Below, in pieces: positions 1-64,000 of a DNA stretch of 64,000 nt. Location of the stretch: positions 1,649 to 65,648 of the forward strand of contig JBHJHI010000057.1 in NCBI GenBank assembly GCA_050330995.1, written 5' to 3'. Source of the stretch: Paracoccaceae bacterium. GTDB taxonomy: Bacteria > Pseudomonadota > Alphaproteobacteria > Rhodobacterales > Rhodobacteraceae. Within the stretch, counting starts at the first letter, position 1, and each line of letters begins with the position of its first letter. The position numbers and the translations under genes are program-made. The notes under the pieces were generated by a model. It worked only from the letters and a program-made list of their open reading frames with translations. It was not told the origin of the DNA and ran no database searches.

Positions 1-1
1 G

Positions 2-349
2 GCCCGCCACGCCTACGTCAGCGCCTCCGAGCAGGAGCGCGCCGACGGCTTCGAACTGTTCCGCGCCAGCATCCAGTGCGGCACCGAGGCGCCCTCGGCC
101 TGCACCCCGCGTCCGCTCTCGGGCTTCTTCTGGGCCGACCAGTCCAGCCACCTGTGGCAGGCCACGCTGCCCTCCGACCTGGAGATCGGCGCGCACACCG
201 TCGAGGTCACCACCACCGACCGCTTCGGGCGCAGCTACAGCGAGACGCTGACCTTCGAGGTGCGCGAGGAGCGTCCCCAGCCGTTCTTCAAGCTGGAGAA
301 CGACCCGATCCCGGTCACCCCGGTCGACGCGCCGATCCCGCAGCAGTGA
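2..349 (+). CDS. Calcineurin-like phosphoesterase, C-terminal domain (5'-partial)
   Basis: Frame 2 from the window edge reads ...QSSHLWQATLPSDLEIGAHTVEVTTTDRFGRSYSETLTFEV..., typical of the MetallophosC C-terminal domain; TGA at 347-349. Not in the ORF track because it has no start. Confidence 0.7.
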   Translation, partial: ARHAYVSASEQERADGFELFRASIQCGTEAPSACTPRPLSGFFWADQSSHLWQATLPSDLEIGAHTVEVTTTDRFGRSYSETLTFEVREERPQPFFKLENDPIPVTPVDAPIPQQ

Positions 350-592
350 TCCCGCGGCCGGCCCTCGCCACCGGAGGGGGCCGGACCCGCGCCGTGACCG
401 ACATCCCGGCCGCTCGGCTCCCCGCGCCTCGTTCCATGCCGGTCGGATCGCGCCTCATGCGGCAGGCTCCGCCGCGTCGTTCTCGACCCGACGGCGCGCC
501 CGGGCCGGTCTCGAACGTGCCCCGCCCCCCCGTCGCGACCGCGCGAGACGGCGCCATCGGGCCTGCCGAGGCGCTGCCGCGCCGTCGGCGGA

Positions 593-1465
593 TCAGCGCC
601 CGCCCGACGCCGCGCGGCGCGCCTCGACGAGCGTCTCGATCGCGACCGGTTCGATCTCGACGTCGTAGTCGCGCATGAGCCGGTCGCGCGCGACGCGCGC
701 GCGCCGGGCTTCCTCCGCATCGAGCCAGTCGAGCGCCACGTCCTCGCGCACGCTCTCGAACGGCGGGTTCTCGCCGGGCAGGCGCTCGTCGAGGCGCACC
801 GGGTGCCAGCCGTCCGGCGCGTCGATCGCCTGCCAGCGGCCGGTCTCGAGCGCCTCGATCGCGCTCAGCAGATCCGGGGGGAACTGCGCCTCGAGGCGCG
901 TGCGCTCGTAGCGGATGAAGGGGTAGATCTCCGGCAGGGGCGCCTCGCTGTCGGGGTCGTTGAGCGCCGCGGCGAGCCGGCGGGCGGCGGCTTCGCTCCC
1001 GTCGCTCTGGGCGACGCTGAACGACAGGACCGGCGGGCTGCCGTAGCGGTGCTTCGTGCGCTCGAACCAAGCGCGCAGCGTCGCCTCGTCGGGGACCTCC
1101 AGCGTGATGGCGTGCAGCAGCAGGTCGCGCGCCCGATCGATCAGCTGCTGGCGGATCTGGGGGTCGCCCTCGGCGAGACCGAGGGCCCGCGCCTCGCGGA
1201 ACAGCGCCTCGCGCTCGGCCCAGCGACGCGACAGCGCGGCGAGTTCGTCCGCCGTCGGCGGGCGGTCGTGGACGGCGACGTGGCGCGCCACGATGGTGCG
1301 CTGCACCGCGTCGCCGACCACGATCCGGCCCTCCTGCGACGCGCGCTCGCCGAGCGCGCGATCGGCGACGAAGAGCGCGAGGCCGATGGCCAGGAACTGC
1401 GCGAGCGGCTCGCGCCGGAGCCGGCGCGAGAGGCGGACGGCTCCGGCGCGCGCCCACATCGGCAT
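593..1465 (-). CDS. Parvulin-like peptidyl-prolyl cis-trans isomerase domain protein (rotamase_2 type)
   Basis: [16 protein letters not shown]-terminal anchor; [23 protein letters not shown]; C-terminal [14 protein letters not shown]. Start taken at the ATG at 1465. Confidence 0.75.
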
Positions 1466-1834
1466 GGCGACACCCTCCGGCGGTTCCGGCGATTCCCGTG
1501 CTGCGCGCAGTCTGCGTCTCGGGCCTGCGACGGCAAGAGGGCGCGTCGACGGCCGCCGGCTTCCCGATCGAGCGAGACGTCGGGGGGGCGGCGTTCTCCG
1601 CGAGACCGGCGGTGCCGGGACCGACGGCTCGGGTGGCCCTCGTGACGCGCCCGCCCGAAGGCGAGCGCCGACCGTTCCGGCGAGGATCGGATCGGCGTCA
1701 TGCGATCGACACGGAAGCTTCGCGGGATCGTCGTGGTGCTGGGCGTCCGCGCAATAGGTGTCGCACTGTCGGGATCGCGCCGCCGCGCCGTCCCGCCCGT
1801 TCCACGCCGACTTCCAGACAGGGAGGACGTCGCC

Positions 1835-2815
1835 ATGCCGACCATCGCCCGCCTCTGCGGTCCCGTCGCCGCCCTCGCCCTGCTCGCCGCGCCCGCGGCC
1901 GCGCAGGACATGTCCTGCGCCAACCGCGGCCTGCTCGCCGAGCGCTACTGCGACGAGAACTACGACCTCGTCGCCGATATCCCCAAGGACCGCGGCGAGT
2001 GGGTCGATCCCGACACGCTGTTCTTCTCCTACGTCCCCGTCGAGGACCCGGCGATCTACGAGGACGTGTTCGCCCCCTTCGTCACCCATCTGGAGGAGGT
2101 CACAGGCAAGGACGTGCGCTACTTCTCGGCGCAGTCCTACGCGGCCCAGATCGAGGCGCTGCGCTCGGGGCGGCTGCACGTCGCCGGCCTCTCCACGGGC
2201 TCGACGCCCTTCGGCGTCAACATCGCGGGCTTCGACCCCTTCACCATCATGGGTACCGAGGAGGGCGAGTACGGCTACCGCATGCTCGTCATCACCCACG
2301 CCGACAGCGACATCGAGACCATCGAGGATCTGAAAGGCCAGACCGTCGCGCATACCGAGCAGGCGTCGAACTCGGGAAACCAGGCGCCGCGCGCGCTGCT
2401 CGCCTCCGAGGGCGTGACGCCGGGCGAGGATTACGAGGTCGTCTACTCGGGCGGGCACGACCAGTCGATCCTGGGCGTGGCCAACCGCGACTACGTCGCC
2501 GCCCCCGTCGCCTCGTCGGTGCTCGACCGCATGAGCGACCGCGGGGTCGTGGACATGGCGAACCTCAAGGTGATCTACGAGAGCCAGTCGTTCCCGACCA
2601 CGGCCTTCGGCAACGCCCACGACCTCGACCCGGCGCTGCGGCTGCTGATCGAGAAGGCGTTCTACACCTTCGAGTTCGAGGGCACCTCGATCGGCGAGGA
2701 ATTCCAGGACGCCGACCGCTTCATCCCGATCACCTACAAGGACAACTGGCAGGTCATCCGCACCATCCAGGAGCAGAACGACGTGCAGTACACCACCGAG
2801 AACCTGTCGGAGTGA
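1835..2815 (+). CDS. phnD: Phosphate/phosphite/phosphonate ABC transporter substrate-binding protein
   Basis: GGAGG RBS at 1822-1826; signal peptide; [21 protein letters not shown] and SGGHDQS motifs of the PhnD family. Confidence 0.85.
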
Positions 2816-3627
2816 GCGACGCGCTCGTCATAGAGCGGCTCTCCAAGAGCTACGTCGAGGGCGGCGCGTCCGCCCTCGACGGTGTCGACCTGCGCGTGGA
2901 GGGCGCGGAGGTGGTCGCCGTCATCGGCCCCTCGGGTGCCGGCAAATCAACGCTGATCCGCTGCGTCAACCGCCTCGTGGAGCCGACCTCCGGGCGCATC
3001 GTGCTCGACGGCGAGGCGATCACGGGGCTCTCGACCCGCGGCCTGCGCCGCGCGCGCCGGCGCATCGCCATGATCTTCCAGGAATTCAACCTCGTCGAGC
3101 GGCTGAGCGTGATGGAGAACGTGCTCTCGGGCCGGCTCGGCCACGTCTCCTTCCTCGCCGCCGCGCTCAGGCGTTTCCCGCAGAGGGACATCGACGCCGC
3201 CTTCGACCTGCTCGACGCGGTCGGGCTGACCGGCTTCGAGAACGTCCGTGCCGACGCGCTCTCGGGCGGGCAGCGCCAGCGCGTCGGCATCGCCCGCGCG
3301 CTGATGCAGGAGCCCAAGATCCTGCTCGTCGACGAGCCCACCTCGGCGCTCGACCCGCGCACAGCGCGCACGATCCTCGGCCTCATCGCCCGCCTCGCGC
3401 GCGAGCGCGGCCTGCCGGTGCTCGTGAACATCCACGACGTCTCCCTCGCGCTCGACTTCGCCGAGCGGGTGGTCGGGCTGAGCGAGGGCAGGGTGGTGTT
3501 CGACGGCCCGCCCGAGGCGGTCGACGCCGACGCGCTGACGCGCGTCTACGGCGAGGCCGACTGGTCGTCGGTCCTCAGGCGCAGCGAGGAGCCCGCGCCC
3601 ATGCCGGAAGGGCACGCCGCGCAATGA
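2812..3627 (+). CDS. phnC: Phosphonate-type ABC transporter ATP-binding protein
   Basis: GTGA overlap with phnD; Walker [19 protein letters not shown] signature, DEPTSALDP, and [22 protein letters not shown]. Confidence 0.9.
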
Positions 3628-4439
3628 CGGCGGCCGCCGAACCGGTCTCCGCCGCGCCGCGGCGCTGGCGCAAGCCACCGGCGATCGCCAACCGCTGGCT
3701 GCGCTGGGGGCTGACGCTGGCGGCGCTCGCCTACCTCGTCTGGGGCGTCGCGGATCTGGAGTTCGACCTCGACCGCATCGCCCGCGGCCTGCCGCGCGCG
3801 GCGGACATGCTCGCGCGCATGGTGCCCCCCGACTTCGCGCGCTGGGACCTGCTGGTCGAGGGCATGATCGAGAGCCTGCAGATGGCCGTCATCGCCACCG
3901 CCCTCGGCGCGGTGGTCTCGATCCCGATCGGCTTCGGCGCCGCCTCCAACGTCGCGCCCGCGCCGGTCTTTTGGGCGATGCGCGGCTACATTGCGGTGGC
4001 GCGCACCTTCCCGGAGGTGCTGATCGCCATCTTCTTGGTCAAAGCCTTCGGCTTCGGCACCTTCGCGGGCCTCCTGACGCTGTTCATCGCGTCCACCGGC
4101 TTCATCGGCAAGCTGCTCGCCGAGGAGATCGAGGCCGTCGATCCCGGCCAGGTCGAGGCCGTGCGCGCGACCGGCGCGGGGCCGGCCAAGGTGCTGCTCT
4201 ACGGGATCGCGCCGCAGGTGATGCCGCGCTACGTCGGGCTTCTGGTCTACCGCCTCGACATCAACCTCCGCGAATCGACCATCCTCGGCATCGTCGGCGC
4301 GGGCGGCATCGGCGCCGTCCTCTACAACGCCTTCTCGCGCTACGAGTACGCCTTCGCGGCCGCCATCCTGCTCTCGATCATCGCCGTGGTGCTCGTCGGC
4401 GAATGGGCGTCCGGCTACGTCCGGCGGCGGATCACGTGA
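3624..4439 (+). CDS. phnE: Phosphonate-type ABC transporter permease 1
   Basis: Hydrophobic; [11 protein letters not shown] loop; [19 protein letters not shown] motif; ATGA overlap. Confidence 0.9.
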
Positions 4440-5224
4440 GCGGCCGCGTCTGGGAGCGCGAGACGCGGAGCCAGCGCTGGCGCCGCTTCGGGTTCCAGCT
4501 CGCGGGGCTCATGGTCCTCGTCTGGGCGGCGGCGGCGATGGACGTGCACTGGCCGTTCGTGCTCGACGCGCCGAGCCAGATCGGCGATCTGGCCGGCCGC
4601 ATGGTGCCGCCCGACTGGCCGTTCTTCCTCCAGATCGTCGATCCGCTGCTCGAGACCATCAACATCGCCACCATCGGCACGCTTCTCGGCGGGCTCCTGT
4701 CGATCCCGGTGGCGCTGATGGCCGCGCAGAACCTGACGCCGAACCGGGTCACGCTCTGGATCGCGCGGGTGATCGTCGTCGGATCGCGCTCGGTCAACGA
4801 GCTGGTCTGGGCGCTGATCTTCGCGGTCGTCTTCGGCCCCGGTCCGGCGGCGGGGATGGTGGCGATCGCGGTGTCCTCGGTCGGCTTCATCTCGAAGCTG
4901 ATCGCGGAAGGGATCGAGGAGATCGACCCCGGCCAGGTCGAGGCCGTGCGCGCCACCGGCGCGGGACCGGGGCAGGTGCTGCTCTACGGGATCGTGCCGC
5001 AGATCATGCCGACGGTCGCGGGCGTGATGACCTTCCGCTGGGACATCAACATCCGCCAGTCGTCCATCATCGGGCTCGTGGGCGCGGGCGGCATCGGCAT
5101 CGCGCTCAACAACGCCATGAACTCCTTTGCCTGGCGCGAGGTGACGGTGATCCTCATCGCGATCCTCGCCATCGTCGCGCTCTCGGAATGGGCCTCGGCG
5201 GCGCTGCGCCGGCGGGTGACCTGA
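4436..5224 (+). CDS. phnE: Phosphonate-type ABC transporter permease 2
   Basis: GTG start overlapping the previous stop; EAVRATGA; RWDINIRQSSIIGLVGAGGIG. Confidence 0.9.
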   Translation: MSGRVWERETRSQRWRRFGFQLAGLMVLVWAAAAMDVHWPFVLDAPSQIGDLAGRMVPPDWPFFLQIVDPLLETINIATIGTLLGGLLSIPVALMAAQNLTPNRVTLWIARVIVVGSRSVNELVWALIFAVVFGPGPAAGMVAIAVSSVGFISKLIAEGIEEIDPGQVEAVRATGAGPGQVLLYGIVPQIMPTVAGVMTFRWDINIRQSSIIGLVGAGGIGIALNNAMNSFAWREVTVILIAILAIVALSEWASAALRRRVT

Positions 5225-5230
5225 AGTTTT

Positions 5231-5253
5231 CGGCCCCGCTCGTGGCGGGGCCG
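5231..5253 (+). terminator. GC-rich hairpin after the phn operon
   Basis: CGGCCCCGC-TCGTG-GCGGGGCCG perfect 9-bp stem 7 nt after the phnE stop; lacks a clear U-tract. Confidence 0.4.
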
Positions 5254-5827
5254 GAACTGTCCCGGAACGGCGGACCGCCGCCTGCGGCGCCGGACGGGCG
5301 ACCGGGTATCGCCCGGGCGGCCCGCGCCGGCCGGCGTTCGTCGTGGCGCCGACGGTCGGGCAGGGGGCTCGTCCCGTACGCTCGGGGCCCCGGCTCGACC
5401 GCCCGACGGCGGCACGCGCGCCATCGGCACGCGCGAGCGGGAACAAGGCACGACGACCGCCACCGGCCTCGTTCGAGCGGGCGTCGGATGCGCCCGCGCC
5501 CGGATCGGGCAGGCGCCGGTCGCGGAACGCGATCCGCACGGGCGGAGGACGCCAGGCCTCGGCGCTGCTCTTTTGCTGGGTCGCGCCGCTGTCCGGGCCA
5601 CGGCATGGCGCCTCGCGCGACCAAGGCGCCGGGATCATCCTCGCGTCGAGACGACGTCGGACGGCCGGTGGATTGGAAGTTCGCTTCACCTCGCGGGAAG
5701 CATAAGAAACGCTTGTCCCGATAAAGTGAGACGCGCCGCCGTGCCACAATCGCGCCCAGAACCCTACCGCATCGTCAATCACCGGCGACCGGGCCGGAAG
5801 TGTGATAGTGGCGAAGGGGGACGAACA

Positions 5828-6688
5828 ATGACACGATTGGCAAGACGCGCGGCACTGGGGCTCGTGCTCGGCCTCGGCATGGCCGCGCCGGCGCTCGGGT
5901 GGGAGAGCGCCGAGCTCGCGCAGCTGCCGCAGGGCGATCCGGCGCGCAAGCTCGCGATCCTGCACCATCAGGAGGCGCTGCTCGAGCAGATCGTCACCAG
6001 CGTCTGCTACGTCGACGCCGGTCTCGCGCCCGAGCGCCATCGCGCCCTCGCCTACGCCGCGCGCGACCGCTTCGAGGCGACGCTGCCCGACATCGCCGCC
6101 GAGATCGCGCGCCTCGACCCGAAGCACCCCTCGGCCCGGCGCCTGCAGCGCGAGATCGCCAAGAAGACCGAGCGCTGGTATCGCTTCCGCGTCCTCGTCG
6201 AAGGCGAACTGAAAGCGGCCGAGCCTTCGCCGGAGGCGCTGTTCCAGATCACCGGCCTCGAGGAAGGGCTCGTGGGCATGATCGAGCGCGCCTACAAGCT
6301 CGTGCGCCGCGACATGATCAAGAGCGGCAAGCTCGCCCTCGCCGACACCATCGCCGAGAGCGCCACCTTCCATCACGTCTTCCTCGTGCAGCGGCTGGCC
6401 AAGGAGACCTGCCTCGTCGTCGAGGGCGCCGGCGGCGCGTACGAGCGCGCCAAGCTCGGCGAGGCGATCGGGTATGTCGACCAGATGCTCGAAGCCGACG
6501 CGCGCTCGCTCGTCGTCGACCCGACGCTGAAGGCGTTGATCCCCGAGTGGCAGGCGCTGATGCCCGAGATCCGGGCGCTGCGCGAGGGCGGTGCGGCGGC
6601 GCCGGACCTCCTGGTCCGCCTCGAGGCGCTGGTCGAGCGCTGGGGTGAAGCCGCCGGCGCTCCCTCCCTCGAGATCGAGCAGAGCTGA
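5828..6688 (+). CDS. Secreted protein with two PilJ/NarX-like four-helix sensor repeats (divergent)
   Basis: Signal peptide (MTRLARRAALGLVLGLGMAAPALG). Two repeats each carry a Cys (EQIVTSVCY...RHRAL...FEATL; VQRLAKETCLV), resembling stand-alone PilJ N-terminal-domain proteins of Rhodobacteraceae. Confidence 0.55.
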   Translation: MTRLARRAALGLVLGLGMAAPALGWESAELAQLPQGDPARKLAILHHQEALLEQIVTSVCYVDAGLAPERHRALAYAARDRFEATLPDIAAEIARLDPKHPSARRLQREIAKKTERWYRFRVLVEGELKAAEPSPEALFQITGLEEGLVGMIERAYKLVRRDMIKSGKLALADTIAESATFHHVFLVQRLAKETCLVVEGAGGAYERAKLGEAIGYVDQMLEADARSLVVDPTLKALIPEWQALMPEIRALREGGAAAPDLLVRLEALVERWGEAAGAPSLEIEQS

Positions 6689-6925
6689 CTGTCCCGGGCC
6701 GCGCGCCGTCGCTCGTGGCGTGCGGCTTGGGCCCGTCGCCGTATCGGGGGTGATCGTCCTCGCCGACGCCGGCGGGCTCGGACGCGGACGCTTCGAGCCG
6801 GCCCGCGCGGCCGATCATCCCGTACCGGTCCGATCGGCCGTCGATCGGACCGGCAAGCCGACAGAGCGTCGGGGACGATCCGCCCCGACCCGAAGCACCG
6901 TGACCGACCGCACCGGAGAGTTGAG

Positions 6926-7324
6926 ATGTTCGCGTTCGTTTCCGTCGCCCTCGGCCTCGCCGTCGCCGTCCCCGAGGTCGAGCCGGAGGCCCGCCACCGG
7001 TCGATCGATCCGCTGACCGTCGAGATCGCCCATTGCGCCGTCGTCATGAAGCTGAGCGCCGGCATCGCCACGGCGCTCGCGACCGATCCGGCGCCACGCC
7101 TCGCCGGAGAGGCCGACGCGGCGCGCGACCTCGTCCATCGCCGCGTCGCCGCGACCCTGCGCCTCGGCGAGGCCGAGGCGGCGATGGTCGCCGCCCTCCT
7201 GCTGGCCGTCCGAAGCGACAGCGCCCAGCGCGACGTGATCGCGGCGCACGCGGCGACCGGCGAGCCGCTGCCCCGAACGCTCATCAGCGACTGTCGCGCC
7301 ACCCTCCAGGGAGCGGGAGAGTAA
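6926..7324 (+). CDS. Hypothetical protein, probable signal peptide
   Basis: GGAGAG upstream; hydrophobic N-terminus; two Cys; GC3-biased codons. Confidence 0.6.
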   Translation: MFAFVSVALGLAVAVPEVEPEARHRSIDPLTVEIAHCAVVMKLSAGIATALATDPAPRLAGEADAARDLVHRRVAATLRLGEAEAAMVAALLLAVRSDSAQRDVIAAHAATGEPLPRTLISDCRATLQGAGE

Positions 7325-7328
7325 GGGG

Positions 7329-8086
7329 CGCGTTGGTGTACGGATCGCGGTGGCGTCGGCCTCGGCGGTGCGGTAGCGCCTCGCCATGCCCTTCAAGTTC
7401 CACGAGCCGCGCCGCCATCGGGTGCCGAAGGCCCGCTAACCGGGTGACGAACTGGCCGAGGTACGACCGCGGTCTGGTCGGGCGGGGCGATCTGCGGCTC
7501 TGGGTCGCCGGGGACGCACTCGCGGCCTGGGCTGCGCCTCGACGGCGGACACGGGGCGGTCAGGCGCGCTTCTCGGATCTGGCGATCGAGACGGTGCTGA
7601 TGCTGGCGAGCGTGTTCCGGCTGGCGCTTCGCCAAGCCGAGGGCGCATCCGCTCGGTGATCGCCGCTGGTGCCTACGACGGGCGCCGATCTACGAGGCGA
7701 TCCGGGACGCCCGACCGTCGCGTTCGCCGCCGAGGATTGTCATCCCGCCGTCCGCACTGTGGATTCCGCCCCCGGGCGCCGCCCACGGCGGCAGCGAGCG
7801 CGAGCGCCACGCTGCCGAGATCGGCGCGCATGGCCGGATGGCCTGGCAGAAGGCGCATGGTTATGGCCGGCGCTCGCTCGTCGAGACGGCGATGTCCTGG
7901 CTGAAGCGCCGGGACGGCGATCGTCTCACGGCACGCGGCGTCGAGGCGCAGCGCAAGGAGATCGCCTCCCGAGTCTCCGCCGCCAACAAGGCGATCCGTC
8001 AGGCTAAACCGTCACCGTCCGCATCGCCTGAGCGGAGCTCCCGGAAGGCCCGCTCACGGTCAGTCGCCGATCTACGCACCAGCGCC
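7329..8086 (+). mobile_element. Degenerate IS5-family (IS903-like) insertion sequence remnant
   Basis: Imperfect 18-bp terminal inverted repeats, 7329-7346 (CGCGTTGGTGTACGGATC) versus the reverse complement of 8069-8086 (GGCGCTGGTGCGTAGATC), 12/18 matches, enclosing transposase fragments. Confidence 0.75.
7386..8031 (+). pseudogene. IS5/IS903-group transposase pseudogene
   Basis: MPFKFHEPRRHRVPKAR, then a +1 frameshift (TAA at 7437), then VTNWPRYDRGLVGRGDLRLW...GGQARFSDLAIETVLMLASVFRLALRQAEG, an internal deletion, a GAYDG remnant, and GRMAWQKAHGYGRRSLVETAM. Confidence 0.85.
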
Positions 8087-8136
8087 GCGCGCTTCGAGGA
8101 GATCAACCGCCCGGCTCCAGGGGCGCGGTCCGAAGC

Positions 8137-8211
8137 TGGCTGGGGCGGCAGGATTCGAACCTGCGCATGGCGGTACCAAAAACCGCTGCCTTACCGCTTG
8201 GCTACGCCCCA
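8137..8211 (-). tRNA. tRNA-Gln (anticodon UUG)
   Basis: Reverse complement TGGGGCGTAGCCAAGCGGTAAGGCAGCGGTTTTTGGTACCGCCATGCGCAGGTTCGAATCCTGCCGCCCCAGCCA; cloverleaf, GTTCGAATC T-loop, encoded CCA. Confidence 0.95.
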
Positions 8212-8349
8212 TCCGGGGCTGCTTCTAGCCGGTCGGATCGGGGGCTCGCAAGGCGGTGTCGCGCCGCGAGGCGCGCGATCTCCGTCTCCGCCGCGAGGCG
8301 CGCGACCCGGCCCCGGCCGACGAGGCGCCTCGGCCGCGTCGCGTCCGCC

Positions 8350-9231
8350 TCAGCCCTCGGCCGCGAGCACGGCGGCGAGGCCCTCGCGGTAGCTCGGGTA
8401 GGCCAGCGCGACACTGAGATCGTGCTTGATCCGCGTGTTCGAGACGCGCTTCGATTCCGCGTAGAAGCTGCGCGCCATCGCCGACAGCTCGGCCGCCTCG
8501 AAGGCGACCTCCGGTGGGGGCTCGCGGCCGAGCAGTGCCGCGGCGTGGGCGAGCACGTCCTGGGGCGGCGCCGGCTCGTCGTCGCAGACGTTGTAGACCG
8601 CGCCGGGGCAGGGGCGGGCGATCGAGGCCTTCAGCACGGCCGCGATGTCGTCCACGTGGATGCGGCTGAACACCTGGCCGTCCTTGACGATCCGGCGCGC
8701 GGTGCCCGCGCGGACCTTCTCGAACGGGCCGCGGCCGGGGCCGTAGATTCCGGCGAGGCGGAAGACGTGGACGCCGAGCCCCGTGTCGCGGTGGAGGGCC
8801 AGCCAGTCGTCCTCGGCCGCGACGCGGGCGCGGCCGCGCTCGGTGGCCGGGCGGCGCTCGGCCGCCTCGTCGACCCAGCCGCCGGCGCGGTCGCCGTAGA
8901 CCCCGATGGTCGAGAGATAGCCGACCCAGGCGAAGGCGCGCGCGCGCTCGGCGACGGCCTCGCGCGCCGCTGCCAGCACCGGGTCGCCGGACACCTCCTC
9001 CGACGCTTTCGGCGCGGCCGAGATCAGCAGATGGTCGGCGCGGTCGATCGCCGCCGCGAGCGCTTCGCTCGGCCCGCCCTCCCAGACCAGCGGCTCGACG
9101 CCGCGCCCGGCGAGCGCCTCGGCCTTGGCCGCCGAGCGGGTCGAGCCGATCACGTGCCAGCCCTCGGGGAGCAGGCGGCGGGCGAGCGCGTCGGCCGAGT
9201 AGCCGTGGCCGAGGGGCAGGAGCGTGGGCAT
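8350..9231 (-). CDS. SDR / NAD-dependent epimerase-dehydratase family oxidoreductase
   Basis: LGHGYSA Rossmann variant, YLSTIGVYGD, FRLAGIYGPGR, SRIHVDDIA, FYAESKRVSN. Confidence 0.85.
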   Translation of the reverse strand: MPTLLPLGHGYSADALARRLLPEGWHVIGSTRSAAKAEALAGRGVEPLVWEGGPSEALAAAIDRADHLLISAAPKASEEVSGDPVLAAAREAVAERARAFAWVGYLSTIGVYGDRAGGWVDEAAERRPATERGRARVAAEDDWLALHRDTGLGVHVFRLAGIYGPGRGPFEKVRAGTARRIVKDGQVFSRIHVDDIAAVLKASIARPCPGAVYNVCDDEPAPPQDVLAHAAALLGREPPPEVAFEAAELSAMARSFYAESKRVSNTRIKHDLSVALAYPSYREGLAAVLAAEG

Positions 9232-9343
9232 GGGCGATTCTCCGGGGCGGGCGGTCCGAGACGGGGCCGGACGCGAGCGGGGCGGGCGACGTCCGGTTCG
9301 GCGGCGGGACGGCCGGGCGAGGCGTCGCGGCGGGCGGGGCGGA

Positions 9344-10498
9344 TCATGCCGGACCGGCGAGCGCGGCCGCCCATTCCTCGCGCACGGACGCGTCCGGGTC
9401 GTCCGTCCGCGCCCCGGCCTCGGCGGCGAGGCGCTCGGGGCCGAGCAGCCGGCCGAGCGCCCAGGCGGCGTGGCCGCGCACCAGGGCCTCGTCGTCGCGC
9501 GCGAGGCGTCGGGCGGCGTCGGCGAGCCCCGGATCGCCCGAGTTGCCGATCGCGACCGCGACGTTCCTCAGAAAGCGCGCGCGCCCGGTGCGCTTGACCG
9601 GCGACTGCGCGAACAGCGCGCGAAACCCCGCCTCGTCGAGCGTCGCCAGCCGGTCGAGCGGGGGCGCGACCCGGTCGGGCACGGCCGCGTAGGCGTCGTG
9701 GGCGCGGGCGGCGAACTTGTTCCAAGGGCAGACCGCGAGGCAGTCGTCACAGCCGTAGACCCGGTTGCCGATCAGCGGGCGCAGATCGCGCGGGATCGGC
9801 CCCTTCAGCTCGATGGTGAGATAGCTGATGCAGCGCCGCGCATCGAGGCGGTAGGGCGCGGGGAAGGCGTCGGTCGGGCAGACGTCGAGGCAGCGCCGGC
9901 ACGAGCCGCAGCGGTCCGCGTCGGCCGCGTCGGGGGCGAGGTCGAGCGTGGTGAAGATCGCGCCGAGGAAGAACCACGAGCCCAGTTCGCGCGAGACCAG
10001 GTTGGTGTGCTTGCCCTGCCAGCCGAGCCCGGCGGCGGCGGCGAGCGGCTTCTCCATCACCGGCGCGGTGTCGACGAACACCTTGATCTCGGCCGCGTGC
10101 CCGTCCTGTCGGGCGCGCTCGACCAGCCAGCGCCCGAGCCGCTTCAGCCGCTTCTTGACCACGTCGTGATAGTCGCGCCCCTGGGCGTAGACGCTGATCG
10201 CGGCGCGGCCGGAGCGGCGCACCGTCTCCAGCGGATCGTGCTCCGGCGTGTAGGGCTCGGCCAGCATGATCACCGAGCGGCACTCGGGCCAGAGCGTGCG
10301 CGGATCGGCGCGCCAGTCGAGGCGGCCCTCCATCCAGGCCATCTCGCCGTGGCGGCCCTCGGCCACCCAGTCGCGGAGCCGCCGTCCCGCCTCCACCACG
10401 GCCACGGGGCGGCAGAGGCCGACGTCGGCGAAACCGGTGCGGCCGGCCTCGGCGACGAGGGCGGCGCGAAGGGCGGCGGTGTCCCGCGGCGTGCTCAC
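9344..10498 (-). CDS. queG: tRNA epoxyqueuosine(34) reductase QueG
   Basis: [37 protein letters not shown] and [22 protein letters not shown]. The GTG start at 10498 is inferred. Confidence 0.93.
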
Positions 10499-10539
10499 GC
10501 TCGCGGGCTGGGTGTGGGGACGAGGCGAGGCAATCGGGC

Positions 10540-11382
10540 TCAGGCCTCGTCCAGCACGCCCGTCACCCGCGCGTCCCCGGCCGTGAGCGGGCCGGTCGCA
10601 CGGTCGAGGCGGAGATGCGCGAGCGCCGTGCCGCCCGCCTGGCTGTAGAGCGTGCCGGCGGGCTTGCCCTCGGCGGTCTCGATCGGCGTGCCGGGCGCGG
10701 CCGCGCCCTCGACCGCGACGCGCACGAGGCGCTTCTTCAGCGTGGTCTTGTGGCGCATCCGCGCCGTGACCTCCTGGCCGACGTAGCAGCCCTTGCGGAA
10801 GTCGACCGCGCCGAGGCGGTCGAGCCCGGCCTCCAGCGGGAAGGTGTCCTCGGCCACCAGCTCGACGCCGGTCTCGGGCACGCCGAGCGCCACGCGCCGG
10901 GCGGCGTAGTCCTGCGTCCCGGCCGGCGTCGCCCCGGCGAGCGCGGCGGCGGGGTCGGCGGCGTAGACGCGCAGCCCGAGCGCGGGATGGCGCGGATCGG
11001 CGAGCGCGACGGCCCCGTCGGGCGCCGGGGGCGGCGTCCCGGCGTCGTCGGACCACAGGAGCCCGACGCCGAGGCCGGTGTCGCCGACGAGCCGCGCGTC
11101 GCGGCGCACGCAGTACATCCTGAGCCGGCGCGCGAGGTCGGCGGCGCGATCCGCGGCGACGTCGACCAGCACCTCGCCGTCGCGGCCGAACGGGGCGCCG
11201 TCGAGCAGGAAGAAGTCGAACAGGTACTTGCCCTGCGGCGTCAGCAGCGCGGCGTAGACCGCGCGCCTGGGCGCGAGTGGTGCGAGGTCTGCGGTGACCA
11301 CGTCCTGGAGCACCGCGCGCAGATCGGCCCCCGCCATGGCGAAGACGCCGCGCCCGGCGTCGCTCAGGGCTTTCGTCGCCAT
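10540..11382 (-). CDS. ygfZ: Folate-binding Fe-S cluster repair protein YgfZ
   Basis: LLTPQGK and the signature [13 protein letters not shown]; GGAGGG RBS. Confidence 0.9.
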
Positions 11383-11580
11383 TCGGCTCCCTCCTTCCGG
11401 GTCGTCGCGCGGCGTGTCCCGATGCGCCCCGCGGGTCGTATCCGCACCGGAGCGGCGGCCGCGCGCCTTGCACGCGGCGCAAGCCCGATCGCCGGGTGCG
11501 TCGCTGGCCGCGTCTCGGGAGATATGCGAAGGGCGCCCCTGCCGAAAGGGCGCCCGGAGAGCCGCGAAGGGAGCCGTCTC

Positions 11581-12822
11581 ATGATCCTGCCCGACGCGGG
11601 CGAGCGCGCCGCGGGGCGCGTGCCGGGGGGGCTGCTCGCCTTCCTCGCGCTGCTCTCCGCGATGGTGGCACTGACGATCGACGCGGTGCTGCCCGCGCTC
11701 GACGCGATCGACCGCGACCTCGGCTTCGCCGATCCGAACGACCGCCAGCTCGTGGTCATGGCGGTGCTGATGGGTCTCGCGCTCGCGCAGGTGGTGGTCG
11801 GGCCGCTCGCCGACGCGTTCGGGCGGCGCACGGTCGCGCTCGGTGGGCTCGGGCTCTACCTCGTCGGCACGCTGCTCGCGCTGTTCGCACCCTCGCCCGA
11901 GGCGCTGATCGCCGGGCGCTTCGTGCAGGGGGTCGGCGCGGCCGGGCCGCGGGTGATGGCGGTCACGATCGCGCGCGATCTCTACGAGGGTCGGCCGATG
12001 GCGCGGGTGGTGAGCCTCGTCAACACGATCTTCATGCTGGTGCCGATGCTGGCCCCGCTCGCGGGGCAGGGGATCGAGGCGTTGGGCGGCTGGCACGCGA
12101 TCTTCGTGCTCTACGCGCTGACGGCGGCGGTCGCTGGGCTCTGGTACCTCGCCGCCGTGCCCGAGACCCTGCCGCCCGAGCGGCGGCGGCGCCTCTCGTT
12201 CGCGGGCCTCGCCGCCGACTACCGCGAGGTGCTGACGACGCGGCGCGCGGTGCTCTGCACCCTGGTGACCGCCTGCGCCTTCGGCGGCTTCACCGCCTAT
12301 CTCGCTTCGGCGCAGCAGATCTTCGAGGAGCTGTACGGTCTCGGGCCGCGCTTCCCGATCGCCTTCGCCGTCCTCGCGGCCGCCTTCTCGCTCGCCTCGG
12401 TGCTGAACGCGCGGCTGGTGATGCGCTTCGGCTCGCGGCCCTTGTCGAGCGCGGCGCTCGTGCTGATGGCGGCGACGGGCGGGCTCGGCGCGGCGCTCTC
12501 GGCCGAGACGGGGGGCGTGCCGCCGCTCTGGGCCGTCATGGCGCTGTTCGCGGTGGTGTTCTTCGCCGTCGCCTCGGTGTTCGCCAACACGATCGCGCTC
12601 GCGACCGAGCCGCTCGGCCACGTCGCCGGCACCGCGACCTCGGTGGTGCTCGCCGGCGCCACCTTCGGCGCCTCGGCGATCGGCACCGTGGTGGCGCGCG
12701 GCTACGACGGGACGGTGACGCCGCTGTTCCTCGCCTTCGCGGTGCTCGGGGCCCTGGGCGCGCTGATCCTCGGCTACATGCGCCGGCGCGAGGCGATCGA
12801 GGCGGGGGCGGCCGCGTCGTGA
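11581..12822 (+). CDS. Bcr/CflA-type (DHA1) MFS multidrug efflux transporter
   Basis: ALTIDAVLPAL, GPLADAFGRR motif A, ARDLYEG, PETLP; about 12 hydrophobic segments. Confidence 0.85.
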   Translation: MILPDAGERAAGRVPGGLLAFLALLSAMVALTIDAVLPALDAIDRDLGFADPNDRQLVVMAVLMGLALAQVVVGPLADAFGRRTVALGGLGLYLVGTLLALFAPSPEALIAGRFVQGVGAAGPRVMAVTIARDLYEGRPMARVVSLVNTIFMLVPMLAPLAGQGIEALGGWHAIFVLYALTAAVAGLWYLAAVPETLPPERRRRLSFAGLAADYREVLTTRRAVLCTLVTACAFGGFTAYLASAQQIFEELYGLGPRFPIAFAVLAAAFSLASVLNARLVMRFGSRPLSSAALVLMAATGGLGAALSAETGGVPPLWAVMALFAVVFFAVASVFANTIALATEPLGHVAGTATSVVLAGATFGASAIGTVVARGYDGTVTPLFLAFAVLGALGALILGYMRRREAIEAGAAAS

Positions 12823-13526
12823 GCGCGCCGGTCTCGGCGGTGGTGCCGACCTGGCAGGCGGCCGGGACCATCGGCCCCTGCCTCGGGCGGCTGGTCGAGG
12901 GCGTGGCCGAGGGGCTGGTGGCCGAGCTGGTCCTGGCCGACGCCGGCTCGGCGGACGCGATCGCCGAGGTGGCCGAGGCGGTCGGCGCCCGCCTCGTGAC
13001 CGCCCCGCGCGGGCGGGGCCGGCAGCTCCGTGCCGGCTGCGCGGCCGCGCGCGGGTCCTGGCTCCTGGTGGTGCACGCCGACACGCGCCTGCCGCCCGGC
13101 TGGCCGGCCGCGGTGCGCGCGCATATCGCCGGCCATCCGCGCGCGGCGGGCTACTTCGGTCTCGCCTTCGACGACGCGAGCTGGCCGGGGCGGCTGGTCG
13201 CGGGCTGGGCGGGCCTGCGCTCTGCGCTGTTCGCGCTGCCCTACGGCGACCAGGGGCTCCTGGTGCCGCGCGCGCTCTACGAGCGCGCCGGCGGCTATCC
13301 CGACACGGCGCTCATGGAGGACGTCGCCCTCGCGCGCGCGATCGTCCGCGCCGAGGGCCGCTGCGCGCTGCGGCGCCTGCCGGGGCGCGTCGTCACCTCG
13401 GCCGAGCGCTACCGGCGCGACGGCTGGCTGCGCCGGGGCGCGCTGAACCTCTCGACGCTGGCGCTCTGGTCGCTCGGCCGCGATCCCGAGCGGCTGGCCG
13501 AGCGCTACCGGCGGGGGCGGCGGTGA
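12819..13526 (+). CDS. TIGR04283-family GT2 glycosyltransferase (arsenosugar-biosynthesis-associated annotation)
   Basis: GTGA overlap; DAGSAD, GRGRQL, VHADT, LPYGDQGL, MEDV, TSAERYRRDGW. Confidence 0.85.
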   Translation: MSAPVSAVVPTWQAAGTIGPCLGRLVEGVAEGLVAELVLADAGSADAIAEVAEAVGARLVTAPRGRGRQLRAGCAAARGSWLLVVHADTRLPPGWPAAVRAHIAGHPRAAGYFGLAFDDASWPGRLVAGWAGLRSALFALPYGDQGLLVPRALYERAGGYPDTALMEDVALARAIVRAEGRCALRRLPGRVVTSAERYRRDGWLRRGALNLSTLALWSLGRDPERLAERYRRGRR

Positions 13527-14143
13527 GGCCGGTCGTGGTCGTCTTCGTCAAGGAGCCGCGGCCCGGGCGGGTCAAGACCCGGCTCGCGCGCATGGTCGGC
13601 CCGGTCGGCGCGGCGTGGTGGTATCGCCATCAGGCGGGGGCGCTGATCCGCCGGCTCGGGGGCGACCCGCGCTGGCGCCTCGCGCTCGCGGTCAGCCCTG
13701 ACGCCGAGGGGATGGCGAGCCGGGTCTGGCCGCGCGGGATCGCGCGGCTGCCGCAGGGCGGCGGCGACCTCGGCCGGCGCATGACCCGCGCGCTCGCACG
13801 CGCGCGCACCCTGACACCGGGGCCGGTCGCGGTGGTGGGCTCGGACGTCCCCGGCCTCGACGGCCGCGCGCTCGCCCGCGCGCTCGACGCGCTGAAAGGA
13901 GCGGACGCGGCCCTCGGCCCGGCGCCGGACGGGGGCTTCTGGTTCCTCGGGCTCGCGCCGGGACGGTGTCTGGCGCCCGACGCGCTCGACGGCGCGCGCT
14001 GGTCGAGCCCGCACGCGCTCGCCGACACCCGCGCAAGGCTCGCGCCGCGCCGCGTCGCGCTCGGACCGATGCTCGCCGACGTCGACGAGGCGGCGGATCT
14101 GCGCGCGCTCGGCCTCGCCGTGCCGACACGCGGCCCGCGCTAG
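13523..14143 (+). CDS. TIGR04282 / DUF2064-family transferase
   Basis: FVKEPRPGRVKTRL, QGGGDLGRRM, GSDVPG, GPAPDGGFW, LADVDEAADL. Confidence 0.85.
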   Translation: MRPVVVVFVKEPRPGRVKTRLARMVGPVGAAWWYRHQAGALIRRLGGDPRWRLALAVSPDAEGMASRVWPRGIARLPQGGGDLGRRMTRALARARTLTPGPVAVVGSDVPGLDGRALARALDALKGADAALGPAPDGGFWFLGLAPGRCLAPDALDGARWSSPHALADTRARLAPRRVALGPMLADVDEAADLRALGLAVPTRGPR

Positions 14144-14364
14144 GGCGCCGTCCGATCCGACGCGATCGGGTCCGGTGGCGCTCCTGCCCCCGCGCGTCTC
14201 CGCGGCGTCCGAGCCTTCCGCTCGGACAGAGCGAGGGCCGTGGTGGACCCGCCGCGCCAAGCGGCCGTCGGTCCCGCGGAACGCGATCGGCGGACGCGGC
14301 GCCGTCGGCGGCCCGTCCGATCGCCGGACCGGGACCCCGGCGGCCGCCTTCCGGTCGGCCGGGC

Positions 14365-14961
14365 TCAGCCCGCCTCGCCGATGCGGATGCGCGCGACCCC
14401 GGTCTCGGCGAAGGCGCCGATCATGTCGGAGAGCGTCTCGACCGGGGCCGAGCCGAAGTCCACCTCGAAGCGCCAGCCGTAGGGCGTGGTCTCGGGGCCG
14501 GCGAGGCTGTGCAGCGCGCCGTCGAGGTCGGGCGCCTCGTCGGAGAAGCGGCTCTGGAACCATTCGAGGAACCAGCGTCTGAGCGGCGTCCAGCTCGGCT
14601 CGGCCTCCAGCGCCCCCGCCTCGACCGAGACCGCGGCCGCGTCCCAGCGGAACGGCGCGATCACGCAGACGAAGCCGGAGGGTTCGACCAGGGTGACGGG
14701 CTCGAACGGCAGCGTGGTGCCCGAGCGGAGCTGGCGCGTGAGATCGGGCGCGCCGGCGCGCTGGACCAGCAGATCGCCGCGGCGCGGCAGCGCGAGGCGA
14801 CCCTCGCGCACGATGCCCCCCTGCGGCGTGCGCCATTCGGGCTCGGGGCGCACGTCGAGACCGCGATCGAGGCTGCGCGCCATCGATTCGAGGATCTCGG
14901 CCACGGCGACGTCGCGGACCGGTTCGAGCACGTCCATCAGGCGCGCGTCGAGGCGGTTCAT
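14365..14961 (-). CDS. Conserved hypothetical protein
   Basis: GGAG RBS; ATG immediately after the DUF1489 stop; C-terminal WFLEWFQSRF...DFGSAPV motif; normal codon bias. Confidence 0.65.
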   Translation of the reverse strand: MNRLDARLMDVLEPVRDVAVAEILESMARSLDRGLDVRPEPEWRTPQGGIVREGRLALPRRGDLLVQRAGAPDLTRQLRSGTTLPFEPVTLVEPSGFVCVIAPFRWDAAAVSVEAGALEAEPSWTPLRRWFLEWFQSRFSDEAPDLDGALHSLAGPETTPYGWRFEVDFGSAPVETLSDMIGAFAETGVARIRIGEAG

Positions 14962-14962
14962 C

Positions 14963-15472
14963 TCAACTCCTTCCGGCGCGCACGCCGAGCGCATCGAGCG
15001 CCGCTTCCAGCGCGTGCGGCAGGTCGTTTCTCGTCTCTCCCCGGTCCTCCGCCCGCCCCTCGGGCCGCCACGGGCCGAGGTCGGCCGGCGCGTCGGCCGG
15101 ATCGAGGTAGCGCCAGCCCTGGAACGCCTTGCGCGGCCGGCTCGCCACCCGCACGAGCGCGGGCTCGAGCACGATCGCGCAGCGGACGATCCCGTCCTCG
15201 CCGCGCGCCTCCTCGAAGGCCGCGATCGGCTGGCGCACCACGATGGCGCCGCCGATCACCCAATAGAGCGAGCCCTGCGGGCCGTCGGCCGGCAGGATCT
15301 CGGTCGCGCGCCGAGGCCACTGACGCGTCACGTGCCGTGGCTTCGGATCGAGGCCGGCCCGTTCGCGCTTCGCCGCCACGCTCGCCTGCCATGCCGCGAG
15401 TTCCCCGATCGTGTCGGCACCGACACACAGCTTCAAGAGCCCCAGGACTGACGGTTGGGCGACGTTCTCCAT
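14963..15472 (-). CDS. DUF1489 family protein
   Basis: LLKLCVG, RHVTRQWPRR, GSLYWVI, KAFQGWRYL. Confidence 0.85.
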   Translation of the reverse strand: MENVAQPSVLGLLKLCVGADTIGELAAWQASVAAKRERAGLDPKPRHVTRQWPRRATEILPADGPQGSLYWVIGGAIVVRQPIAAFEEARGEDGIVRCAIVLEPALVRVASRPRKAFQGWRYLDPADAPADLGPWRPEGRAEDRGETRNDLPHALEAALDALGVRAGRS

Positions 15473-15551
15473 GGTGACCGGCCCTTTGTCGGAAACATAA
15501 GCGATGGCGCCCCTGCCGACAGGCGCGCTTTTGAAACCAACCGACTGGATT

Positions 15552-16373
15552 CTAAAGGCCGAGCACGTCGCGCATCGCGTAGTGGCCCGGACCGCGGCTC
15601 GCGCCCCAACGCGCCGCGGCCAGCGCGCCGCGAGCGAAGAGCATCCGGTCGGTGGCGACGTGCGCGAGTTCGAGCCGCTCGCCCTCGCCCGCGAGGACCA
15701 CCCGGTGCTCGCCGACCACGTCGCCGCCGCGCAGCGACTGCATCCCGATCGCGCCGTCGGGCCGCGCGCCGGTGTGGCCCTCGCGCGCGCCCACCGCCCG
15801 CTCCGCGAGCGTCGTGCCCCGCGCCCGCGCCGCCGCTTCGCCGAGCATCAGCGCCGTGCCCGAGGGGGCGTCCACCTTGTGGCGGTGGTGCATCTCGACG
15901 ATCTCGACGTCGAAACCCGGCCCGAGGGCGGCGACCGCGCGCTCGACCAGCGCCACGAGCAGGTTGACGCCGAGCGCCATGTTGCCCGCGCGCACGATCG
16001 TCGCGTGGCGTGCCGCGGCGTCGAGGCGGGCGAGGTCGTCGTCCGAGAAGCCGGTGGTGCCGATCACGTGGACGCGCCGCGCCTGCGCGGCGAGCGCGGC
16101 GTGCTCGACCGTCGCGGCGGGCACGGTGAAGTCGAGCACGGCGCGGGTGCGGGCGAAGACGGGCAGGGGGTCGTCCTCGATCGTCACGCCGAGGGGGGAG
16201 AGCCCCGCGGCCTCGCCCGCGTCGCGCCCGAGCGCCGCCGATCCGGGCTCGGCGGTGGCGCCGGACAGGCGACAGTCCTCCGCCTCGGCCACCGCGCGCA
16301 CGAGCATCCGGCCCATGCGGCCCGCGGCGCCGACGACGGCGATGTCGAGAGGAGCGTCGGGGGTGTCGCTCAT
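15552..16373 (-). CDS. dapB: 4-hydroxy-tetrahydrodipicolinate reductase
   Basis: [36 protein letters not shown]. Confidence 0.95.
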
Positions 16374-16654
16374 GCGGGCGGTCCTTCTGGAGACGTCGAG
16401 GCGAGCCGGCGCCGACCATGCCGAGCCGGGGCCGCGGCGCAAGCCCGGCGTCACCCTTCCCGGCGACTGCGGCGCCGGGGCACGGGTCCCGGCGGGCCGG
16501 TCCGGGCGTCGCGCTCTCGCGAGCGGCCGGACGCGCCGTCTCTCGGCGCCTTGCGACGCGAACCGACCGGCGCCCGCGGCCCTTGCCGAGGCCGGGGCGA
16601 AACGCTCTAAGGAAGGCCCGCGTCGGCCGCACGTCCCCCGCGAAAGGAACGAGC

Positions 16655-17551
16655 ATGACCTTCACGCGCCGCCGCTTTCTCGCCGCCACCGCCGCGGGCC
16701 TCGCCGTCGCGCCTGCCGACGCGGCCGAGGCCGTGCGCACCGTGCCGCGCACTGGCGCGAGGGTGCCGCTCGTCGGCCTCGGCACCTGGATCACCTTCAA
16801 CGTCGGGCGCGACCCGGACCTGCTCGCGCGCTCGACCGCGGTGATGCGCGCCTTCTTCGAGGAGGGCGGCGGGCTGATCGATTCGTCGCCCATGTACGGC
16901 ACGTCGCAGAACACCCTCGGCCACGGCCTCGCGGAACTCGGCTACCCGAAGAGCCTGATCGCGGCCGACAAGGTCTGGACCTCCGGCGTGTCCGGCGGTC
17001 CCGCCCAGGTCGCCGAGAGCCGGCGCGACTGGGGCGTCGACGCCTTCGACGTGCTCCAGGTCCACAACCTCGTCGCCTGGGAGGGCCATCTCGACCGGCT
17101 GCTGGAGCGCCGCGAGGCCGGCGAGATCGGCCACGTCGGCGTGACCACCTCGCACGGCCGGCGCCATGCCGAGCTCGAGCGGATCATGCGCACGCGCCCG
17201 ATCGACGTCGTCCAGCTCACCTACAACGTCGCCGACCGCGCGCCGGAGGCGCGGCTGTTGCCGCTCGCGCGCGAGCGCGGCATCGGCGTGATCGTGAACC
17301 GCCCCTACCGCCGCGGCGCGCTGATCGAGCGCTTCCGGGGCGAGCCCCTGCCGGGCTTCGCCGCCGAGATCGGGGCCGCGAGCTGGGCGCAGTTCCTGCT
17401 GAAGTTCGTGGTCTCCCACCCGGACGTCACGGTCGCGATCCCCGCGACCACCAGCCCCGAGCACCTGCGCGAGAACAAGGCGGCCGCGCGCGGGCCGCTG
17501 CCCGACGACGCGATGCGTGCGCGCATGGCCGCTTACGTGGAGAGCCTCTGA
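16655..17551 (+). CDS. Aldo/keto reductase with twin-arginine signal
   Basis: MTFTRRRFL Tat-like motif; [37 protein letters not shown]. Confidence 0.85.
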
Positions 17552-17552
17552 C

Positions 17553-18257
17553 ATGGGCGAGACCCTGAGCTACAGCTTGGCCGACCTGATCGCCTATCCG
17601 CCGGAGGCGTACTGGAGCCTGTTCGAGCGGGCCAACGCGCTCGCCTGGCCGGTGGCGCTGGTGCTGTCGATGCTGACGGGGATCGCCTGGGCGCTCTCGG
17701 TCGACGGGCGCGAGGGGGCGGGGCGGCTCGCCGGCGTGGTGCTCGGCTTCGCCTGGGTGACGGTGGCGATGATCTTCGTGCTCGGGCGCTACGAGGCGAT
17801 CAACTGGGCGGCGATCTATCTGATGCCGGTGTTCCTGGCGCAGGCGATCCTGGTCGGCGGCCTCGGCGCGGCGGGCTGGCTCTCGGTCGAGCCGGGCGGG
17901 CGCGCGGGCCTCGTCGCGAGCTTTCTGGTGCTCGCCGCCGTGCTGGTCTGGCCGATCCTGGCGGCGGTGTTCGGGCGCACGCTCGAGACCGCGCAGGTGT
18001 TCGCCATCTCTCCGGACGCGACCGCGGTGGCCACGCTCGGCTTCGTCTCGGTCGCCGACCGGCGCTGGGTGCGCCTGCTGCTCGCCGCCATCCCGATGCT
18101 CTGGCTGGCGCTGAGCGCGACGACCCTGCTGACGCTGGAGCTGGCGCAGGGCTGGGTGCTGGTCGTCGCGATGGTGCTGGCCACCCTGGCGCTGTCCTGG
18201 CGCAAGAGGCGGCCGGGAGCGGGGATCGACGTCGGCGGCGTCGAGGTGCCGGTCTGA
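17553..18257 (+). CDS. DUF6064-like integral membrane protein
   Basis: Multi-pass hydrophobic; YWSLFERAN, INWAA and PDATAVATLG motifs; starts 1 nt after the AKR stop. Confidence 0.65.
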   Translation: MGETLSYSLADLIAYPPEAYWSLFERANALAWPVALVLSMLTGIAWALSVDGREGAGRLAGVVLGFAWVTVAMIFVLGRYEAINWAAIYLMPVFLAQAILVGGLGAAGWLSVEPGGRAGLVASFLVLAAVLVWPILAAVFGRTLETAQVFAISPDATAVATLGFVSVADRRWVRLLLAAIPMLWLALSATTLLTLELAQGWVLVVAMVLATLALSWRKRRPGAGIDVGGVEVPV

Positions 18258-19168
18258 AGCGCGCGGGAGATCTCCGGACGAGGGCCGAGGACGTGCCCGG
18301 CGTCGGCTGACGCAGGGTATCCGGCGCTCGCTCGTCGGCTATAGGAGGCCGGAAGGAGCGTCGTTCGCACGCCCCGACGGGACGATAGCGGCGCGCTGCG
18401 GGCCGGGGTGCCAACCTTGCCGGAGGCGCGCGTCGACGAACATCGGGCATGGCGGCGTGGAGCCCCCGCCTGCGCTCGCCGGCCGATCCCGGCCTGGTCC
18501 GGTGGACCCTCCCCCGTCACGCGCGGACCAGGTACGAGGGCGATGGGGTGGTCCGGGTTTCGGCGGGCTACCATCGGGTCGGAAACCGCCTGCACGGCCC
18601 CGGTCGTCTCGGATGGCCGAGCCCGCTCGGCGTGGAGCCGCCATCGCTCGCGGGACTGCGGAGCTCGCGCGCTCCGCCCGCCTGTCCCGCACGTCGTGGC
18701 CCGATCGCGCGGGTGGGCGCGACGACGGAGGCGAGTGACGAGGGCCGCGATCCGAGGGCGGCTCGGGTCGCCCGAGGTCCTGCGTCTCGGCGCCGTCGAG
18801 CCGCCTGACCCACGGCCCGGGCGACCTCGGTTTGCCGGACGAGGACGAGGTGCTGGACGCTTGCCGCGCGCGCCGGCCGTGGCGGCGTCGCCGACCGACG
18901 CTTCCTCCTCGCCTCGTCGCTGTCTCGCCCCGCCGTGATCCCGCCGGGCGTTGCCGTGCGCAAGCCTTCTCGCCGAGACAGGGCGACGGATCGCCGGGAC
19001 CGGAACGGCGGACCGAGCGTGAGCCTTGGCGATCCGCCGGACGCGCTTGGTCCCGACGAGCGGGATTATATCCCGCGTTTCTTGCGGCGTTCCCGAGCGC
19101 GTTCCATAGTCGGCAGTGAGGCTGGCTGCCGCCGACGACGGGTGCGGCGCGGGCGAGGAGGCACAGCG

Positions 19169-21289
19169 ATGACCACCGACGCCGGGACGAGCCCCGTGAC
19201 CTACGAGCGCCGCGGCGGGATCGGCGTGATCGTCATCGACAGCCCGCCCGTGAACGCGCTCGGTGCCGCGGTGCGTCGAGGCCTGACGGCCGCGCTGGAA
19301 CAGGGGCTCGCCGACGACGGCGCGCGCGCGCTCGTCGTCGCGGGCGCGGGGCGTACCTTCACCGCCGGCGCGGACATCCGCGAGTTCGGCAAACCGCCCG
19401 TCGAGCCCTCGCTGCCCGACGTCATCACGACCTTCGAGCGGGCCGAGAAGATCGTCGTCGCCGCGATCCACGGCAACGCGCTCGGCGGCGGGCTGGAGCT
19501 GGCGCTCGGCTGCGACTACCGCGTCGCGAGCGCGGACGCGAAGGTCGGGCTGCCGGAGGTCAAGCTCGGCATCCTGCCGGGCGCGGGCGGCACGCAGCGC
19601 CTGCCCCGCCTGATCGGCCCCGACAAGGCGCTCGACGTCATCGTCGGCGGCGCGCCGATCCCGGCGGCGAAGGCGAAGACGCTCGGCATCCTCGACGAGA
19701 TCGCCGACGGCGACGTGGTCGGGGCGGCGGTCGCCTTCGCCGAGCGGCTGGTCGCCGAGGGCGCCCCGCGCCGGCCCGTCGCCGCCATGGACGCCGAGCC
19801 GCCCGCGCCGGACTTCTTCGAGACCGCCGAGGCCGAGACGCGCCGCAGGAAGCGCGGCATGGAGGCGCCGCTCAAGTGCATCGAGGCGGTGCGCGCGGCG
19901 AGCGAGACCGCCTTCGACGAGGGCCTCGCGATCGAGCGCCGGCTGTTCGTGGAACTGCGCGACGGCGCGCAGTCGAAGGCGCTGCGCCACGTCTTCTTCG
20001 CCGAGCGCGAGGTCGCCAAGGTGCCCGGCCTCGCGAAGGACACGCCGAAGCGCACGGTCGAGCGCGCCGCCGTCATCGGCGCGGGGACGATGGGCGGGGG
20101 CATCGCCATGTGCTTCGCGGGCGCCGGCATCCCCGTGACGCTGCTGGAAGTCGAGGAGAAGGCGCTGGAGCGCGGCGTCGCCACCGTCCGGCGCAACTAC
20201 GAAGCGACCGCGAAGAAGGGTCGGATCAGCGCCGAGGACGTGGAGCAGCGCATGGGGCTGATCGCGCCCGCGCTCGACTACAAGGCGCTCGGCGAGGCCG
20301 ATCTCGTGATCGAGGCGGTATTCGAGGACATGGAGGTCAAGAAGCGCATCTTCTCCACGCTCGATTCCGTCTGCAAGCAGGACGCCGTGCTCGCCACCAA
20401 CACCTCGACGCTCGACATCGACGCGATCGCCTCGGCCACGTCGCGACCGGGCGACGTGGTGGGGATGCACTTCTTCAGCTCCGCCAACGTCATGCGCCTC
20501 CTGGAGGTCGTGCGCGGGCGCGAGACGGCGCCGGAGACGCTCGCGACCGCGATGGAGACCGGGCGCAAGCTCGGCAAGGTCTCCGTCGCCGTCGGCAACT
20601 GCCACGGCTTCGTCGGCAACCGCATGCTGCACAAGCGCCAGGCCGAGGCGATGCGGCTGGTGGAGGAAGGCGCGAACCCCGAGGACGTGGACCGCGTGCT
20701 CGTCGCCTTCGGCCTGCCGATGGGGCCGTTCGCGATGACCGACCTCGCCGGCCTCGACGTCGGCTGGCGCATCCGCGAGGCGCAGCGCAAGGCCGGGGCG
20801 CCGGACGCGCCGGCGCGCAACTGGCTCGACGCGCTGGCCGAGCAGGGCCGGCACGGGCAGAAGACCGGCGCCGGCGTCTACGCCTACGAGGAAGGCGGCC
20901 GCACGCCGACGCCCGACCCGAAGGTCGCCGAGATCATCGCTGGGGAGCGCGCCAGGAAGGGCGTGAACACGCGCGAGATCGGCGACGACGAGATCCTGAA
21001 GCGCTGCCTCCACGTCATGGTGAACGAGGGCGCGCGCATTCTCGAAGAGGGCATCGCCCCGCGCGCGCTCGACATCGACACCGTCTGGATCAACGGCTAC
21101 GGCTTTCCCGCCTGGCGCGGCGGCCCGATGTTCTGGGCCGACGAGGACGCGGGGCTGGCGACGATCCGCGACTACTGCGCCGGGATGCACGACGCCACGG
21201 GCCTCGACGTCTGGCGCCCCGCGGCCCTCCTCGACCGCCTCGCCCGCGAGGGCGGGCGCTTCGCCGATCTCGAAGGGACCCCCGCATGA
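19169..21289 (+). CDS. Bifunctional enoyl-CoA hydratase / 3-hydroxyacyl-CoA dehydrogenase (PimF/FadJ-like)
   Basis: [40 protein letters not shown]; [31 protein letters not shown]. Confidence 0.92.
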
Positions 21290-22467
21290 CCGACGCCGTC
21301 ATCGTCTCCACCGCGCGCACGCCGATCGGCAAGGCGTTCCGCGGCGCGTTCAACGCGACCCACGGCGCGGTCCTCGGCGGGCACGCCCTGCGCCACGCCG
21401 CCCTGCGCGCGGGCGTCGATCCGGCCGAGGTCGAGGACGTGATCTTCGGCTGCGGCCTGCCCGAGGCCGCCACCGGCAAGAACATCGCCCGCCTCTCGGC
21501 GATGCGCGCGGGCTTCCCGACCGCGGTCGCCGGCACGACGGTCAACCGCTTCTGCTCGTCGGGCCTTCAGGCCATCGCCATGGCCGCGCAGCGCGTGATC
21601 GTGGACCGCGTGCCGGTCATGGCGGCGGGCGGGGTCGAATCGATCAGTCTGACGCAGGCGAATCTGAACCAGACGCACCTCCAGGAAGACTGGCTGATGG
21701 AGCACCTGCCCGCGCTCTGGATGCCGATGATCGAGACCGCCGACATCGTCGCCGAGCGCTACGGCGTCGAGCGCGACGCCCAGGACGAGTACGCGCTCGC
21801 GAGCCAGCAGCGCACGGCCGAGGCGCAGTCGGCCGGGCGCTACGCCGACGAGATCGTGCCCCTCGAGACCGTCATGAAGGTCAAGGACAAGGCGACCGGC
21901 GAGGTCTCGGACAAGCGCGTCACCGCCGACCGCGACGAGTGCAACCGCCCCCAGACCACGCTCGACGGCCTCAAGGGGCTGGAGCCGGTGCGCGGGCCGG
22001 ACAAGCACGTCACCGCCGGCAACGCGAGCCAGCTCTCCGACGGCGCCTCGGCCTGCATCGTCATGGACGCGAAGCTCGCCGAGCGGCGCGGGCTGGAGCC
22101 GCTCGGCGTGTTCCGCGGCCTCGCGGTGGCGGGCTGCGAGCCGGACGAGATGGGCATCGGCCCCGTCTTCGCCGTGCCGCGCCTCTTGGAGCGCACGGGC
22201 AAGACGATGGACGACATCGACCTCTGGGAGCTGAACGAGGCCTTCGCGAGCCAGGTGCTACTCTGCCGCGACCGCCTCGGCATCCCGGACGAGAGACTGA
22301 ACGTGAACGGCGGCTCGATCTCGATCGGCCACCCCTACGGCATGACCGGCAGCCGCATGGTCGGCCACGCCCTCATCGAGGGCAAGCGCCGCGGCGCGAA
22401 GCACGTGGTCGTCACCATGTGCGTCGGCGGCGGCATGGGCGCGGCCGGGCTCTTCGAGGTCGCCTGA
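21286..22467 (+). CDS. Acetyl-CoA C-acyltransferase (thiolase, PimB-like)
   Basis: NRFCSSGLQ active-site Cys, [22 protein letters not shown]. Confidence 0.93.
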
Positions 22468-22488
22468 GATCCGGAGGGAGGACGGTCC

Positions 22489-22656
22489 GTGGACTTCGAC
22501 CGTACGCCCGAGGAGAACGCCGTCGGCACGGAAGCGCGCGCCTTCCTCGCCGACGACCTGCCGAGCGACATCGCCGAGCCGGTGAAGAGCCACGAGCGGC
22601 TCTCCCGGGACGACTGCGGGCGCTGACACGCCGTCCTCGACGCGCGCGGCCAGTGA
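22489..22656 (+). pseudogene. Truncated acyl-CoA dehydrogenase (PimC-like) N-terminal fragment
   Basis: Strong GGAGGGAGG RBS; VDFDRTPEENAVGTEARAFLADDLPSDIAEPVKSHERLSRDDCGR*HAVLDARGQ* resembles the ACAD N-terminus, with in-frame TGA at 22624 and 22654. Confidence 0.7.
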
Positions 22657-22791
22657 CCGCAAAGCCGGGACGGGCATTGCGGGCGGCAAGCTGGTTTGCA
22701 GGCGCGGGCGACCCCTTGGCGCGGTCGCGGAGGCGCTTAGCTGACCCCGCGCGACCCTGCGTGCGGCCGCGACCATACCGGAGACCCGTCG

Positions 22792-23823
22792 ATGACCACG
22801 GCCAAGCGCATCGTCCTCGCCGAGCGTCCCTCGGGCATGCCCGACGAGACGCACCTGACGCTCTCGGAGGTCGAGGTCCCCGCGCCGGGCCGCGGCGAGA
22901 TGCTTCTGCGCACGATCTACCTCTCGCTCGACCCCTACATGCGCGGGCGCATGAACGCCGCGCGCTCCTACGCCGAGCCCGTCGGGATCGGCGAGACCAT
23001 GACCGGCGGCACGGTCTGCGAGGTGATCGAGAGCCGCCTCGACGGTTTCGCGCCCGGCGACGTGGTGCTCTCGCACTCGGGCTGGACCACGCACGCGCTC
23101 TCCGACGGCGCGGGCGTGCGCAGGCTCGACCCGAAGGCGGCGCCCGTTACCACGGCGGTCGGGGTCATGGGCATGCCCGGCATGACCGCCTACGTCGGCC
23201 TCCTAGACCACGGCCGCCCGAAGGAAGGCGAGACGGTCGTGGTCTCGGCCGCCTCCGGCGCGGTCGGGCAGGTGGTCGGCCAGATCGCCAGGATGAAGGG
23301 CTGCCGCGTCGTCGGCGTCGCGGGCGCGGACGACAAGTGCGGCTACGTCACCGGCGAGCTCGGCTTCGACGCGGCCGTGAACTACAAGGCCGAAGACTTC
23401 CCCGACTGCCTCGCGCGGGCCTGCACCGACGGCGTCGATATCTACTTCGAGAACGTCGGCGGCGCGGTGTTCGACGCGGTGCTGCCGCTCATGAACGACT
23501 TCGGCCGCATCCCCGTCTGCGGGCGGATCGCGAGCTACAACGACGCGCACGCCGACGGCCCCGACCGGCTGACCAGGGCCATGGGGCTCGTGCTCACGCG
23601 CCGGCTGACGCTGCGCGGCTTCATCGTCTGGGACCATCGCGAGCGCCAGGACGACTTCCTGCGCGACATGAGCCAGTGGATCGCGGACGGGCGCGTGCGC
23701 TACCGCGAGGACGTCGTCGAGGGCCTGGAGAACGCGGTCGAGGCGTTCCGGGGCCTGCTCTCGGGGCGCAACCGCGGCAAGCTGATCGTCAAGGTCGGCG
23801 AGGACCCGACCGGCCGCACATGA
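22792..23823 (+). CDS. NADP-dependent oxidoreductase (CurA/YncB, prostaglandin-reductase-like MDR)
   Basis: LSLDPYMRGRM, GMPGMTAY, SAASGAVG, YFENVGG, CGRIASYN, GRNRGKLIV. Confidence 0.9.
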   Translation: MTTAKRIVLAERPSGMPDETHLTLSEVEVPAPGRGEMLLRTIYLSLDPYMRGRMNAARSYAEPVGIGETMTGGTVCEVIESRLDGFAPGDVVLSHSGWTTHALSDGAGVRRLDPKAAPVTTAVGVMGMPGMTAYVGLLDHGRPKEGETVVVSAASGAVGQVVGQIARMKGCRVVGVAGADDKCGYVTGELGFDAAVNYKAEDFPDCLARACTDGVDIYFENVGGAVFDAVLPLMNDFGRIPVCGRIASYNDAHADGPDRLTRAMGLVLTRRLTLRGFIVWDHRERQDDFLRDMSQWIADGRVRYREDVVEGLENAVEAFRGLLSGRNRGKLIVKVGEDPTGRT

Positions 23824-25232
23824 CCACCGCTCCCTCGCCCTGGCTCGCCGTGCTCGCGGTGATGCTGGGCACGCTCTCGGTGGTGATCGAGACCACCATC
23901 ATCACCGTCGCCGTCCCCGAGATCCGCGCGACCTACGCGCTGTCGCAGACTGCCGTGCAGTGGGTCGCGGGCGGCTTCTTCGCTGCAATGTCGGTGACCA
24001 TGCTGGTGAGCGGCTGGACGGCCGAGCGCTTCGGCCTCAGGCGCACCTACGTCGCCGCCCTCTGCGCCTTCGTCCTGGCCTCGCTCGTCGGCGGGCTCGC
24101 GCCGAGCTACGGCGTCGTGGTGGCCGCGCGCGTGGCGCAGGGCGCGGCGGCGGGGATCGTGCAGCCGCTGGCACTCGTGGTGCTGTTCCGCGCCTTCCCG
24201 CCGGAGCGGCGCGGCTTCGGCATGGGGGTCTACGGCCTCGGGGTGATCCTCGGCCCGGCGATGGCGCCCGCGCTCGGCGGGCTGCTCGTCGACGCCTACT
24301 CCTGGCGCGCGGTGTTCCTGGTGGCCGCGCCCTTCTGCCTCGCGAGCATCCTCGCCGCGCTCGCCTTCCTGAAGATCGAGGTGGCGAGCGAGCGGCCGCG
24401 CCCGTTCGACGCCCTCGGCCTCGCGCTACTCGCGGGCGCGCTGCCCGTGTTCCTCTGGGGCCTCGCCAACGCTCAGGCGCGCGGCTGGGGCGATCCCGCG
24501 ATCCTCGCCGCCTTGGGCGGCGGCGCGGGCCTCGCCGCGCTGTTCGTGCGCCGCCAGCTCGCGAGCCCCGCGCCCATGGTCGATCTCGGCGTGCATCGCG
24601 TGCCGGGCTTCGGCGCGGCGCTCGCGCTCGCCTTCGTGCTCGGCGCGGGGTTGTTCGGCACCACCTACCTGCTGCCGCTCTACGCCCAGGACATCCACGC
24701 CATGACCGCGGCCGAGAGCGGGCTCCTCTTGATGCCGGCGGGCCTCGCGATGGCGGGCATCTTCCCGCTCGCGGGCCATCTGGCCGACCGGGTGCGCGTC
24801 GAGCTGCCGATCCTCGCGGGCCTCGCCGCGCTCGCGGTCTCGACGGCAATGATCGCCGGCGCCGAGAGGGCGACGCCGTTCCTCGTGCTCGTCGCCTGGA
24901 CGCTGGTCGGCCGGCTCGGGCTCGGGCTCATGATGCCGTCGATCAACACCGGCGGGCTGCGGCAGTTGCCGGCCGATCTGGTCACGCACGGCTCCAGCGC
25001 GATCTCCTTCGCGCGCCAGCTCGGCGGCACCTTCGGCGTCAACCTGCTCGCGGTGGTGCTGGAGCGGCGGACGGCCGTGCGCGCCGAGACGCTCGGCCAC
25101 GAGGAGGCCTACCGCCTCGCCTTCCACGACGCCTTCATGGCGCTCGCCGCGGTGGTGGCGCTGGCCGCGGTGCCCGCGCTCGCCATGGGCCGCGCCGACC
25201 GCCGCCGCGCCGCGACGCCAGCGGCGCGCTGA
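23820..25232 (+). CDS. DHA2-family (EmrB/QacA-like) MFS efflux transporter
   Basis: ETTIITVAVPEI, ERFGLRR, GPAMAPALGG, RQLGGTFG; ATGA overlap. Confidence 0.85.
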   Translation: MTTAPSPWLAVLAVMLGTLSVVIETTIITVAVPEIRATYALSQTAVQWVAGGFFAAMSVTMLVSGWTAERFGLRRTYVAALCAFVLASLVGGLAPSYGVVVAARVAQGAAAGIVQPLALVVLFRAFPPERRGFGMGVYGLGVILGPAMAPALGGLLVDAYSWRAVFLVAAPFCLASILAALAFLKIEVASERPRPFDALGLALLAGALPVFLWGLANAQARGWGDPAILAALGGGAGLAALFVRRQLASPAPMVDLGVHRVPGFGAALALAFVLGAGLFGTTYLLPLYAQDIHAMTAAESGLLLMPAGLAMAGIFPLAGHLADRVRVELPILAGLAALAVSTAMIAGAERATPFLVLVAWTLVGRLGLGLMMPSINTGGLRQLPADLVTHGSSAISFARQLGGTFGVNLLAVVLERRTAVRAETLGHEEAYRLAFHDAFMALAAVVALAAVPALAMGRADRRRAATPAAR

Positions 25233-25972
25233 GCGCTCGTCCCGGCTGCGCGGACCGTTCCGGCAGGACGAACGGCTCCGCGTCGGCCCCCGCCGCCGCT
25301 CGCGAGGCGCGACACCGCCTTGGGAGCGATGGGCCGTCCGGGCCGACGACCTCGCCGGTGTTCGAGCGGATCCGCGCACCCGAGGCGCGGCGCGGGCCGA
25401 TCGTGCCCTTGCGGCTCTCGCCGATGATGGCAGCGTCGCCGAGCGGCGGCGCCGGGTCGTGGATCGGTTTCGCGCCATGGCTGGTCCCGGCCTCTTCTCT
25501 CCCCGACGACGAGACGGACGGTGCCGGAACTCGATAAGCCGCTTTCTGGCGATCCGCCGCGGCAAGCCTCGTTCGGCGCGGCCGACGACGACCGGCCGAG
25601 CTAGCGCGGCGCCGTGCAGTCGTGCCCGATCGGCGCCCATCCCGCGTGCGGGGGCCGTCCGCCCGCCGCTGCCACCCTCGCCGGCAGCGCGACGCCGCTG
25701 CCGAGGCGCTCGCTTCGGCCGGGCCGCGTAGCGGAGGGGCTGCTCCTCGCGGCCAGGCCGCGCGTGGCGGTGCAGGGCGACGGGCGACCGGGCCGCATGG
25801 CCGAGACGTTCGCGCTCTACGTGCCGTGAGGCCGATCCGGCCCCGAGCGGGGGCGGGATCGGGGCTGGACGACCCGTCGGGCTGCGGCACCGGGGGCGGC
25901 TTGACGCATGGGCGGCGATCGCCACCTTCGATGGATCGTGATGCGGTGCGGCAGGAGCGGGGGAGCACGCCG

Positions 25973-26803
25973 ATGCGCAGGAGGACAAACTACGTCGCCC
26001 CGAGCGCCGTCGCGACCGCGCCCGAGGGCGAGCGGCAGTTCGTCTCGGCATTGCATCGCGGGCTCGAGATCCTGCGCGCGTTCCGGCCTGCCGACGCGGC
26101 GGGCCTCGGCAATCTGGAACTCGCCAACCGCACCGGGCTGCCGACCTCGACCGTCTCGCGGCTGACCTACACGCTCTCGAAGCTCGGCTACCTGATCTAC
26201 GAGGAGCCGACCGGGCGCTATCGCATGGGGATGGCGGTCCTGAGCCTCGGCTACGCGTGCCTCGGCGGCATGCGCATCCGCGAGACCGCGCGCGTCCACA
26301 TGCAGGACATGGCCGATCGGGTCGGGCCGGGCGTCCTCATCGCCCTCGGCAGCCGCGACGAGTTCGCGATGACCTACGTCGCCTGCGCGCGCTCGGGGGG
26401 CATGATCTCGCTGCAGCTCGACGTGGGCTCGCGCATCTCGCTCGCCCGCTCGGCCATGGGGCGCGCCTACATCGCCGGCGCCACCGACGAGGAGCGCGGC
26501 CTCCTGCTCTCGCGCCTGCGCGAGCGGGTCGGCGAGGACGAATGGCCACGGATCGAGGACGGTATCCTCGACGCGGTTGAGCAGGTCCGCACGAAGGGCT
26601 TCTACACCAACGTCGGCCAGTGGCAGCCGGACGTCAACGCGGTCGCCGTCCCCTTCCGGCCGCCCTACGGCGATCCGCGCCTGCTCGCCTTCAACGCTGG
26701 CGGGCCGGCTTATCTCCTGCCACGCGAGCGTCTGGAGGACGAGCTCGGCCCGCGCCTCGTCCGCCTCGCGGGCACCGTCCTGCAGGCGGGCGAGGCGGGG
26801 TAG
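25973..26803 (+). CDS. IclR-family transcriptional regulator
   Basis: RGLEILRAF...ELANRTGLPTSTVSRLTYTL HTH; SAMGRAY and WQPDVNAVAVP effector domain. Confidence 0.9.
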   Translation: MRRRTNYVAPSAVATAPEGERQFVSALHRGLEILRAFRPADAAGLGNLELANRTGLPTSTVSRLTYTLSKLGYLIYEEPTGRYRMGMAVLSLGYACLGGMRIRETARVHMQDMADRVGPGVLIALGSRDEFAMTYVACARSGGMISLQLDVGSRISLARSAMGRAYIAGATDEERGLLLSRLRERVGEDEWPRIEDGILDAVEQVRTKGFYTNVGQWQPDVNAVAVPFRPPYGDPRLLAFNAGGPAYLLPRERLEDELGPRLVRLAGTVLQAGEAG

Positions 26804-27406
26804 GGCGGTCGCCCCGCCCGACCTGAACGGCCAGGCGCCACGGGAGATCGTCAGGAACGGCGACTTGCGTCGCACGGCCAACGGCGGCTTGCGCCGCATG
26901 GTCTGGGGCGGCCGTCGCACGAGCCTTCTGGCGGGTAGAGTGGCTGATGCCCGAAGCTTGGGGAGGTCTCGTCGTCGTGTGGGGTCCGCCCGCGATCCGC
27001 TCCCATGGTGTCGGCGCTGGAAAGCGAACGGTTCGATCCATAGCCCCGAAAGGCGATCCCGCACCGAACACGCTCGCCTCGGGTGCGGTCGATCCGAGCG
27101 GGCATGACCGGCGAGCGCCTTCGGGATGCCGCCCGGCGAGGCGCGGTCCACGCCGGGAAGCAGACGATTCTGCGCGACGAGGGCGGCGTGGCGGCGTTCC
27201 CCGTCAACCACGCCACGGCGCTGCGCGGCACGGTGCGCCACGGCCGGATGGCGTCGGACGACGCCTTCCGGCCGGCGCCTTGCGGAACGGTGGTGGCCCG
27301 GGCGAGGCGTCGCGAACGCTCGTCGCCCTCGTGTGCGGTCGAGATCAGGATCGGCGTGCCGGATCGCCGGAGAAGGCCGGACGCATACGGCCGCGCGTCG
27401 CGGGGG

Positions 27407-27823
27407 TCACCTGTTGTCGAGTTTCAGCTCGCGCAGCATCCGCGTCGCGTCCCCGGACTGGGGCGTGCGCCGCGCCAGGTCGGTGAAGCGGTTCGACGGC
27501 GCGTCGTCGCCGAGGAGGTCGCCGAGGCCGTCGATCCTGACGTCCTCGCCGTCGGCGCCGAACGCGCCGTCCAGGAACGAGCCGAACGCGTCCTGCAGGG
27601 CGGCGGCGTCGATGTCCCCGCCGGAGAACAGATCCGTGAGGACCGAGACCAGCGGGCTGGCCGCGTCCGCACCGGCCTCGCCCGACGCCGGGCCGGCGGA
27701 CGCGGACCGCCCGCTCTGCTCGACGTTGACGAACTTCGGCTGCGCCTCGGCGGTCGGGGGCGTTCCCCCAGCAATACAAATGGCGAGCGACGTGGTGGTC
27801 GCGAAGCGCAAGACGAATGACAT
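27407..27823 (-). CDS. Hypothetical secreted acidic protein
   Basis: Signal-peptide-like N-terminus ending AEA-Q; Asp/Gly-rich body; RBS-like GGGAG upstream. Confidence 0.55.
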   Translation of the reverse strand: MSFVLRFATTTSLAICIAGGTPPTAEAQPKFVNVEQSGRSASAGPASGEAGADAASPLVSVLTDLFSGGDIDAAALQDAFGSFLDGAFGADGEDVRIDGLGDLLGDDAPSNRFTDLARRTPQSGDATRMLRELKLDNR

Positions 27824-28124
27824 GGCAACTCCCGGTGTACCCGTTCGAATACCTATAATCCCATGTCCTTTAGGATATTCCCCGATCCGGGCGAGAAAAA
27901 GGAGCATCTCCGATTTGCAACTCCGGCGCGAGGTGCCGTTTCCTTCCGGGAACGAGGCGGCTGGCTCGTCGCTCCGGCGGGCCGGCGTCCGCCTGCCGCC
28001 GACCCGTCGCGCGTCCGGTCGAACCGCCACCAGCGACCGGAGCGCGTGACCCGATCCTGCCGTGTCGCGCGTTCCGGGCTCTCTTTCCGGCGCGCTCTCG
28101 TCCCGCTCGGGCGGGACGAGCGCT

Positions 28125-29633
28125 CTACTGCGCCGGGACCGGCTGCTTGCGATCGCGTTCGGTGATGATCGAGAACAGGCGCTGCTGCTCGGCCGCCCAG
28201 GCCTCGATGTCGTAGCGGCGCACCTTGTCGCGAAGCGCGCTCATGCGCGCGCGACGCTCCTCCTCGCCCATGGCGAGCGCCTGATCGATCGCGCTGTCCA
28301 TCGAGCGGTGCGAGAACGGATTGCAGAGCACCGCCTCCTCCATCTCGATCGCCACGCCCGCGAACTCGGAGAGCACCAGCACGCCGTCGCCGTCGGTGCG
28401 CGCGGCGACGAACTCCTCGGCGACGAGGTTGAGCCCGTCGGCGAGCGGCGTGATCCAGGCGACGTCGGCCGCGCGGTAGTAGGCCACGAGATCGCGGAAC
28501 GGGATCGGCGTCGAGATGAGCGAGACGGGCTGCCACTCGAACGAGCCGTAGGCGCCGTTGAGGCGGCCGGCGGTCGTCTCGATGGTCTCCTGCACCTCGG
28601 CGTAGGCCTCCATGTTGCGGTTGGCGCTGACCGAGACGTGCATGAGGCGGACCTGCTTGTGCAGATCCGGCCGGCGCTGCAGCAGCCGCTCGTAGGCCTG
28701 GAGCAGTTCGACGCCGCCCTTGGTGTAGTCGGTGCGCCCGACCGAGATCACGAGCCGCTTCTCGCCGAGCTCCTCCTCGATCTCGCGCTGGAGGCTCGCG
28801 GTCTCCTCCGAGCGCGCGACCTCGTCGATGTAGTCGACGTCGACGCCCACCGGGAAGGACGACAGCAGGATGCGCCGGCCCTCGTACTCGATCTCGGTCG
28901 GGGTCGACTGCTCGGAGAGCGCCTGTCCCGAGGGCGAGAAGTCCGACCGGGTCTTCTCCTTGTCGGTGACGCGGATGTCGAAGCGCGAGTGCGCCACGCT
29001 GACGAAGTTGGCCGCGTAGCGCGGGATGTGAAAGCCGATGACGTCGCAGGCGAGCAGGGACTCGACGATCTCGCGCCGCCAGGGCAGCACGTTGAACATG
29101 TCCGCGGCCGGGAACGGCGTGTGGTGGAAGAAGGCGATCTTGGCCTCGGGCTTCAGGCGGCGCACGTACTGCGGCACCAGCCAGAGGTTGTAGTCGTGCA
29201 CCCAGATCACGCTGTCGTCGTCGGCCTCGGCCGCCGCCGCCTCGGCGAAGGCCCAGTTGACCTCGCGAAACGTCGGCCAGTCGACGGGGTCGTAGTTATA
29301 GCGATCCTTGAACGAGTGCAGGATCGGCCAGATCGCCTCCTTCGAGGTGACGTGGTAGAAGCTCGATACCTGCTCCTTGGTGAGCGGCAGGCGGCTCACC
29401 GTGTAGCTGCCGTAGCTGTCGTCGATCTCGACCCGGCGCTCGAAGTCGGGATTGGCGGGGTCGTCGGCGTATTTCCAGGCGATCCAGGCGCCGTCGCGGT
29501 TGCGCCCGAAGAACGACTTGAGCGTCGGCACGATGCCGTTCGGGCTCTTGTTCTCCTTGCGGACGAGCTGGCCGTTCTCGACCACCTCCTCGTAGGGCTG
29601 GCGGTGATAGACGATGACGAGCTTGGCGGTCAT
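28125..29633 (-). CDS. ggpS: Glucosylglycerol-phosphate synthase (GT20)
   Basis: N-terminal [10 protein letters not shown]...[10 protein letters not shown] characteristic of GgpS rather than OtsA; [33 protein letters not shown]. Confidence 0.88.
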
Positions 29634-30520
29634 AGGATCCCCCGTGGCGCCGGATCGTGCAGGCCGAAGTGGCTGATAGCGTCCATGATGCCGGCGGCGC
29701 CCTCGCCTTCGGCCTTCAGGACGCGCTCGCTGTCGGGCAGGCGCGCGAGCAGTTCCGCCTCGCTGTTGCCGACGGCGACGGCGCGGAAAGCGTCCTGCGA
29801 CAGCATCGACAGATCGTTCAGTGTGTCGCCCGCGACCAGGACCCGGTCGTCGGTGATGCCGAGCCGGCGGGTCAGGCGCAAGAGCGACGGTCCCTTGGAG
29901 ACGCCCCTCGGCAGGACGTCGAAGAAGCGGTCGTCGGAGACCAGCCAGTCGAGACCCATCTCCTCGACCGCGCCCTTGGCGTCCTCGTCGAACGCCTTGG
30001 GGTCGAGGTCGTAGCTGACGCGGAAGCGGTGCGGCTCGGGTTGCAGGGTCAGGCCCGGCCAGCCGTCCAGGCGCTCGCGCACCTTATCGCCGGCGTCGCC
30101 CCAAGCTTCGGCGATCGCCTCTTCCAGCTCCATCATCGGGCGGACCTCGCCACCTGGGCCGACCGGGGCCATCTTGGCGATGGTGGTGCCGACGTCGCCC
30201 ACGACGAAGTCCGGCCAGGGCACGAAGCCGTCGCCGCACATCCCTTCGATGAACTTCGGGTCGCGTCCGGTGACGAAGATCAGCCCGACGCTCGCGCGGT
30301 GCTTCCCGATCCAGTCGTAGAGCTGGCGGCGATCCCCGTCGGTGCCGCCGAGGAAGGTGCCGTCGAGGTCGGTCGCGAGCACGAAGGTCCAGGCTTCGGC
30401 GTGCGCGCGCATCTCCTCCAGCGGGCCGGACTGGGTGCAGTCGTAGCGCGCGGTGTGCTGCTCCATGTGCCGGTAGGCCCGGCCGGGCTTCACGGTCAGA
30501 AGGTCGCGCCAGTCGGTCAT
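29630..30520 (-). CDS. HAD-IIB family hydrolase (SPP/MPGP-like; candidate glucosylglycerol-phosphate phosphatase)
   Basis: LATDLDGT motif I, VTGR motif II, DVLPRGVSKG, AGDTLNDLSM motif IV; ATGA overlap with ggpS. Confidence 0.8.
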   Translation of the reverse strand: MTDWRDLLTVKPGRAYRHMEQHTARYDCTQSGPLEEMRAHAEAWTFVLATDLDGTFLGGTDGDRRQLYDWIGKHRASVGLIFVTGRDPKFIEGMCGDGFVPWPDFVVGDVGTTIAKMAPVGPGGEVRPMMELEEAIAEAWGDAGDKVRERLDGWPGLTLQPEPHRFRVSYDLDPKAFDEDAKGAVEEMGLDWLVSDDRFFDVLPRGVSKGPSLLRLTRRLGITDDRVLVAGDTLNDLSMLSQDAFRAVAVGNSEAELLARLPDSERVLKAEGEGAAGIMDAISHFGLHDPAPRGIL

Positions 30521-30524
30521 GAGG

Positions 30525-31667
30525 TCATTCCTCCCAGGCGGCGGCGAAGCGTCGGATCGCGCCGCGGTCTGCGGGGTGGGCGAAGACGAGATCGAGCGCC
30601 CGCGGCTCGGCTTCCAGCGGACGGGACCATAGCGCGGCGAAGGCCTCGCCCAAGGGGGCGCCTTCGTGGACCACCGCGCGCACGGTCTCGCAGATCGGCA
30701 TGTGGATGCCGTGCCGGCGCGCGAGCTCGGTCGCGGCGACGGCGTTGCGATGACCCTCGACCACCACGTTGCGCCCGTCGAAGATCTCCGAGCCGCGCTT
30801 GCCGCGGCCGTACTCGACGCCGTAGCTGAAGTTGCGCGAGGCGTCGTTCGAGCAGGTCAGCACCAGATCGCCCATGCCCGAGAGGCCGGTGACGGTCTCG
30901 CGCCGGCCGCCCAAAGCCTCGGCGAGCACCTTCATCTCGTCGCAGCCGCGGGTGATGAGCGCGGCGCGGGTGTTGGCCGCGAAGCCCGCGCCCGTGGCCA
31001 TGCCGCAGGCGATGGCGAGCACGTTCTTGACCGCGCCGCCTACCTCGACGCCGGTCAGGTCGTCGGAGACGTAGGGCCGGAAGCTGCCGGTGGTCATCGA
31101 GACCGCCATGCGGGTGGCCAGTTGCTCCTCCGGCGCGCGGTCGGGGTCGTGGGCGAAGTCGGAGGCCACCGTGACCGCGGTCGGGTCGCCGCGCGCGGTC
31201 TCCTTGGCGAAGGACGGCCCCGAGAGCGCCCCGACCGGACGGCCGGGCGCGGCGTGCTGCACCACGTCGGCCATCAGATAGCCGGTGTCGTCCTCGATGC
31301 CCTTGGCGCAGACCACCACCGGCACGCCCGGCGCCAGCACGCGGTCGAGTTCCTCGGCGATGGCCCGCACCGTGCCCGAGGGCGTGACCAGCAGCACCGC
31401 CTCGGCGCCCTCGCAGGCGTCGGCCATGTCGGGCGTCGCGTGCAGCGAGGGCGGAACCGGGATGTCGTCCAGATAGTGCGAATTGCGATGGCGGCGGTTG
31501 ATCTCCTCGCAGGTCTCGGGGGCGCGCGCCCAGAGCCGGGCGTGGCGGCCGGCCTCGGCGGCGACGATAGCGAGCGCGGTACCCCAGGCGCCGCCGCCGA
31601 GCACGGCGATGCGCCGGTAGGGGCGGACCCAGAGCGGTTCCGGCTCGCGCGATTGATCTGCGTCCAT
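30525..31667 (-). CDS. gpsA: NAD(P)H-dependent glycerol-3-phosphate dehydrogenase
   Basis: GGGAWGTAL, CAKGIE, SGPSFA, GGAVKNVLAIACG, GDLVLTC, SRNFSYG, VEG. Confidence 0.92.
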   Translation of the reverse strand: MDADQSREPEPLWVRPYRRIAVLGGGAWGTALAIVAAEAGRHARLWARAPETCEEINRRHRNSHYLDDIPVPPSLHATPDMADACEGAEAVLLVTPSGTVRAIAEELDRVLAPGVPVVVCAKGIEDDTGYLMADVVQHAAPGRPVGALSGPSFAKETARGDPTAVTVASDFAHDPDRAPEEQLATRMAVSMTTGSFRPYVSDDLTGVEVGGAVKNVLAIACGMATGAGFAANTRAALITRGCDEMKVLAEALGGRRETVTGLSGMGDLVLTCSNDASRNFSYGVEYGRGKRGSEIFDGRNVVVEGHRNAVAATELARRHGIHMPICETVRAVVHEGAPLGEAFAALWSRPLEAEPRALDLVFAHPADRGAIRRFAAAWEE

Positions 31668-31720
31668 GTCTGCGGGACCTCTCGATGCACGGAGGGGACG
31701 CGCGAACGCGGGACGGCGTT

Positions 31721-31763
31721 CGCCCGGTCACGACTCGTGAAAGGTAAGGTGCCTGACCGGGCG
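31721..31763. terminator. Hairpin between mrpG and gpsA
   Basis: CGCCCGGTCA (31721-31730) and TGACCGGGCG (31754-31763) form a perfect 10-bp inverted repeat; role (terminator or operator) unresolved. Confidence 0.3.
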
Positions 31764-31790
31764 CGGCAAAGGGTTCCGCGTTCTAGCGCG

Positions 31791-32195
31791 TCAGTCGGCG
31801 CCGGCTTCCGCCCCGTCCTTCGGCGCGAGGCCCGGCGCGCGCGTCGCGCCCGGGGCGCGCTCGTGGCGCATGAAGATGCGCGCGCCCTCGTCGATCTCGG
31901 TGCGCGACCACAGCGGCGAGCCGGTGCGGTAGGCGGCGCGGCCGATCAGGTGCGAGCCGACCGGCGCGGTCACGATCATGAACACCGAGACCAGCACCGC
32001 CTTCAGGATGATGTCGAGCGCGGGCGTGACGAAGGCCATGGCGCCGACGAGAAAGATCAGCCCCAGCGTGCCCGCCTTGGTCGCCGCGTGCATGCGCATG
32101 AACACGTCGGGAAAGCGCACCACGCCGAGCCCGGCGGCGAAGCAGAACACTCCGCCGAGCACCAGCAGGAGCGCGCCCAGGATCTCAAGGGCCAT
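31791..32195 (-). CDS. mrpG: Mrp Na+/H+ antiporter subunit G
   Basis: RFPDVFMRMHAATKAGTLG, TAPVGSHLIGRAAY. Confidence 0.92.
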   Translation of the reverse strand: MALEILGALLLVLGGVFCFAAGLGVVRFPDVFMRMHAATKAGTLGLIFLVGAMAFVTPALDIILKAVLVSVFMIVTAPVGSHLIGRAAYRTGSPLWSRTEIDEGARIFMRHERAPGATRAPGLAPKDGAEAGAD

Positions 32196-32514
32196 ATTCG
32201 TCGTCCTTCGGCGCGGGGTCCTCGGGGTCGCGGCGCTCGACGTAGCGCGCGAACGCGACGGTGGAGAGGAACGACACCAGCGACAGCGCCAGCGCCGCGT
32301 CGAGATAGCTCGGCACCTCGAGCGCGATCGCGAGCAGCACGAGGAGCGCGGCGAGCAGCATGGTCAGCAGGTCGAGCGCGACCACCCGGTCGGCGAGGGT
32401 GGGGCCGGCGAGCAGGCGGTAGGTCGCGAGCAGCGCCCCCGCGATCACTAGGAGCCCCGCGATCGCGGCGCCCCAGGCCAGCGGCCCGTCGAGGGTCGAG
32501 GCGAGCACGCTCAT
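32185..32514 (-). CDS. mrpF: Mrp Na+/H+ antiporter subunit F
   Basis: RLLAGPTLADRVVALD, SFLSTVAFARY. Confidence 0.92.
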   Translation of the reverse strand: MSVLASTLDGPLAWGAAIAGLLVIAGALLATYRLLAGPTLADRVVALDLLTMLLAALLVLLAIALEVPSYLDAALALSLVSFLSTVAFARYVERRDPEDPAPKDDEYGP

Positions 32515-32858
32515 TCCGTGGCCCTGATGACCATGCGCTCCATCCCGTTCTTGAGCGAGGCGTTCACGGCGTCGGCGCCCTCCTCGGCGTACATGGCGTG
32601 GATCAGCAGGTAACGGCGGCAGTCCGAGACGTCGACGGTCAGCGTGCCCGGCGTCAGCGTGATCAGGTTGGCCGTCATCGTGATCGAGAGATCGGTCTTC
32701 GCGTCGAGCGGCATCGCCACGAAGCGCGGCGTCGAAGACAGGCCCGGCGTCAGCACGTCGATGAAGACGCGCACCGCGCTCAGGATCAGCTCCTTGGCGA
32801 AGTAGACCACCAGGAAGACGATGTGGAAGGGCTTCAGGAGCAGTCGGACCAGGATCAT
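32511..32858 (-). CDS. mrpE: Mrp Na+/H+ antiporter subunit E
   Basis: ANLITLTPGTLTVDV, LLIHAM. Confidence 0.92.
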   Translation of the reverse strand: MILVRLLLKPFHIVFLVVYFAKELILSAVRVFIDVLTPGLSSTPRFVAMPLDAKTDLSITMTANLITLTPGTLTVDVSDCRRYLLIHAMYAEEGADAVNASLKNGMERMVIRATE

Positions 32859-34345
32859 CGGCTCTCGCTCCCGAGAACGGTGCGCAGGTAAGGCAGGGGG
32901 TCGAGCAGCGCGCGCGCCGCGCCGTCGGCCAGCTCGAACATCACGCCGGCGTAGAGGCTGATGCCGAGCGTCACCGCCGTCAGCCCCAGCACGGGCAGCA
33001 CCAGCGCCGGCGTCGGATCGAGGCTCGCGGGCGTGTCGTCCGCCGCCTCCGGGCGCGGCGCCCAGAAGGCCGAGACGAACATGCGGCCGAGATAGTAGAA
33101 GGTCAGGACGCTCGCCGCGAGGATCATGCCGCCGAGCAGGTACTCGCCCGCCTCGACCGCGCCGCGCACCATGAACAGCTTCGCCCAGAAGCCCGAGAGC
33201 GGCGGCACGCCGATCAGCGACAGCGCCGGCACCAGGAAGATCACGCCGAGCCAGGGGCCGGCGGCCCAGAGCCCGCCGACGCGGCTCACCCGCTCGTCAC
33301 CGCACTCGCGTCCCATGATGCCGCCGATCAGGAACATGTTCATCATCGCCGGGATGTGGTGGAGGAAGTAGAACACCGAGGCCGCAAGCGCGAGCGGCGT
33401 CGCCAGCGCCACGCCGATCGTCATCACCCCGATCTGGCTGACGATGTGGAAGCCGAACACGCGGCGCATGTGGTCCTGCGCCGTGGCGCCGAGCGCGCCT
33501 AGCACCAGCGTCACCCCCGCCGCGACGAGCAGCACGTTCGAGATGATCGGGTCGCCCGGCGCGAACACCAGGGTGAAGACGCGGAGCAGCGAGTAGACCC
33601 CGACCTTGGTCAGCAGCGCCGAGAACAGCGCCGAGGTCGCCACCGCCGGCGTGTGGTAGGCGGCTGGCAGCCAGAAGAACACCGGAAACAGCGCCGCCTT
33701 GGCCGCGAAGGCGAACAGCAGCAGCCCCGCCGCGCCGACCACCGCGGTCTCGCCGGAGCGGCCGTCGAGCTTGATCGCCAGGTCGGCCATGTTGAGCGTG
33801 CCGGTCGCGCCGTAGAGGAGCCCGACGCCGGCGAGGAAGGCGAGCGTGCCGATCAGGTTCAGCGCCACGTACTTGACGGCGCCGTCGATCTGCGCGCGTC
33901 CGCCGCCGATCACGAGGAGGCCGAAGGACGAGATCAGCATGACCTCGAACCAGACGTAGAGGTTGAACAGATCCCCGGTGACGAAGGCGCCGCAGACGCC
34001 GGCGAGCATGGCGTGGCCGAGCGCGTGAAAGCCCAGCCGCTCGGCCTCGGCGTCGACCTCGTGGAAGGCGTAGGCGAAGGCGGCGAGCCCGGCGCCCCCG
34101 GCGATCGTGACCATCACCGCCGAGAGCGTGTCGACGGCGAGCGTGATGCCGAAGGGCGCGGCCCAGCCGCCCATCTGCACGGCCTGCGGGCCGTCGATCA
34201 GCGCCGCCGAGAGGAGCGCGAGCCCGACCGCGAGCAGCCCGAGCGCGGAGAACAGCGAGACCCAGCGGTGCACGCCCCGGCGGCGCAGCAGGAAGCAGAC
34301 GACCGCGGTGGCGAGCGGCAGCAGGATGGGGGCGGCGAGCAGCAT
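32855..34345 (-). CDS. mrpD: Mrp Na+/H+ antiporter subunit D
   Basis: GDLFNLYVWFEVML, KAALFPVFFWLPAAY, LTKVGVY, GVPPLSGFWAK. Confidence 0.92.
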   Translation of the reverse strand: MLLAAPILLPLATAVVCFLLRRRGVHRWVSLFSALGLLAVGLALLSAALIDGPQAVQMGGWAAPFGITLAVDTLSAVMVTIAGGAGLAAFAYAFHEVDAEAERLGFHALGHAMLAGVCGAFVTGDLFNLYVWFEVMLISSFGLLVIGGGRAQIDGAVKYVALNLIGTLAFLAGVGLLYGATGTLNMADLAIKLDGRSGETAVVGAAGLLLFAFAAKAALFPVFFWLPAAYHTPAVATSALFSALLTKVGVYSLLRVFTLVFAPGDPIISNVLLVAAGVTLVLGALGATAQDHMRRVFGFHIVSQIGVMTIGVALATPLALAASVFYFLHHIPAMMNMFLIGGIMGRECGDERVSRVGGLWAAGPWLGVIFLVPALSLIGVPPLSGFWAKLFMVRGAVEAGEYLLGGMILAASVLTFYYLGRMFVSAFWAPRPEAADDTPASLDPTPALVLPVLGLTAVTLGISLYAGVMFELADGAARALLDPLPYLRTVLGSESR

Positions 34346-34346
34346 C

Positions 34347-34724
34347 TCAGTCCGCCCCGGGCCGGTTGACTTCCGTTTCGGGCTCGGCCTCGCGGATCGC
34401 GGCGCTGTCGGTGGTGCCGAAGGTGATGTAGGCGCGCAGCACCAGCGAGAGCGTGAAGACCAGAAGACCGAAGCCGATCACGATCGCCGTCAGGATCAGC
34501 GCCTGAGGCAGCGCGTTGGCGGCGCCCGCGGGGGGCGTCTCGGCGCCGGGCGGCACCAGCGGCGGCTCGCCGTAGGTGAGCCGCCCGGACGCGAAGATCA
34601 CGAGGTTGACCGCGTTCGACAGGATGGTGAGCCCGAACAGCACGCGGATCAGGTTCGACGACATCATCAGATAGGCGCCGCAGGCGATCAGGATGCCGAC
34701 GACGACGGCGAGGGAGGGTTCCAT
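34347..34724 (-). CDS. mrpC: Mrp Na+/H+ antiporter subunit C
   Basis: ILSNAVNL, PQALILTAIVIGF. Confidence 0.92.
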   Translation of the reverse strand: MEPSLAVVVGILIACGAYLMMSSNLIRVLFGLTILSNAVNLVIFASGRLTYGEPPLVPPGAETPPAGAANALPQALILTAIVIGFGLLVFTLSLVLRAYITFGTTDSAAIREAEPETEVNRPGAD

Positions 34725-35209
34725 CAGTCCCGCTCCCCCCCGGTCCGGCCGCGCGGGCGATCGCTGCCGTGGCGCGAGAGCGCCGCGAGCGCGGCCGCCT
34801 CGAGCGTGAACAGCATCCCCGTGACGCCGCCCACCACGACGAGGAACACGCCGGTGTCGAACAGCAGGATCGAGCCCACCGGCTTCAGCGCGCCGCCGAG
34901 CGTCGGGTCGCCGTAGAACGGCCAGACGCCCGCGAGCACCGCGCCCTCGGCGATCGCGCCCCAGAGCGCGGAGGCGACGGCGCAGGCGAGGCCGAGCGCC
35001 GAGATCGCGAGCGGCTCGACGCGCACGAGCCGGCGCGCGCGCGTGAGCCCGCCCGCCTTCGCGATCAGCGCGAGCGCGATCGCCGCGATCAGCCCGCCGA
35101 TGAAGCCCCCGCCAGGCTCGTTGTGCCCGCGCAGCAGCACCACGATCGAGAAGACGACGAGGAGCGGCGCGAGCAGGCGCGCCGCCGTCGACAGGATCAG
35201 CGAGTTCAT
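34724..35209 (-). CDS. mrpB: Mrp Na+/H+ antiporter subunit B (separate gene)
   Basis: [25 protein letters not shown]; ATG at 35209. Confidence 0.9.
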
Positions 35210-37581
35210 TGCACCCCCTCGCGCCGAGCCTGGTCGGCGGTCTCGCGCGCGCCGCCCGAGAGCGTGACGCCCTTGCCCGCGGTCAGCGCGGCGACCGCGC
35301 CGAGCGAGGCGATCACGATCACCGAAATCTCGCCCAAGGTGTCGAGCGCGCGGAAGTCGACCAGGATCACGTTGACGATGTTCTGCCCGTGCGCCACCGG
35401 GTACGAGTTCTGCTCGAAGAAGCGGGTGAGTTCCAGATCGATCGGCTCGCCCACCACCGAGATCAGCACCGTGGTCACGCCGCGGCCGACGGCCGAGGCG
35501 CTCGCGGCGTCGCCGACGCGGAAGCCCTGGCGGTCGGGCACTCGCGGCAGCCGGATCAGCGCGATCGCGAGGAACACCACGATCAGGATCTCGATCATGA
35601 GCTGCGTCATGGCGACGTCGACCGCGCCGTAGAGCACGAAGATGATCGAGACCCCGACGCCGACCGCGCCGAGCGCGCAGATCGCCGTCAGCCGCGAGCG
35701 CGTGAGCACCACCACCGCGACCGAGACCAGGATCACCGCGAAGGTGGCGTAGTCGACCAGCGGCAGGTCGAAGTCGGGCGCGGCGCGGCTGTCGTCGGTG
35801 AGCCCGACCGCGGCCCAGACCACGAGCGCGAGCGCGGCGAAGGTCGCGCGCATGTACCACTCGAGCACGCCGGTCTGGACGTAGCCGGTGACGCCCCTCG
35901 CCACGGCGTCGACGTATCGAAGGGCGTAGTCGTAGCTGCGGTCGGCACTGACGAGCCCGCCGGCCTCCGCGCTCGCGAGCCCCGTGCGGATCGCCCGGTT
36001 GCCGAGCCAGAACAGCACGCCGAGCCCCCAGGTGGCGAGCGAGAGCACGAGGAGGGGCGAGAGCCCGTGCCAGAGCGCGAGATGGCTCTCGACGTGGTGG
36101 CCCAGGATCGAGGACGCCACGGGCGCGGCGAGGTAGTGCCCGGTGACCGGCGCCGCGAGGCCCGCGAGGAGGCCGAGCACGGCGAGCGCCATCGGCCCCG
36201 ACCACATCATCCAGGAGGGGTCCTTCGGCGTCTTGGGACAGGCCTGCGCGCCGCGGAAGAACGGCCCGACCGTCACGATCAGCGCCACCGCCACCATCAT
36301 CGCGTTGGCGACGAAGGCGGCGGCCGTGACCAGCATCGGCTCGGTGACGACGTGGAGCGCGCCCTCGTACATCGCCTCCTTGCCGACATAGCCGATGAAG
36401 GGGGGGAGGCCGGCCATCGAGAGCGCCGCGAGGACCGCCATCGCGGCGGTGATCGGCATGGCCGAGCGCAGCCCCGCGAGGCGGTCGACCTCGCGCGTGC
36501 CCGCCTTCTTGTCGACGCAGCCGATCATGAGGAAGAGCGAGGCCTTGTAGAGCGCGTGGACGACCAGGAAGGTCGTGGCGCCCATCACCGCCTCCTCGGT
36601 GCCGCCGCCGAGGAACATGACGATGGTGCCGAGGCCCATGACGGTGGTGTGCGCGAGCATCTGCTTCAGATCGGACTGCCTGAGCGCCCAGACCGAGCCG
36701 ATCAGCATGGTGGTCGCGCCGAACAGGGTGAGCAGCCAGAACCAGGCGGCGGTGTCGCCGAGCGCCGGCGCCATGCGCATCAGGAGATAGACCCCCGCCT
36801 TCACCATCGTGGCCGAGTGGAGGTAGGCCGAGACCGGCGTCGGCGCGGCCATCGCGCCCGGTAACCAGAAATGGAACGGGAACTGCGCCGACTTGGTGAA
36901 GGCGCCGAGCAGCACGAGCGCGAGGATCGGCGTATACAACGCCGAGGCCGTGATCGCCTCGCCCATCGTATTGAGTTCCGACAGCCTGTAGCTGCCCATC
37001 GCGTCGCCGAGCACCACGAGCCCGCCGAGCAGCGCGCGCCCGCCGAGGCCGGTGCCGAGCAGCGCCTGCAGCGCCGCGCGCCGCGCGTAGGCCTTCTCGT
37101 AGTCGAAGCCGACCAGCAGGAACGAGGTGATGGTCGTGCCCTCCCAGAACACGAACAGCGTCACCACGTCGTCGGCGAGCACGAGCCCGAGCATCGCCAC
37201 CGCGAACAGGAACAGGAGCGACAGGATGCGCGGCGAGCGCGGGTCGCCCTCGAAGTAGCCGGCCGCGTAGAGGAACACCAGCGCGCCGATGCCGGTGACC
37301 AGGAGCGCGAACACGAGGCCGAGGCCGTCGATCAGGAAGGCCAGCTCGATGCCGAGCGGCTCGATCCAGGGGCGCGCGTAGACGTAGGTCTCGCCGTGCG
37401 CGACCGAGGGCAGGTAGGTCAGGAACCACAGGAACGCGATCCCCGAGATCGCCGCGGGCAGGAAGCGCCAGGCGTCGCGGGGGGGCGCCGCGACGACCGC
37501 CTTCGCCACGTCCAGGGCGCGCCGCGGCGTGTCGGCGGCCGGCGCCGTGGTCTCGGGGCCGCGGGTCTTGTCGTCGGGCAT
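35206..37581 (-). CDS. mrpA: Mrp Na+/H+ antiporter subunit A
   Basis: [68 protein letters not shown]. Confidence 0.92.
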
Positions 37582-37730
37582 CGGATCTCCGTCGCGGGGG
37601 GCTCGGGACCGGCAGGGGGGAGCGCGGGCACGTCCGCGGCAAGGGGGCAGAGTAGCCGTTTCGCGCGCGCTGGCCAGCCCCCGCGGCGCGCGGGCCGGCT
37701 CGGGCGCCGTCGGGGAGACGCGGCCGGCGC

Positions 37731-38696
37731 TCAGGCGAGCGCGCGCGCGCCCATCTCCAGGAACTTGCGCCGGCGCGCCTCGCGCTGCTCGGCCGGCGAG
37801 AGCCCGTCGGCCTCGGCCAGAAGCTCGGCGATCGCCTCGCCGGTGGCCGCCATCGCCGCCCGCGGGTCGCGCTGCGCCCCGCCGAGCGGCTCGGCGATCA
37901 CGCGGTCGACCACGCCGAGCGCTTCGAGATCGGCCGCGGTGATGCGCAGCGCCTGCGCCGCCTCGCGCATCTTCTCGGCGTTCTTCCAGAGAATCGAGGC
38001 GCAGCCCTCCGGCGAGATCACCGAGTAGACCGCGTGCTCGAGCATCGCGACGCGGCTCGCCGTGGCGAGCGCCACCGCGCCGCCCGAGCCGCCCTCGCCG
38101 ATGATCACCGCGACCGAAGGAACGCCGAGCGCCAGCCCGCGCTCGGTCGAGCGCGCGATCGCCTCGGCCTGGCCCCGCTCCTCGGCGCCCTTGCCGGGAT
38201 AGGCGCCGGGCGTGTCGACGAGGGTGACGACCGGCAGGGCGAAGCGGTCGGCGAGGTCCATGAGGCGCACGGCCTTGCGATAGCCCTCCGGACGCGCCAT
38301 GCCGAAGTTGCGCGCGAGCCGGGTGCGGGTGTCGTGGCCCTTCTCGTGGCCGATCACCACCACCGCGCGGTCGCGAAAGCGCGCGAGGCCGCCCACGATC
38401 GCCTGGTCCTCGGCGAAGTTGCGGTCGCCCGCGAGCGGCGTGTACTCGGTGAAGAGGGCGCGCACGTAGTCGAGCGCGTGCGGGCGCTGGGGATGGCGCG
38501 CGACCTGGGTCTTCTGCCACGGCGTCAGCTTCGTGTAGAGATCGCGCAGCATCCCCTCGGCGCGGCCCGCGAGGCGGTCGGCCTCGTCGCCCACGTCCAT
38601 CTCGGGCGAGGCCCGCGCGAGCGCGCGCAGCTCGCCGATCTTGCCCTCCAGCTCGGCGACGCCCTTTTCGAAGTCGAGGAAGGTCTGGCTCTGCAT
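37731..38696 (-). CDS. accA: Acetyl-CoA carboxylase carboxyltransferase subunit alpha
   Basis: [63 protein letters not shown]. Confidence 0.96.
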
Positions 38697-38896
38697 GGGG
38701 CGGAGCGATGGCCGATCGGGGCGGGCGGCGCAAGGGGCGGGGGTGGCGTGATGGTCCGGCTTCGGCGATCGTACGGCGGGCTCGGGAGCTGTCGAGTTCG
38801 CGCCGAGAGGCGGCATTCCCCGGCACGCGGCCGAGCTGCCGTGATGACGTTCGCGAACGATGGGCGGTCGCCCTGTCTGCTTCGGGATCGGGACGC

Positions 38897-39244
38897 ATGG
38901 GCGCGCGCTACCGCGTGATCGTGGACTGGACGGCCAGCTACGCCGATCCGATCACCCTCGCCGCCGGCGAGGGCCTCACGCTCACCGGCGCCCAGGAGAT
39001 CTGGGACGGTCACCGATGGCTCTGGGCCCGGAACGCGGCCGGCCGCGAGGGGTGGGTACCCGACAGCCTGGTCGAGGTCGGAGAGGACGGCATCCGCGCC
39101 CGTTCCGCCTATTCGGCCGTCGAGTTGTCCTGCCGACGCGGCGAGAGGCTCGAGGCCCTCGAAGAGACCCACGGCTGGGTGCGTTGTCGGGCCGAGAGCG
39201 GCGCGACCGGCTGGGTGCCGCTCCGGTACGTATCGCCGTGCTGA
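38897..39244 (+). CDS. Tandem SH3 domain protein
   Basis: Two SH3-like repeats ending GWVPDSLV and GWVPLRYV; the second matches canonical A-Y...ELS...GE...GW...GWVP. No signal peptide. Confidence 0.75.
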
Positions 39245-39418
39245 CTTGGTATGCCCGCTGCGAGGTCCACTCGCCACTGGGGCGCGCACGCGGGGGCCCT
39301 GTCGGAATCGGGAGCGGACGCTCGCACGCCGGTCCCGCCATTCGCGGCTCCACTCCCGATTGACCCCCGATCGCCGATCGCCGAGGGTCGCACGCCTTCG
39401 GGGCAGGGGAGACCACGC

Positions 39419-40069
39419 ATGACCGACGCCGGGATCGCTCCCCGGATCATCGTCTGCGAGGCCGACGTCGCCGAGGGCGCCGCCTGGCTCGCGGGCGCCG
39501 AGCCGCGCTTCGCCGAGGTGCTCGCGCTCACGGGACCGTTGCCGCTCCGCCGCCGGCCCGGCGGCTTCGACGGGCTCCTGCGCGCGATCGTGAGCCAGCA
39601 GCTCTCGGTCGCCGCCGCCGCCGCGGTCTGGGCGCGGCTGGAGGCGACCGGCGCCACCGCGCCCGGCGGCCTCGCCGCGGCCGACGACGACGCGCTCCGG
39701 GCCTGCGGCCTCTCGCGACAGAAGATCGCCTACGCCCGGGCGCTGGCGGCCGAGGGTCTCGACTTCGAGGCGCTGGCCGCTCTGCCGCCCGACGCGGCGA
39801 TCGCGCGCATGACCGCGGTCAAGGGCGTGGGCGTCTGGACGGCCGAGATCTACCTGATGTTCGCGGTCGGGCACGCCGACGTCTTCGCGCCGGGCGATCT
39901 GGCGTTGCAGGAGGCCGCGCGCGCCCTGTTCGCCCTGCCGGAGCGTCCGCGCGAGAAGGCGCTCCGCACGATGGCCGAGGCTTGGACGCCGTGGCGCGGC
40001 GTTGCGGCGCGGCTCCTCTGGGCCTACTACGGGCATCTGAAATCGCGCGAGGGCGTCGTCGAGGTATGA
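39419..40069 (+). CDS. alkA: DNA-3-methyladenine glycosylase II family (HhH-GPD)
   Basis: IVSQQLSVAAA, GLSRQK, VKGVGVWTAEIYLMF, GDLAL, WTPWRGVAARLLW. Confidence 0.88.
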   Translation: MTDAGIAPRIIVCEADVAEGAAWLAGAEPRFAEVLALTGPLPLRRRPGGFDGLLRAIVSQQLSVAAAAAVWARLEATGATAPGGLAAADDDALRACGLSRQKIAYARALAAEGLDFEALAALPPDAAIARMTAVKGVGVWTAEIYLMFAVGHADVFAPGDLALQEAARALFALPERPREKALRTMAEAWTPWRGVAARLLWAYYGHLKSREGVVEV

Positions 40070-40752
40070 GCACCGATCCCGACACTCTGTTGAGCGGCCC
40101 CCGCGTCGGCCCGCAGGCGGGCGGCGCGGCGACGGCGCTGGTCGTGCTGCTGCACGGCTACGGCGCGGACGGGCGCGACCTCGCCGGCCTCGCCGGCCCC
40201 CTGGGCGAGGCGCTGCCGCGCGCCGCCTTCCGCGCGCCGAACGCGCCGGAGCGCTGCCGCATCAATCCGATGGGCTATCAGTGGTTTCCGATCCCCTGGA
40301 TCGACGGTGCGCCCGAGGCCGAGATGGAGGCGAGCTTCCGCGCCTCGGTCGAGCGCCTCGACGGCTGGCTCGACGCGGCCATGGCGGCCGAGGGGGTGGA
40401 CGCGGCCGCCACCGCGCTCGTCGGCTTCAGCCAGGGCACGATGATGAGCCTCTACGTCGCGCCGCGGCGCGCCGAGGCCGTCGCCGGCATCGTCGGCTTC
40501 TCGGGCCGGCTGGTCGCGGGCGAGGATCTCGCGCAGGCGGCGCGGGTGCGCCCGCCGGTGCTGCTGGTCCACGGCGACCGCGACGAGGTGATCCCGGTCG
40601 CCGCGCTGTCGGAGGCCGAGCGCGGGCTCTCGGGCGCCGGCTTCGCGGTCGAGGCCCACGTGAGCCCCGGCACGCCGCACGGCATCGCCCCCGACGGGCT
40701 CGGCCATGCCGCGCGCTTTCTCTCGCGCGTCCTGCCGGGGGCGGCACGGTGA
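40066..40752 (+). CDS. Phospholipase/carboxylesterase (alpha/beta hydrolase)
   Basis: LLHGYGADG, GFSQG nucleophile, HGDRDEVIP, HGI. Confidence 0.9.
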   Translation: MSTDPDTLLSGPRVGPQAGGAATALVVLLHGYGADGRDLAGLAGPLGEALPRAAFRAPNAPERCRINPMGYQWFPIPWIDGAPEAEMEASFRASVERLDGWLDAAMAAEGVDAAATALVGFSQGTMMSLYVAPRRAEAVAGIVGFSGRLVAGEDLAQAARVRPPVLLVHGDRDEVIPVAALSEAERGLSGAGFAVEAHVSPGTPHGIAPDGLGHAARFLSRVLPGAAR

Positions 40753-40880
40753 ACCCCGCGCCGCCCGTGCCGGGCGCCCCCGCGACGGCGGGGCGACGGC
40801 GGGGGCGGTCGCGTGCCGCCCGGCGTTGGCGCCGGGCCGTGGCGGCGTGCGGGGCGCGCGGCGGCGTCGAACTGTTGCAG

Positions 40881-40900
40881 AGCGGTGCTAGGACACCGCT
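40881..40900. promoter_or_regulatory. Candidate operator upstream of the HNH gene
   Basis: Perfect AGCGGTG-N6-CACCGCT dyad in the intergenic gap. Confidence 0.3.
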
Positions 40901-41017
40901 GGTGGGCACGCATCTAGAGCATTCCCTCGGACGCCCTGCCAGATATGGTGACGACGCCGGGGTGCGACGGCCCCACATCGCCCCGACGGCGTCGCGACAA
41001 CGACGGCGAGGCGAGCG

Positions 41018-41653
41018 ATGACCCCGATCCAGACCCCCCTCAGGCCAGAGCGACCATCCGCTCGAAGCGGTTCCATCAGCTTCGCCAACCAGTTCGTGCG
41101 TCAGCCCGCGGTGCTGCGCGACCACCCCGCCCTGGTGCTCAACGCCGACTATCGGCCGCTCAGCTACTTCCCGCTCTCGCTCTGGCCCTGGCAGGAGGCG
41201 ATCAAGGCGGTGTTCCTCGACCGCGTCCAGATCGTCGCCGAGTACGACTTCGAGGTGCACAGCCCCTCGATCGCGCTCAGGCTGCCCTCGGTCGTGGTGC
41301 TGCGCGACTACGTGAAGCCCGCGCGCTACCCGGCCTTCACCCGCTTCAACCTATTCCTGCGCGACGAGTTCACCTGCCAGTACTGCGGCGCCGACGGGGA
41401 GATGACCTTCGACCACGTGATCCCGCGCTCGCGCGGCGGGCGCACCACCTGGGCCAACGTCGTCGCCGCCTGCGGGCGCTGCAACCTGAGGAAGGCCAAC
41501 CACACGCTGCGCGAGGCGGGGATGTCGCTCGCGCGCCCGGCCTATCGCCCCGACGCGGCCGAGCTGCAGAACAAGGGACGCAAGTTCCCGCCGAACTACC
41601 TACACGAGAGCTGGATGGACTTCCTGTACTGGGACGCCGAACTGGAGAGCTGA
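41018..41653 (+). CDS. HNH endonuclease (conserved alphaproteobacterial type)
   Basis: [59 protein letters not shown]. Confidence 0.9.
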   Translation: [211 protein letters not shown]

Positions 41654-41657
41654 GCGC

Positions 41658-42152
41658 TCAGGCGTCGCGCTCGAACGGCATCCGCCACCACGCCGCCGAC
41701 GCCGCCCAGAGCGCGCCGAGGCCGAGCGAGGCGAGCCCGTTCCAGGCGGCCATCGACAGCCCCAGGAACGACCAGGCCACCGCGTCGCAGCGCACGAGCG
41801 GCGCCTCCATGATCTCGGCCATGAGGTCCTCGGCCGACTTGGCGCCGGGCGCGGGCGCGTCGCAGCCGCCGGGGCTCGCCCAGAGCCCCTGCTCGACGCC
41901 GACGTGGGTGGCCGCGATCGCGACCGACACCGCCATCAGCCCCGCGCCGAGGCCGGAGAGCACCCGGCGCCGGCGCCAGAGCACGGTGATGCCGAGCACG
42001 CCGACGCCGACGGCGAGCGCGTGCGGCCAGCGCTGCCACACGCAGAGCTCGCAGGGCACGAGGCCGCCGAAGAGCTGGAAGCCGAAGGCGGCGAGCAGCA
42101 GCGCGGCCGAGCCTGCCGCGGCGAGCAGCATCCGCCCGTACGCCGTCATCAT
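41658..42152 (-). CDS. dsbB: Disulfide bond formation protein B family
   Basis: PCELCVWQRWPH CxxC; HVGVEQGLW; RCDAVAW; LSMAAWN. Confidence 0.85.
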   Translation of the reverse strand: MMTAYGRMLLAAAGSAALLLAAFGFQLFGGLVPCELCVWQRWPHALAVGVGVLGITVLWRRRRVLSGLGAGLMAVSVAIAATHVGVEQGLWASPGGCDAPAPGAKSAEDLMAEIMEAPLVRCDAVAWSFLGLSMAAWNGLASLGLGALWAASAAWWRMPFERDA

Positions 42153-42730
42153 AGCGCGGCCCTGAGGACGACGAAGCCCCCCACCAGCGCCACGAAGAAC
42201 AGCGTGAGCCAGAGCCCGAGCCGGCGTTCGATCACCGCCTGGATCGGCGGGCCGTAGGCCTTGAGGAGCGCGGCCACGATGAAGAAGCGCAGGCCGCGCG
42301 CCAGGACCGAGGCGACCACGAACACGACGAGGTTCAGCGCCACCGCGCCGGAGGCGATGGTGATCACCTTGTAGGGAAACGGCGTCACGCCCGCGCCGAA
42401 CACGATCCAGGCGCCCCATTCCTCGAAGCGTGCGCCGAAGTCGTCGAAGTGCTCCATCTTGCCGTAGAACTCGAGCACGGGGCGTCCGATGGTCTCGAAC
42501 GCGCCCCAGCCGAGCGCGTAGCCCGCGATCCCGCCGAGCACCGAGGCGGCGGTGCAGACCGCGGCGATGGTCCAGGCGCGGTGCGGGGCGGCGAGGATCA
42601 TCGGCACCATCAGCACGTCCGGCGGGATCGGGAACACCGAGCTTTCGATGAAGCTGACGGCGAACAGCACCCAGAGCGCGTGAGGCTGGCCGGCCTGCGC
42701 CAGCGTCCAGTAGTAGAGATGACGCAGCAT
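42149..42730 (-). CDS. yqaA: YqaA / DedA-like membrane protein
   Basis: SFIESSVFPIPPD, ASVLGG, TPFPYK, RGLRF. Confidence 0.85.
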   Translation of the reverse strand: MLRHLYYWTLAQAGQPHALWVLFAVSFIESSVFPIPPDVLMVPMILAAPHRAWTIAAVCTAASVLGGIAGYALGWGAFETIGRPVLEFYGKMEHFDDFGARFEEWGAWIVFGAGVTPFPYKVITIASGAVALNLVVFVVASVLARGLRFFIVAALLKAYGPPIQAVIERRLGLWLTLFFVALVGGFVVLRAAL

Positions 42731-42809
42731 GTCGCCCGATTCCCCCGAGGCCCCGCCGGGGCATCCGTGCGGCGCGCTAGCAGCCCAATGGCGCACAGGC
42801 AAGGCGGCT

Positions 42810-42895
42810 TGGTGGCCCCCGCCGGGATCGAACCGGCACGCCCGAAGGGCAAGGGTTTTTGAGACCCTCGCGTCTACCAATTCCGCCAGGGGGCC
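42810..42895 (-). tRNA. tRNA-Leu (anticodon CAA)
   Basis: Reverse complement GGCCCCCTGGCGGAATTGGTAGACGCGAGGGTCTCAAAAACCCT...GCCGGTTCGATCCCGGCGGGGGCCACCA; long variable arm; anticodon loop CTCAAAA. Confidence 0.95.
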
Positions 42896-43127
42896 AACCG
42901 GCGCAGCCCTTTGCACGGTGCGCGCCGGGCTGGCAAGAAGGGCCGGCGCCGCCGCGCCGGGGTGTCCCGCTCTCGCGCGCGGCGTCGGTTCGCCCTTGCG
43001 TCGAAACCTTCGACGTTCCAAACCGCCGCCGTGACGGGTAAGATGTTGGTAACCCGACCGGGCTAGTCGGGCGATGGGATGGTGCCGATCCGAGCGGGGC
43101 TGTCCGGGATCAGGACGTGGGGGACGC

Positions 43128-45032
43128 ATGAGGACCGAAACCGGGGCGGCGGAGCTTCGCCGCGCGATCGGACGCTGCCGCAGCCACTTCGTGGCGGTCG
43201 CGGTGTTCAGCATCTTCGTCAACCTGTTGATGCTGACGGGTCCGATGTTCATGCTGACGACCTACGACACCATCCTGCCGAGCCGCTCGGTGCCGAGCCT
43301 CGTGGCGCTGGTGATCCTCGCCACCTTCCTGTTCCTGATGATGGGTCTCCTGGAATACGCGCGCGGGCGAATGCTGGCGCGCGCCGGGGCGCGCTTCCAG
43401 GAGCTCCTCGACACCCGCGTGTTCACCGCGGTGCTGCGCCGCTCGGTCAGCCCCGGCGAGCGCGCCAAGCCCAACACGGCGAGCCGCAATCTCGACGCGA
43501 TCCGCCAGCTCCTGTCCGGCCCCGCGCCCTTCGCCGCGTTCGACATCCCCTGGACGCCGCTGTTCCTGGCCGCGATCTTCCTGTTCCACCCCTACATGGG
43601 CTGGCTCGCGGTCGCGGGCGGGCTCCTGCTCATCACGCTCACGATCGTCAACCAGGTCCGCTCGCGGCGCCTCACGCTCGAGTCGAACGCGGCGACGGGG
43701 CAGGCCGACAACCTCGCCGAGGCGATGCGCCAGAACGCGGAGGCCGTCCAGGGCCTCGGCATGCGCGACAACGTGCTCGCCGAGTGGCGGCGTATCCGCA
43801 ACGTCGCGCTCCACGGCACCATCAGCGCCTCGGACCGCACCGGCAGCTACTCCTCGGCGACCAAGTCGCTGCGCTTCTATCTCCAGTCGATGATGCTCGG
43901 CCTCGGCGCCTGGCTCGCGCTGCAGATGGAGATCTCGCCGGGCATGATGATCGCGGGCTCGATCCTGATGGGCCGCGCGCTCGCGCCGATCGAGCAGGCG
44001 ATCGGGCAGTGGTCGCTGGTCCAGCGCGCCACCGCCGGCTGGCGCGACCTCGGCAAGTTCCTCGAGAACCTGCCCGAGGAGGGGCAGAAGACGCAGCTCC
44101 CGGCGCCCAAGGGCTATCTGGAGGTGCAGGGCGCGGCGGTACGCGCGCCGGGCGAGACCACGGTGGCGCTGCGCGACATCAGCTTCGCGATCGGGCCGGG
44201 CAAGGCGATGGGCGTGATCGGCCCCTCGGGCGCGGGCAAGTCGACGCTCGCCAAGGTGCTGGTCGGCATCTGGCCGCTGGTGGCCGGCAAGGTCCGTCTC
44301 GACGGCGCGGCGCTCGACCAGTGGCCGATCGACGATCTGGGCAAGCATTTCGGCTATCTGCCCCAGGAGATCGGGCTGTTCTCGGGCACCGTCGCGCGCA
44401 ACATCGCGCGCATGGCCGCCGAGCCCGACGACGCCGCGGTGGTGGAAGCCGCCAAGCGCGCCGGCGCGCACGAGTTGCTGCTGACGCTGCCGCAGGGCTA
44501 CGACACCGACATCGGCTACGGCGGCCAGCGCCTCTCGGGCGGGCAACGCCAGCGCGTGGCGCTCGCGCGCGCGCTCTACGGCGACCCGCCGGTGATCGTG
44601 CTCGACGAGCCCAATGCCAACCTCGACGCGCCCGGCGAGCAGGCGGTGATCCACGCGATCCGCGACGCCAAGGCGCGCGGGCGCACGGTGATCGTGATCG
44701 CCCACCGGCCCTCGGCGGTCGCGGCCTGCGACTATCTCCTGATGCTCGACAAGGGCCGCCAGGTCGACTTCGGCCCGCGCGACGAGGTGCTGAAGAAGCG
44801 CACGCGCAACTATCCCCAGCTCGTGGGCGGCGGGCGTCAGGGCGAGGCGGGCGTCGCCGCCGCCGCGAAGGCCCCCGCCTCCGGCGGGACGGTTCTGCAG
44901 CCCAAGCCCGTTCTGCCGGGGGGCGGCGCGGCGGCGGTCAAGCCGCAGCCCGAGACGGAGCGGGACGAGGCCGAGCCCCTCAAGCTCGGCGAGGACATGC
45001 GCGTCGCCCCGGCGACGGCGGGAGGGAACTGA
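43128..45032 (+). CDS. Type I secretion system permease/ATPase (PrtD/AprD-like)
   Basis: [50 protein letters not shown]; no N-terminal C39 domain. Confidence 0.92.
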   Translation: MRTETGAAELRRAIGRCRSHFVAVAVFSIFVNLLMLTGPMFMLTTYDTILPSRSVPSLVALVILATFLFLMMGLLEYARGRMLARAGARFQELLDTRVFTAVLRRSVSPGERAKPNTASRNLDAIRQLLSGPAPFAAFDIPWTPLFLAAIFLFHPYMGWLAVAGGLLLITLTIVNQVRSRRLTLESNAATGQADNLAEAMRQNAEAVQGLGMRDNVLAEWRRIRNVALHGTISASDRTGSYSSATKSLRFYLQSMMLGLGAWLALQMEISPGMMIAGSILMGRALAPIEQAIGQWSLVQRATAGWRDLGKFLENLPEEGQKTQLPAPKGYLEVQGAAVRAPGETTVALRDISFAIGPGKAMGVIGPSGAGKSTLAKVLVGIWPLVAGKVRLDGAALDQWPIDDLGKHFGYLPQEIGLFSGTVARNIARMAAEPDDAAVVEAAKRAGAHELLLTLPQGYDTDIGYGGQRLSGGQRQRVALARALYGDPPVIVLDEPNANLDAPGEQAVIHAIRDAKARGRTVIVIAHRPSAVAACDYLLMLDKGRQVDFGPRDEVLKKRTRNYPQLVGGGRQGEAGVAAAAKAPASGGTVLQPKPVLPGGGAAAVKPQPETERDEAEPLKLGEDMRVAPATAGGN

Positions 45033-45035
45033 GCC

Positions 45036-46334
45036 ATGGCCAAGGACGACGGCTGGAGCGGCCGCGGCTTCGCGATCTTCGGGATCATCTGCGTGATCGT
45101 GCTCGGCGGCGGCTTCGGCGGCTGGGCGGCGACCGCCAACATCGCTGGCGCGGTGGTCGCGCAGGGACAGTTGCGCGTGGAGAGCGAGCGACAGGTGGTC
45201 CAGCATCCCGACGGCGGCATCGTTGGCGAGATCAACGTCCGCGAGGGCGACATGGTCGGGGCGGGGGCGACCGTGATCCGTCTCGACGGCACGCGGCTCA
45301 ACTCGGAGCTGGCCGCGCTCGAGAGCCAGCTCTACGAGATCATGGCGCGGCGCGGCCGGCTGGAGGCCGAGCAGGCCGACCTCGACGAGATCACCTTCGA
45401 TCCCGAACTGATCGAGGTCGCCGCGAAGCGCGAGAACGTCGCGCGACTGATGCAGGGCCAGCAGAACCTGTTCGAGGCGCGTCTCGACTCCATGGAGACC
45501 GAGATGCGCGTTTACGCCGAGCGCCAGGCCCAGGTGCGCCAGCAGATCACCGGCGTTGACGCCGAGCTGGAGGCGATCGCGCGTCAGGCCTCGCTCGCCG
45601 AGGAGGAGCTGGCCGACATGCGCTCGCTCTACGACAAAGGCCTCGCGCGGCGCGACCGCATCATGGCCCTCGACCGCGAGGCGGCGCGGCTCCAGGGCCA
45701 GGAAGGCCAGCTGGTCGCGCGGCGCGCCGAACTCGGCGGCCAGATCTCGCAGCTGAAGGAGGAGCAGCTCCGTCTCGGCAAGACCCGCCGCGAGGAGGCG
45801 ATCGCCGAGCTTCGCGAGCTGGGCTTCCGCGAGCTGGAGCTGAAGGAGCGGCGCATCCAGCTCGAGGACCAGCTCTCGCGCCTCGACGTGCGCGCGCCGC
45901 GCGAGGGCATCGTCTACGACATGCAGGTCCACGCGCTCGAATCGGTCGTGCGCGCCGCCGACCCGATCCTCTACATCGTGCCGACCGACAGCGCCCTCGT
46001 GGTCGAGGCGCAGGTCGACCCGGCCTCGATCGACCAGGTACACGTCGGCCAGGAAGCCGTGCTGCGCCTCACCGCCTTCAACACCCGCACCACGCCCGAG
46101 GTGTTCGGCGACGTGATCAAAGTTTCGGCCGACGCCTTCTTCGAGGAGCAGACCGGGCGTTCGTACTACAAGGTCGACGTCGAGCTACGCGAGGAAGCCT
46201 TCGAGGTGCTGGAGGGCAAGGAACTGGTCGCGGGTATGCCGGTCGAGGTCTACCTCCAGACCGGCGCGCGCACGCCGATCGCCTACCTGATGAAGCCGAT
46301 GACGGACTACGTGAACCGCGCCTGGCGGGAGTGA
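45036..46334 (+). CDS. HlyD-family type I secretion membrane fusion protein (PrtE-like)
   Basis: VVQHPDGGIV, long coiled coil, RAPREGIV, AGMPVEV, YLMKP. Confidence 0.92.
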   Translation: MAKDDGWSGRGFAIFGIICVIVLGGGFGGWAATANIAGAVVAQGQLRVESERQVVQHPDGGIVGEINVREGDMVGAGATVIRLDGTRLNSELAALESQLYEIMARRGRLEAEQADLDEITFDPELIEVAAKRENVARLMQGQQNLFEARLDSMETEMRVYAERQAQVRQQITGVDAELEAIARQASLAEEELADMRSLYDKGLARRDRIMALDREAARLQGQEGQLVARRAELGGQISQLKEEQLRLGKTRREEAIAELRELGFRELELKERRIQLEDQLSRLDVRAPREGIVYDMQVHALESVVRAADPILYIVPTDSALVVEAQVDPASIDQVHVGQEAVLRLTAFNTRTTPEVFGDVIKVSADAFFEEQTGRSYYKVDVELREEAFEVLEGKELVAGMPVEVYLQTGARTPIAYLMKPMTDYVNRAWRE

Positions 46335-46916
46335 ACGGCGAGGGGTCGCCCTCTGGCGGTTGCGAGCGCTATGGACTTCGTCCCGCGTGCCTCACGGCAC
46401 GCGGGCCTCTTCGTTCGAAGAGGGGCCGAACCTCTCCTTCAGGGGCCACCCGCGATGCCGGGCGACGGCGAGGTCCCGCGACCGTACGCGAGCCACCCAG
46501 CCCATATCGGCCCGACGACGGCCCCGTGACACCCCTGGCTCGCCCGTCGGAGACAGCGCGGCCAATGGGCGGTGGCTCCGCGGTCGAGGGTCTCGACGCG
46601 GTGGGAGGGAAGGCGCCTGCCGACCCGCGGCGCGAACTTCGCTCAGAGTGACGCTTCCTACTCGCCTTGGCGTCATGATTCGCGCGACCGAAGTCCTTCC
46701 CGACAAGCTCCGGTAGAGCGATCGTACAGGGCCACAAGCATCGGTGCTCGTCTCCTGTGCTCACGAGGGACTCAACTGGCTCGATCGTAGAAGGCGAAGC
46801 ACTCGCCTCAGGGGCCGTGCAATACTTCTCTCCGGAGCCGAGGCTCCTCCTGGCAAAGGATCGGTGGCTTCGCTCTAGCCGGCGTTCGGCAGGGTTCAGG
46901 TGAGGAGTGCGGTATC

Positions 46917-47174
46917 ATGAGACATTCGTCGAGCATCGATGCGGCGGTCGGCCCCGTGCTGATTTCTGACGACACGATCAGGACCTGGGCGGCGGGCGGA
47001 CCGAGACGTGTCGTGACGGCCTTCCGGATCGTCCGCCGGGAGTTCTTGCGCGCGCTCGAAGCCCGTCGGGAGTGATACCGGCTGACCGGCTCGACCGACG
47101 CCGGGCTCGCGCGCCACGGCCTCGTGCGCGGCGAGATCGCCGAACACCTCCGCACGACCTTCTACGGCGACTGA
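46917..47174 (+). pseudogene. Small DUF1127-like protein with an internal in-frame stop
   Basis: GAGGAG RBS; reads ...EARRE*YRLTGSTDAGLARHGLVRGEIAEH..., with TGA at 47073-47075; the C-terminal half resembles the L-SD-L-GL-R-I motif. Confidence 0.55.
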
Positions 47175-47440
47175 GCCGAAGGCGTCCCGGCGCCCGGCCA
47201 GAGCCGTCTCCGGGGCGCGACGTGGGCGACCATGCCGAATCCGCGTCGTGGCCGCCTGTCGTGTCGCCGTCGCTCGGGCGCCGGGGTCCGGTCCGGGACG
47301 GTGCCGGACGAAGCGCAGGCGGCGGACGGGAAAGATCCGCGTTCCCGCCGATCGCGTCGGCTCCGGGCACGGCCCAGTGACGGGGTACGCCGGGGCCGCG
47401 AACGCTCCGCGCCCTTCGCTCTACTCGGGAAGCCCGCCCC

Positions 47441-48364
47441 TCAGGACCGCCGGTCGACCACGAAGGCCGCCGCTGCCGCCAGCAGGTCCGCCGCCTCGCC
47501 GAACGGCGCGAGCGCGGCCGTCGCCTCCGTCACCAGCGCCTCGGCCCGTGCCCGCGCGCCGTCGACGCCGAGGATGTCGACGAAGGTGGCCTTGCCCGCC
47601 GCCTCGTCCTTGCCGACGCGCTTGCCGGTCTCGGCCTCCGAGCCGGTGACGTCGAGCAGGTCGTCGGCGATCTGGAAGGCTTCGCCGAGCGCGCGGGCAT
47701 AGGCGCGCACCGCCTCGACGCTCGCCGCGTCGGCCTCGGCCAGGATCGCGCCCGCCTCGGCCGAGACCTCAAGAAGCGCCCCGGTCTTCATCGCCTGCAG
47801 CCGCTTGACCGCGCGCGCGTCGAGCCGGGCGCCGTCGGCCTCGGCCGCGAGGTCGAGCGCCTGGCCGCCGACCATGCCGCGCGCGCCGGACGCCTGGGCG
47901 AGGCGCAGGCAGAGCCCGGCGCGCACCGCGGGGTTCGGGTGGGTCGCCGGATCGGCCAGGATCTCGAAGGCGATCGTCTGCAACGCGTCGCCGGCCAGCA
48001 CCGCCGTCGCCTCGTCCCAGACGCGGTGGACCGTCGGCTTGCCGCGGCGCAGGTCGTCGTCGTCCATGCAGGGCAGGTCGTCGTGGACGAGGCTGTAGGC
48101 GTGCAGCGCTTCCATCGCGGCGCCCGCGCGCACCGCGCGATCGGTCGGCGCGCCGAGCATCCGCGCGGTCTCGGTGGCGAGGAAGGCGCGAAGCCGCTTG
48201 CCCCCGCCGAGGGTGGCGTAGCGCATGGCCTCGGTGAGCGCGGCCTCGCCCGGCGAGCCGCCCCCGTGGGGGAGCAGGTCGTCGAGCGCCGCCTCCGTCA
48301 TCGACGCGTGCGCCGCGAGGGCGCGCGTGAAGTCGAGCGCGGGCGCGCCGGTCGTCTCCGTCAT
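47441..48364 (-). CDS. ispA: Polyprenyl (farnesyl) diphosphate synthase
   Basis: GGKRLR, HAYSLVHDDLPCMDDDDLRRGKPT (FARM), GQALD, KTGAL, FQIADD, GKRVGKD. Confidence 0.9.
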   Translation of the reverse strand: MTETTGAPALDFTRALAAHASMTEAALDDLLPHGGGSPGEAALTEAMRYATLGGGKRLRAFLATETARMLGAPTDRAVRAGAAMEALHAYSLVHDDLPCMDDDDLRRGKPTVHRVWDEATAVLAGDALQTIAFEILADPATHPNPAVRAGLCLRLAQASGARGMVGGQALDLAAEADGARLDARAVKRLQAMKTGALLEVSAEAGAILAEADAASVEAVRAYARALGEAFQIADDLLDVTGSEAETGKRVGKDEAAGKATFVDILGVDGARARAEALVTEATAALAPFGEAADLLAAAAAFVVDRRS

Positions 48365-49113
48365 TGCCCCTCGTCGTCGAAGATGTCGGGCGCGGCCGCG
48401 TCCTCGCCGCCGATCAGCGCCTGGCGCCGTTGCAGATAGACCGAGCGCAGCGTCACGTAGCTGTCCGGACTCTCGTAGAGCAGCTCGTCGATCAGGTCGA
48501 AGTTCTCGTCGCGCTGGTCCACGTTGTCGGTGACGGTGATGATCGGGCCGATGTTCGAGAGCGCGTCCGTCTCCAGAAGGCCGACATAGGTCGTGGGCGT
48601 GAGGCCGGTGTCGACGGCGAAGCCCGCGAGCGCGCGCGGGGAGGACGGCCCGAGCAGCGGCAGCACCAGATAGGGCCCCTGCGCCACGCCGTACTTGCCG
48701 AGCGTGACGCCGAAGTCGGTCGGCTCGTGCGGCAGCCCGAACTCGGTCGCCGGGTCGAGCAGCCCGCCCGCGCCCATCGCGGTGTTGAGCGTGAAGCGCC
48801 CGAGCGTGCGCAGCGCCATGCGCCCCTCGCCCTGGAACAAGTAGTTCGCGAAGTCGGCCGGCAGCTCCAGATGGTCGAGCCCGTTGCCGACGATGTGCTG
48901 GATCGGCCCGTAGGCGATCACGTCGTAGGCCTGCGCCGCCGGGCGCAGCACGTAGCTGTCGAGCCCGACGTTGAAGGAATGGAACACGCGGTTGGTGTCC
49001 TCGTAGGGGTCCTGCGCCGCGAAGCCGCCGCTCCCGTCGTCGGTGGACGCGCAGGCGCCGAGCGCGGCGGCCAACAGCAGCGCGCCCGTCCGGCGCAAGG
49101 TCGTCGCGATCAT
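48361..49113 (-). CDS. vacJ: VacJ/MlaA-family outer-membrane lipoprotein
   Basis: Lipobox LGAC; DPYEDTNR, RFTLNT, GLLDPA, DFGVTLG, YLVLPLLGPS, YVTLRSVYLQRR. Confidence 0.9.
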   Translation of the reverse strand: MIATTLRRTGALLLAAALGACASTDDGSGGFAAQDPYEDTNRVFHSFNVGLDSYVLRPAAQAYDVIAYGPIQHIVGNGLDHLELPADFANYLFQGEGRMALRTLGRFTLNTAMGAGGLLDPATEFGLPHEPTDFGVTLGKYGVAQGPYLVLPLLGPSSPRALAGFAVDTGLTPTTYVGLLETDALSNIGPIITVTDNVDQRDENFDLIDELLYESPDSYVTLRSVYLQRRQALIGGEDAAAPDIFDDEGQ

Positions 49114-49285
49114 GATATCGAGGTCCCGATCTCTGAAGCCGTGTGCCGCACGGGACTTTCGGCCCCGGACGCATACCCTCGCGGTTGGCCCGCGGCGCGC
49201 GCGACGTTAGCGTGCGCGCGCTGCGGCAAGCAAGCGCAGGGACGGCGCGGGACCAGCCCCTCCCGCCCGATCGAACGGGGGAGCG

Positions 49286-51868
49286 ATGCAGAAACGCCCC
49301 GCGGCCACCGCGAGGCCGGGGGCGCTCGACCGCGGGACCGCCGCGCTCGCCCGGGCGGCCTGGCGCGCGCCGCGCCTCGCGCTCGGCCTCCTCGCCGCGC
49401 TGGCGCTGCTCGCCGCCCTCGCGGCGACGCGGCTCGGCATCGACACCGACAGCAGCCGGATGCTCGACCCCGGACTGCCCTTCCAGGAGCGCGCGCAGGC
49501 GATCAACGCCGCCTTCCCCGCGATCAAGAACACGCTCCTGGTGGTGCTGCGCGGCGAGCACGCCGACGCCGTCGACGCCGCGACCGCGCGCCTGGCCGCG
49601 GCGATCGAGGGGCGCGAGGCGATAGAGAGCGTGTTCGCGCCGTCCGCGAACGACTTCCTGATCGCGCACGGGCTCCTCTACGAGGATCTCGCCACCGTCG
49701 AGGACCGGCTCGACCGGCTGGCGCAGTCCTCGAACCTGCTCGCGGAGCTTCGCGCGAACCGCGACCTCGAAGGCTTCCTGACCGCGCTCGACCGCGCGCT
49801 GGTCCTGATCGACGGCGCCGGTGCCGACGTCGCCGAGCTGGGGCCGCTGATGGCCGAGGCGGCGCGGAGCGTCGAGGCCGCTGCCGAGGGCCGCGCCCGC
49901 CCGCTCGACTGGTCCGGCGTGGTCGGCGAGGCGGGGCAGGGGCTCACCACCCGCGTGATCACCGTCGAGCCGGTGCTGGACTACACCAGGCTCAACCCCG
50001 CCCGCGCGGCGATGGAGGCGGTCGAGGCCGAGATCGCGGCGCTGCCCGAGGACGCGACCGCGCTGGTCGAGATCGGCGTCACCGGCGACCCGGCGCTCAG
50101 GGCCGAGGAGCTGGAGAGCGTCACCGCCACGCTGCCGCTCTCGCTCGGGCTGTCACTGGTGCTGGTGGCGGCGATCCTCTGGCTCGCGCTCGGCCGGGTC
50201 GCGCGCGTCGCCGCGGCCCTCGGCGTGGTGCTGGTGACGCTGGTGCTGACGACCGGCTTCGCGGCGCTCGCGGTCGGGGCGCTCAACCTGATCTCGGTCG
50301 CCTTCGTGGTGCTGATGGTCGGGCTCGGCGTCGATTTCGCGATCCACCTGCTGCTCCATCTCGACGAGGACGCGGGCCGCGGCCTCGGCCCAGCCGCCGC
50401 GCTCGACGCGACCACGGGCAGCATCGGCGCGGCGCTCGCGCTTTCGGCGGCGACCACCGCGCTCGCCTTCCTCGCCTTCGCCACCACCGATTTCGTCGGC
50501 ATGGCCCAGCTCGGGCTGATCGGCGCGGCCGGGGTCCTCCTGGCGCTTCTGGTGGCGCTGACGCTGATCCCGGCGCTCGCGGCGCTGTTCCCCGGCCTCC
50601 TGCGCGGCGCGGGACCCCTCGCGGTCCCCCGGCTCGGGCCTCGCGCGGCGCGGGCGGGGGCGGGGCTCGCGCTCCTCGTCGGGCTCGGCGCGCTCGTCGC
50701 GGCGCCTGCGGCGCGGTTCGACGCCGATCCGATGGCGTTGCGCGATGCCGACGCGCGCGCGGTCACGGTCTACGGCTGGCTGACCGAGGACCCGGTGCTG
50801 GCGCCCCTGCGCCTCAGCGTCCTGGCCGAGAGCCGCGAGACGGCCGCCGCCGTGGACGAGGCGGCCGAGGCGCTGGCGCCGGTCGCGCGCGCGGTCCGGC
50901 TCGACGATCTCGTGCCCGACGACCAGCTCGCCAAGCTCGACGCGATCGACTTCGCCTACCCGTCGATCGAGTACGCGCTTGAGGGGGAGCCGGTCGCGCT
51001 CGCCGAGCCGCCGGAGGGCGACATCGCCGACCGGCGCGACACGCTCGACGTGGACGGCGCGCGGGCGCTGGCCGCGGCGCTCCGGGACTGGCGCGAGGCG
51101 GCGGGCGGGCTCGACGAGGCCGCGCTCGGGGACGCGCTGTTTCGCTTCTTCCCGATGCTGCTCGACCGCCTCGCGCTCCAGCTCGATGCGGGCGAGGTGA
51201 CGGTGGACGACCTGCCCGAGCCGCTGGCCGAGCGCTACCGGACCGAAGACGGGCTCCTGCGCGTCGAGATCGCCGCGACGGGCGATCTGACCGACCCCGA
51301 GACGCGGCGCGCCTTCGTCGAGGCGGTCGAGGGCGCGATCCCGGAGGCCGGCGGGCCACCCGCGCAGATCGTCGGCGCCGCGGACTCGGTCGCGGGGGCA
51401 GTGACGCAGGCGCTCGCCCTCGCCGCGCTCGCGGTCGTCGTGCTCGGCTGGATCGTGCTGCGCTCGGGGCTCGCCGTGGCGGCGGTGCTGGTGCCCCTCG
51501 CGCTCGCGGGCGTCGTCACCATGGCCGCGAGCGCGCTCCTCGGCGTGCCGTTCAACTACGCCAACGTGATCGTGCTGCCGCTGATGATCGGCATCGGCGT
51601 CGACGCCGGCATCCACCTCGCCGTGCGCGCCGGGCAGCACGGCGCGGGCGGCGTGTTCGCGACCTCGACGCCGCGCGCGGCGCTCGCGAGCGCGCTCACC
51701 ACCATCGCCGCCTTCGGCACGCTGGCGCTCTCGGACCATCGCGGCACCGCGAGCATGGGCATCATGCTGGTCGTCGCGCTGGTCGCGAGCCTTACCATGA
51801 CCTTCGCCCTCACCCCGGTCATCGCCCAGTGGCGGGGCCGCGTCCGACAGACGGAGACCGTTCGATGA
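49286..51868 (+). CDS. hpnN: Hopanoid-associated MMPL/RND transporter
   Basis: Two-repeat MMPL architecture; GLGVDFAIH and GIGVDAGIH motifs; FNYANVIVLPL; hopanoid cluster context. Confidence 0.85.
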   Translation: MQKRPAATARPGALDRGTAALARAAWRAPRLALGLLAALALLAALAATRLGIDTDSSRMLDPGLPFQERAQAINAAFPAIKNTLLVVLRGEHADAVDAATARLAAAIEGREAIESVFAPSANDFLIAHGLLYEDLATVEDRLDRLAQSSNLLAELRANRDLEGFLTALDRALVLIDGAGADVAELGPLMAEAARSVEAAAEGRARPLDWSGVVGEAGQGLTTRVITVEPVLDYTRLNPARAAMEAVEAEIAALPEDATALVEIGVTGDPALRAEELESVTATLPLSLGLSLVLVAAILWLALGRVARVAAALGVVLVTLVLTTGFAALAVGALNLISVAFVVLMVGLGVDFAIHLLLHLDEDAGRGLGPAAALDATTGSIGAALALSAATTALAFLAFATTDFVGMAQLGLIGAAGVLLALLVALTLIPALAALFPGLLRGAGPLAVPRLGPRAARAGAGLALLVGLGALVAAPAARFDADPMALRDADARAVTVYGWLTEDPVLAPLRLSVLAESRETAAAVDEAAEALAPVARAVRLDDLVPDDQLAKLDAIDFAYPSIEYALEGEPVALAEPPEGDIADRRDTLDVDGARALAAALRDWREAAGGLDEAALGDALFRFFPMLLDRLALQLDAGEVTVDDLPEPLAERYRTEDGLLRVEIAATGDLTDPETRRAFVEAVEGAIPEAGGPPAQIVGAADSVAGAVTQALALAALAVVVLGWIVLRSGLAVAAVLVPLALAGVVTMAASALLGVPFNYANVIVLPLMIGIGVDAGIHLAVRAGQHGAGGVFATSTPRAALASALTTIAAFGTLALSDHRGTASMGIMLVVALVASLTMTFALTPVIAQWRGRVRQTETVR

Positions 51869-52437
51869 CGACCCTCGCCCGCCTGAGCCTCGCCGCCGCC
51901 CTCGCGCTCGGCCCCCTCGCCGCGCCCGCCGCCGAGCCGGAGGCCGCCAAGGAGGCCGTGCGCGGCCTCGTCACCGAGGCGCACGAGGCGCTGAGCGGCG
52001 CCGGCGACGTCGATCGGCTGCGCGCGGCGATCGAGCGGGGCTTCGCGCTCGACCTCTGGGGGCGCTACCTGCTGACGGATGTCGAGGACCAGCTCTCCGA
52101 GGAGCAGAAGACGACGGTCGAGGGGCTGCTGCCGGGCTTTCTCGCCGATCTCTACCGCGACCAGTTCGCGCGCGGGCTCGACGAGCCGCCGAGCCTCGGC
52201 GAGGTCGAGGCCCTGCGCCGCGACGACGTGATGGTCGACGTCGTGTTCCCGCGTCCGGGCGGCAAGCGGCTGCCGACCGACATGCGGGTGCGCCCGATCG
52301 ACGGCGAGCCCAAGGTGATCGACATCATGGTGGGCGGCGCCTCGTTCCTCAGGCTGAAGCGCGACGAGTTCGCCCAGATCGTGCGCGACGGCGGGCCCGA
52401 CGCGCTGATCGCGCACCTGCGCGAGAACGGGGTCTGA
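51865..52437 (+). CDS. hpnM: Ttg2D/MlaC-like periplasmic lipid shuttle (HpnM-like)
   Basis: Signal peptide; KVIDIMVGGASFLRLKRDEFAQI...LIAHL C-terminal MlaC motif; ATGA overlap with hpnN. Confidence 0.75.
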   Translation: MTTLARLSLAAALALGPLAAPAAEPEAAKEAVRGLVTEAHEALSGAGDVDRLRAAIERGFALDLWGRYLLTDVEDQLSEEQKTTVEGLLPGFLADLYRDQFARGLDEPPSLGEVEALRRDDVMVDVVFPRPGGKRLPTDMRVRPIDGEPKVIDIMVGGASFLRLKRDEFAQIVRDGGPDALIAHLRENGV

Positions 52438-52598
52438 CGGCGCCCGCCCCCCGCTTTCGGCGAGAAGGCAACACCGCACGGCCTCTCGCGCCGCCCCGGT
52501 GACGGAGCCCCCGTGACGCGGCGCGCACGATCGTTATGTGTCGCCGAAGCCCCCCTGCGCCGACGCCGCGCGCCGATATCACGTCAGGAGACGACCCC

Positions 52599-53723
52599 GT
52601 GGCCATCCCCTTCCGTCAGCAGATGCGCGTCGCGAGCTACATCCTCGGCCAGAAGCTGAGGGGCAACCGGCGCTACCCGCTCGTGCTGATGCTGGAGCCT
52701 CTGTTCAAGTGCAATCTCGCCTGTCCGGGCTGCGGCAAGATCGATTACCCCGAGCTGATCCTGCGCCGGCGTCTCAGCGCGCAGGAGTGCTGGGACGCGG
52801 CCGAGGAGTGCGGCGCGCCCATGGTCGCCATCCCCGGCGGCGAGCCGCTGATCCACAAGGAGATCGGCGAGATCGTGCGCGGCCTGGTCGAGCGGCGCTT
52901 CTACGTCTCGCTCTGCACCAACGCGCTGCTTCTGGAGAAGAAGCTGCACCTGTTCGAGCCGTCGCCTTATCTGTTCTTCTCGGTCCATCTCGACGGCCTG
53001 AAGGAGCGCCACGACGAGGCGGTGGACCAGAAGGGCGTCTACGCGCGCGCGCTGAAGGCGATCAGAGCGGCGCAGGACAAGGGGTTCTCGGTCAACGTCA
53101 ACGCCACGATCTTCGAGGGTCACCCGGCAGAGGAGCTGGCCGACTACCTCGACATGGCCACGTCCATGGGCGTCGGCATCTCGATCTCGCCGGGCTTCGC
53201 CTACGAGCGCGCGCCCGACCAGGAGCACTTTCTCAATCGCCGACGCACCAAGGAATTTTTCCGCGACGTGTTCCGCATCGGCAAGGAGCGGGGCTCCAAG
53301 TGGTCGCTCAGCCACTCGCCCCTGTTCCTCGACTTCCTGCTCGGCAACCAGGAAATGCGCTGCACGCCCTGGGGCATGCCGACGCGCAACGTGTTCGGCT
53401 GGCAGAAGCCCTGCTACCTGCTCGGCGAGGGCTACGCGCGGTCCTACCGCGAACTGATCGAGACCACCGACTGGGACCTCTACGGCACCGGCAACTACGA
53501 GAAGTGCCACGACTGCATGGCCCACTGCGGCTACGAGCCGACCGCGGCCAACATCGCCTTCGCCAATCCCCTCAAGATGCTGAAGCTCGCGTTCACGGGC
53601 CTGCGCACCGAGGGGCCGATGGCCGAGGAGATCGATCTCTCGAACGCCCGCCCGGCCGAAGAGCACCACGAGCGGATCGTCGCCGAGGAGATGGCCAAGG
53701 CTCGGCGCATCGCCGCGGAGTGA
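52599..53723 (+). CDS. hpnH: Adenosyl-hopene transferase (radical SAM)
   Basis: YPLVLMLEPLFKCNLACPGCGK CxxxCxxC, GGEPL, CTPWG, CMAHCGYEP; AGGAG RBS with GTG start. Confidence 0.93.
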   Translation: MAIPFRQQMRVASYILGQKLRGNRRYPLVLMLEPLFKCNLACPGCGKIDYPELILRRRLSAQECWDAAEECGAPMVAIPGGEPLIHKEIGEIVRGLVERRFYVSLCTNALLLEKKLHLFEPSPYLFFSVHLDGLKERHDEAVDQKGVYARALKAIRAAQDKGFSVNVNATIFEGHPAEELADYLDMATSMGVGISISPGFAYERAPDQEHFLNRRRTKEFFRDVFRIGKERGSKWSLSHSPLFLDFLLGNQEMRCTPWGMPTRNVFGWQKPCYLLGEGYARSYRELIETTDWDLYGTGNYEKCHDCMAHCGYEPTAANIAFANPLKMLKLAFTGLRTEGPMAEEIDLSNARPAEEHHERIVAEEMAKARRIAAE

Positions 53724-53761
53724 GAGGCGTCATCCGAGCGATCGTCCGCGCTGCGGCATAG

Positions 53762-53800
53762 GGAGCGGCCCGCCTTCCGGGAAAGGCGCTGCCGCTCTCT
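53762..53800 (+). terminator. Hairpin after hpnH
   Basis: GAGCGGC...CGCCTT-loop-AAGGCG...GCCGCTC interrupted stem, followed by a pyrimidine run. Confidence 0.4.
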
Positions 53801-53855
53801 CCAGTGCCCTCAAGTAAAGTTATCTACAACTCAAATTAGAGATCTCAAGTAACTG

Positions 53856-53879
53856 CGCAACTTTAGCAGGAAAGTTGCG
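53856..53879. promoter_or_regulatory. Palindromic operator candidate upstream of the VPLPA-CTERM gene
   Basis: Perfect CGCAACTTT-N6-AAAGTTGCG dyad inside an AT-rich tract. Confidence 0.5.
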
Positions 53880-54083
53880 AAATAGAGGATTTTTTCTGAT
53901 TTATCGGGAACCGGTCGAACCGCTTTCGGTTACCGGTCCGTCGACACACGAAGTGGATCTCGTGCTTCGGCGGTATGAGGACTGGTAGAACCGAAATGGC
54001 TGGACTCTTGAGCCGGGGGCGGATCTGCCGACCGATCGGGTAGGGTGTATGTTCCAGTCGTTTTATCCAGAGGGAAGACGGTA

Positions 54084-54629
54084 ATGAAGCAACTTCTTCT
54101 TGGTTTTGTGATCACGACCGCGCTGGGGTGGCAGGCCTCGGCGGCACCGATCTCGCCCGGTGGTATGCTGGACACGTCGGACTTCACGCCGCCGGCAGGC
54201 ACCTTCGACGGGGCGCTCGATCCGGGCGAGAGCTTCACGTTCCTGATCGAGCCGACCGAAATGCTGATCTTCGACGGCTCGGTCGCCGGCACCGGCGACC
54301 GCAGCGACCTCGACCTCGTCGAGATCACCGTCAACGGCAATCCGACCTCGATGTTCGAGACGATCGAGGCCGACGACCCCGACCCGGTCACGATGCTCGA
54401 TCCGGGCACCGGCACCGGCTCGTTCCTGATCGAGCAGTTCATGGCCGACGGGAACTTCGGCATCGTGGTCGCGCTGCCGTCCGGTGCGACCGATCCCGTG
54501 TCCATCGCGTTCTCGGGCGAGGGGAGCGCTATCTCGCCGGTCCCGCTGCCGGCCGCGGCGTGGTTCCTGATCAGCGGCATCGCGGGGCTCGGTGCGATGC
54601 GCTATCGCCAGCGCGCGACGCAGGCCTGA
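54084..54629 (+). CDS. VPLPA-CTERM (exosortase target) surface protein
   Basis: N-terminal signal peptide; C-terminal VPLPAAAWFLISGIAGLGAMRYRQR (motif, TM helix, basic tail). Confidence 0.9.
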   Translation: MKQLLLGFVITTALGWQASAAPISPGGMLDTSDFTPPAGTFDGALDPGESFTFLIEPTEMLIFDGSVAGTGDRSDLDLVEITVNGNPTSMFETIEADDPDPVTMLDPGTGTGSFLIEQFMADGNFGIVVALPSGATDPVSIAFSGEGSAISPVPLPAAAWFLISGIAGLGAMRYRQRATQA

Positions 54630-54778
54630 CACCTGCCTACGGGGGGCGGCCCCGCGTCGCCCTCACGCAATGTTTCAGCGCCTTGTGCCCCGCCGCCTCG
54701 TCTGACGACATGATGGCGACGCGACGCCGACAGATGGGCGGGCCCGGCCCGTCCGAACCCGAAGACGGGAGAGCCCCC

Positions 54779-55066
54779 ATGAAGCTCACCGACACCCAGA
54801 TCGCCACCGCCCGCGACGCCTTCGGCGCGGAGCCGCTCGAAGCCGAGCACCCGGTCGTGCCTCAGCTCACCGAGGCCTTCGGCGACCACACCATCTACGT
54901 CGACCAGAACGGCCTTCTGGTGTTCCTCGACCCCGAGACCGAGCTGCAGGAGATCGCCGGCCAGCCGAAGCTCGTGCTGATCGCGGCCTGGACCGACGAG
55001 AACAAGAACGCGCTCGGCAAGGTCGAGCCGGTCGACACCGGCATGACGCTGCCCGAGGCGGCGTGA
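54779..55066 (+). CDS. Small acidic conserved hypothetical protein
   Basis: GGGAGAG RBS; HPVVPQLTEAFGDHT motif; own terminator. Confidence 0.7.
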   Translation: MKLTDTQIATARDAFGAEPLEAEHPVVPQLTEAFGDHTIYVDQNGLLVFLDPETELQEIAGQPKLVLIAAWTDENKNALGKVEPVDTGMTLPEAA

Positions 55067-55098
55067 TCCGACGCTCCATCGGGAGCCCGCCGACGACG

Positions 55099-55130
55099 AG
55101 CCCCGGCCCCTGTGCCGGGGCTTTCTCGTT
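55099..55130 (+). terminator. Rho-independent terminator
   Basis: AGCCCCGGC-CCCTGT-GCCGGGGCT stem followed by TTCTCGTT. Confidence 0.65.
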
Positions 55131-55151
55131 CGGCAACCGCGGGTAGGCGCC

Positions 55152-55886
55152 TCAGGGACGCTCGTCGAGCAGGGCGACCAGCGCCGGTGCCGCGCGCGCG
55201 AGCGCGGCGAGGGCACGGCGGCTGTCGCGACCGGCGCGCAGCAGCGCCGGCAGATCGCCCGGGCGATGCACGAGGCCCGTGAGCACACGGCCGATCCGAG
55301 GCCGGCCGTCGGCGCCGACAGCCTCGGCGGCGAGCCGGGGCAGGGCGGTCGCCGCCTCGTCGCCGATCACGCGGAGCACGCCCGCGCGAGCCCCGCATGC
55401 CGCGGCCGCCCGTGCGACGGCGTGGCTCTCCATGTCGACCGCCACGGCGTCGTGCCGGGCCGCGAGGGCGCGCTTCTCCCCCGGCCCGGCCGCGACGCGG
55501 TCGAGGCCGAGCAGCCGGCCCGACGCCACGCCCCCGCCGAGCCGCGCGCGCAGCCGTGCCCCTACCTGCGGGTCGAGCGCGACGGCCACGGCGTCCTCGC
55601 CGACGACGACGTCCGGCACCACGAGCGTCCCGGTCGCGAGCGCCGGGTCGAGCCCGCCCGCGAGACCGACGCTCAGGATCAGCGGACACCCGGACGCCGC
55701 CATCGCCGCCGCCGCCTCGGCCGCCCGCGCCGCGCTCGCGCCGCTGACGGCGACGCGGACGCTAGGGCCGCCCGGCACGCCGAGCGCATCCCGTTCCATC
55801 GCGAGGCCGCAGACGATGCCGAGCCGGAGCGCTCCGGACGCCGGGCCGGGGCGGAGCGCGCCCTGTTCCTCGGCCGCGGACGCCAC
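55152..55886 (-). CDS. hpnG: Adenosylhopane nucleosidase / phosphorylase
   Basis: [30 protein letters not shown] (PNP/UDP phosphorylase fold); directly after shc. Confidence 0.85.
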   Translation of the reverse strand: MASAAEEQGALRPGPASGALRLGIVCGLAMERDALGVPGGPSVRVAVSGASAARAAEAAAAMAASGCPLILSVGLAGGLDPALATGTLVVPDVVVGEDAVAVALDPQVGARLRARLGGGVASGRLLGLDRVAAGPGEKRALAARHDAVAVDMESHAVARAAAACGARAGVLRVIGDEAATALPRLAAEAVGADGRPRIGRVLTGLVHRPGDLPALLRAGRDSRRALAALARAAPALVALLDERP

Positions 55887-55894
55887 GGCGGGCC

Positions 55895-57898
55895 TCAGAT
55901 CCCCCAGCCGACCTCGCGGTCGTTCGAGGCCATGAGCTTCTCGTAGCGCCCCATCGCCCAGAGCGGGAAGAACGCCGCGTAGCCATGGTACTTGAGGTAG
56001 AACACCTTGGGAAAGCCGGTGCCGGTGAAGTGCGGCTCGTGCCAGCGCGGCCCCGAGCCCTCGCGCGGTGCGGTCGCGAGCCAGTCGATGCCGCGCCGCG
56101 TCGCGGCGTCCTCGACCTCGCCGGCCGACATCAGCCCGAGCAGCGCCCAGGCGGTCTGCGACGGCGTCGAGGCCTGATCGAAGCCCTCGCCCACGCCCTC
56201 GTAGCTCTCGAGCCCCTCGCCCCAGCCGCCGTCCGGGCGCTGGTGGGCCTTCAGCCACGCGACCGCGCGGCGGACGTACGGCGCCTGCATGTCCTCGCCC
56301 GCGCCCTTGAGCGCGACCAGCGCCGACCAGGTGCCATAGACGTAGTTCGCGCCCCAGCGGCCGTACCACGAGCCGTCGGGCTCCTGCTCGGCGCGGATGA
56401 AGTCGATGCCGCGGCGGATGTTGTCGGCGTAGGTGACCGGGTCGATCTGCGCGAGCGCGCCGACGCAGCGCGCGGTGACGTCGACCGTCGGCGGGTCGAG
56501 CAGCGCGCCGTGGTCGGCGAAGGGGATCGAATTCAGGTAGTAGTGCTCGTTCTCCGGGTCGAAGGCGCCCCAGCCGCCCGAGCGCGACTGCATCCCCGCG
56601 AGCCACTCGCAGCCGCGCTCGATGTTGAGCGCGTAGCGCTCGGGGTCGCAGCGATGCATCGCCATCACCACCACGGCGCTGTCGTCCACGTCCGGGTAAT
56701 CGGGGTTCTCGTACTGGAAGGCCCAGCCGCCCGGCCGCAGGCCGGGGCGGCGCACCGCCCAGTCGCCGACGTGGTCGAGGATCTGCTTGTCGGCCAGCCA
56801 GTCGAGCATGTGGCGAAGCCGCGGGTCCTCGCGCTCGCCGGCCTCCATCATCGCGTGCGCGGCGAGCGCGCTGTCCCAGACCGGCGAGAGGCAGGGCTGG
56901 AAGTAGAGCTGCTCGCCGCGCTCGGTCATCAGCTTCTCGACCGCCCCGCGCGCCGTCAGCATCTCGGGGCTGTCGTCGGCGTAGCCGAGCACGCGCAGCG
57001 CCATCACCGCGTTCGCCATCGCCGGGTAGATCGCGCCGAGCCCGTCGTCGCCGTTGAGGCGCGCGAGGGTGAACGCCTCCGCCTTGCGGATCGCGCGCTC
57101 GCGCGTGCCGCGCGGGAAGAACGGCTCGGCGTGCTGGAGCGCGCGGTCGAGAAGGAGGAACATCTCGCCGATGCGCGAGCCCGTCGGGTTGATCTGCCAG
57201 ACGCGCTGCGCCTCGGGCGCCACCGTGAACAGCTCGCGGATGGTGCGCCCCGTGGGGTTCTGGGCCTTCGCGCGCTTGGCGTAGAGGATCAGGAGCGGCG
57301 TCAGCACCGTGCGCGACCAGTAGGCGATCTTCGACATGTGGAACGGGAACCATTCCGGCATGAGGATCGCCTCGACCGGGATGCAGGGCATGCCCCGCCA
57401 CGGGATCTCGCGGTAGAGCGCCATCATGATGCGCGTGAAGACGTTGGCCTTGGCCGCGCCGCCCTGGCGCAGGATCCAGCGCCGGGCGCGCGCCATGTGC
57501 TCGGCGTCCGGGTCGTCGCCGATCAGCTTCAGCGCCCAGTAGCCCTTCACGCTCGCCGAGACGTTGCCGCGGCCCTCGTGGAACAGGGGCCACGAGCCGT
57601 CGGCGTTCTGCACCGAGCGGATGTACTTGGCGATGCGCGCCTCGCGGGGCGCGTCGATCTCGCCGAGGAAGTGGCGCAGCAGCACGTACTCGGCCGGGAT
57701 GGTGCAATCGGCCTCCAGCTCGAACACGAGGTGGCCGTCGCCCTTCTGCATCGCCCAGAGCTTGTCGGACTGGCGCTCGATCAGCCGCAGACGGCTCTGG
57801 CGCTCGTCGCGCTCGCTCGGGGTCGCGCCGAAGGGGTCCGGTCCCGGCACGGCCTCCGCGCCTTCGAGATCCCAGTCGGCTCCGGCCGTTCTCTTCAT
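55895..57898 (-). CDS. shc: Squalene-hopene cyclase
   Basis: ELEADCTIPAEY, SPVWDSAL, GGWAFQY, DVDDSA (DXDD), QW repeats, GTGFPKVFYLKYHGY. Confidence 0.97.
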   Translation of the reverse strand: MKRTAGADWDLEGAEAVPGPDPFGATPSERDERQSRLRLIERQSDKLWAMQKGDGHLVFELEADCTIPAEYVLLRHFLGEIDAPREARIAKYIRSVQNADGSWPLFHEGRGNVSASVKGYWALKLIGDDPDAEHMARARRWILRQGGAAKANVFTRIMMALYREIPWRGMPCIPVEAILMPEWFPFHMSKIAYWSRTVLTPLLILYAKRAKAQNPTGRTIRELFTVAPEAQRVWQINPTGSRIGEMFLLLDRALQHAEPFFPRGTRERAIRKAEAFTLARLNGDDGLGAIYPAMANAVMALRVLGYADDSPEMLTARGAVEKLMTERGEQLYFQPCLSPVWDSALAAHAMMEAGEREDPRLRHMLDWLADKQILDHVGDWAVRRPGLRPGGWAFQYENPDYPDVDDSAVVVMAMHRCDPERYALNIERGCEWLAGMQSRSGGWGAFDPENEHYYLNSIPFADHGALLDPPTVDVTARCVGALAQIDPVTYADNIRRGIDFIRAEQEPDGSWYGRWGANYVYGTWSALVALKGAGEDMQAPYVRRAVAWLKAHQRPDGGWGEGLESYEGVGEGFDQASTPSQTAWALLGLMSAGEVEDAATRRGIDWLATAPREGSGPRWHEPHFTGTGFPKVFYLKYHGYAAFFPLWAMGRYEKLMASNDREVGWGI

Positions 57899-59259
57899 GC
57901 CCGTCCCGTTCGTCTCGCTTGGCGCGTCGTCGATGTGTCGCGAACTGTCGCAGCGGCAATCTCGCCGGAGAGGAGCGCCCCCTCGATGGTGGCCGGCAGG
58001 CCCGTGTCGGTGGCGTCGCCCGCGAGCACGACGTTGGCGAGCCGCGTGCGCGCGCCCGGTCGTCTCGCGATGCCCGCCGGGGATTGATCGAAGGTCGCTC
58101 TCTTCTCCGCGATCAGGCGTGTTGCGATGCGGTCGTTATCCCCCAGCGACAGCGCCGCGCCCACGTCGCGCCACAATCGCGTCGCCACTTCGTCACGCGG
58201 TGTTGCGAGGATGCCGAGTTCGTGCGCCCCGCTGACGGTCACGCTGACCACGTCGCCGCGCACGAACACCCACTGCGCGAGCGCGCCGAGGAGCCCGGTG
58301 ATCGGGGCCGCGCCCTCCAGCCGGCGCGCGTCGCGGACCACGAAGTGCGCGTTCAGGATCGCGCCGTCGTCGGCGGGCGCCTCGATCCCGGGCATCAGCT
58401 TCGCGAGACGCGAGGGCGGCAGCGCCAGCACCAGCGCGTCCTCCGCCCCGAGCGCGATCCGTCGCGCGCCGAGGCTCAGCGCCGTGGCCCGCCGCCCGTC
58501 GTCCTCGATGCCCGAGACGGCCGCGTTAGTCTCGACCCGCGCGCCGAGCGCGGCGAGGCGGGCGAGGGCGGGAGCGACGAAGGCAGCCCCAAGGCCCTTC
58601 GGCGCCAGCATCGGCCGCGCATGCGCCGCGCCTCTCAGGAAGGTCTTGCGCATCACCCGCCAGAGGAGCCGCGCCTGCCCGCGTTCGGGCACGGTGTTGA
58701 GCACCGCGAGCGTCATCGGCTCCCAGAAGCCGCGCCAGAGGGGGCCTCGCCCCCGGATCGCCTCGGCGACCGTCGCGCGCGGGGCCGCGGCGGCGAGGCG
58801 CCAGCCTTCGAGATACTCGCCGAGCGACGTGCCCGGCACCCGGCGCGAGGGGGCGAGCACCCACCAGGGAACCGGCCCGTCCGAGAGCGCGAGCGTGAAG
58901 CGCCGCGCGTCGCCCGTCGCGTCGAGGTCGACCATCGGGAAGTCGGCCTCGTCGAGCGCGACGAGCGCGTCGGCACCGCCCGAGCGCGCGAGATAGCGCG
59001 CGACCGCGTCGTTGCCGGTCAGCACCAGATGGTTGCCGTTGTCGATCTCGCGGTCGAGCGCGCGGTCGTGGAAGGTGCGGCAGCGCCCGCCGGCCTGACC
59101 CGCGGCCTCGTGGACGACCACGCGGTCCCCGGCCTCGGCCAGCGTCAGCGCGGCCGAGAGCCCGGCCATGCCGCCGCCGACGACGTGGACCGTACCGCCA
59201 CGGGGGCCCGTCCCTTCCGCCGCCCCGGCCGGGGCGGGCGCCGTCTGCACGCCGTCCAC
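57895..59259 (-). CDS. hpnE: Hydroxysqualene dehydroxylase (FAD-dependent)
   Basis: VVGGGMAGLSAA, GGRCRT, DNGNHLVL, EKRATF, LAGD-TDTGLPATIEGA. Start codon approximate. Confidence 0.9.
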   Translation of the reverse strand: MDGVQTAPAPAGAAEGTGPRGGTVHVVGGGMAGLSAALTLAEAGDRVVVHEAAGQAGGRCRTFHDRALDREIDNGNHLVLTGNDAVARYLARSGGADALVALDEADFPMVDLDATGDARRFTLALSDGPVPWWVLAPSRRVPGTSLGEYLEGWRLAAAAPRATVAEAIRGRGPLWRGFWEPMTLAVLNTVPERGQARLLWRVMRKTFLRGAAHARPMLAPKGLGAAFVAPALARLAALGARVETNAAVSGIEDDGRRATALSLGARRIALGAEDALVLALPPSRLAKLMPGIEAPADDGAILNAHFVVRDARRLEGAAPITGLLGALAQWVFVRGDVVSVTVSGAHELGILATPRDEVATRLWRDVGAALSLGDNDRIATRLIAEKRATFDQSPAGIARRPGARTRLANVVLAGDATDTGLPATIEGALLSGEIAAATVRDTSTTRQARRTGRA

Positions 59260-59264
59260 GGTCC

Positions 59265-60188
59265 TTACCCCGCGCGGCGGCGGAAGGCGGCGGGATGCGC
59301 CACGGCGGCGAGCGCGGCGGCGAGCTTGGCGGGCTTGGAGAGCCTGACCCGCGGCTCGGGCGCGAAGCCCCGGCCCGCGAGGCGGTTCAGCGTCGCCTCG
59401 TAGACGCCCAGCATCATCAGCGCCGGCATGAGGCGATGGCGGGAATGGGCGGGCAGCGCCGCGCGTGCGGCGTCGAACTCGGCGCGCGCGAGGCGGGCGA
59501 GGTCGCGCGACAGCGCCGGCAGTCGCGGATGACGGGCGACGGCGGCGGGATCGGGGGGGATGGCGTGGTGCTCCAGCATCTCGGCGGGCAGATAGAGCCG
59601 ACCCCGCTCCGCGTCCTCCGCCACGTCGCGCAGAATGTTGGTCAGTTGCAGCGCGTCGGCGAGCGCCAGGGCGAAGCGCTCGGACACCGCGCCCCGCCAG
59701 GCGCCGAAGATCCGCATCGACAGACAGCCGATCGTGCCGGCGACGCGGCGCGTGTAGGCGCGGAGATCCGCCATCGGCGGCGCGACCACCGGGCCGGTCG
59801 CGTCGATCTCCATGCCCTCGATCAGGAGCAGGAACTCGCGCCTCGGCAGGGCGAAGGCCGCGACCGGGCCGTCGAGCGCGCGCCCGATCGCCGAGCGGGC
59901 GCGGCCCTCGTAGAGCGCGTCGATCTCGTCGCGCCAAGCGGCGAGCAACCGGGCGCGGACGTTCTCGTCCATCGGCTCGTCGGCGACGTCGTCGATCACG
60001 CGGGCGAAGGCGTAGAGCGCCCACATCCCCTCGCGACGCGCCTTCGGCAGCGCGCGCATGCCGGGGCCGAACGACGAGCCGGCCGCGCGCGTGATCGCCG
60101 CCGCCCGCGCACGCGCGTCGCCCTCGAAGGGCAGCGGCGCCAGGGGCGCGAGCGCGGTCGGCCAGCCGCCGTCGAGGCGTTGCAGCAT
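59265..60188 (-). CDS. hpnD: Presqualene diphosphate synthase
   Basis: GSSFGPGM, FARVIDDVAD, GMEID, YTRRVAG, LQLTNILRDVAEDA, GRLYLP. Confidence 0.9.
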   Translation of the reverse strand: MLQRLDGGWPTALAPLAPLPFEGDARARAAAITRAAGSSFGPGMRALPKARREGMWALYAFARVIDDVADEPMDENVRARLLAAWRDEIDALYEGRARSAIGRALDGPVAAFALPRREFLLLIEGMEIDATGPVVAPPMADLRAYTRRVAGTIGCLSMRIFGAWRGAVSERFALALADALQLTNILRDVAEDAERGRLYLPAEMLEHHAIPPDPAAVARHPRLPALSRDLARLARAEFDAARAALPAHSRHRLMPALMMLGVYEATLNRLAGRGFAPEPRVRLSKPAKLAAALAAVAHPAAFRRRAG

Positions 60189-61051
60189 CAACCCGGCCTC
60201 GCGAGCCGCGACAGCCCGGCGAACGCGCCGAGGGCGAGATCGAGCGGGCGGTGGCGCACGCGCGTGGCCAGCGGGTCCTCGCGCCTCAGCCGCCGCGCGA
60301 GGCAACGGGCGAGGCGCTGGATCACCGCGACCTCGGCGGCGAGGCGGCGGTCGCGCACCATCGCCGCGAGCGGCGCCGAGCGTTCGAGCAGCCGGTCGGT
60401 GCGGTCGAGGCAGGCGTCGATCGCGCGGCGCAGCCCCGGCGAAGCGCTCGGCGCGTCGAGCGCGGTCTCGTCGATCCCGGCTTCGGCCATGATCGAGGCG
60501 GGCAGGTAGACCCGGTCCAGCCGCTCGCGGTCGGGGCGCAGGTCCTGGAGGTGGTTGAGCACCTGGAGTGCCGCGCAGAGCGCGTCGCCCGGCCCTTCCG
60601 TCGCCCGGTCCTCGCCGTGCAGGCGCAGGAGATAGCGCCCGACCGGATGGGCCGAATGGGCGCAGTAGTCCAGCAGTTCGTCCCAATCGGCGTAGCGCGC
60701 CTTCAGCGCGTCCTGCCGGAAGGCGACGAGCAGGTCGGTGGCGCACTCGACCGGAATCCCGGTCTCGGCGAGCGAGGCGCCGAGGCGGCGCGCGATCGCC
60801 GGCCCGCCGCGGCCGGTGCGCAACGCCGCCCCGCAGGCGTCCAGGCGGCGGACCTTCTCCTCCGGCGCGAGATGCGGGTCGTCGGCGATGTCGTCGGTGG
60901 CGCGCGCGAAGGCGTAGTAGGCCATGACGTGCAGCCGAAGGCGCCGCGCGATTAGGCGCGAGGCGACGGGGAAGTTCTCGTCACCCGCCCCCTTGCCCGA
61001 GGGCGCGAGCAGCGCGTCGTCCTCGCGCTCGGTCGCGATCTCGGCGGTCAT
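60188..61051 (-). CDS. hpnC: Hydroxysqualene synthase
   Basis: ENFPVAS, FARATDDIAD, AFRQD, YCAHSAHPVGR, LQVLNHLQD, DRVYLP. Confidence 0.92.
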   Translation of the reverse strand: MTAEIATEREDDALLAPSGKGAGDENFPVASRLIARRLRLHVMAYYAFARATDDIADDPHLAPEEKVRRLDACGAALRTGRGGPAIARRLGASLAETGIPVECATDLLVAFRQDALKARYADWDELLDYCAHSAHPVGRYLLRLHGEDRATEGPGDALCAALQVLNHLQDLRPDRERLDRVYLPASIMAEAGIDETALDAPSASPGLRRAIDACLDRTDRLLERSAPLAAMVRDRRLAAEVAVIQRLARCLARRLRREDPLATRVRHRPLDLALGAFAGLSRLARPG

Positions 61052-61240
61052 GCGCGGGCTCTCCCGTGATTGGTGCGGTGCGACACTAGGCACGCGGCCC
61101 GAGCCTGTCCACGCCGCGCCGTCGGGATGGGCGCATCGCCGCGGCCTGCCCGTGGCGCCGCCGCGACGCTGCCGCTCCGGGCGGCGCGGTCGTCGTCCGG
61201 ACGCTTGCCGAGGCGGCGGACGGGACATAGGCGCTCGGCC

Positions 61241-62401
61241 ATGCTCGCGCTCGCCGTCGTCTCGCTCCTGATCTGGCTCGCGCTCCTGACGCTGCATCGC
61301 GGCTTCTGGCGCGCCGACGTCCGGCTGCCGGCCCGCCCTCGGCCCGCGCGGGCCGAAGGCGTGGTCGCCGTGATCCCCGCGCGCGACGAGGCGGCCTCGA
61401 TCGGCACCGTGCTCGCGGCGCACGCGGCGAGCGACTATCCGGGCGCCTTCTCGGTGGTGGTGGTCGACGACGGCTCGCGCGACGCGACGCGGGCGATCGC
61501 CGGGGACCGCGCCGCCGGGTCGGCGCGCCGCATCGAGGTCGTCGCCGGGACCGCGCTGCCGCGCGGCTGGTCGGGCAAGCTCTGGGCGGTGGCGCAGGGG
61601 ATCGAGGCGGCCGGGCGGGTCGCCCCGCAGGCGCGCTGGCTCCTGCTCACCGACGCCGACATCGTCCACGCGCCCTCGACCCTCTCGCGCCTCGTGGCGA
61701 CGGCCGAGGCGGAGGGGCGGGTGCTGGTCTCGCTGATGGCGCGGCTCGACACCGGCGGCGGCGCCCTCGGCCGGCTGCTGGGCGGGGCTTACGTCTTCTT
61801 CTTCCAGAAGCTCTACCCGTTCCGCGCGGTGGCCGACCCGCGCTCGCGCGTCGCCGGGGCGGCGGGCGGCTGCGTGCTGGTCGAGCGCGCCGCGCTCGAG
61901 GCGGCCGGGGGGATCGGGGCGATCCGCGGCGCGCTGATCGACGATTGCGCGCTGGCGGCGGCGGTCAAGAAGGTGCGGCCGGACGGGCTCTGGCTCGGCC
62001 TCGCCGCCACCGAGGTCCGGTCGCTGCGCGACACCGGCCGGCTCGCCACGATCTGGGAGACGGTCGCGCGCACCGCCTTCGCCCAACTTCGCCGCTCGTA
62101 CGCGCTGGTCGCGCTCTCGACGCTCGCCATGGCGCTCGTCTACCTCGTGCCGCCCACGGCGACGCTCGCGGGGCTCGCCGCCGGGGCGCCCGCGACGGCC
62201 GTGGCCGGCGTCGCTGGCTGGATCGCGATGGCCGCGGCCTTCCGCCCGACGCTCGCGCTCTACGGCGGCTCGCGCGCGCTGGGGCTCGCGCTGCCGCTGG
62301 CGGCGGCGGTCTACATGGCGATGACCCTCGACAGCGCGCGGCGCAGTCTGGTCGGGCGCGGCGGGCCGTGGAAGGGGCGGACCTACGCCGACCTCGGCTG
62401 A
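61241..62401 (+). CDS. hpnB: Hopanoid-associated GT2 glycosyltransferase
   Basis: VIPARDEA, VDDGSRD, GWSGKLWA, TDADI, FFQKLYPF, AAGGC, IDDCALA, WKGR. Confidence 0.85.
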   Translation: MLALAVVSLLIWLALLTLHRGFWRADVRLPARPRPARAEGVVAVIPARDEAASIGTVLAAHAASDYPGAFSVVVVDDGSRDATRAIAGDRAAGSARRIEVVAGTALPRGWSGKLWAVAQGIEAAGRVAPQARWLLLTDADIVHAPSTLSRLVATAEAEGRVLVSLMARLDTGGGALGRLLGGAYVFFFQKLYPFRAVADPRSRVAGAAGGCVLVERAALEAAGGIGAIRGALIDDCALAAAVKKVRPDGLWLGLAATEVRSLRDTGRLATIWETVARTAFAQLRRSYALVALSTLAMALVYLVPPTATLAGLAAGAPATAVAGVAGWIAMAAAFRPTLALYGGSRALGLALPLAAAVYMAMTLDSARRSLVGRGGPWKGRTYADLG

Positions 62402-63429
62402 GCGGCGACCGGGTAGAGGCGCGCGTGCAGCGGCGCCTTCGGGCGCAGCCGCAGCCGATCCTCGGCCGCGTACCACAACAGCGCCTCGGCGAGGGCGTCG
62501 TCGATGCCCGGCGGCGCCCAGCCGTGCGCGCGCCGCGCGAGGCGGGGATCGAAGCGCGGCGCGATCGCGGCGAGGCGCACGCCGGTCAGCGGCGCGCTCG
62601 GTGCGCGGCGGACATACGTCGCCACCGTCTCCTCCGCGCGGGCGAAGGCGAGAGCGAGGCGCGCCGGCACCCGGCCCGTCGCCGGCCGCCGCGCGGTGAG
62701 CGCCGCGACGCGCGCGGCGAGGTCGTGCAGCCCGACGCTCTCGCCGCTCAGCAGGTAGCGCCGGCCCGGCCGGCCGTGGTCGAGCGCGGCGAGGATGCCG
62801 CCCGCCAGAGCACGCACGTCGACGAGATCGATCACGCTGTCCATCAGCGCCGGCACCCGGCCGCGCGCGAGGTCCAGGAGCAGCCGTCCGGGCGGCGTCG
62901 GGCTCGCGTCGCCGGGACCGACGGGGGCCGAGGGCAGCACCGAGAGGGCGTGGGTCCCCGCCTCGGCCGCCCGCTCGACCGCGATCTCGGCGGCGCGCTT
63001 CGAGGCGGGGTAGGGGCCGGTCAGCCGATCGGGCGGGTGGACCTCGCCCTCCGTCAGCCAGGCGCCGTGCGGGCAGTCGGCCGCGACCAGCGTGGTGTAG
63101 GACGAGACCAGCACGAAGCGCGCGCCCGCCGCCCAGGCGGCGTCGAGCGCGATCTCGGTGCCCTCGCGGTTGATCGCGTCGTGCGCGCCCGGGCGCTCGG
63201 CCCAGAGATCGGCGATCGCGGCGGCGTGGATCACCGCGTCGCAGCCCTCGGCGGCCGCGCGCATCGCGCCACGGTCGGTGACGGTGGCGCGCCGGCGCTC
63301 GGCGGCGTCGGGAAAGCCGGGCGCGAAGGCGAGGTCGAGCCCTACCGCCGCGTCGCCGCGCGCGAGCAGAGCGGCGACGAGGTGGCGGCCGAGGAAGCCG
63401 TCGGCGCCGGTGACGAGCACGCGCCTCAT
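62383..63429 (-). CDS. hpnA: NAD-dependent epimerase/dehydratase (HpnA-like)
   Basis: VTGADGFLG, YPASK (YxxxK), PVGPGD--PTPPG, VDVRALAGG, GRRYLLSG; hopanoid cluster context. Confidence 0.7.
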   Translation of the reverse strand: MRRVLVTGADGFLGRHLVAALLARGDAAVGLDLAFAPGFPDAAERRRATVTDRGAMRAAAEGCDAVIHAAAIADLWAERPGAHDAINREGTEIALDAAWAAGARFVLVSSYTTLVAADCPHGAWLTEGEVHPPDRLTGPYPASKRAAEIAVERAAEAGTHALSVLPSAPVGPGDASPTPPGRLLLDLARGRVPALMDSVIDLVDVRALAGGILAALDHGRPGRRYLLSGESVGLHDLAARVAALTARRPATGRVPARLALAFARAEETVATYVRRAPSAPLTGVRLAAIAPRFDPRLARRAHGWAPPGIDDALAEALLWYAAEDRLRLRPKAPLHARLYPVAAQPRSA

Positions 63430-63998
63430 GAGCCGCACACCAGCAGGCCGGCGGCGTAGGCCGAGCCCGCGATCAGCGCGCCCTCGTGCCAGATCGCGAC
63501 CGAGGCCCCGGAGAACAGCTCGCCGAGCGGGTCGTCGAACAGGACCTCCACCCGCTCGGTCTCCGGCGTCACCGCGACGATGCGCGAGGGGGCGCGGTCG
63601 ACGTAGCCGAGGGTGTAGAGCCAGTAGTCGAACAGATCCGGGTGCAGCGCCGCGATCAGGCTGCCGCGCGGGCCGGGCGTGAGGTTGTCGGGCCCGCCCG
63701 GCAGCTCGACGCTCTCGCCCGAGGCCGCGTCGGTCAGGCGCTCGCCCCGCGTCTCGGCCACGACGATCCGCCCGCGGTCGAGGTCGAGGCCGTTGGCGAA
63801 GGCGAGCCCATCGGCCAGCTCGCGCGCGCCGCGCGCCCCCACGGTGACGATGCTGCCGGTCTCGCTCCCGAGCACGAGGTCGCGCCAGGACGCGGTGCAG
63901 TCGGCGCGGTCGCGGCTGGCCAGGAGATCGGCGCCGCGCCAGAGCAGGTCGTTGGCACGGCAGGCGTCCGGCTCGGCCCATCGCCCTTCCGGCGTGAA
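63426..63998 (-). CDS. Paraoxonase/strictosidine-synthase-like six-bladed beta-propeller (5'-partial)
   Basis: ANDL, GLAFANGL, AETRG, LPGGPDNL, ALHP, GELFSGASVA, GSAY blade motifs; ATGA overlap with hpnA; the ORF runs off the window edge. Confidence 0.65.
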   Translation of the reverse strand, partial: FTPEGRWAEPDACRANDLLWRGADLLASRDRADCTASWRDLVLGSETGSIVTVGARGARELADGLAFANGLDLDRGRIVVAETRGERLTDAASGESVELPGGPDNLTPGPRGSLIAALHPDLFDYWLYTLGYVDRAPSRIVAVTPETERVEVLFDDPLGELFSGASVAIWHEGALIAGSAYAAGLLVCGS

Positions 63999-64000
63999 GC

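Follow-up and report, generated by a model that had tools for sequence, protein, structure and literature searches.

In a Paracoccaceae bacterium the neighboring genes gpsA, HAD and ggpS very likely constitute one intact operon for making the compatible solute glucosylglycerol (GG), in which the stand-alone HAD-IIB protein would be the GG-phosphate phosphatase and the counterpart of the phosphatase domain found in the bifunctional GgpPS proteins. The operon is of an already known kind; what is unusual is that no gpsA other than its own was found in the genome. The genes lie in a 64,000-nucleotide stretch of DNA (the window), on a 72-kb contig whose examined part contains no plasmid gene. The three open reading frames are co-directional, follow the order gpsA, HAD, ggpS, and have the same coordinates as in a first-pass annotation of the window (Table 1).

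Table 1. Features of the GG operon and its immediate upstream neighbor (positions are those of the window)
Feature	Position	Strand	Description
gpsA	30525-31667	minus	380 aa; NAD(P)H-dependent glycerol-3-phosphate dehydrogenase
HAD	29630-30520	minus	Stand-alone S6PP-type HAD-IIB phosphatase; 296 aa from Met1, 260 aa from Met37
HAD N-terminal leader (residues 1-45)	30385-30520	minus	
ggpS	28125-29633	minus	502 aa; GT20, glucosylglycerol-phosphate synthase
mrpA-G Na+/H+ antiporter operon	31791-37560 (5' end approximate)	minus	Pfam MnhB, Oxidored_q2, Proton_antipo_M, MNHE, MrpF, PhaG

Only 4 nt separate the gpsA stop codon from the ATG of HAD, a GGAGG motif is present 9 nt upstream of that ATG (Met1), and the HAD stop and ggpS start codons overlap as ATGA. 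Together with the coordinates and the family scores given below, this arrangement bears out the earlier description of a tightly packed operon of gpsA, a HAD-IIB gene and ggpS. The mrp operon is located directly upstream of gpsA on the same strand, across a gap of 123 nt, and only the closest relatives (G012, G020 and G024) retain its linkage to the GG operon. A possible frameshift in the upstream mrpA/B region was ruled out: the MnhB domain begins in the next frame at 35206, where mrpA ends, indicating two overlapping genes. Promoter and terminator scans of positions 27000-32400 yielded nothing above chance, and the genes that follow ggpS, at 26.8-28.1 kb, match no Pfam family and lack counterparts at related loci.

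The ggpS product contains a GT20 domain (PF00982, E = 5e-129) that spans residues 4-484 of the protein, with no fused phosphatase domain. It passes the GgpS equivalog model of NCBIfam (TIGR02398; 645.8 bits against a cut-off of 569), which is the same model that cyanobacterial GgpS passes, and it is the sole GT20 found in the genome, a search there for a second one having found none. The gpsA product is recovered by PF01210 (E = 1.5e-48), PF07479 (E = 1.2e-46) and PF20618, and scores 383.9 bits against a cut-off of 257 with the NCBIfam subfamily model NF000942. The third protein matches HAD-type Pfam families and no others, including PF05116 (S6PP; E = 2.1e-43) and PF08282. Its motifs DLDGT, VTGR, SKG and GDTLND do not vary among 21 homologues, nor do the residues D51, D53, T84, K209, D232 and D236, so that the DxD, T, K and GDxxxD motifs of the HAD-IIB type are all intact. 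Consistent with this, the AlphaFold2 model (pLDDT 87.9) has a HAD-IIB fold, and its best match in the PDB is the sucrose-phosphatase (SPP) of Synechocystis (1s2o; TM-score 0.79 on the target), with which it shares a HAD core with a C2B-type cap.

The closest functional precedent is provided by GgpPS of Stenotrophomonas rhizophila, Azotobacter vinelandii, Pseudomonas and Marinobacter, described in passages of PMC2671616 and PMC10873239 as a bifunctional GG-phosphate phosphatase/synthase; a passage of the former, citing Hagemann 2008, credits these fusions with both the synthase and the phosphatase activity. GgpPS-type fusions of about 750 aa, which we recovered from Marinobacter, Aquabacterium, Thauera and others, combine PF05116, PF08282 and PF00982. 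The operon encodes the same two modules, namely a HAD-IIB domain of the S6PP type and a GgpS domain of family GT20, and the order of HAD before ggpS corresponds to the N-to-C order of the domains in the fusion. However, the modules of the operon are not physically fused, and are instead the products of two separate, translationally coupled genes that follow gpsA. The HAD protein is 42% identical to the HAD domain of GgpPS, as against 28% to the HAD domain of a sucrose-phosphate synthase (SPS)-like protein and 26% to SPP (1s2o), and GgpS is 46% identical to the C-terminal domain of GgpPS, the GgpPS sequences compared being family members such as those of Aquabacterium and Marinobacter rather than the exact proteins that were assayed. 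In a phylogenetic tree with a single outgroup (the SPS-like HAD, whose branch is very long), the stand-alone HADs form one clade (100/100) that adjoins the HAD domains of GgpPS, with the SPS-type HAD far outside. As the stand-alone clade itself sits on a long branch, the tree is compatible both with a sister relationship to the fused forms and with a position inside their group.

These comparisons indicate that the HAD protein corresponds, in free-standing form, to the N-terminal phosphatase domain found in the GgpPS of Gamma- and Betaproteobacteria, and that the operon represents a split variant of that system. The HAD protein is very probably the GG-phosphate phosphatase. The first-pass annotation had proposed a non-StpA GG-phosphate phosphatase. 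The HAD protein is indeed the best candidate for this step, but it does not depart from the GgpPS solution, because the two belong to the same S6PP-type HAD group, with the same Pfam families, the identity given above and neighboring clades; a third, new type of GG-phosphate phosphatase is ruled out on the same grounds. Our search of the literature on ggpS in Rhodobacteraceae, Rhodovulum and roseobacters found no description of a stand-alone phosphatase. To our knowledge, no stand-alone phosphatase of this operon type has been assayed on GG-phosphate.

The overall scheme also resembles that of Synechocystis sp. PCC 6803, where GgpS is followed by GgpP/StpA, in that a GG-phosphate synthase would be succeeded by a specific phosphatase. 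Unlike in cyanobacteria, the phosphatase here comes from a family other than StpA/GgpP: the StpA model TIGR02399 has no match in the genome, although the model matched no control genome either and thus lacks a positive control. The cyanobacterial ggpS and stpA are likewise separate genes (PMC6753628, PMC10873239), and a figure legend in PMC6753628 indicates that gpsA and ggpS are co-located in some cyanobacteria too.

Contextual evidence from other genomes ties the HAD gene to ggpS. Among the 80 best species loci, which come from Rhodobacterales, Hoeflea and Oricola, the two adjoin in 79, and in 71 the pair is preceded by gpsA. Among 41 related genomes, the HAD gene and a cut-off-passing match to TIGR02398 are found in exactly the same eight. 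At least 579 species genomes, most of them from marine Rhodobacterales, carry the HAD gene family, and many marine Alphaproteobacteria share the gpsA-HAD-ggpS operon. All three genes also occur as a natural GpsA-HAD-GgpS triple fusion of 1073 aa (P0125), with the domains in the same order as the genes of the operon. Clustering of the flanking reading frames of the 80 loci, in which a GG hydrolase, a phosphorylase and a transporter were sought, found nothing conserved beyond the three genes save for a galU-like gene, which flanks the operon in 23 loci; the present genome yielded no sucrose-phosphorylase-type gene of GH13_18. The family scores and this pattern of co-occurrence and adjacency support the earlier interpretation of the locus as a self-contained glucosylglycerol operon.

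One of the related loci is that of Dinoroseobacter shibae DFL12, whose 153-kb chromid pDSHI02 (NC_009956) carries gpsA, HAD and ggpS in an identical order, their ends overlapping or abutting. Passages of PMC9176285, PMC9426580 and PMC9062515, citing Kleist 2017, assign alpha-GG biosynthesis to this chromid and describe it as essential for salt tolerance, and the first two of these sources report that it is needed under salt shock. The proteins of the operon described here are 58% (GpsA), 58% (HAD) and 62% (GgpS) identical to those of D. shibae. The settings of the two operons differ, that of D. shibae being on a chromid beside genes for general-stress regulators, whereas the present one follows the mrp antiporter operon. 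They also differ in that the D. shibae HAD, of 259 aa, is without the extended leader found here, and in that the operon gpsA of the present genome is its sole copy.

On the proposed pathway, GpsA would convert dihydroxyacetone phosphate to glycerol-3-phosphate, to which GgpS would transfer glucose from a nucleotide sugar to give GG-phosphate, and the stand-alone HAD-IIB protein would then remove the phosphate and release GG. The proposed role of GgpS derives from its coupling and fusion with gpsA and from its D. shibae orthologue. The sugar donor might be either ADP-glucose or UDP-glucose, as both glgC (473 bits against a cut-off of 425) and a galU-like gene are present in the genome, and the operon may be induced by salt. 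As regards other compatible solutes, no match to ectoine synthase was detected in the genome, but this model matched no control genome and its result carries little weight.

The GT20 family is mostly known as OtsA, the best solved structures for GgpS are all trehalose-phosphate synthases, and several of the HAD homologues are mislabelled in databases as 'alpha,alpha-trehalose-phosphate synthase'. It could hence be argued that the GT20 protein is a trehalose-6-phosphate synthase, or uses some other acceptor, and that the product of the operon is trehalose or another glucoside. We consider this highly improbable, since the protein passes the GgpS equivalog and scores far below the cut-offs of three trehalose-phosphate synthase models (two for OtsA, of which TIGR02400 gives 408.9 bits against 564.85, and one for a bifunctional synthase/phosphatase). 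Furthermore, no OtsB-like protein was found in the genome, glycerol-3-phosphate is indicated as the acceptor by the conserved coupling to gpsA and the fusion with it, and a passage of PMC9176285 credits the orthologous D. shibae locus with GG synthesis. There is likewise a small chance that the HAD protein is a broad or different sugar-phosphate phosphatase, of the sucrose-6-phosphate type or serving another glycosyltransferase, in which case its adjacency to ggpS would say nothing of specificity for GG-phosphate. Its best Pfam and PDB matches are indeed to sucrose-phosphatase, and the genome encodes on another contig (C35) an SPS-like GT4 glycosyltransferase that lacks a HAD domain of its own, while a relative of this GT4 in Sulfitobacter is fused to one. 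However, the HAD protein reaches only 77.6 bits against the cut-off of 183.65 of the SPP equivalog TIGR01485, and it is considerably closer to the HAD domain of GgpPS than to either SPP or the SPS-like HAD. Unlike for SPP, its genomic partner is ggpS, with near-perfect co-occurrence and adjacency, and fusions with GgpS exist, one of them also including GpsA. The GT4 itself falls below the cut-off of TIGR02472 (394.5 against 576 bits), and no bona fide sucrose-phosphate synthase was found in the genome. The assignment of the HAD protein as a GG-phosphate phosphatase is therefore preferred.

The product of the operon gpsA is 53-78% identical to those of the operon gpsA genes of other species, but only 38-42% identical to housekeeping GpsA. 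Typical Rhodobacteraceae and Hoeflea carry the operon gpsA as a second copy beside the housekeeping one. In the present genome PF01210 and PF07479 give one match each, and three different housekeeping GpsA queries match only the operon copy, though with a completeness of 94.8% such absences are not absolute. The slot adjacent to tsaD is assembled and intact, but without gpsA. Genomes of the same genus that lack the operon keep the tsaD-gpsA pair; seven other operon-bearing genomes of the genus have the operon gpsA only. Thermohalobaculum xanthum M0105 carries the operon with a sole gpsA as well. This suggests that the housekeeping gpsA beside tsaD was lost in this lineage (Thermohalobaculum relatives), which would leave the operon gpsA as its only recognizable source of de novo glycerol-3-phosphate. 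Hence, the operon gpsA probably supplies glycerol-3-phosphate for lipids too, and would serve both phospholipid and GG synthesis. The first-pass annotation, which regarded this gpsA copy as dedicated to osmolyte supply and proposed a count of paralogues, is not upheld on this point, as no second copy was found.

A dedicated role for the operon gpsA would entail that the glycerol-3-phosphate of lipids is obtained via glycerol kinase or an unrecognized route, and we regard this as unlikely. In its favor, the operon copy is an addition to a housekeeping gene in the typical cases mentioned above, and glpK is present in the genome (683.8 bits). Moreover, three near-complete genomes of the same genus (G001, G005 and G013) have no recognizable gpsA of either type, which suggests that the lineage may have another source of glycerol-3-phosphate. 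Against it, neither of the Pfam GpsA domains nor any housekeeping query reveals another copy, and the conserved tsaD-gpsA slot is assembled with gpsA missing. Glycerol kinase requires free glycerol, and therefore does not constitute a de novo route. If the operon gpsA indeed has the dual role favored here, the loss of the housekeeping gene to the operon copy offers a small example of a paralogue from a stress pathway assuming an essential function.

The identification of the HAD protein as a counterpart of the GgpPS phosphatase domain would provide a specific functional name for a widely distributed gene, which is labelled only 'HAD-IIB family hydrolase' in public records, and in some cases wrongly as a trehalose-phosphate synthase. 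It also implies that GG synthesis is far commoner in marine heterotrophs than the usual mention of a 'few heterotrophic bacteria' (PMC10873239) would suggest. For biotechnological production of GG, both the split enzyme pair and the triple fusion are potentially useful parts.

A more speculative and unlikely scenario is that the osmolyte gpsA replaced the housekeeping gene such that membrane-lipid precursors and GG both depend on a single enzyme from one operon behind mrp, with the HAD leader or another form of post-translational control of GgpS or the HAD acting as a salt-dependent gate; such a gate would keep glycerol-3-phosphate from draining into GG at low salinity. The leader had been noted earlier as an N-terminal extension of about 40 aa. 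Its open frame is real, but the family norm already includes 12-25 residues before the core, so that the net excess is only about 20-30 aa, and the version of the gene caller starts at Met37 (P0004). Residues 1-24 have a pLDDT below 50 in the AlphaFold2 model, which predicts a largely disordered leader. Neither the GTDB genus relatives nor Rhodobacteraceae have it, and a leader-like sequence, with a consensus of roughly GR-Y-HM-QHTAR-DCT-SGP-EEM, is kept only in the four closest metagenomic homologues (P0005-P0008), which are 64-80% identical overall.

Three co-directional, tightly packed genes for a glycerol-3-phosphate dehydrogenase-type GpsA, a stand-alone HAD-IIB phosphatase (HAD) and GgpS had been proposed in the first-pass annotation, and ORFs at exactly those coordinates occupy the minus strand of the G+C-rich window (about 70–73% around the locus). 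The HAD start codon lies 4 nt after the gpsA stop, with a GGAGG 9 nt upstream of the ATG, and the HAD stop and ggpS start overlap as ATGA. The first product passes the NCBIfam GpsA subfamily model (383.9 bits vs 257), the second displays the motifs DLDGT, VTGR, SKG and GDTLND, and the third, a GT20 protein, scores above the cut-off of TIGR02398, the curated equivalog for glucosylglycerol (GG)-phosphate synthase, with both OtsA models remaining below theirs (408.9 vs 564.85 and 247.2 vs 759). The coordinates, domain scores and tight packing thus confirm the original observation, and the locus is an ordinary, intact and well-conserved GG operon of a split GgpPS type.

Features of the GG operon and its upstream flank in the window
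Feature	Coordinates	Strand	Description
gpsA	31667-30525	-	380 aa; PF01210 E 1.5e-48, PF07479 E 1.2e-46
HAD	30520-29630	-	296 aa; PF05116 (sucrose-6F-phosphate phosphohydrolase) E 2.1e-43, residues 46-287; PF08282
ggpS	29633-28125	-	502 aa, GT20; TIGR02398 645.8 bits vs 569
mrpA-G Na+/H+ antiporter operon	31791-37560	-	complete; 123 nt upstream of gpsA, same strand

Relatives of the HAD were collected by a pattern scan with one genome per species and were recovered in at least 579 genomes. The best 80 of these belong to Rhodobacterales (Maritimibacter, Roseivivax, Rhodovulum, Celeribacter, Salipiger, Palleronia, Thermohalobaculum and others), Hoeflea and Oricola; the same-genus genome G016/G044 is identical to the record of Thermohalobaculum xanthum M0105 (L061). 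Among these best loci ggpS directly follows the HAD gene in 79 of 80, a contig end cutting the remaining one, and gpsA directly precedes it in 71. In the 41 related genomes searched, the HAD is present in eight, and TIGR02398 exceeds its cut-off in exactly those eight. This osmolyte gene of marine bacteria is very widespread yet poorly annotated, which is one main source of its interest. Clustering of all flanking ORFs of the 80 loci revealed no further widely conserved neighbor besides a galU-like gene, which 23 of them carry in divergent orientation to gpsA (L011-L090; e.g. L016:2443-3405, minus strand, a UTP-glucose-1-phosphate uridylyltransferase with 266.5 bits to TIGR01099, below the cut-off of 326.8). 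This arrangement is a hint at UDP-glucose as the possible sugar donor of those species. The window operon has no adjoining galU-like gene, and a homolog sits on contig C105 of the same genome. Another genome of the genus (G011, 87% complete) codes for two GT20 proteins (C139:8080-9522 and C618:12-1247; 522 and 483 bits vs the GgpS cut-off of 569), for which no HAD partner was found there; they may represent a divergent GgpS-like subgroup.

The HAD was compared with the fused GgpPS proteins of Marinobacter, Aquabacterium, Thauera, Halioxenophilus and many others, which are about 740–780 aa long, combine N-terminal PF05116 and PF08282 with C-terminal PF00982, and are annotated as glucosylglycerol-phosphate synthases. 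Over its whole core the window HAD shares 42% identity with the phosphatase domain of these fusions, and the window GgpS shares 46% with their GT20 domain, whereas Synechocystis sucrose-phosphatase (SPP) and the HAD domain of an SPS-like protein reach only 26% and 28% identity to the HAD, and the SPP equivalog falls below its cut-off (77.6 bits vs 183.65). In a maximum-likelihood tree all 30 stand-alone HADs from Alphaproteobacteria group in a single clade (100/100), with the fused GgpPS domains next to it; the SPS-like HAD occupies a very long outgroup branch, and the branch of the stand-alone clade is also long. The AlphaFold model is confident (pLDDT 87.9), and among solved structures it matches SPP best (1s2o, TM 0.79), other HAD-IIB sugar phosphatases coming next. 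Both synthase and phosphatase activities of GgpPS proteins are reported in passages of PMC2671616 and PMC10873239, citing Hagemann et al. 2008. Furthermore, a single low-G+C metagenomic protein of 1073 aa (P0125) fuses GpsA, HAD and GgpS in operon order, a Rosetta-stone argument that all three act together. By sequence criteria the window HAD and the GgpPS phosphatase domain are the same kind of phosphatase, and its predicted role as the GG-phosphate phosphatase, as first guessed, is very probably right. The accompanying proposal of a new kind of phosphatase, set in contrast to GgpPS, is ruled out by the shared Pfam families, this level of identity and the neighboring position in the tree.

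HAD-GT20 fusions are also encountered in Streptomycetaceae, such as a 744-aa protein on a linear plasmid of Kitasatospora sp. NBC_00039 (L097:3848-6082), with similar matches in Streptomyces and Embleya plasmid records. These actinobacterial fusions, labeled only 'HAD-IIB family hydrolase', share 38% identity with the window HAD and 34% with the window GT20 protein, and may be GgpPS-like enzymes.

A close parallel is provided by Dinoroseobacter shibae DFL12, whose 153-kb chromid pDSHI02 carries the same gpsA-HAD-ggpS operon (58, 58 and 62% identity to the respective window products). Passages citing Kleist et al. 2017 state that pDSHI02 encodes alpha-glucosylglycerol biosynthesis and plays an essential part in tolerance to salt (PMC9176285), that its role under salt shock is essential (PMC9426580), and that D. 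shibae employs glucosylglycerol and glucosylglycerate as compatible solutes (PMC9062515).

The genome containing the window codes for a single GT20 protein, and also possesses glgC (473 bits vs 425), the galU-like gene and glpK; neither an OtsB-like phosphatase (by tblastn) nor a GH13_18 sucrose-phosphorylase-type enzyme was detected in it. The model for StpA, the cyanobacterial GG-phosphate phosphatase, had no match there and none in control genomes either, leaving this search without a positive control. On contig C35 an SPS-like GT4 (C35:2282-3544; L100:2225-3670, minus strand; TIGR02472 394.5 bits vs a cut-off of 576) is clustered with other glycosyltransferase genes of the GT2 and GT4 types. 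A protein from a Sulfitobacter plasmid that is fused to an S6PP-like HAD shares 43% identity with it over the GT part. That the window HAD serves this GT4 as a second client is improbable, the sole hint being that the C35 protein has no HAD domain of its own.

The gpsA gene had been held to be an extra copy dedicated to osmolyte supply. This holds in typical operon carriers, as Maritimibacter, Marinibacterium, Rhodovulum adriaticum and one Hoeflea genome each possess a second gpsA, but is contradicted for the genome at hand (4.02 Mb, 122 contigs, 94.8% complete), in which both GpsA Pfam domains match once. Housekeeping GpsA queries from Maritimibacter, Hoeflea and a same-genus genome matched only the operon copy, at 38–42% identity. 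As the window GpsA is 53–78% identical to operon-type copies of other species, it is of the operon type rather than a relocated housekeeping gene. In Maritimibacter (L093) and in the operon-less same-genus genomes G019 (L101) and G015 (L102), the slot immediately after tsaD is taken by the housekeeping gpsA. Here tsaD (C94:43585-44769, outside the window) and its upstream neighbors are assembled on a 46.8-kb contig, and gpsA is absent from the slot after tsaD although the contig continues for 43 kb; the next gene after gpsA in G019 maps to a different contig here (C37). All seven remaining genomes of the genus that bear the operon, including four that are 99–100% complete, likewise contain only the operon gpsA. 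The simplest reading of these gene contents is that in this lineage the operon gpsA would have taken the place of the housekeeping copy, in which case it would need to be expressed at all salinities. Such a replacement is the other main source of interest. In three further genomes of the genus (G001, G005 and G013, 97–99% complete) neither type of gpsA was found using PF01210 and a same-genus GpsA protein; hence another source of glycerol-3-phosphate may exist in this group.

The HAD had further been credited with an N-terminal extension of about 40 aa. Counted from Met1, 45 residues do precede the first HAD strand; however, 12–25 are already the norm across the family, and the gene caller starts the protein at Met37 (P0004). 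The extra stretch, approximately Gly13-Met37, recurs as a variable motif with protein-level conservation in the four nearest metagenomic homologs (64–80% identical overall); neither the species-representative genomes of the genus nor Rhodobacteraceae have it. The AlphaFold model shows pLDDT below 50 at residues 1–24 and a helix at 34–43. The extension is probably translated; a regulatory role for it is speculation.

On the downstream side, 1.3 kb (26803-28125) separate the end of ggpS from a gene for an IclR-type regulator. This interval contains only ORFs lacking a Pfam match (e.g. 27126-28049, plus strand, 307 aa) and without counterparts in related loci, and represents an orphan gene or else non-coding DNA. 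On the upstream side, the mrp operon forms a salt-themed adjacency with the GG operon, a linkage that among related genomes is kept only in the closest three, G012, G020 and G024.

Follow-up and report, generated by a model that had tools for sequence, protein, structure and literature searches.

Hopanes, which rank with the most abundant molecular fossils, have poorly constrained marine sources. The Rhodobacterales are dominant marine heterotrophs and are assumed to be hopanoid non-producers. A large hopanoid (hpn) gene cluster in a genome of this order raises the question of whether the cluster belongs to its host and is functional, and whether it was retained from an ancestor or gained by transfer. 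Here, we analyze a 64,000-nucleotide stretch of a MAG (the window), in which the cluster begins at position 47,441 and continues past the window end. The whole is probably best explained by a functional pathway encoded by a clade-ancestral cluster that was inherited vertically and that the sister family and crown Rhodobacteraceae have lost.

Gene content and predicted pathway

Genes were called by codon-usage scoring and scanned against NCBIfam and Pfam; scores are given in bits, with curated cut-offs where noted. All twelve genes named in the original prediction (ispA, mlaA/vacJ, hpnN, hpnM, hpnH, hpnG, shc, hpnE, hpnD, hpnC, hpnB, and hpnA) were found intact at the positions it gave, with no interrupted frame among them, and the intact catalytic motifs that it claimed were borne out by motif matches in SHC, HpnH, IspA, HpnC, HpnD, and HpnE. 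The farnesyl diphosphate synthase gene ispA (47441-48364, minus strand; NF045485, 304 bits, cut-off 275) is the last gene of an mlaA-ispA pair, encodes the motifs DDLPCMDDDD and DDLLD (DDxxxxD and DDxxD), and holds the same position in the loci of relatives. Contig C41 encodes another short-chain prenyl synthase (41% identity). The start of ispA overlaps by 4 nt the stop of the gene for an MlaA/VacJ-like outer-membrane lipoprotein (48361-49113, minus strand; PF04333, 193 bits), which adjoins hpnN across the whole clade; the hpn loci of Kiloniellales and Sphingomonas also contain MlaA homologues. On the plus strand, hpnN (49286-51868) encodes a probable RND-type hopanoid transporter for which TIGR03480 is the top match, at full length though under the cut-off (656 versus 752 bits; NF052374, 470 bits); its location beside hpnM and hpnH supports this assignment. 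The hpnM gene (51865-52437, plus strand) shares 4 nt with the end of hpnN and encodes an MlaC-like periplasmic lipid carrier (TIGR03481, 56 bits, cut-off 160; Pfam MlaC, PF05494, 61 bits). The radical SAM adenosyl-hopene transferase gene hpnH (52599-53723, plus strand; TIGR03470, 519 bits, cut-off 225) follows, with CNLACPGC as the radical SAM motif (CxxxCxxC) of its product.

The remaining biosynthetic genes lie largely on the minus strand, where hpnC, hpnD, and hpnE are contiguous and share the strand of shc. The adenosylhopane nucleosidase/phosphorylase gene hpnG (55152-55886, minus strand) has TIGR03468 as its best match (159 bits, cut-off 187; PF01048, 56 bits). Squalene-hopene cyclase (SHC; shc, 55895-57898, minus strand; TIGR01507, 740 bits, cut-off 431) has DVDDSA as its DxDD protonation motif, along with at least three QW repeats, three having been matched by regular expression. 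The hydroxysqualene dehydroxylase HpnE (57895-59259, minus strand; TIGR03467, 337 bits, cut-off 283) contains GGGMAG, and DxxxD pairs are present in both the presqualene diphosphate synthase HpnD (59265-60188, minus strand; TIGR03465, 270 bits, just under the cut-off of 279) and the squalene synthase (hydroxysqualene synthase) HpnC (60188-61051, minus strand; TIGR03464, 264 bits, cut-off 250). A hopene-associated GT2 glycosyltransferase is encoded by hpnB (61241-62401, plus strand; TIGR03469, 441 bits, cut-off 379), and a hopanoid-associated SDR protein with an epimerase/dehydratase fold by hpnA (62383-63438, minus strand; TIGR03466, 220 bits, cut-off 368; PF01370, 88 bits). The matches under curated NCBIfam cut-offs are thus those of HpnA, HpnG, HpnN, HpnM, and HpnD.

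Three genes of the region were missing from the original list: a VPLPA-CTERM gene, a 95-aa ORF, and a 336-aa ORF (63426-64436). The VPLPA-CTERM sorting-signal protein (54165-54629, plus strand; TIGR03370, 41 bits at the C-terminus) has no counterpart in any related locus compared, and its gene is an insertion specific to the window genome. The 95-aa ORF between hpnH and hpnG (54779-55066, plus strand) matches no NCBIfam or Pfam family and is conserved in relatives, with orthologues at the corresponding place in Thermohalobaculum xanthum, Limibaculum sediminis, and three MAGs (57-62% identity) and a copy at 40% identity in locus L038.

These genes make up a complete and canonical hopanoid pathway that is almost certainly functional, its steps being read from established family functions. 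Farnesyl diphosphate from IspA would be converted to squalene by HpnC, HpnD, and HpnE, and SHC would cyclize squalene to diploptene and diplopterol. HpnH is expected to add adenosine, giving adenosylhopane, and HpnG to remove adenine, giving ribosylhopane, the precursor of bacteriohopanetetrol. Transfer of hopanoids to the outer membrane would be carried out by the RND pump HpnN with MlaC-like HpnM and MlaA. As in the Mla system, an MlaA lipoprotein (PF04333) and a protein of MlaC fold (HpnM, PF05494) are present, here flanking HpnN; unlike in that system, no MlaFEDB genes lie within the cluster. The gene context suggests a role of MlaA and HpnM in hopanoid rather than phospholipid transport.

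The hpnCDE-shc-hpnG core, hpnH, hpnN, hpnA, and hpnB are common to the clusters of Rhodopseudomonas palustris TIE-1 and Zymomonas mobilis (PMC12583986), and as far as ribosylhopane and bacteriohopanetetrol no difference in chemistry is predicted. In contrast to the canonical clusters, the window cluster has its own mlaA-ispA pair and a sulfotransferase-propeller-hpnA operon, and the window genome is without hpnP, hpnR, and hpnJ. The genome-wide search covered HpnP, HpnR, and HpnJ. It gave no match to HpnP or HpnR, and of six B12-domain matches one is a B12-radical-SAM ORF whose best match is a RiPP C-methyltransferase family (90 bits), HpnJ scoring 69 bits (cut-off 578). These absences are not absolute because the MAG is 94.8% complete. 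Since HpnP, HpnR, and HpnJ were not found, the products are expected to be unmethylated and without cyclitol ether, and unmethylated C30 hopenes and bacteriohopanetetrol are predicted, possibly with an undescribed extra modification.

Host and conservation of the cluster

The nearest named SHCs are those of Limibaculum sediminis (81% identity), Thermohalobaculum xanthum (78-80%), and Paralimibaculum aggregatum (76%), all three classified as Paracoccaceae/Rhodobacterales in the NCBI taxonomy. The genomes carrying the T. xanthum and L. sediminis SHCs (G016 and G331, respectively) are of the same genus as the window by GTDB kinship. GyrB identity to these two species is 79-80%, with 80% for T. 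xanthum, and in the GyrB tree the order Rhodobacterales is recovered with 100/100, the family with 99/97, and the group of the window, T. xanthum, and L. sediminis with 100/99 support. The host is an uncultured species of the Thermohalobaculum group, as the guess of a Rhodobacterales host had anticipated, and does not belong to an order typical of hopanoid producers.

The rarity of hopanoid genes in Rhodobacterales, also predicted, is real. In an order sample of 401 genomes from 138 genera, bona fide SHC above the family cut-off occurs in a single genus, that of the window, in which 22 of 24 species have it, one of the two that lack it being a genome only 60% complete. SHC is absent from the members of the sister family f2 in the order sample and from six further f2 genomes, and it is present in 116 of 401 sampled Alphaproteobacteria genomes (29%). 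The same exception is already known: shc has been reported in 3 of 203 Rhodobacterales genera and in <1% of the genomes of the order, with Limibaculum and Thermohalobaculum listed in Table 2 of that study (PMC12583986; Geobiology 2025), so the novelty is lower than had been assumed and the value of the present analysis lies in confirmation and detail. Table 2 gives no HpnP or HpnR for either genus, and the SHCs of these genera are only ~52% similar to the R. palustris enzyme (PMC12583986). HpnH is not listed there for Thermohalobaculum, but the gene is intact in T. xanthum M0105.

The common ancestor of the Thermohalobaculum/Limibaculum/Paralimibaculum clade already had the cluster. The full gene order is kept in about 15 loci of sufficient extent, among them those of the cultured type strains T. 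xanthum M0105 (1.07 Mb contig) and T. (Limibaculum) sediminis FT325 (0.82 Mb contig), where it is identical to that of the window: sulfotransferase, propeller, hpnA, hpnB (opposite strand), hpnCDE-shc-hpnG, the 95-aa ORF, hpnH, hpnM-hpnN, and mlaA-ispA. Identities of the window proteins to those of M0105 and FT325 are 78-81% for SHC, 85-86% for HpnH, and 79-80% for GyrB; the window species differs in its GC content (73% versus 68-70%) and in the extra VPLPA-CTERM gene between hpnH and hpnG. In the P. aggregatum NKW23 locus, the half from the sulfotransferase gene to hpnG was seen, and the propeller gene and hpnH were not detected.

Two other readings were weighed. A binning error, in which the contig would not derive from a Rhodobacterales organism, is scarcely conceivable. 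The MAG consists of 122 contigs without recognizable rpoB, rpoC, or tuf motifs, and some related MAGs carry absurd labels (Bacillaceae, Mycobacteriaceae, and Anaerolineae); yet its contamination is estimated at 0.53%, GC content is 74% in the cluster and 73% in both the remaining window and the genome, and shc recurs in the congeneric genomes counted above. A binning error is contradicted by the isolate genomes that carry the cluster, those of M0105, FT325, and NKW23. It is also improbable, if less so, that the cluster is cryptic or decaying, with hopanoids not made in meaningful amounts and without biomarker relevance. Such decay has occurred in the congener G019, which has lost hpnB, has truncated hpnC and hpnD, and has a fast-evolving SHC at 64% identity, and the L079 locus looks similarly degraded. 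Hopanoid content, moreover, differs by two orders of magnitude among producers, and no Rhodobacterales was cultured in the study reporting this (PMC12583986); the species descriptions of clade members give polar lipids by TLC only (PMC11426391). In the window, however, the twelve genes are intact with their catalytic motifs, and gene order and sequence are clearly conserved across the clade (73-88% identity to the window for SHC and 77-88% for HpnH), which speaks against decay. Clade members have been found in mangrove and tidal-flat sediment, on invertebrate surfaces, and in biofilms; with its complete cluster, this coastal and benthic Rhodobacterales lineage is thus a candidate source of hopanoids, small but real.

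Vertical retention or ancient gain

Whether the cluster was retained in this lineage or acquired by an ancient transfer was the pair of options originally posed; the pair is the right one, and the trees lean to retention without settling the choice. GyrB alone stood in for the species tree; its backbone is unresolved, and only 11 other genera of the family were included. Outside families are designated by codes (f2, f14, f60, f140, f143, and others). The 11 other Rhodobacteraceae genera form a 100/100 clade to which the genus (94/89) is sister, so that two losses suffice under vertical descent. In a concatenated tree of HpnC, HpnD, HpnE, HpnH, and HpnB, the clade (100) is sister (99) to the clusters of f140, f60, and f14, families that in the GyrB tree lie outside a large 23-row clade and next to Rhodobacterales. 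Inside the clade, the SHC topology matches that of GyrB, the window being grouped with T. xanthum plus L. sediminis. A slight preference is given to vertical retention, with two losses, over ancient gain because the genus is sister to the other sampled Rhodobacteraceae and the cluster tree agrees with GyrB. The cluster would have been inherited from an ancestor common to neighboring alphaproteobacterial families, with later losses in the sister family and in crown Rhodobacteraceae; alphaproteobacterial hpn genes have been described as mostly vertical and often lost (PMC12583986).

An appreciable, if minority, probability attaches to one ancient horizontal transfer from an f140/f143/f60-like family into the clade stem, followed by vertical descent, with no earlier hopanoids in Rhodobacterales. 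Parsimony prefers a single gain to two or more losses, and the confinement of SHC to one genus of the order sample, in which f2 is included, is in its favor. So is the SHC-only tree, in which the clade is nested five nodes deep with f143 (97) as nearest outgroup, then f140 and Hankyongella, at an SHC identity to the nearest outgroups of only 62-65%. Since f143 falls in a distant clade of the GyrB tree, far from Rhodobacterales, transfers among these lineages did happen. Ancient gain is also mechanistically plausible because the same cluster later, and demonstrably, moved to an alphaproteobacterium in a different order (G524). On the other hand, the clade lies inside no single family and its sisters in the cluster tree are next to Rhodobacterales by GyrB as well, the stem branch of the clade in the five-protein tree is long (0.29) and base composition is fully ameliorated, and few losses are needed given the sister position of the genus. 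With retention preferred, the detail added to the known exception is that of a clade-ancestral trait, probably retained rather than gained and exported to another order, and the clade is a useful case for how often the hopanoid trait is lost.

The sulfotransferase-propeller-hpnA operon

The cluster ends with a sulfotransferase gene about 1.5 kb beyond the window end, and a translationally coupled operon runs from this gene through a propeller gene to hpnA, which comes last. The propeller protein, a 336-aa membrane-anchored, paraoxonase-like protein with six blades, is encoded on the minus strand (63426-64436; its C-terminal part, 63426-64000, lies in the window), and its ORF was followed past the window end on contig C57; its stop overlaps the hpnA start. 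The sulfotransferase gene (about 64427-65530, outside the window) lies upstream and matches PF13469 (Sulfotransfer_3) with 91 bits. No NCBIfam model exists for either protein. An AlphaFold model of the orthologue from locus L014 (pLDDT 93) has an N-terminal anchor helix, and its best Foldseek matches are PON1 (E 4e-19, TM 0.73-0.77); the fold is like that of PON1 (PDB 1v04), at 19% sequence identity. The invariant residues E55, N167, N220, and D255-N256 appear to correspond, by residue numbering and not by alignment, to the calcium ligands of PON1. For the sulfotransferase, the likeness to a mycobacterial Stf-type enzyme (PDB 2zq5) consists of one weak sequence match (E 4e-8).

Besides being conserved in the clade, the trio is found again in hpn clusters from at least eight other families. 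Of 400 alphaproteobacterial genomes sampled, 17 have orthologues of the sulfotransferase; 16 of these 17 genomes have SHC, versus a background of 29%, and 15 of the 17 orthologues lie beside hpn genes, in eight other families (f14, f60, f91, f103, f140, f142, f143, and f160). We put forward only tentatively, and with more doubt than confidence, that the trio is a conserved, undescribed hopanoid tailoring module, which might yield a C35 hopanoid that is sulfated (perhaps glycosylated, or derived from a lactone or an acid). No report of a sulfated C35 hopanoid class was found in the literature; if the proposal is true, this coastal marine lineage would make a polar hopanoid that is new and would escape the bacteriohopanepolyol screens now in use. 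The genome encodes an APS kinase, and a supply of PAPS is therefore possible. In the transfer to G524, the trio travelled together with shc.

Gene content of the cluster and identity of its host

Genes were called by codon-usage scoring, chosen because the GC content of the window is 73%, and were assigned to families with NCBIfam and Pfam. The hopanoid cluster (47441-64000) begins at 47441 with two minus-strand genes, ispA and mlaA, that share a 4-nt overlap, and continues on the plus strand with hpnN and hpnM, which also overlap by 4 nt, and then hpnH. A gene for a VPLPA-CTERM protein (54165-54629) and a 95-aa open reading frame (ORF; 54779-55066) lie on the plus strand, and hpnG, shc, hpnE, hpnD, and hpnC are tightly packed on the minus strand. 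The hpnB gene, on the plus strand, is located between hpnC and hpnA. The hpnA gene is on the minus strand and is preceded by a 336-aa ORF, the stop of which overlaps the hpnA start and which extends beyond the window. The parent contig is 72 kb long (window offset 1648), and on it a Sulfotransfer_3 gene (Pfam) continues the operon upstream of hpnA.

Squalene-hopene cyclase (SHC, 740 bits), HpnH (519 bits), HpnE, HpnC, HpnB, and IspA score above the curated NCBIfam cut-offs, and HpnD is 8 bits short of its own. HpnA, HpnG, HpnN, and HpnM are best matches yet lie under their respective cut-offs. All frames of the cluster are open and the catalytic motifs were found, so that the original prediction of an intact hpn gene set was correct in every particular, coordinates included. 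The 336-aa ORF, the 95-aa ORF, and two ORFs in the gap at 46.3-47.4 kb have no family match in Pfam or NCBIfam. The 95-aa ORF recurs at the same position in Thermohalobaculum xanthum, Limibaculum sediminis, and three metagenome-assembled genomes (MAGs) at 57-62% identity, with a 40% identical copy in one further related locus (L038). The VPLPA-CTERM (exosortase-type) gene between hpnH and hpnG is found in this genome only. The GC minimum of the window (66.5%) falls in the 2-kb bin 52001-54000, which contains hpnH and lies just upstream of the VPLPA-CTERM gene.

The host MAG comprises 4.02 Mb in 122 contigs, with 73.1% GC, 94.8% completeness, and 0.53% contamination. A motif search did not find rpoB, rpoC, or tuf motifs in it, and the marker used instead was GyrB, supplemented by ParE. 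Searching species-representative genomes with the window SHC gave about 36 loci at 73-88% identity, among them L. sediminis FT325 (81%), T. xanthum M0105 (78%), and Paralimibaculum aggregatum NKW23 (76%), all members of Paracoccaceae/Rhodobacterales. The genus to which GTDB assigns the window genome includes T. xanthum and L. sediminis, and in both genomes the SHC sequence is the same as at the named locus. The GyrB of the host shares 80% identity with that of T. xanthum, 68-71% with those of other genera in the family, and no more than 68% with those from other orders. These results confirm the proposed placement of the host in Rhodobacterales. Mis-binning of the cluster is ruled out, as the same cluster is present in genomes of isolates. 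The hopanoid cluster is real, intact, and canonical, and its host is a genuine member of Rhodobacterales, in which the trait is exceptional.

From gene content, the pathway would be predicted to yield diploptene, diplopterol, adenosylhopane, ribosylhopane, and bacteriohopanetetrol. The sole B12-radical-SAM ORF of the genome does not match HpnP, HpnR, or HpnJ, and therefore methylated hopanoids and cyclitol ethers are not expected. That ORF (512 aa, contig C71 around 3002-3202) matches no family above cut-off, its best match being a RiPP C-methyltransferase subfamily (90 bits). Elsewhere in the genome lie a CrtB-like gene and one for a second prenyl synthase.

Hopanoid genes within Rhodobacterales

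The original prediction also held that hopanoids are uncommon in Rhodobacterales, and both genome sampling and the published record agree. When 401 genomes from 138 genera were sampled evenly across the order, SHC above cut-off was confined to this genus; an even sample of the class Alphaproteobacteria gave SHC in 116 of 401 genomes. SHC is found in 22 of the 24 other species of the genus, and one of the two genomes lacking it has a completeness of only 60%. A 633-aa ORF in another Rhodobacteraceae genus (G426:C8:8354-10228) reaches 257 bits against the SHC model, below cut-off, is 25% identical to the window SHC, and may represent another kind of triterpene cyclase.

The Rhodobacterales exception is already published. 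A survey in Geobiology of November 2025 (PMC12583986) reported Shc in four Rhodobacterales reference genomes (<1%), representing 3 of 203 genera (Limibaculum, Thermohalobaculum, and one Rhodovulum genome), compared with roughly 30% in Hyphomicrobiales and roughly 70% in Rhodospirillales. No Rhodobacterales were cultured in that study. Its Table 2 lists no HpnH for Thermohalobaculum, whereas the M0105 locus (L015:13300-14430) contains an intact hpnH, 87% identical to that of the window, and a small correction to the table is needed. The description of Paralimibaculum makes no mention of hopanoids.

Age, inheritance, and transfer of the cluster

The architecture from the sulfotransferase gene to ispA is kept in every related locus that is long enough, including both type strains; the GC content of the cluster is 74% versus 73% for the rest of the window, and SHC and GyrB trees agree inside the clade of Thermohalobaculum, Limibaculum, and Paralimibaculum. 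The cluster therefore dates back at least to the origin of this clade. Recent acquisition in this genome is ruled out by the matching GC content and the synteny kept across the genus.

The deeper history was left by the original prediction as either lineage-specific retention or ancient transfer, to be judged by comparing hpn gene trees with the species tree, for which GyrB served as a proxy. A careful GyrB tree recovers Rhodobacterales at 100/100, with the second family of the order, which is without SHC, as sister to Rhodobacteraceae. Among the Rhodobacteraceae sampled, the 11 other genera form a 100/100 clade to which the Thermohalobaculum genus (94/89) is sister, and therefore two losses suffice for vertical retention. 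The SHC tree nests the clade (100) among alphaproteobacterial sequences, with its nearest neighbours, at 62-65% identity, in the families coded f143, f140 (with Hankyongella), f60, and f160. A concatenated HpnC+D+E+H+B tree places the clade as sister (99) to f140, f60, and f14, with f160 outside. In the GyrB tree, f140, f60, and f14 lie outside a large 23-row clade, in an unresolved zone adjoining Rhodobacterales, and f160 and f143 lie deep within the 23-row clade. Given the placements of f140, f60, and f14 in both trees, cluster and marker trees are compatible for this lineage. Vertical retention is thus slightly preferred on a single-gene marker with an unresolved backbone, and acquisition by one ancient gain, the other half of the earlier proposal, keeps a substantial if smaller share of the probability. 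Four loci of f14 and f60 (L216, L219, L223, and L224) have the same hpn order with shc missing between hpnE and hpnG; the SHC of these families is encoded elsewhere in the genome and belongs to a divergent type that shares about 40% identity with the window SHC.

One related cluster looks like an old inter-order transfer out of a Thermohalobaculum-type lineage. It is found in the MAG 'Alphaproteobacteria bacterium bin.9' (G524, contig JANSWW010000001), which GTDB assigns to another order, and the locus (L023, G524:C5, 191-213 kb; also L207 and L208) runs from the sulfotransferase gene to mlaA, without hpnB-E and ispA. Its SHC is 75% identical to that of the window, and a tree of SHC+HpnH+HpnN places it inside the genus, as sister to T. 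xanthum and L. sediminis (99); an AU test rejects the grouping of Rhodobacterales sequences without it (p = 7e-5). GyrB of this MAG is only 64% identical to that of the window genome and lies in a distant 100/98 clade. A chimeric bin is ruled out: on the 544-kb contig that bears the cluster, ParE shares only 63% identity with that of the window genome, versus 70-75% within the genus, synteny is absent from the flanks, and cluster and flanks have the same 65% GC. The equal GC also indicates that the transfer is old. The opposite fate is seen in a congener with a complete genome (G019:C2:379000-398999, L196), in which the cluster is decaying: it has no hpnB, its hpnC and hpnD are truncated, and the SHC (64% identical) sits on a long branch.

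A sulfotransferase-propeller-hpnA module

The most promising thread of this analysis is a candidate tailoring module rather than the taxonomic oddity. The sulfotransferase gene, the 336-aa ORF, and hpnA form a translationally coupled operon (63426-64000, and past the window end to about 65530 on contig C57). The 336-aa ORF was modelled via the orthologue at locus L014 (pLDDT 93), and the predicted structure, a propeller of six blades that carries an N-terminal helix, is matched best by serum paraoxonase PON1 (E 4e-19, TM 0.73-0.77). NCBIfam has no model for either the propeller or the sulfotransferase.

Orthologues of the sulfotransferase were found in 17 of 400 sampled genomes of the class, 16 of which have SHC and 15 of which carry the orthologue beside hpn genes. 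These 15 span eight further alphaproteobacterial families, and most orthologues occur in the same sulfotransferase-propeller-hpnA order. An APS kinase is also encoded in the window genome. The Geobiology survey states that no further candidate genes were seen near hpn clusters (PMC12583986), and a literature search returned nothing on sulfated hopanoids or hopanoid sulfotransferases. The conserved trio may be a module for hopanoid tailoring.

Elsewhere in the window, a 180-aa ORF at 41111-41653 shows weak matches to the HNH region of the RNA-guided nucleases IscB and Cas9d, at 42 bits, far under cut-off.
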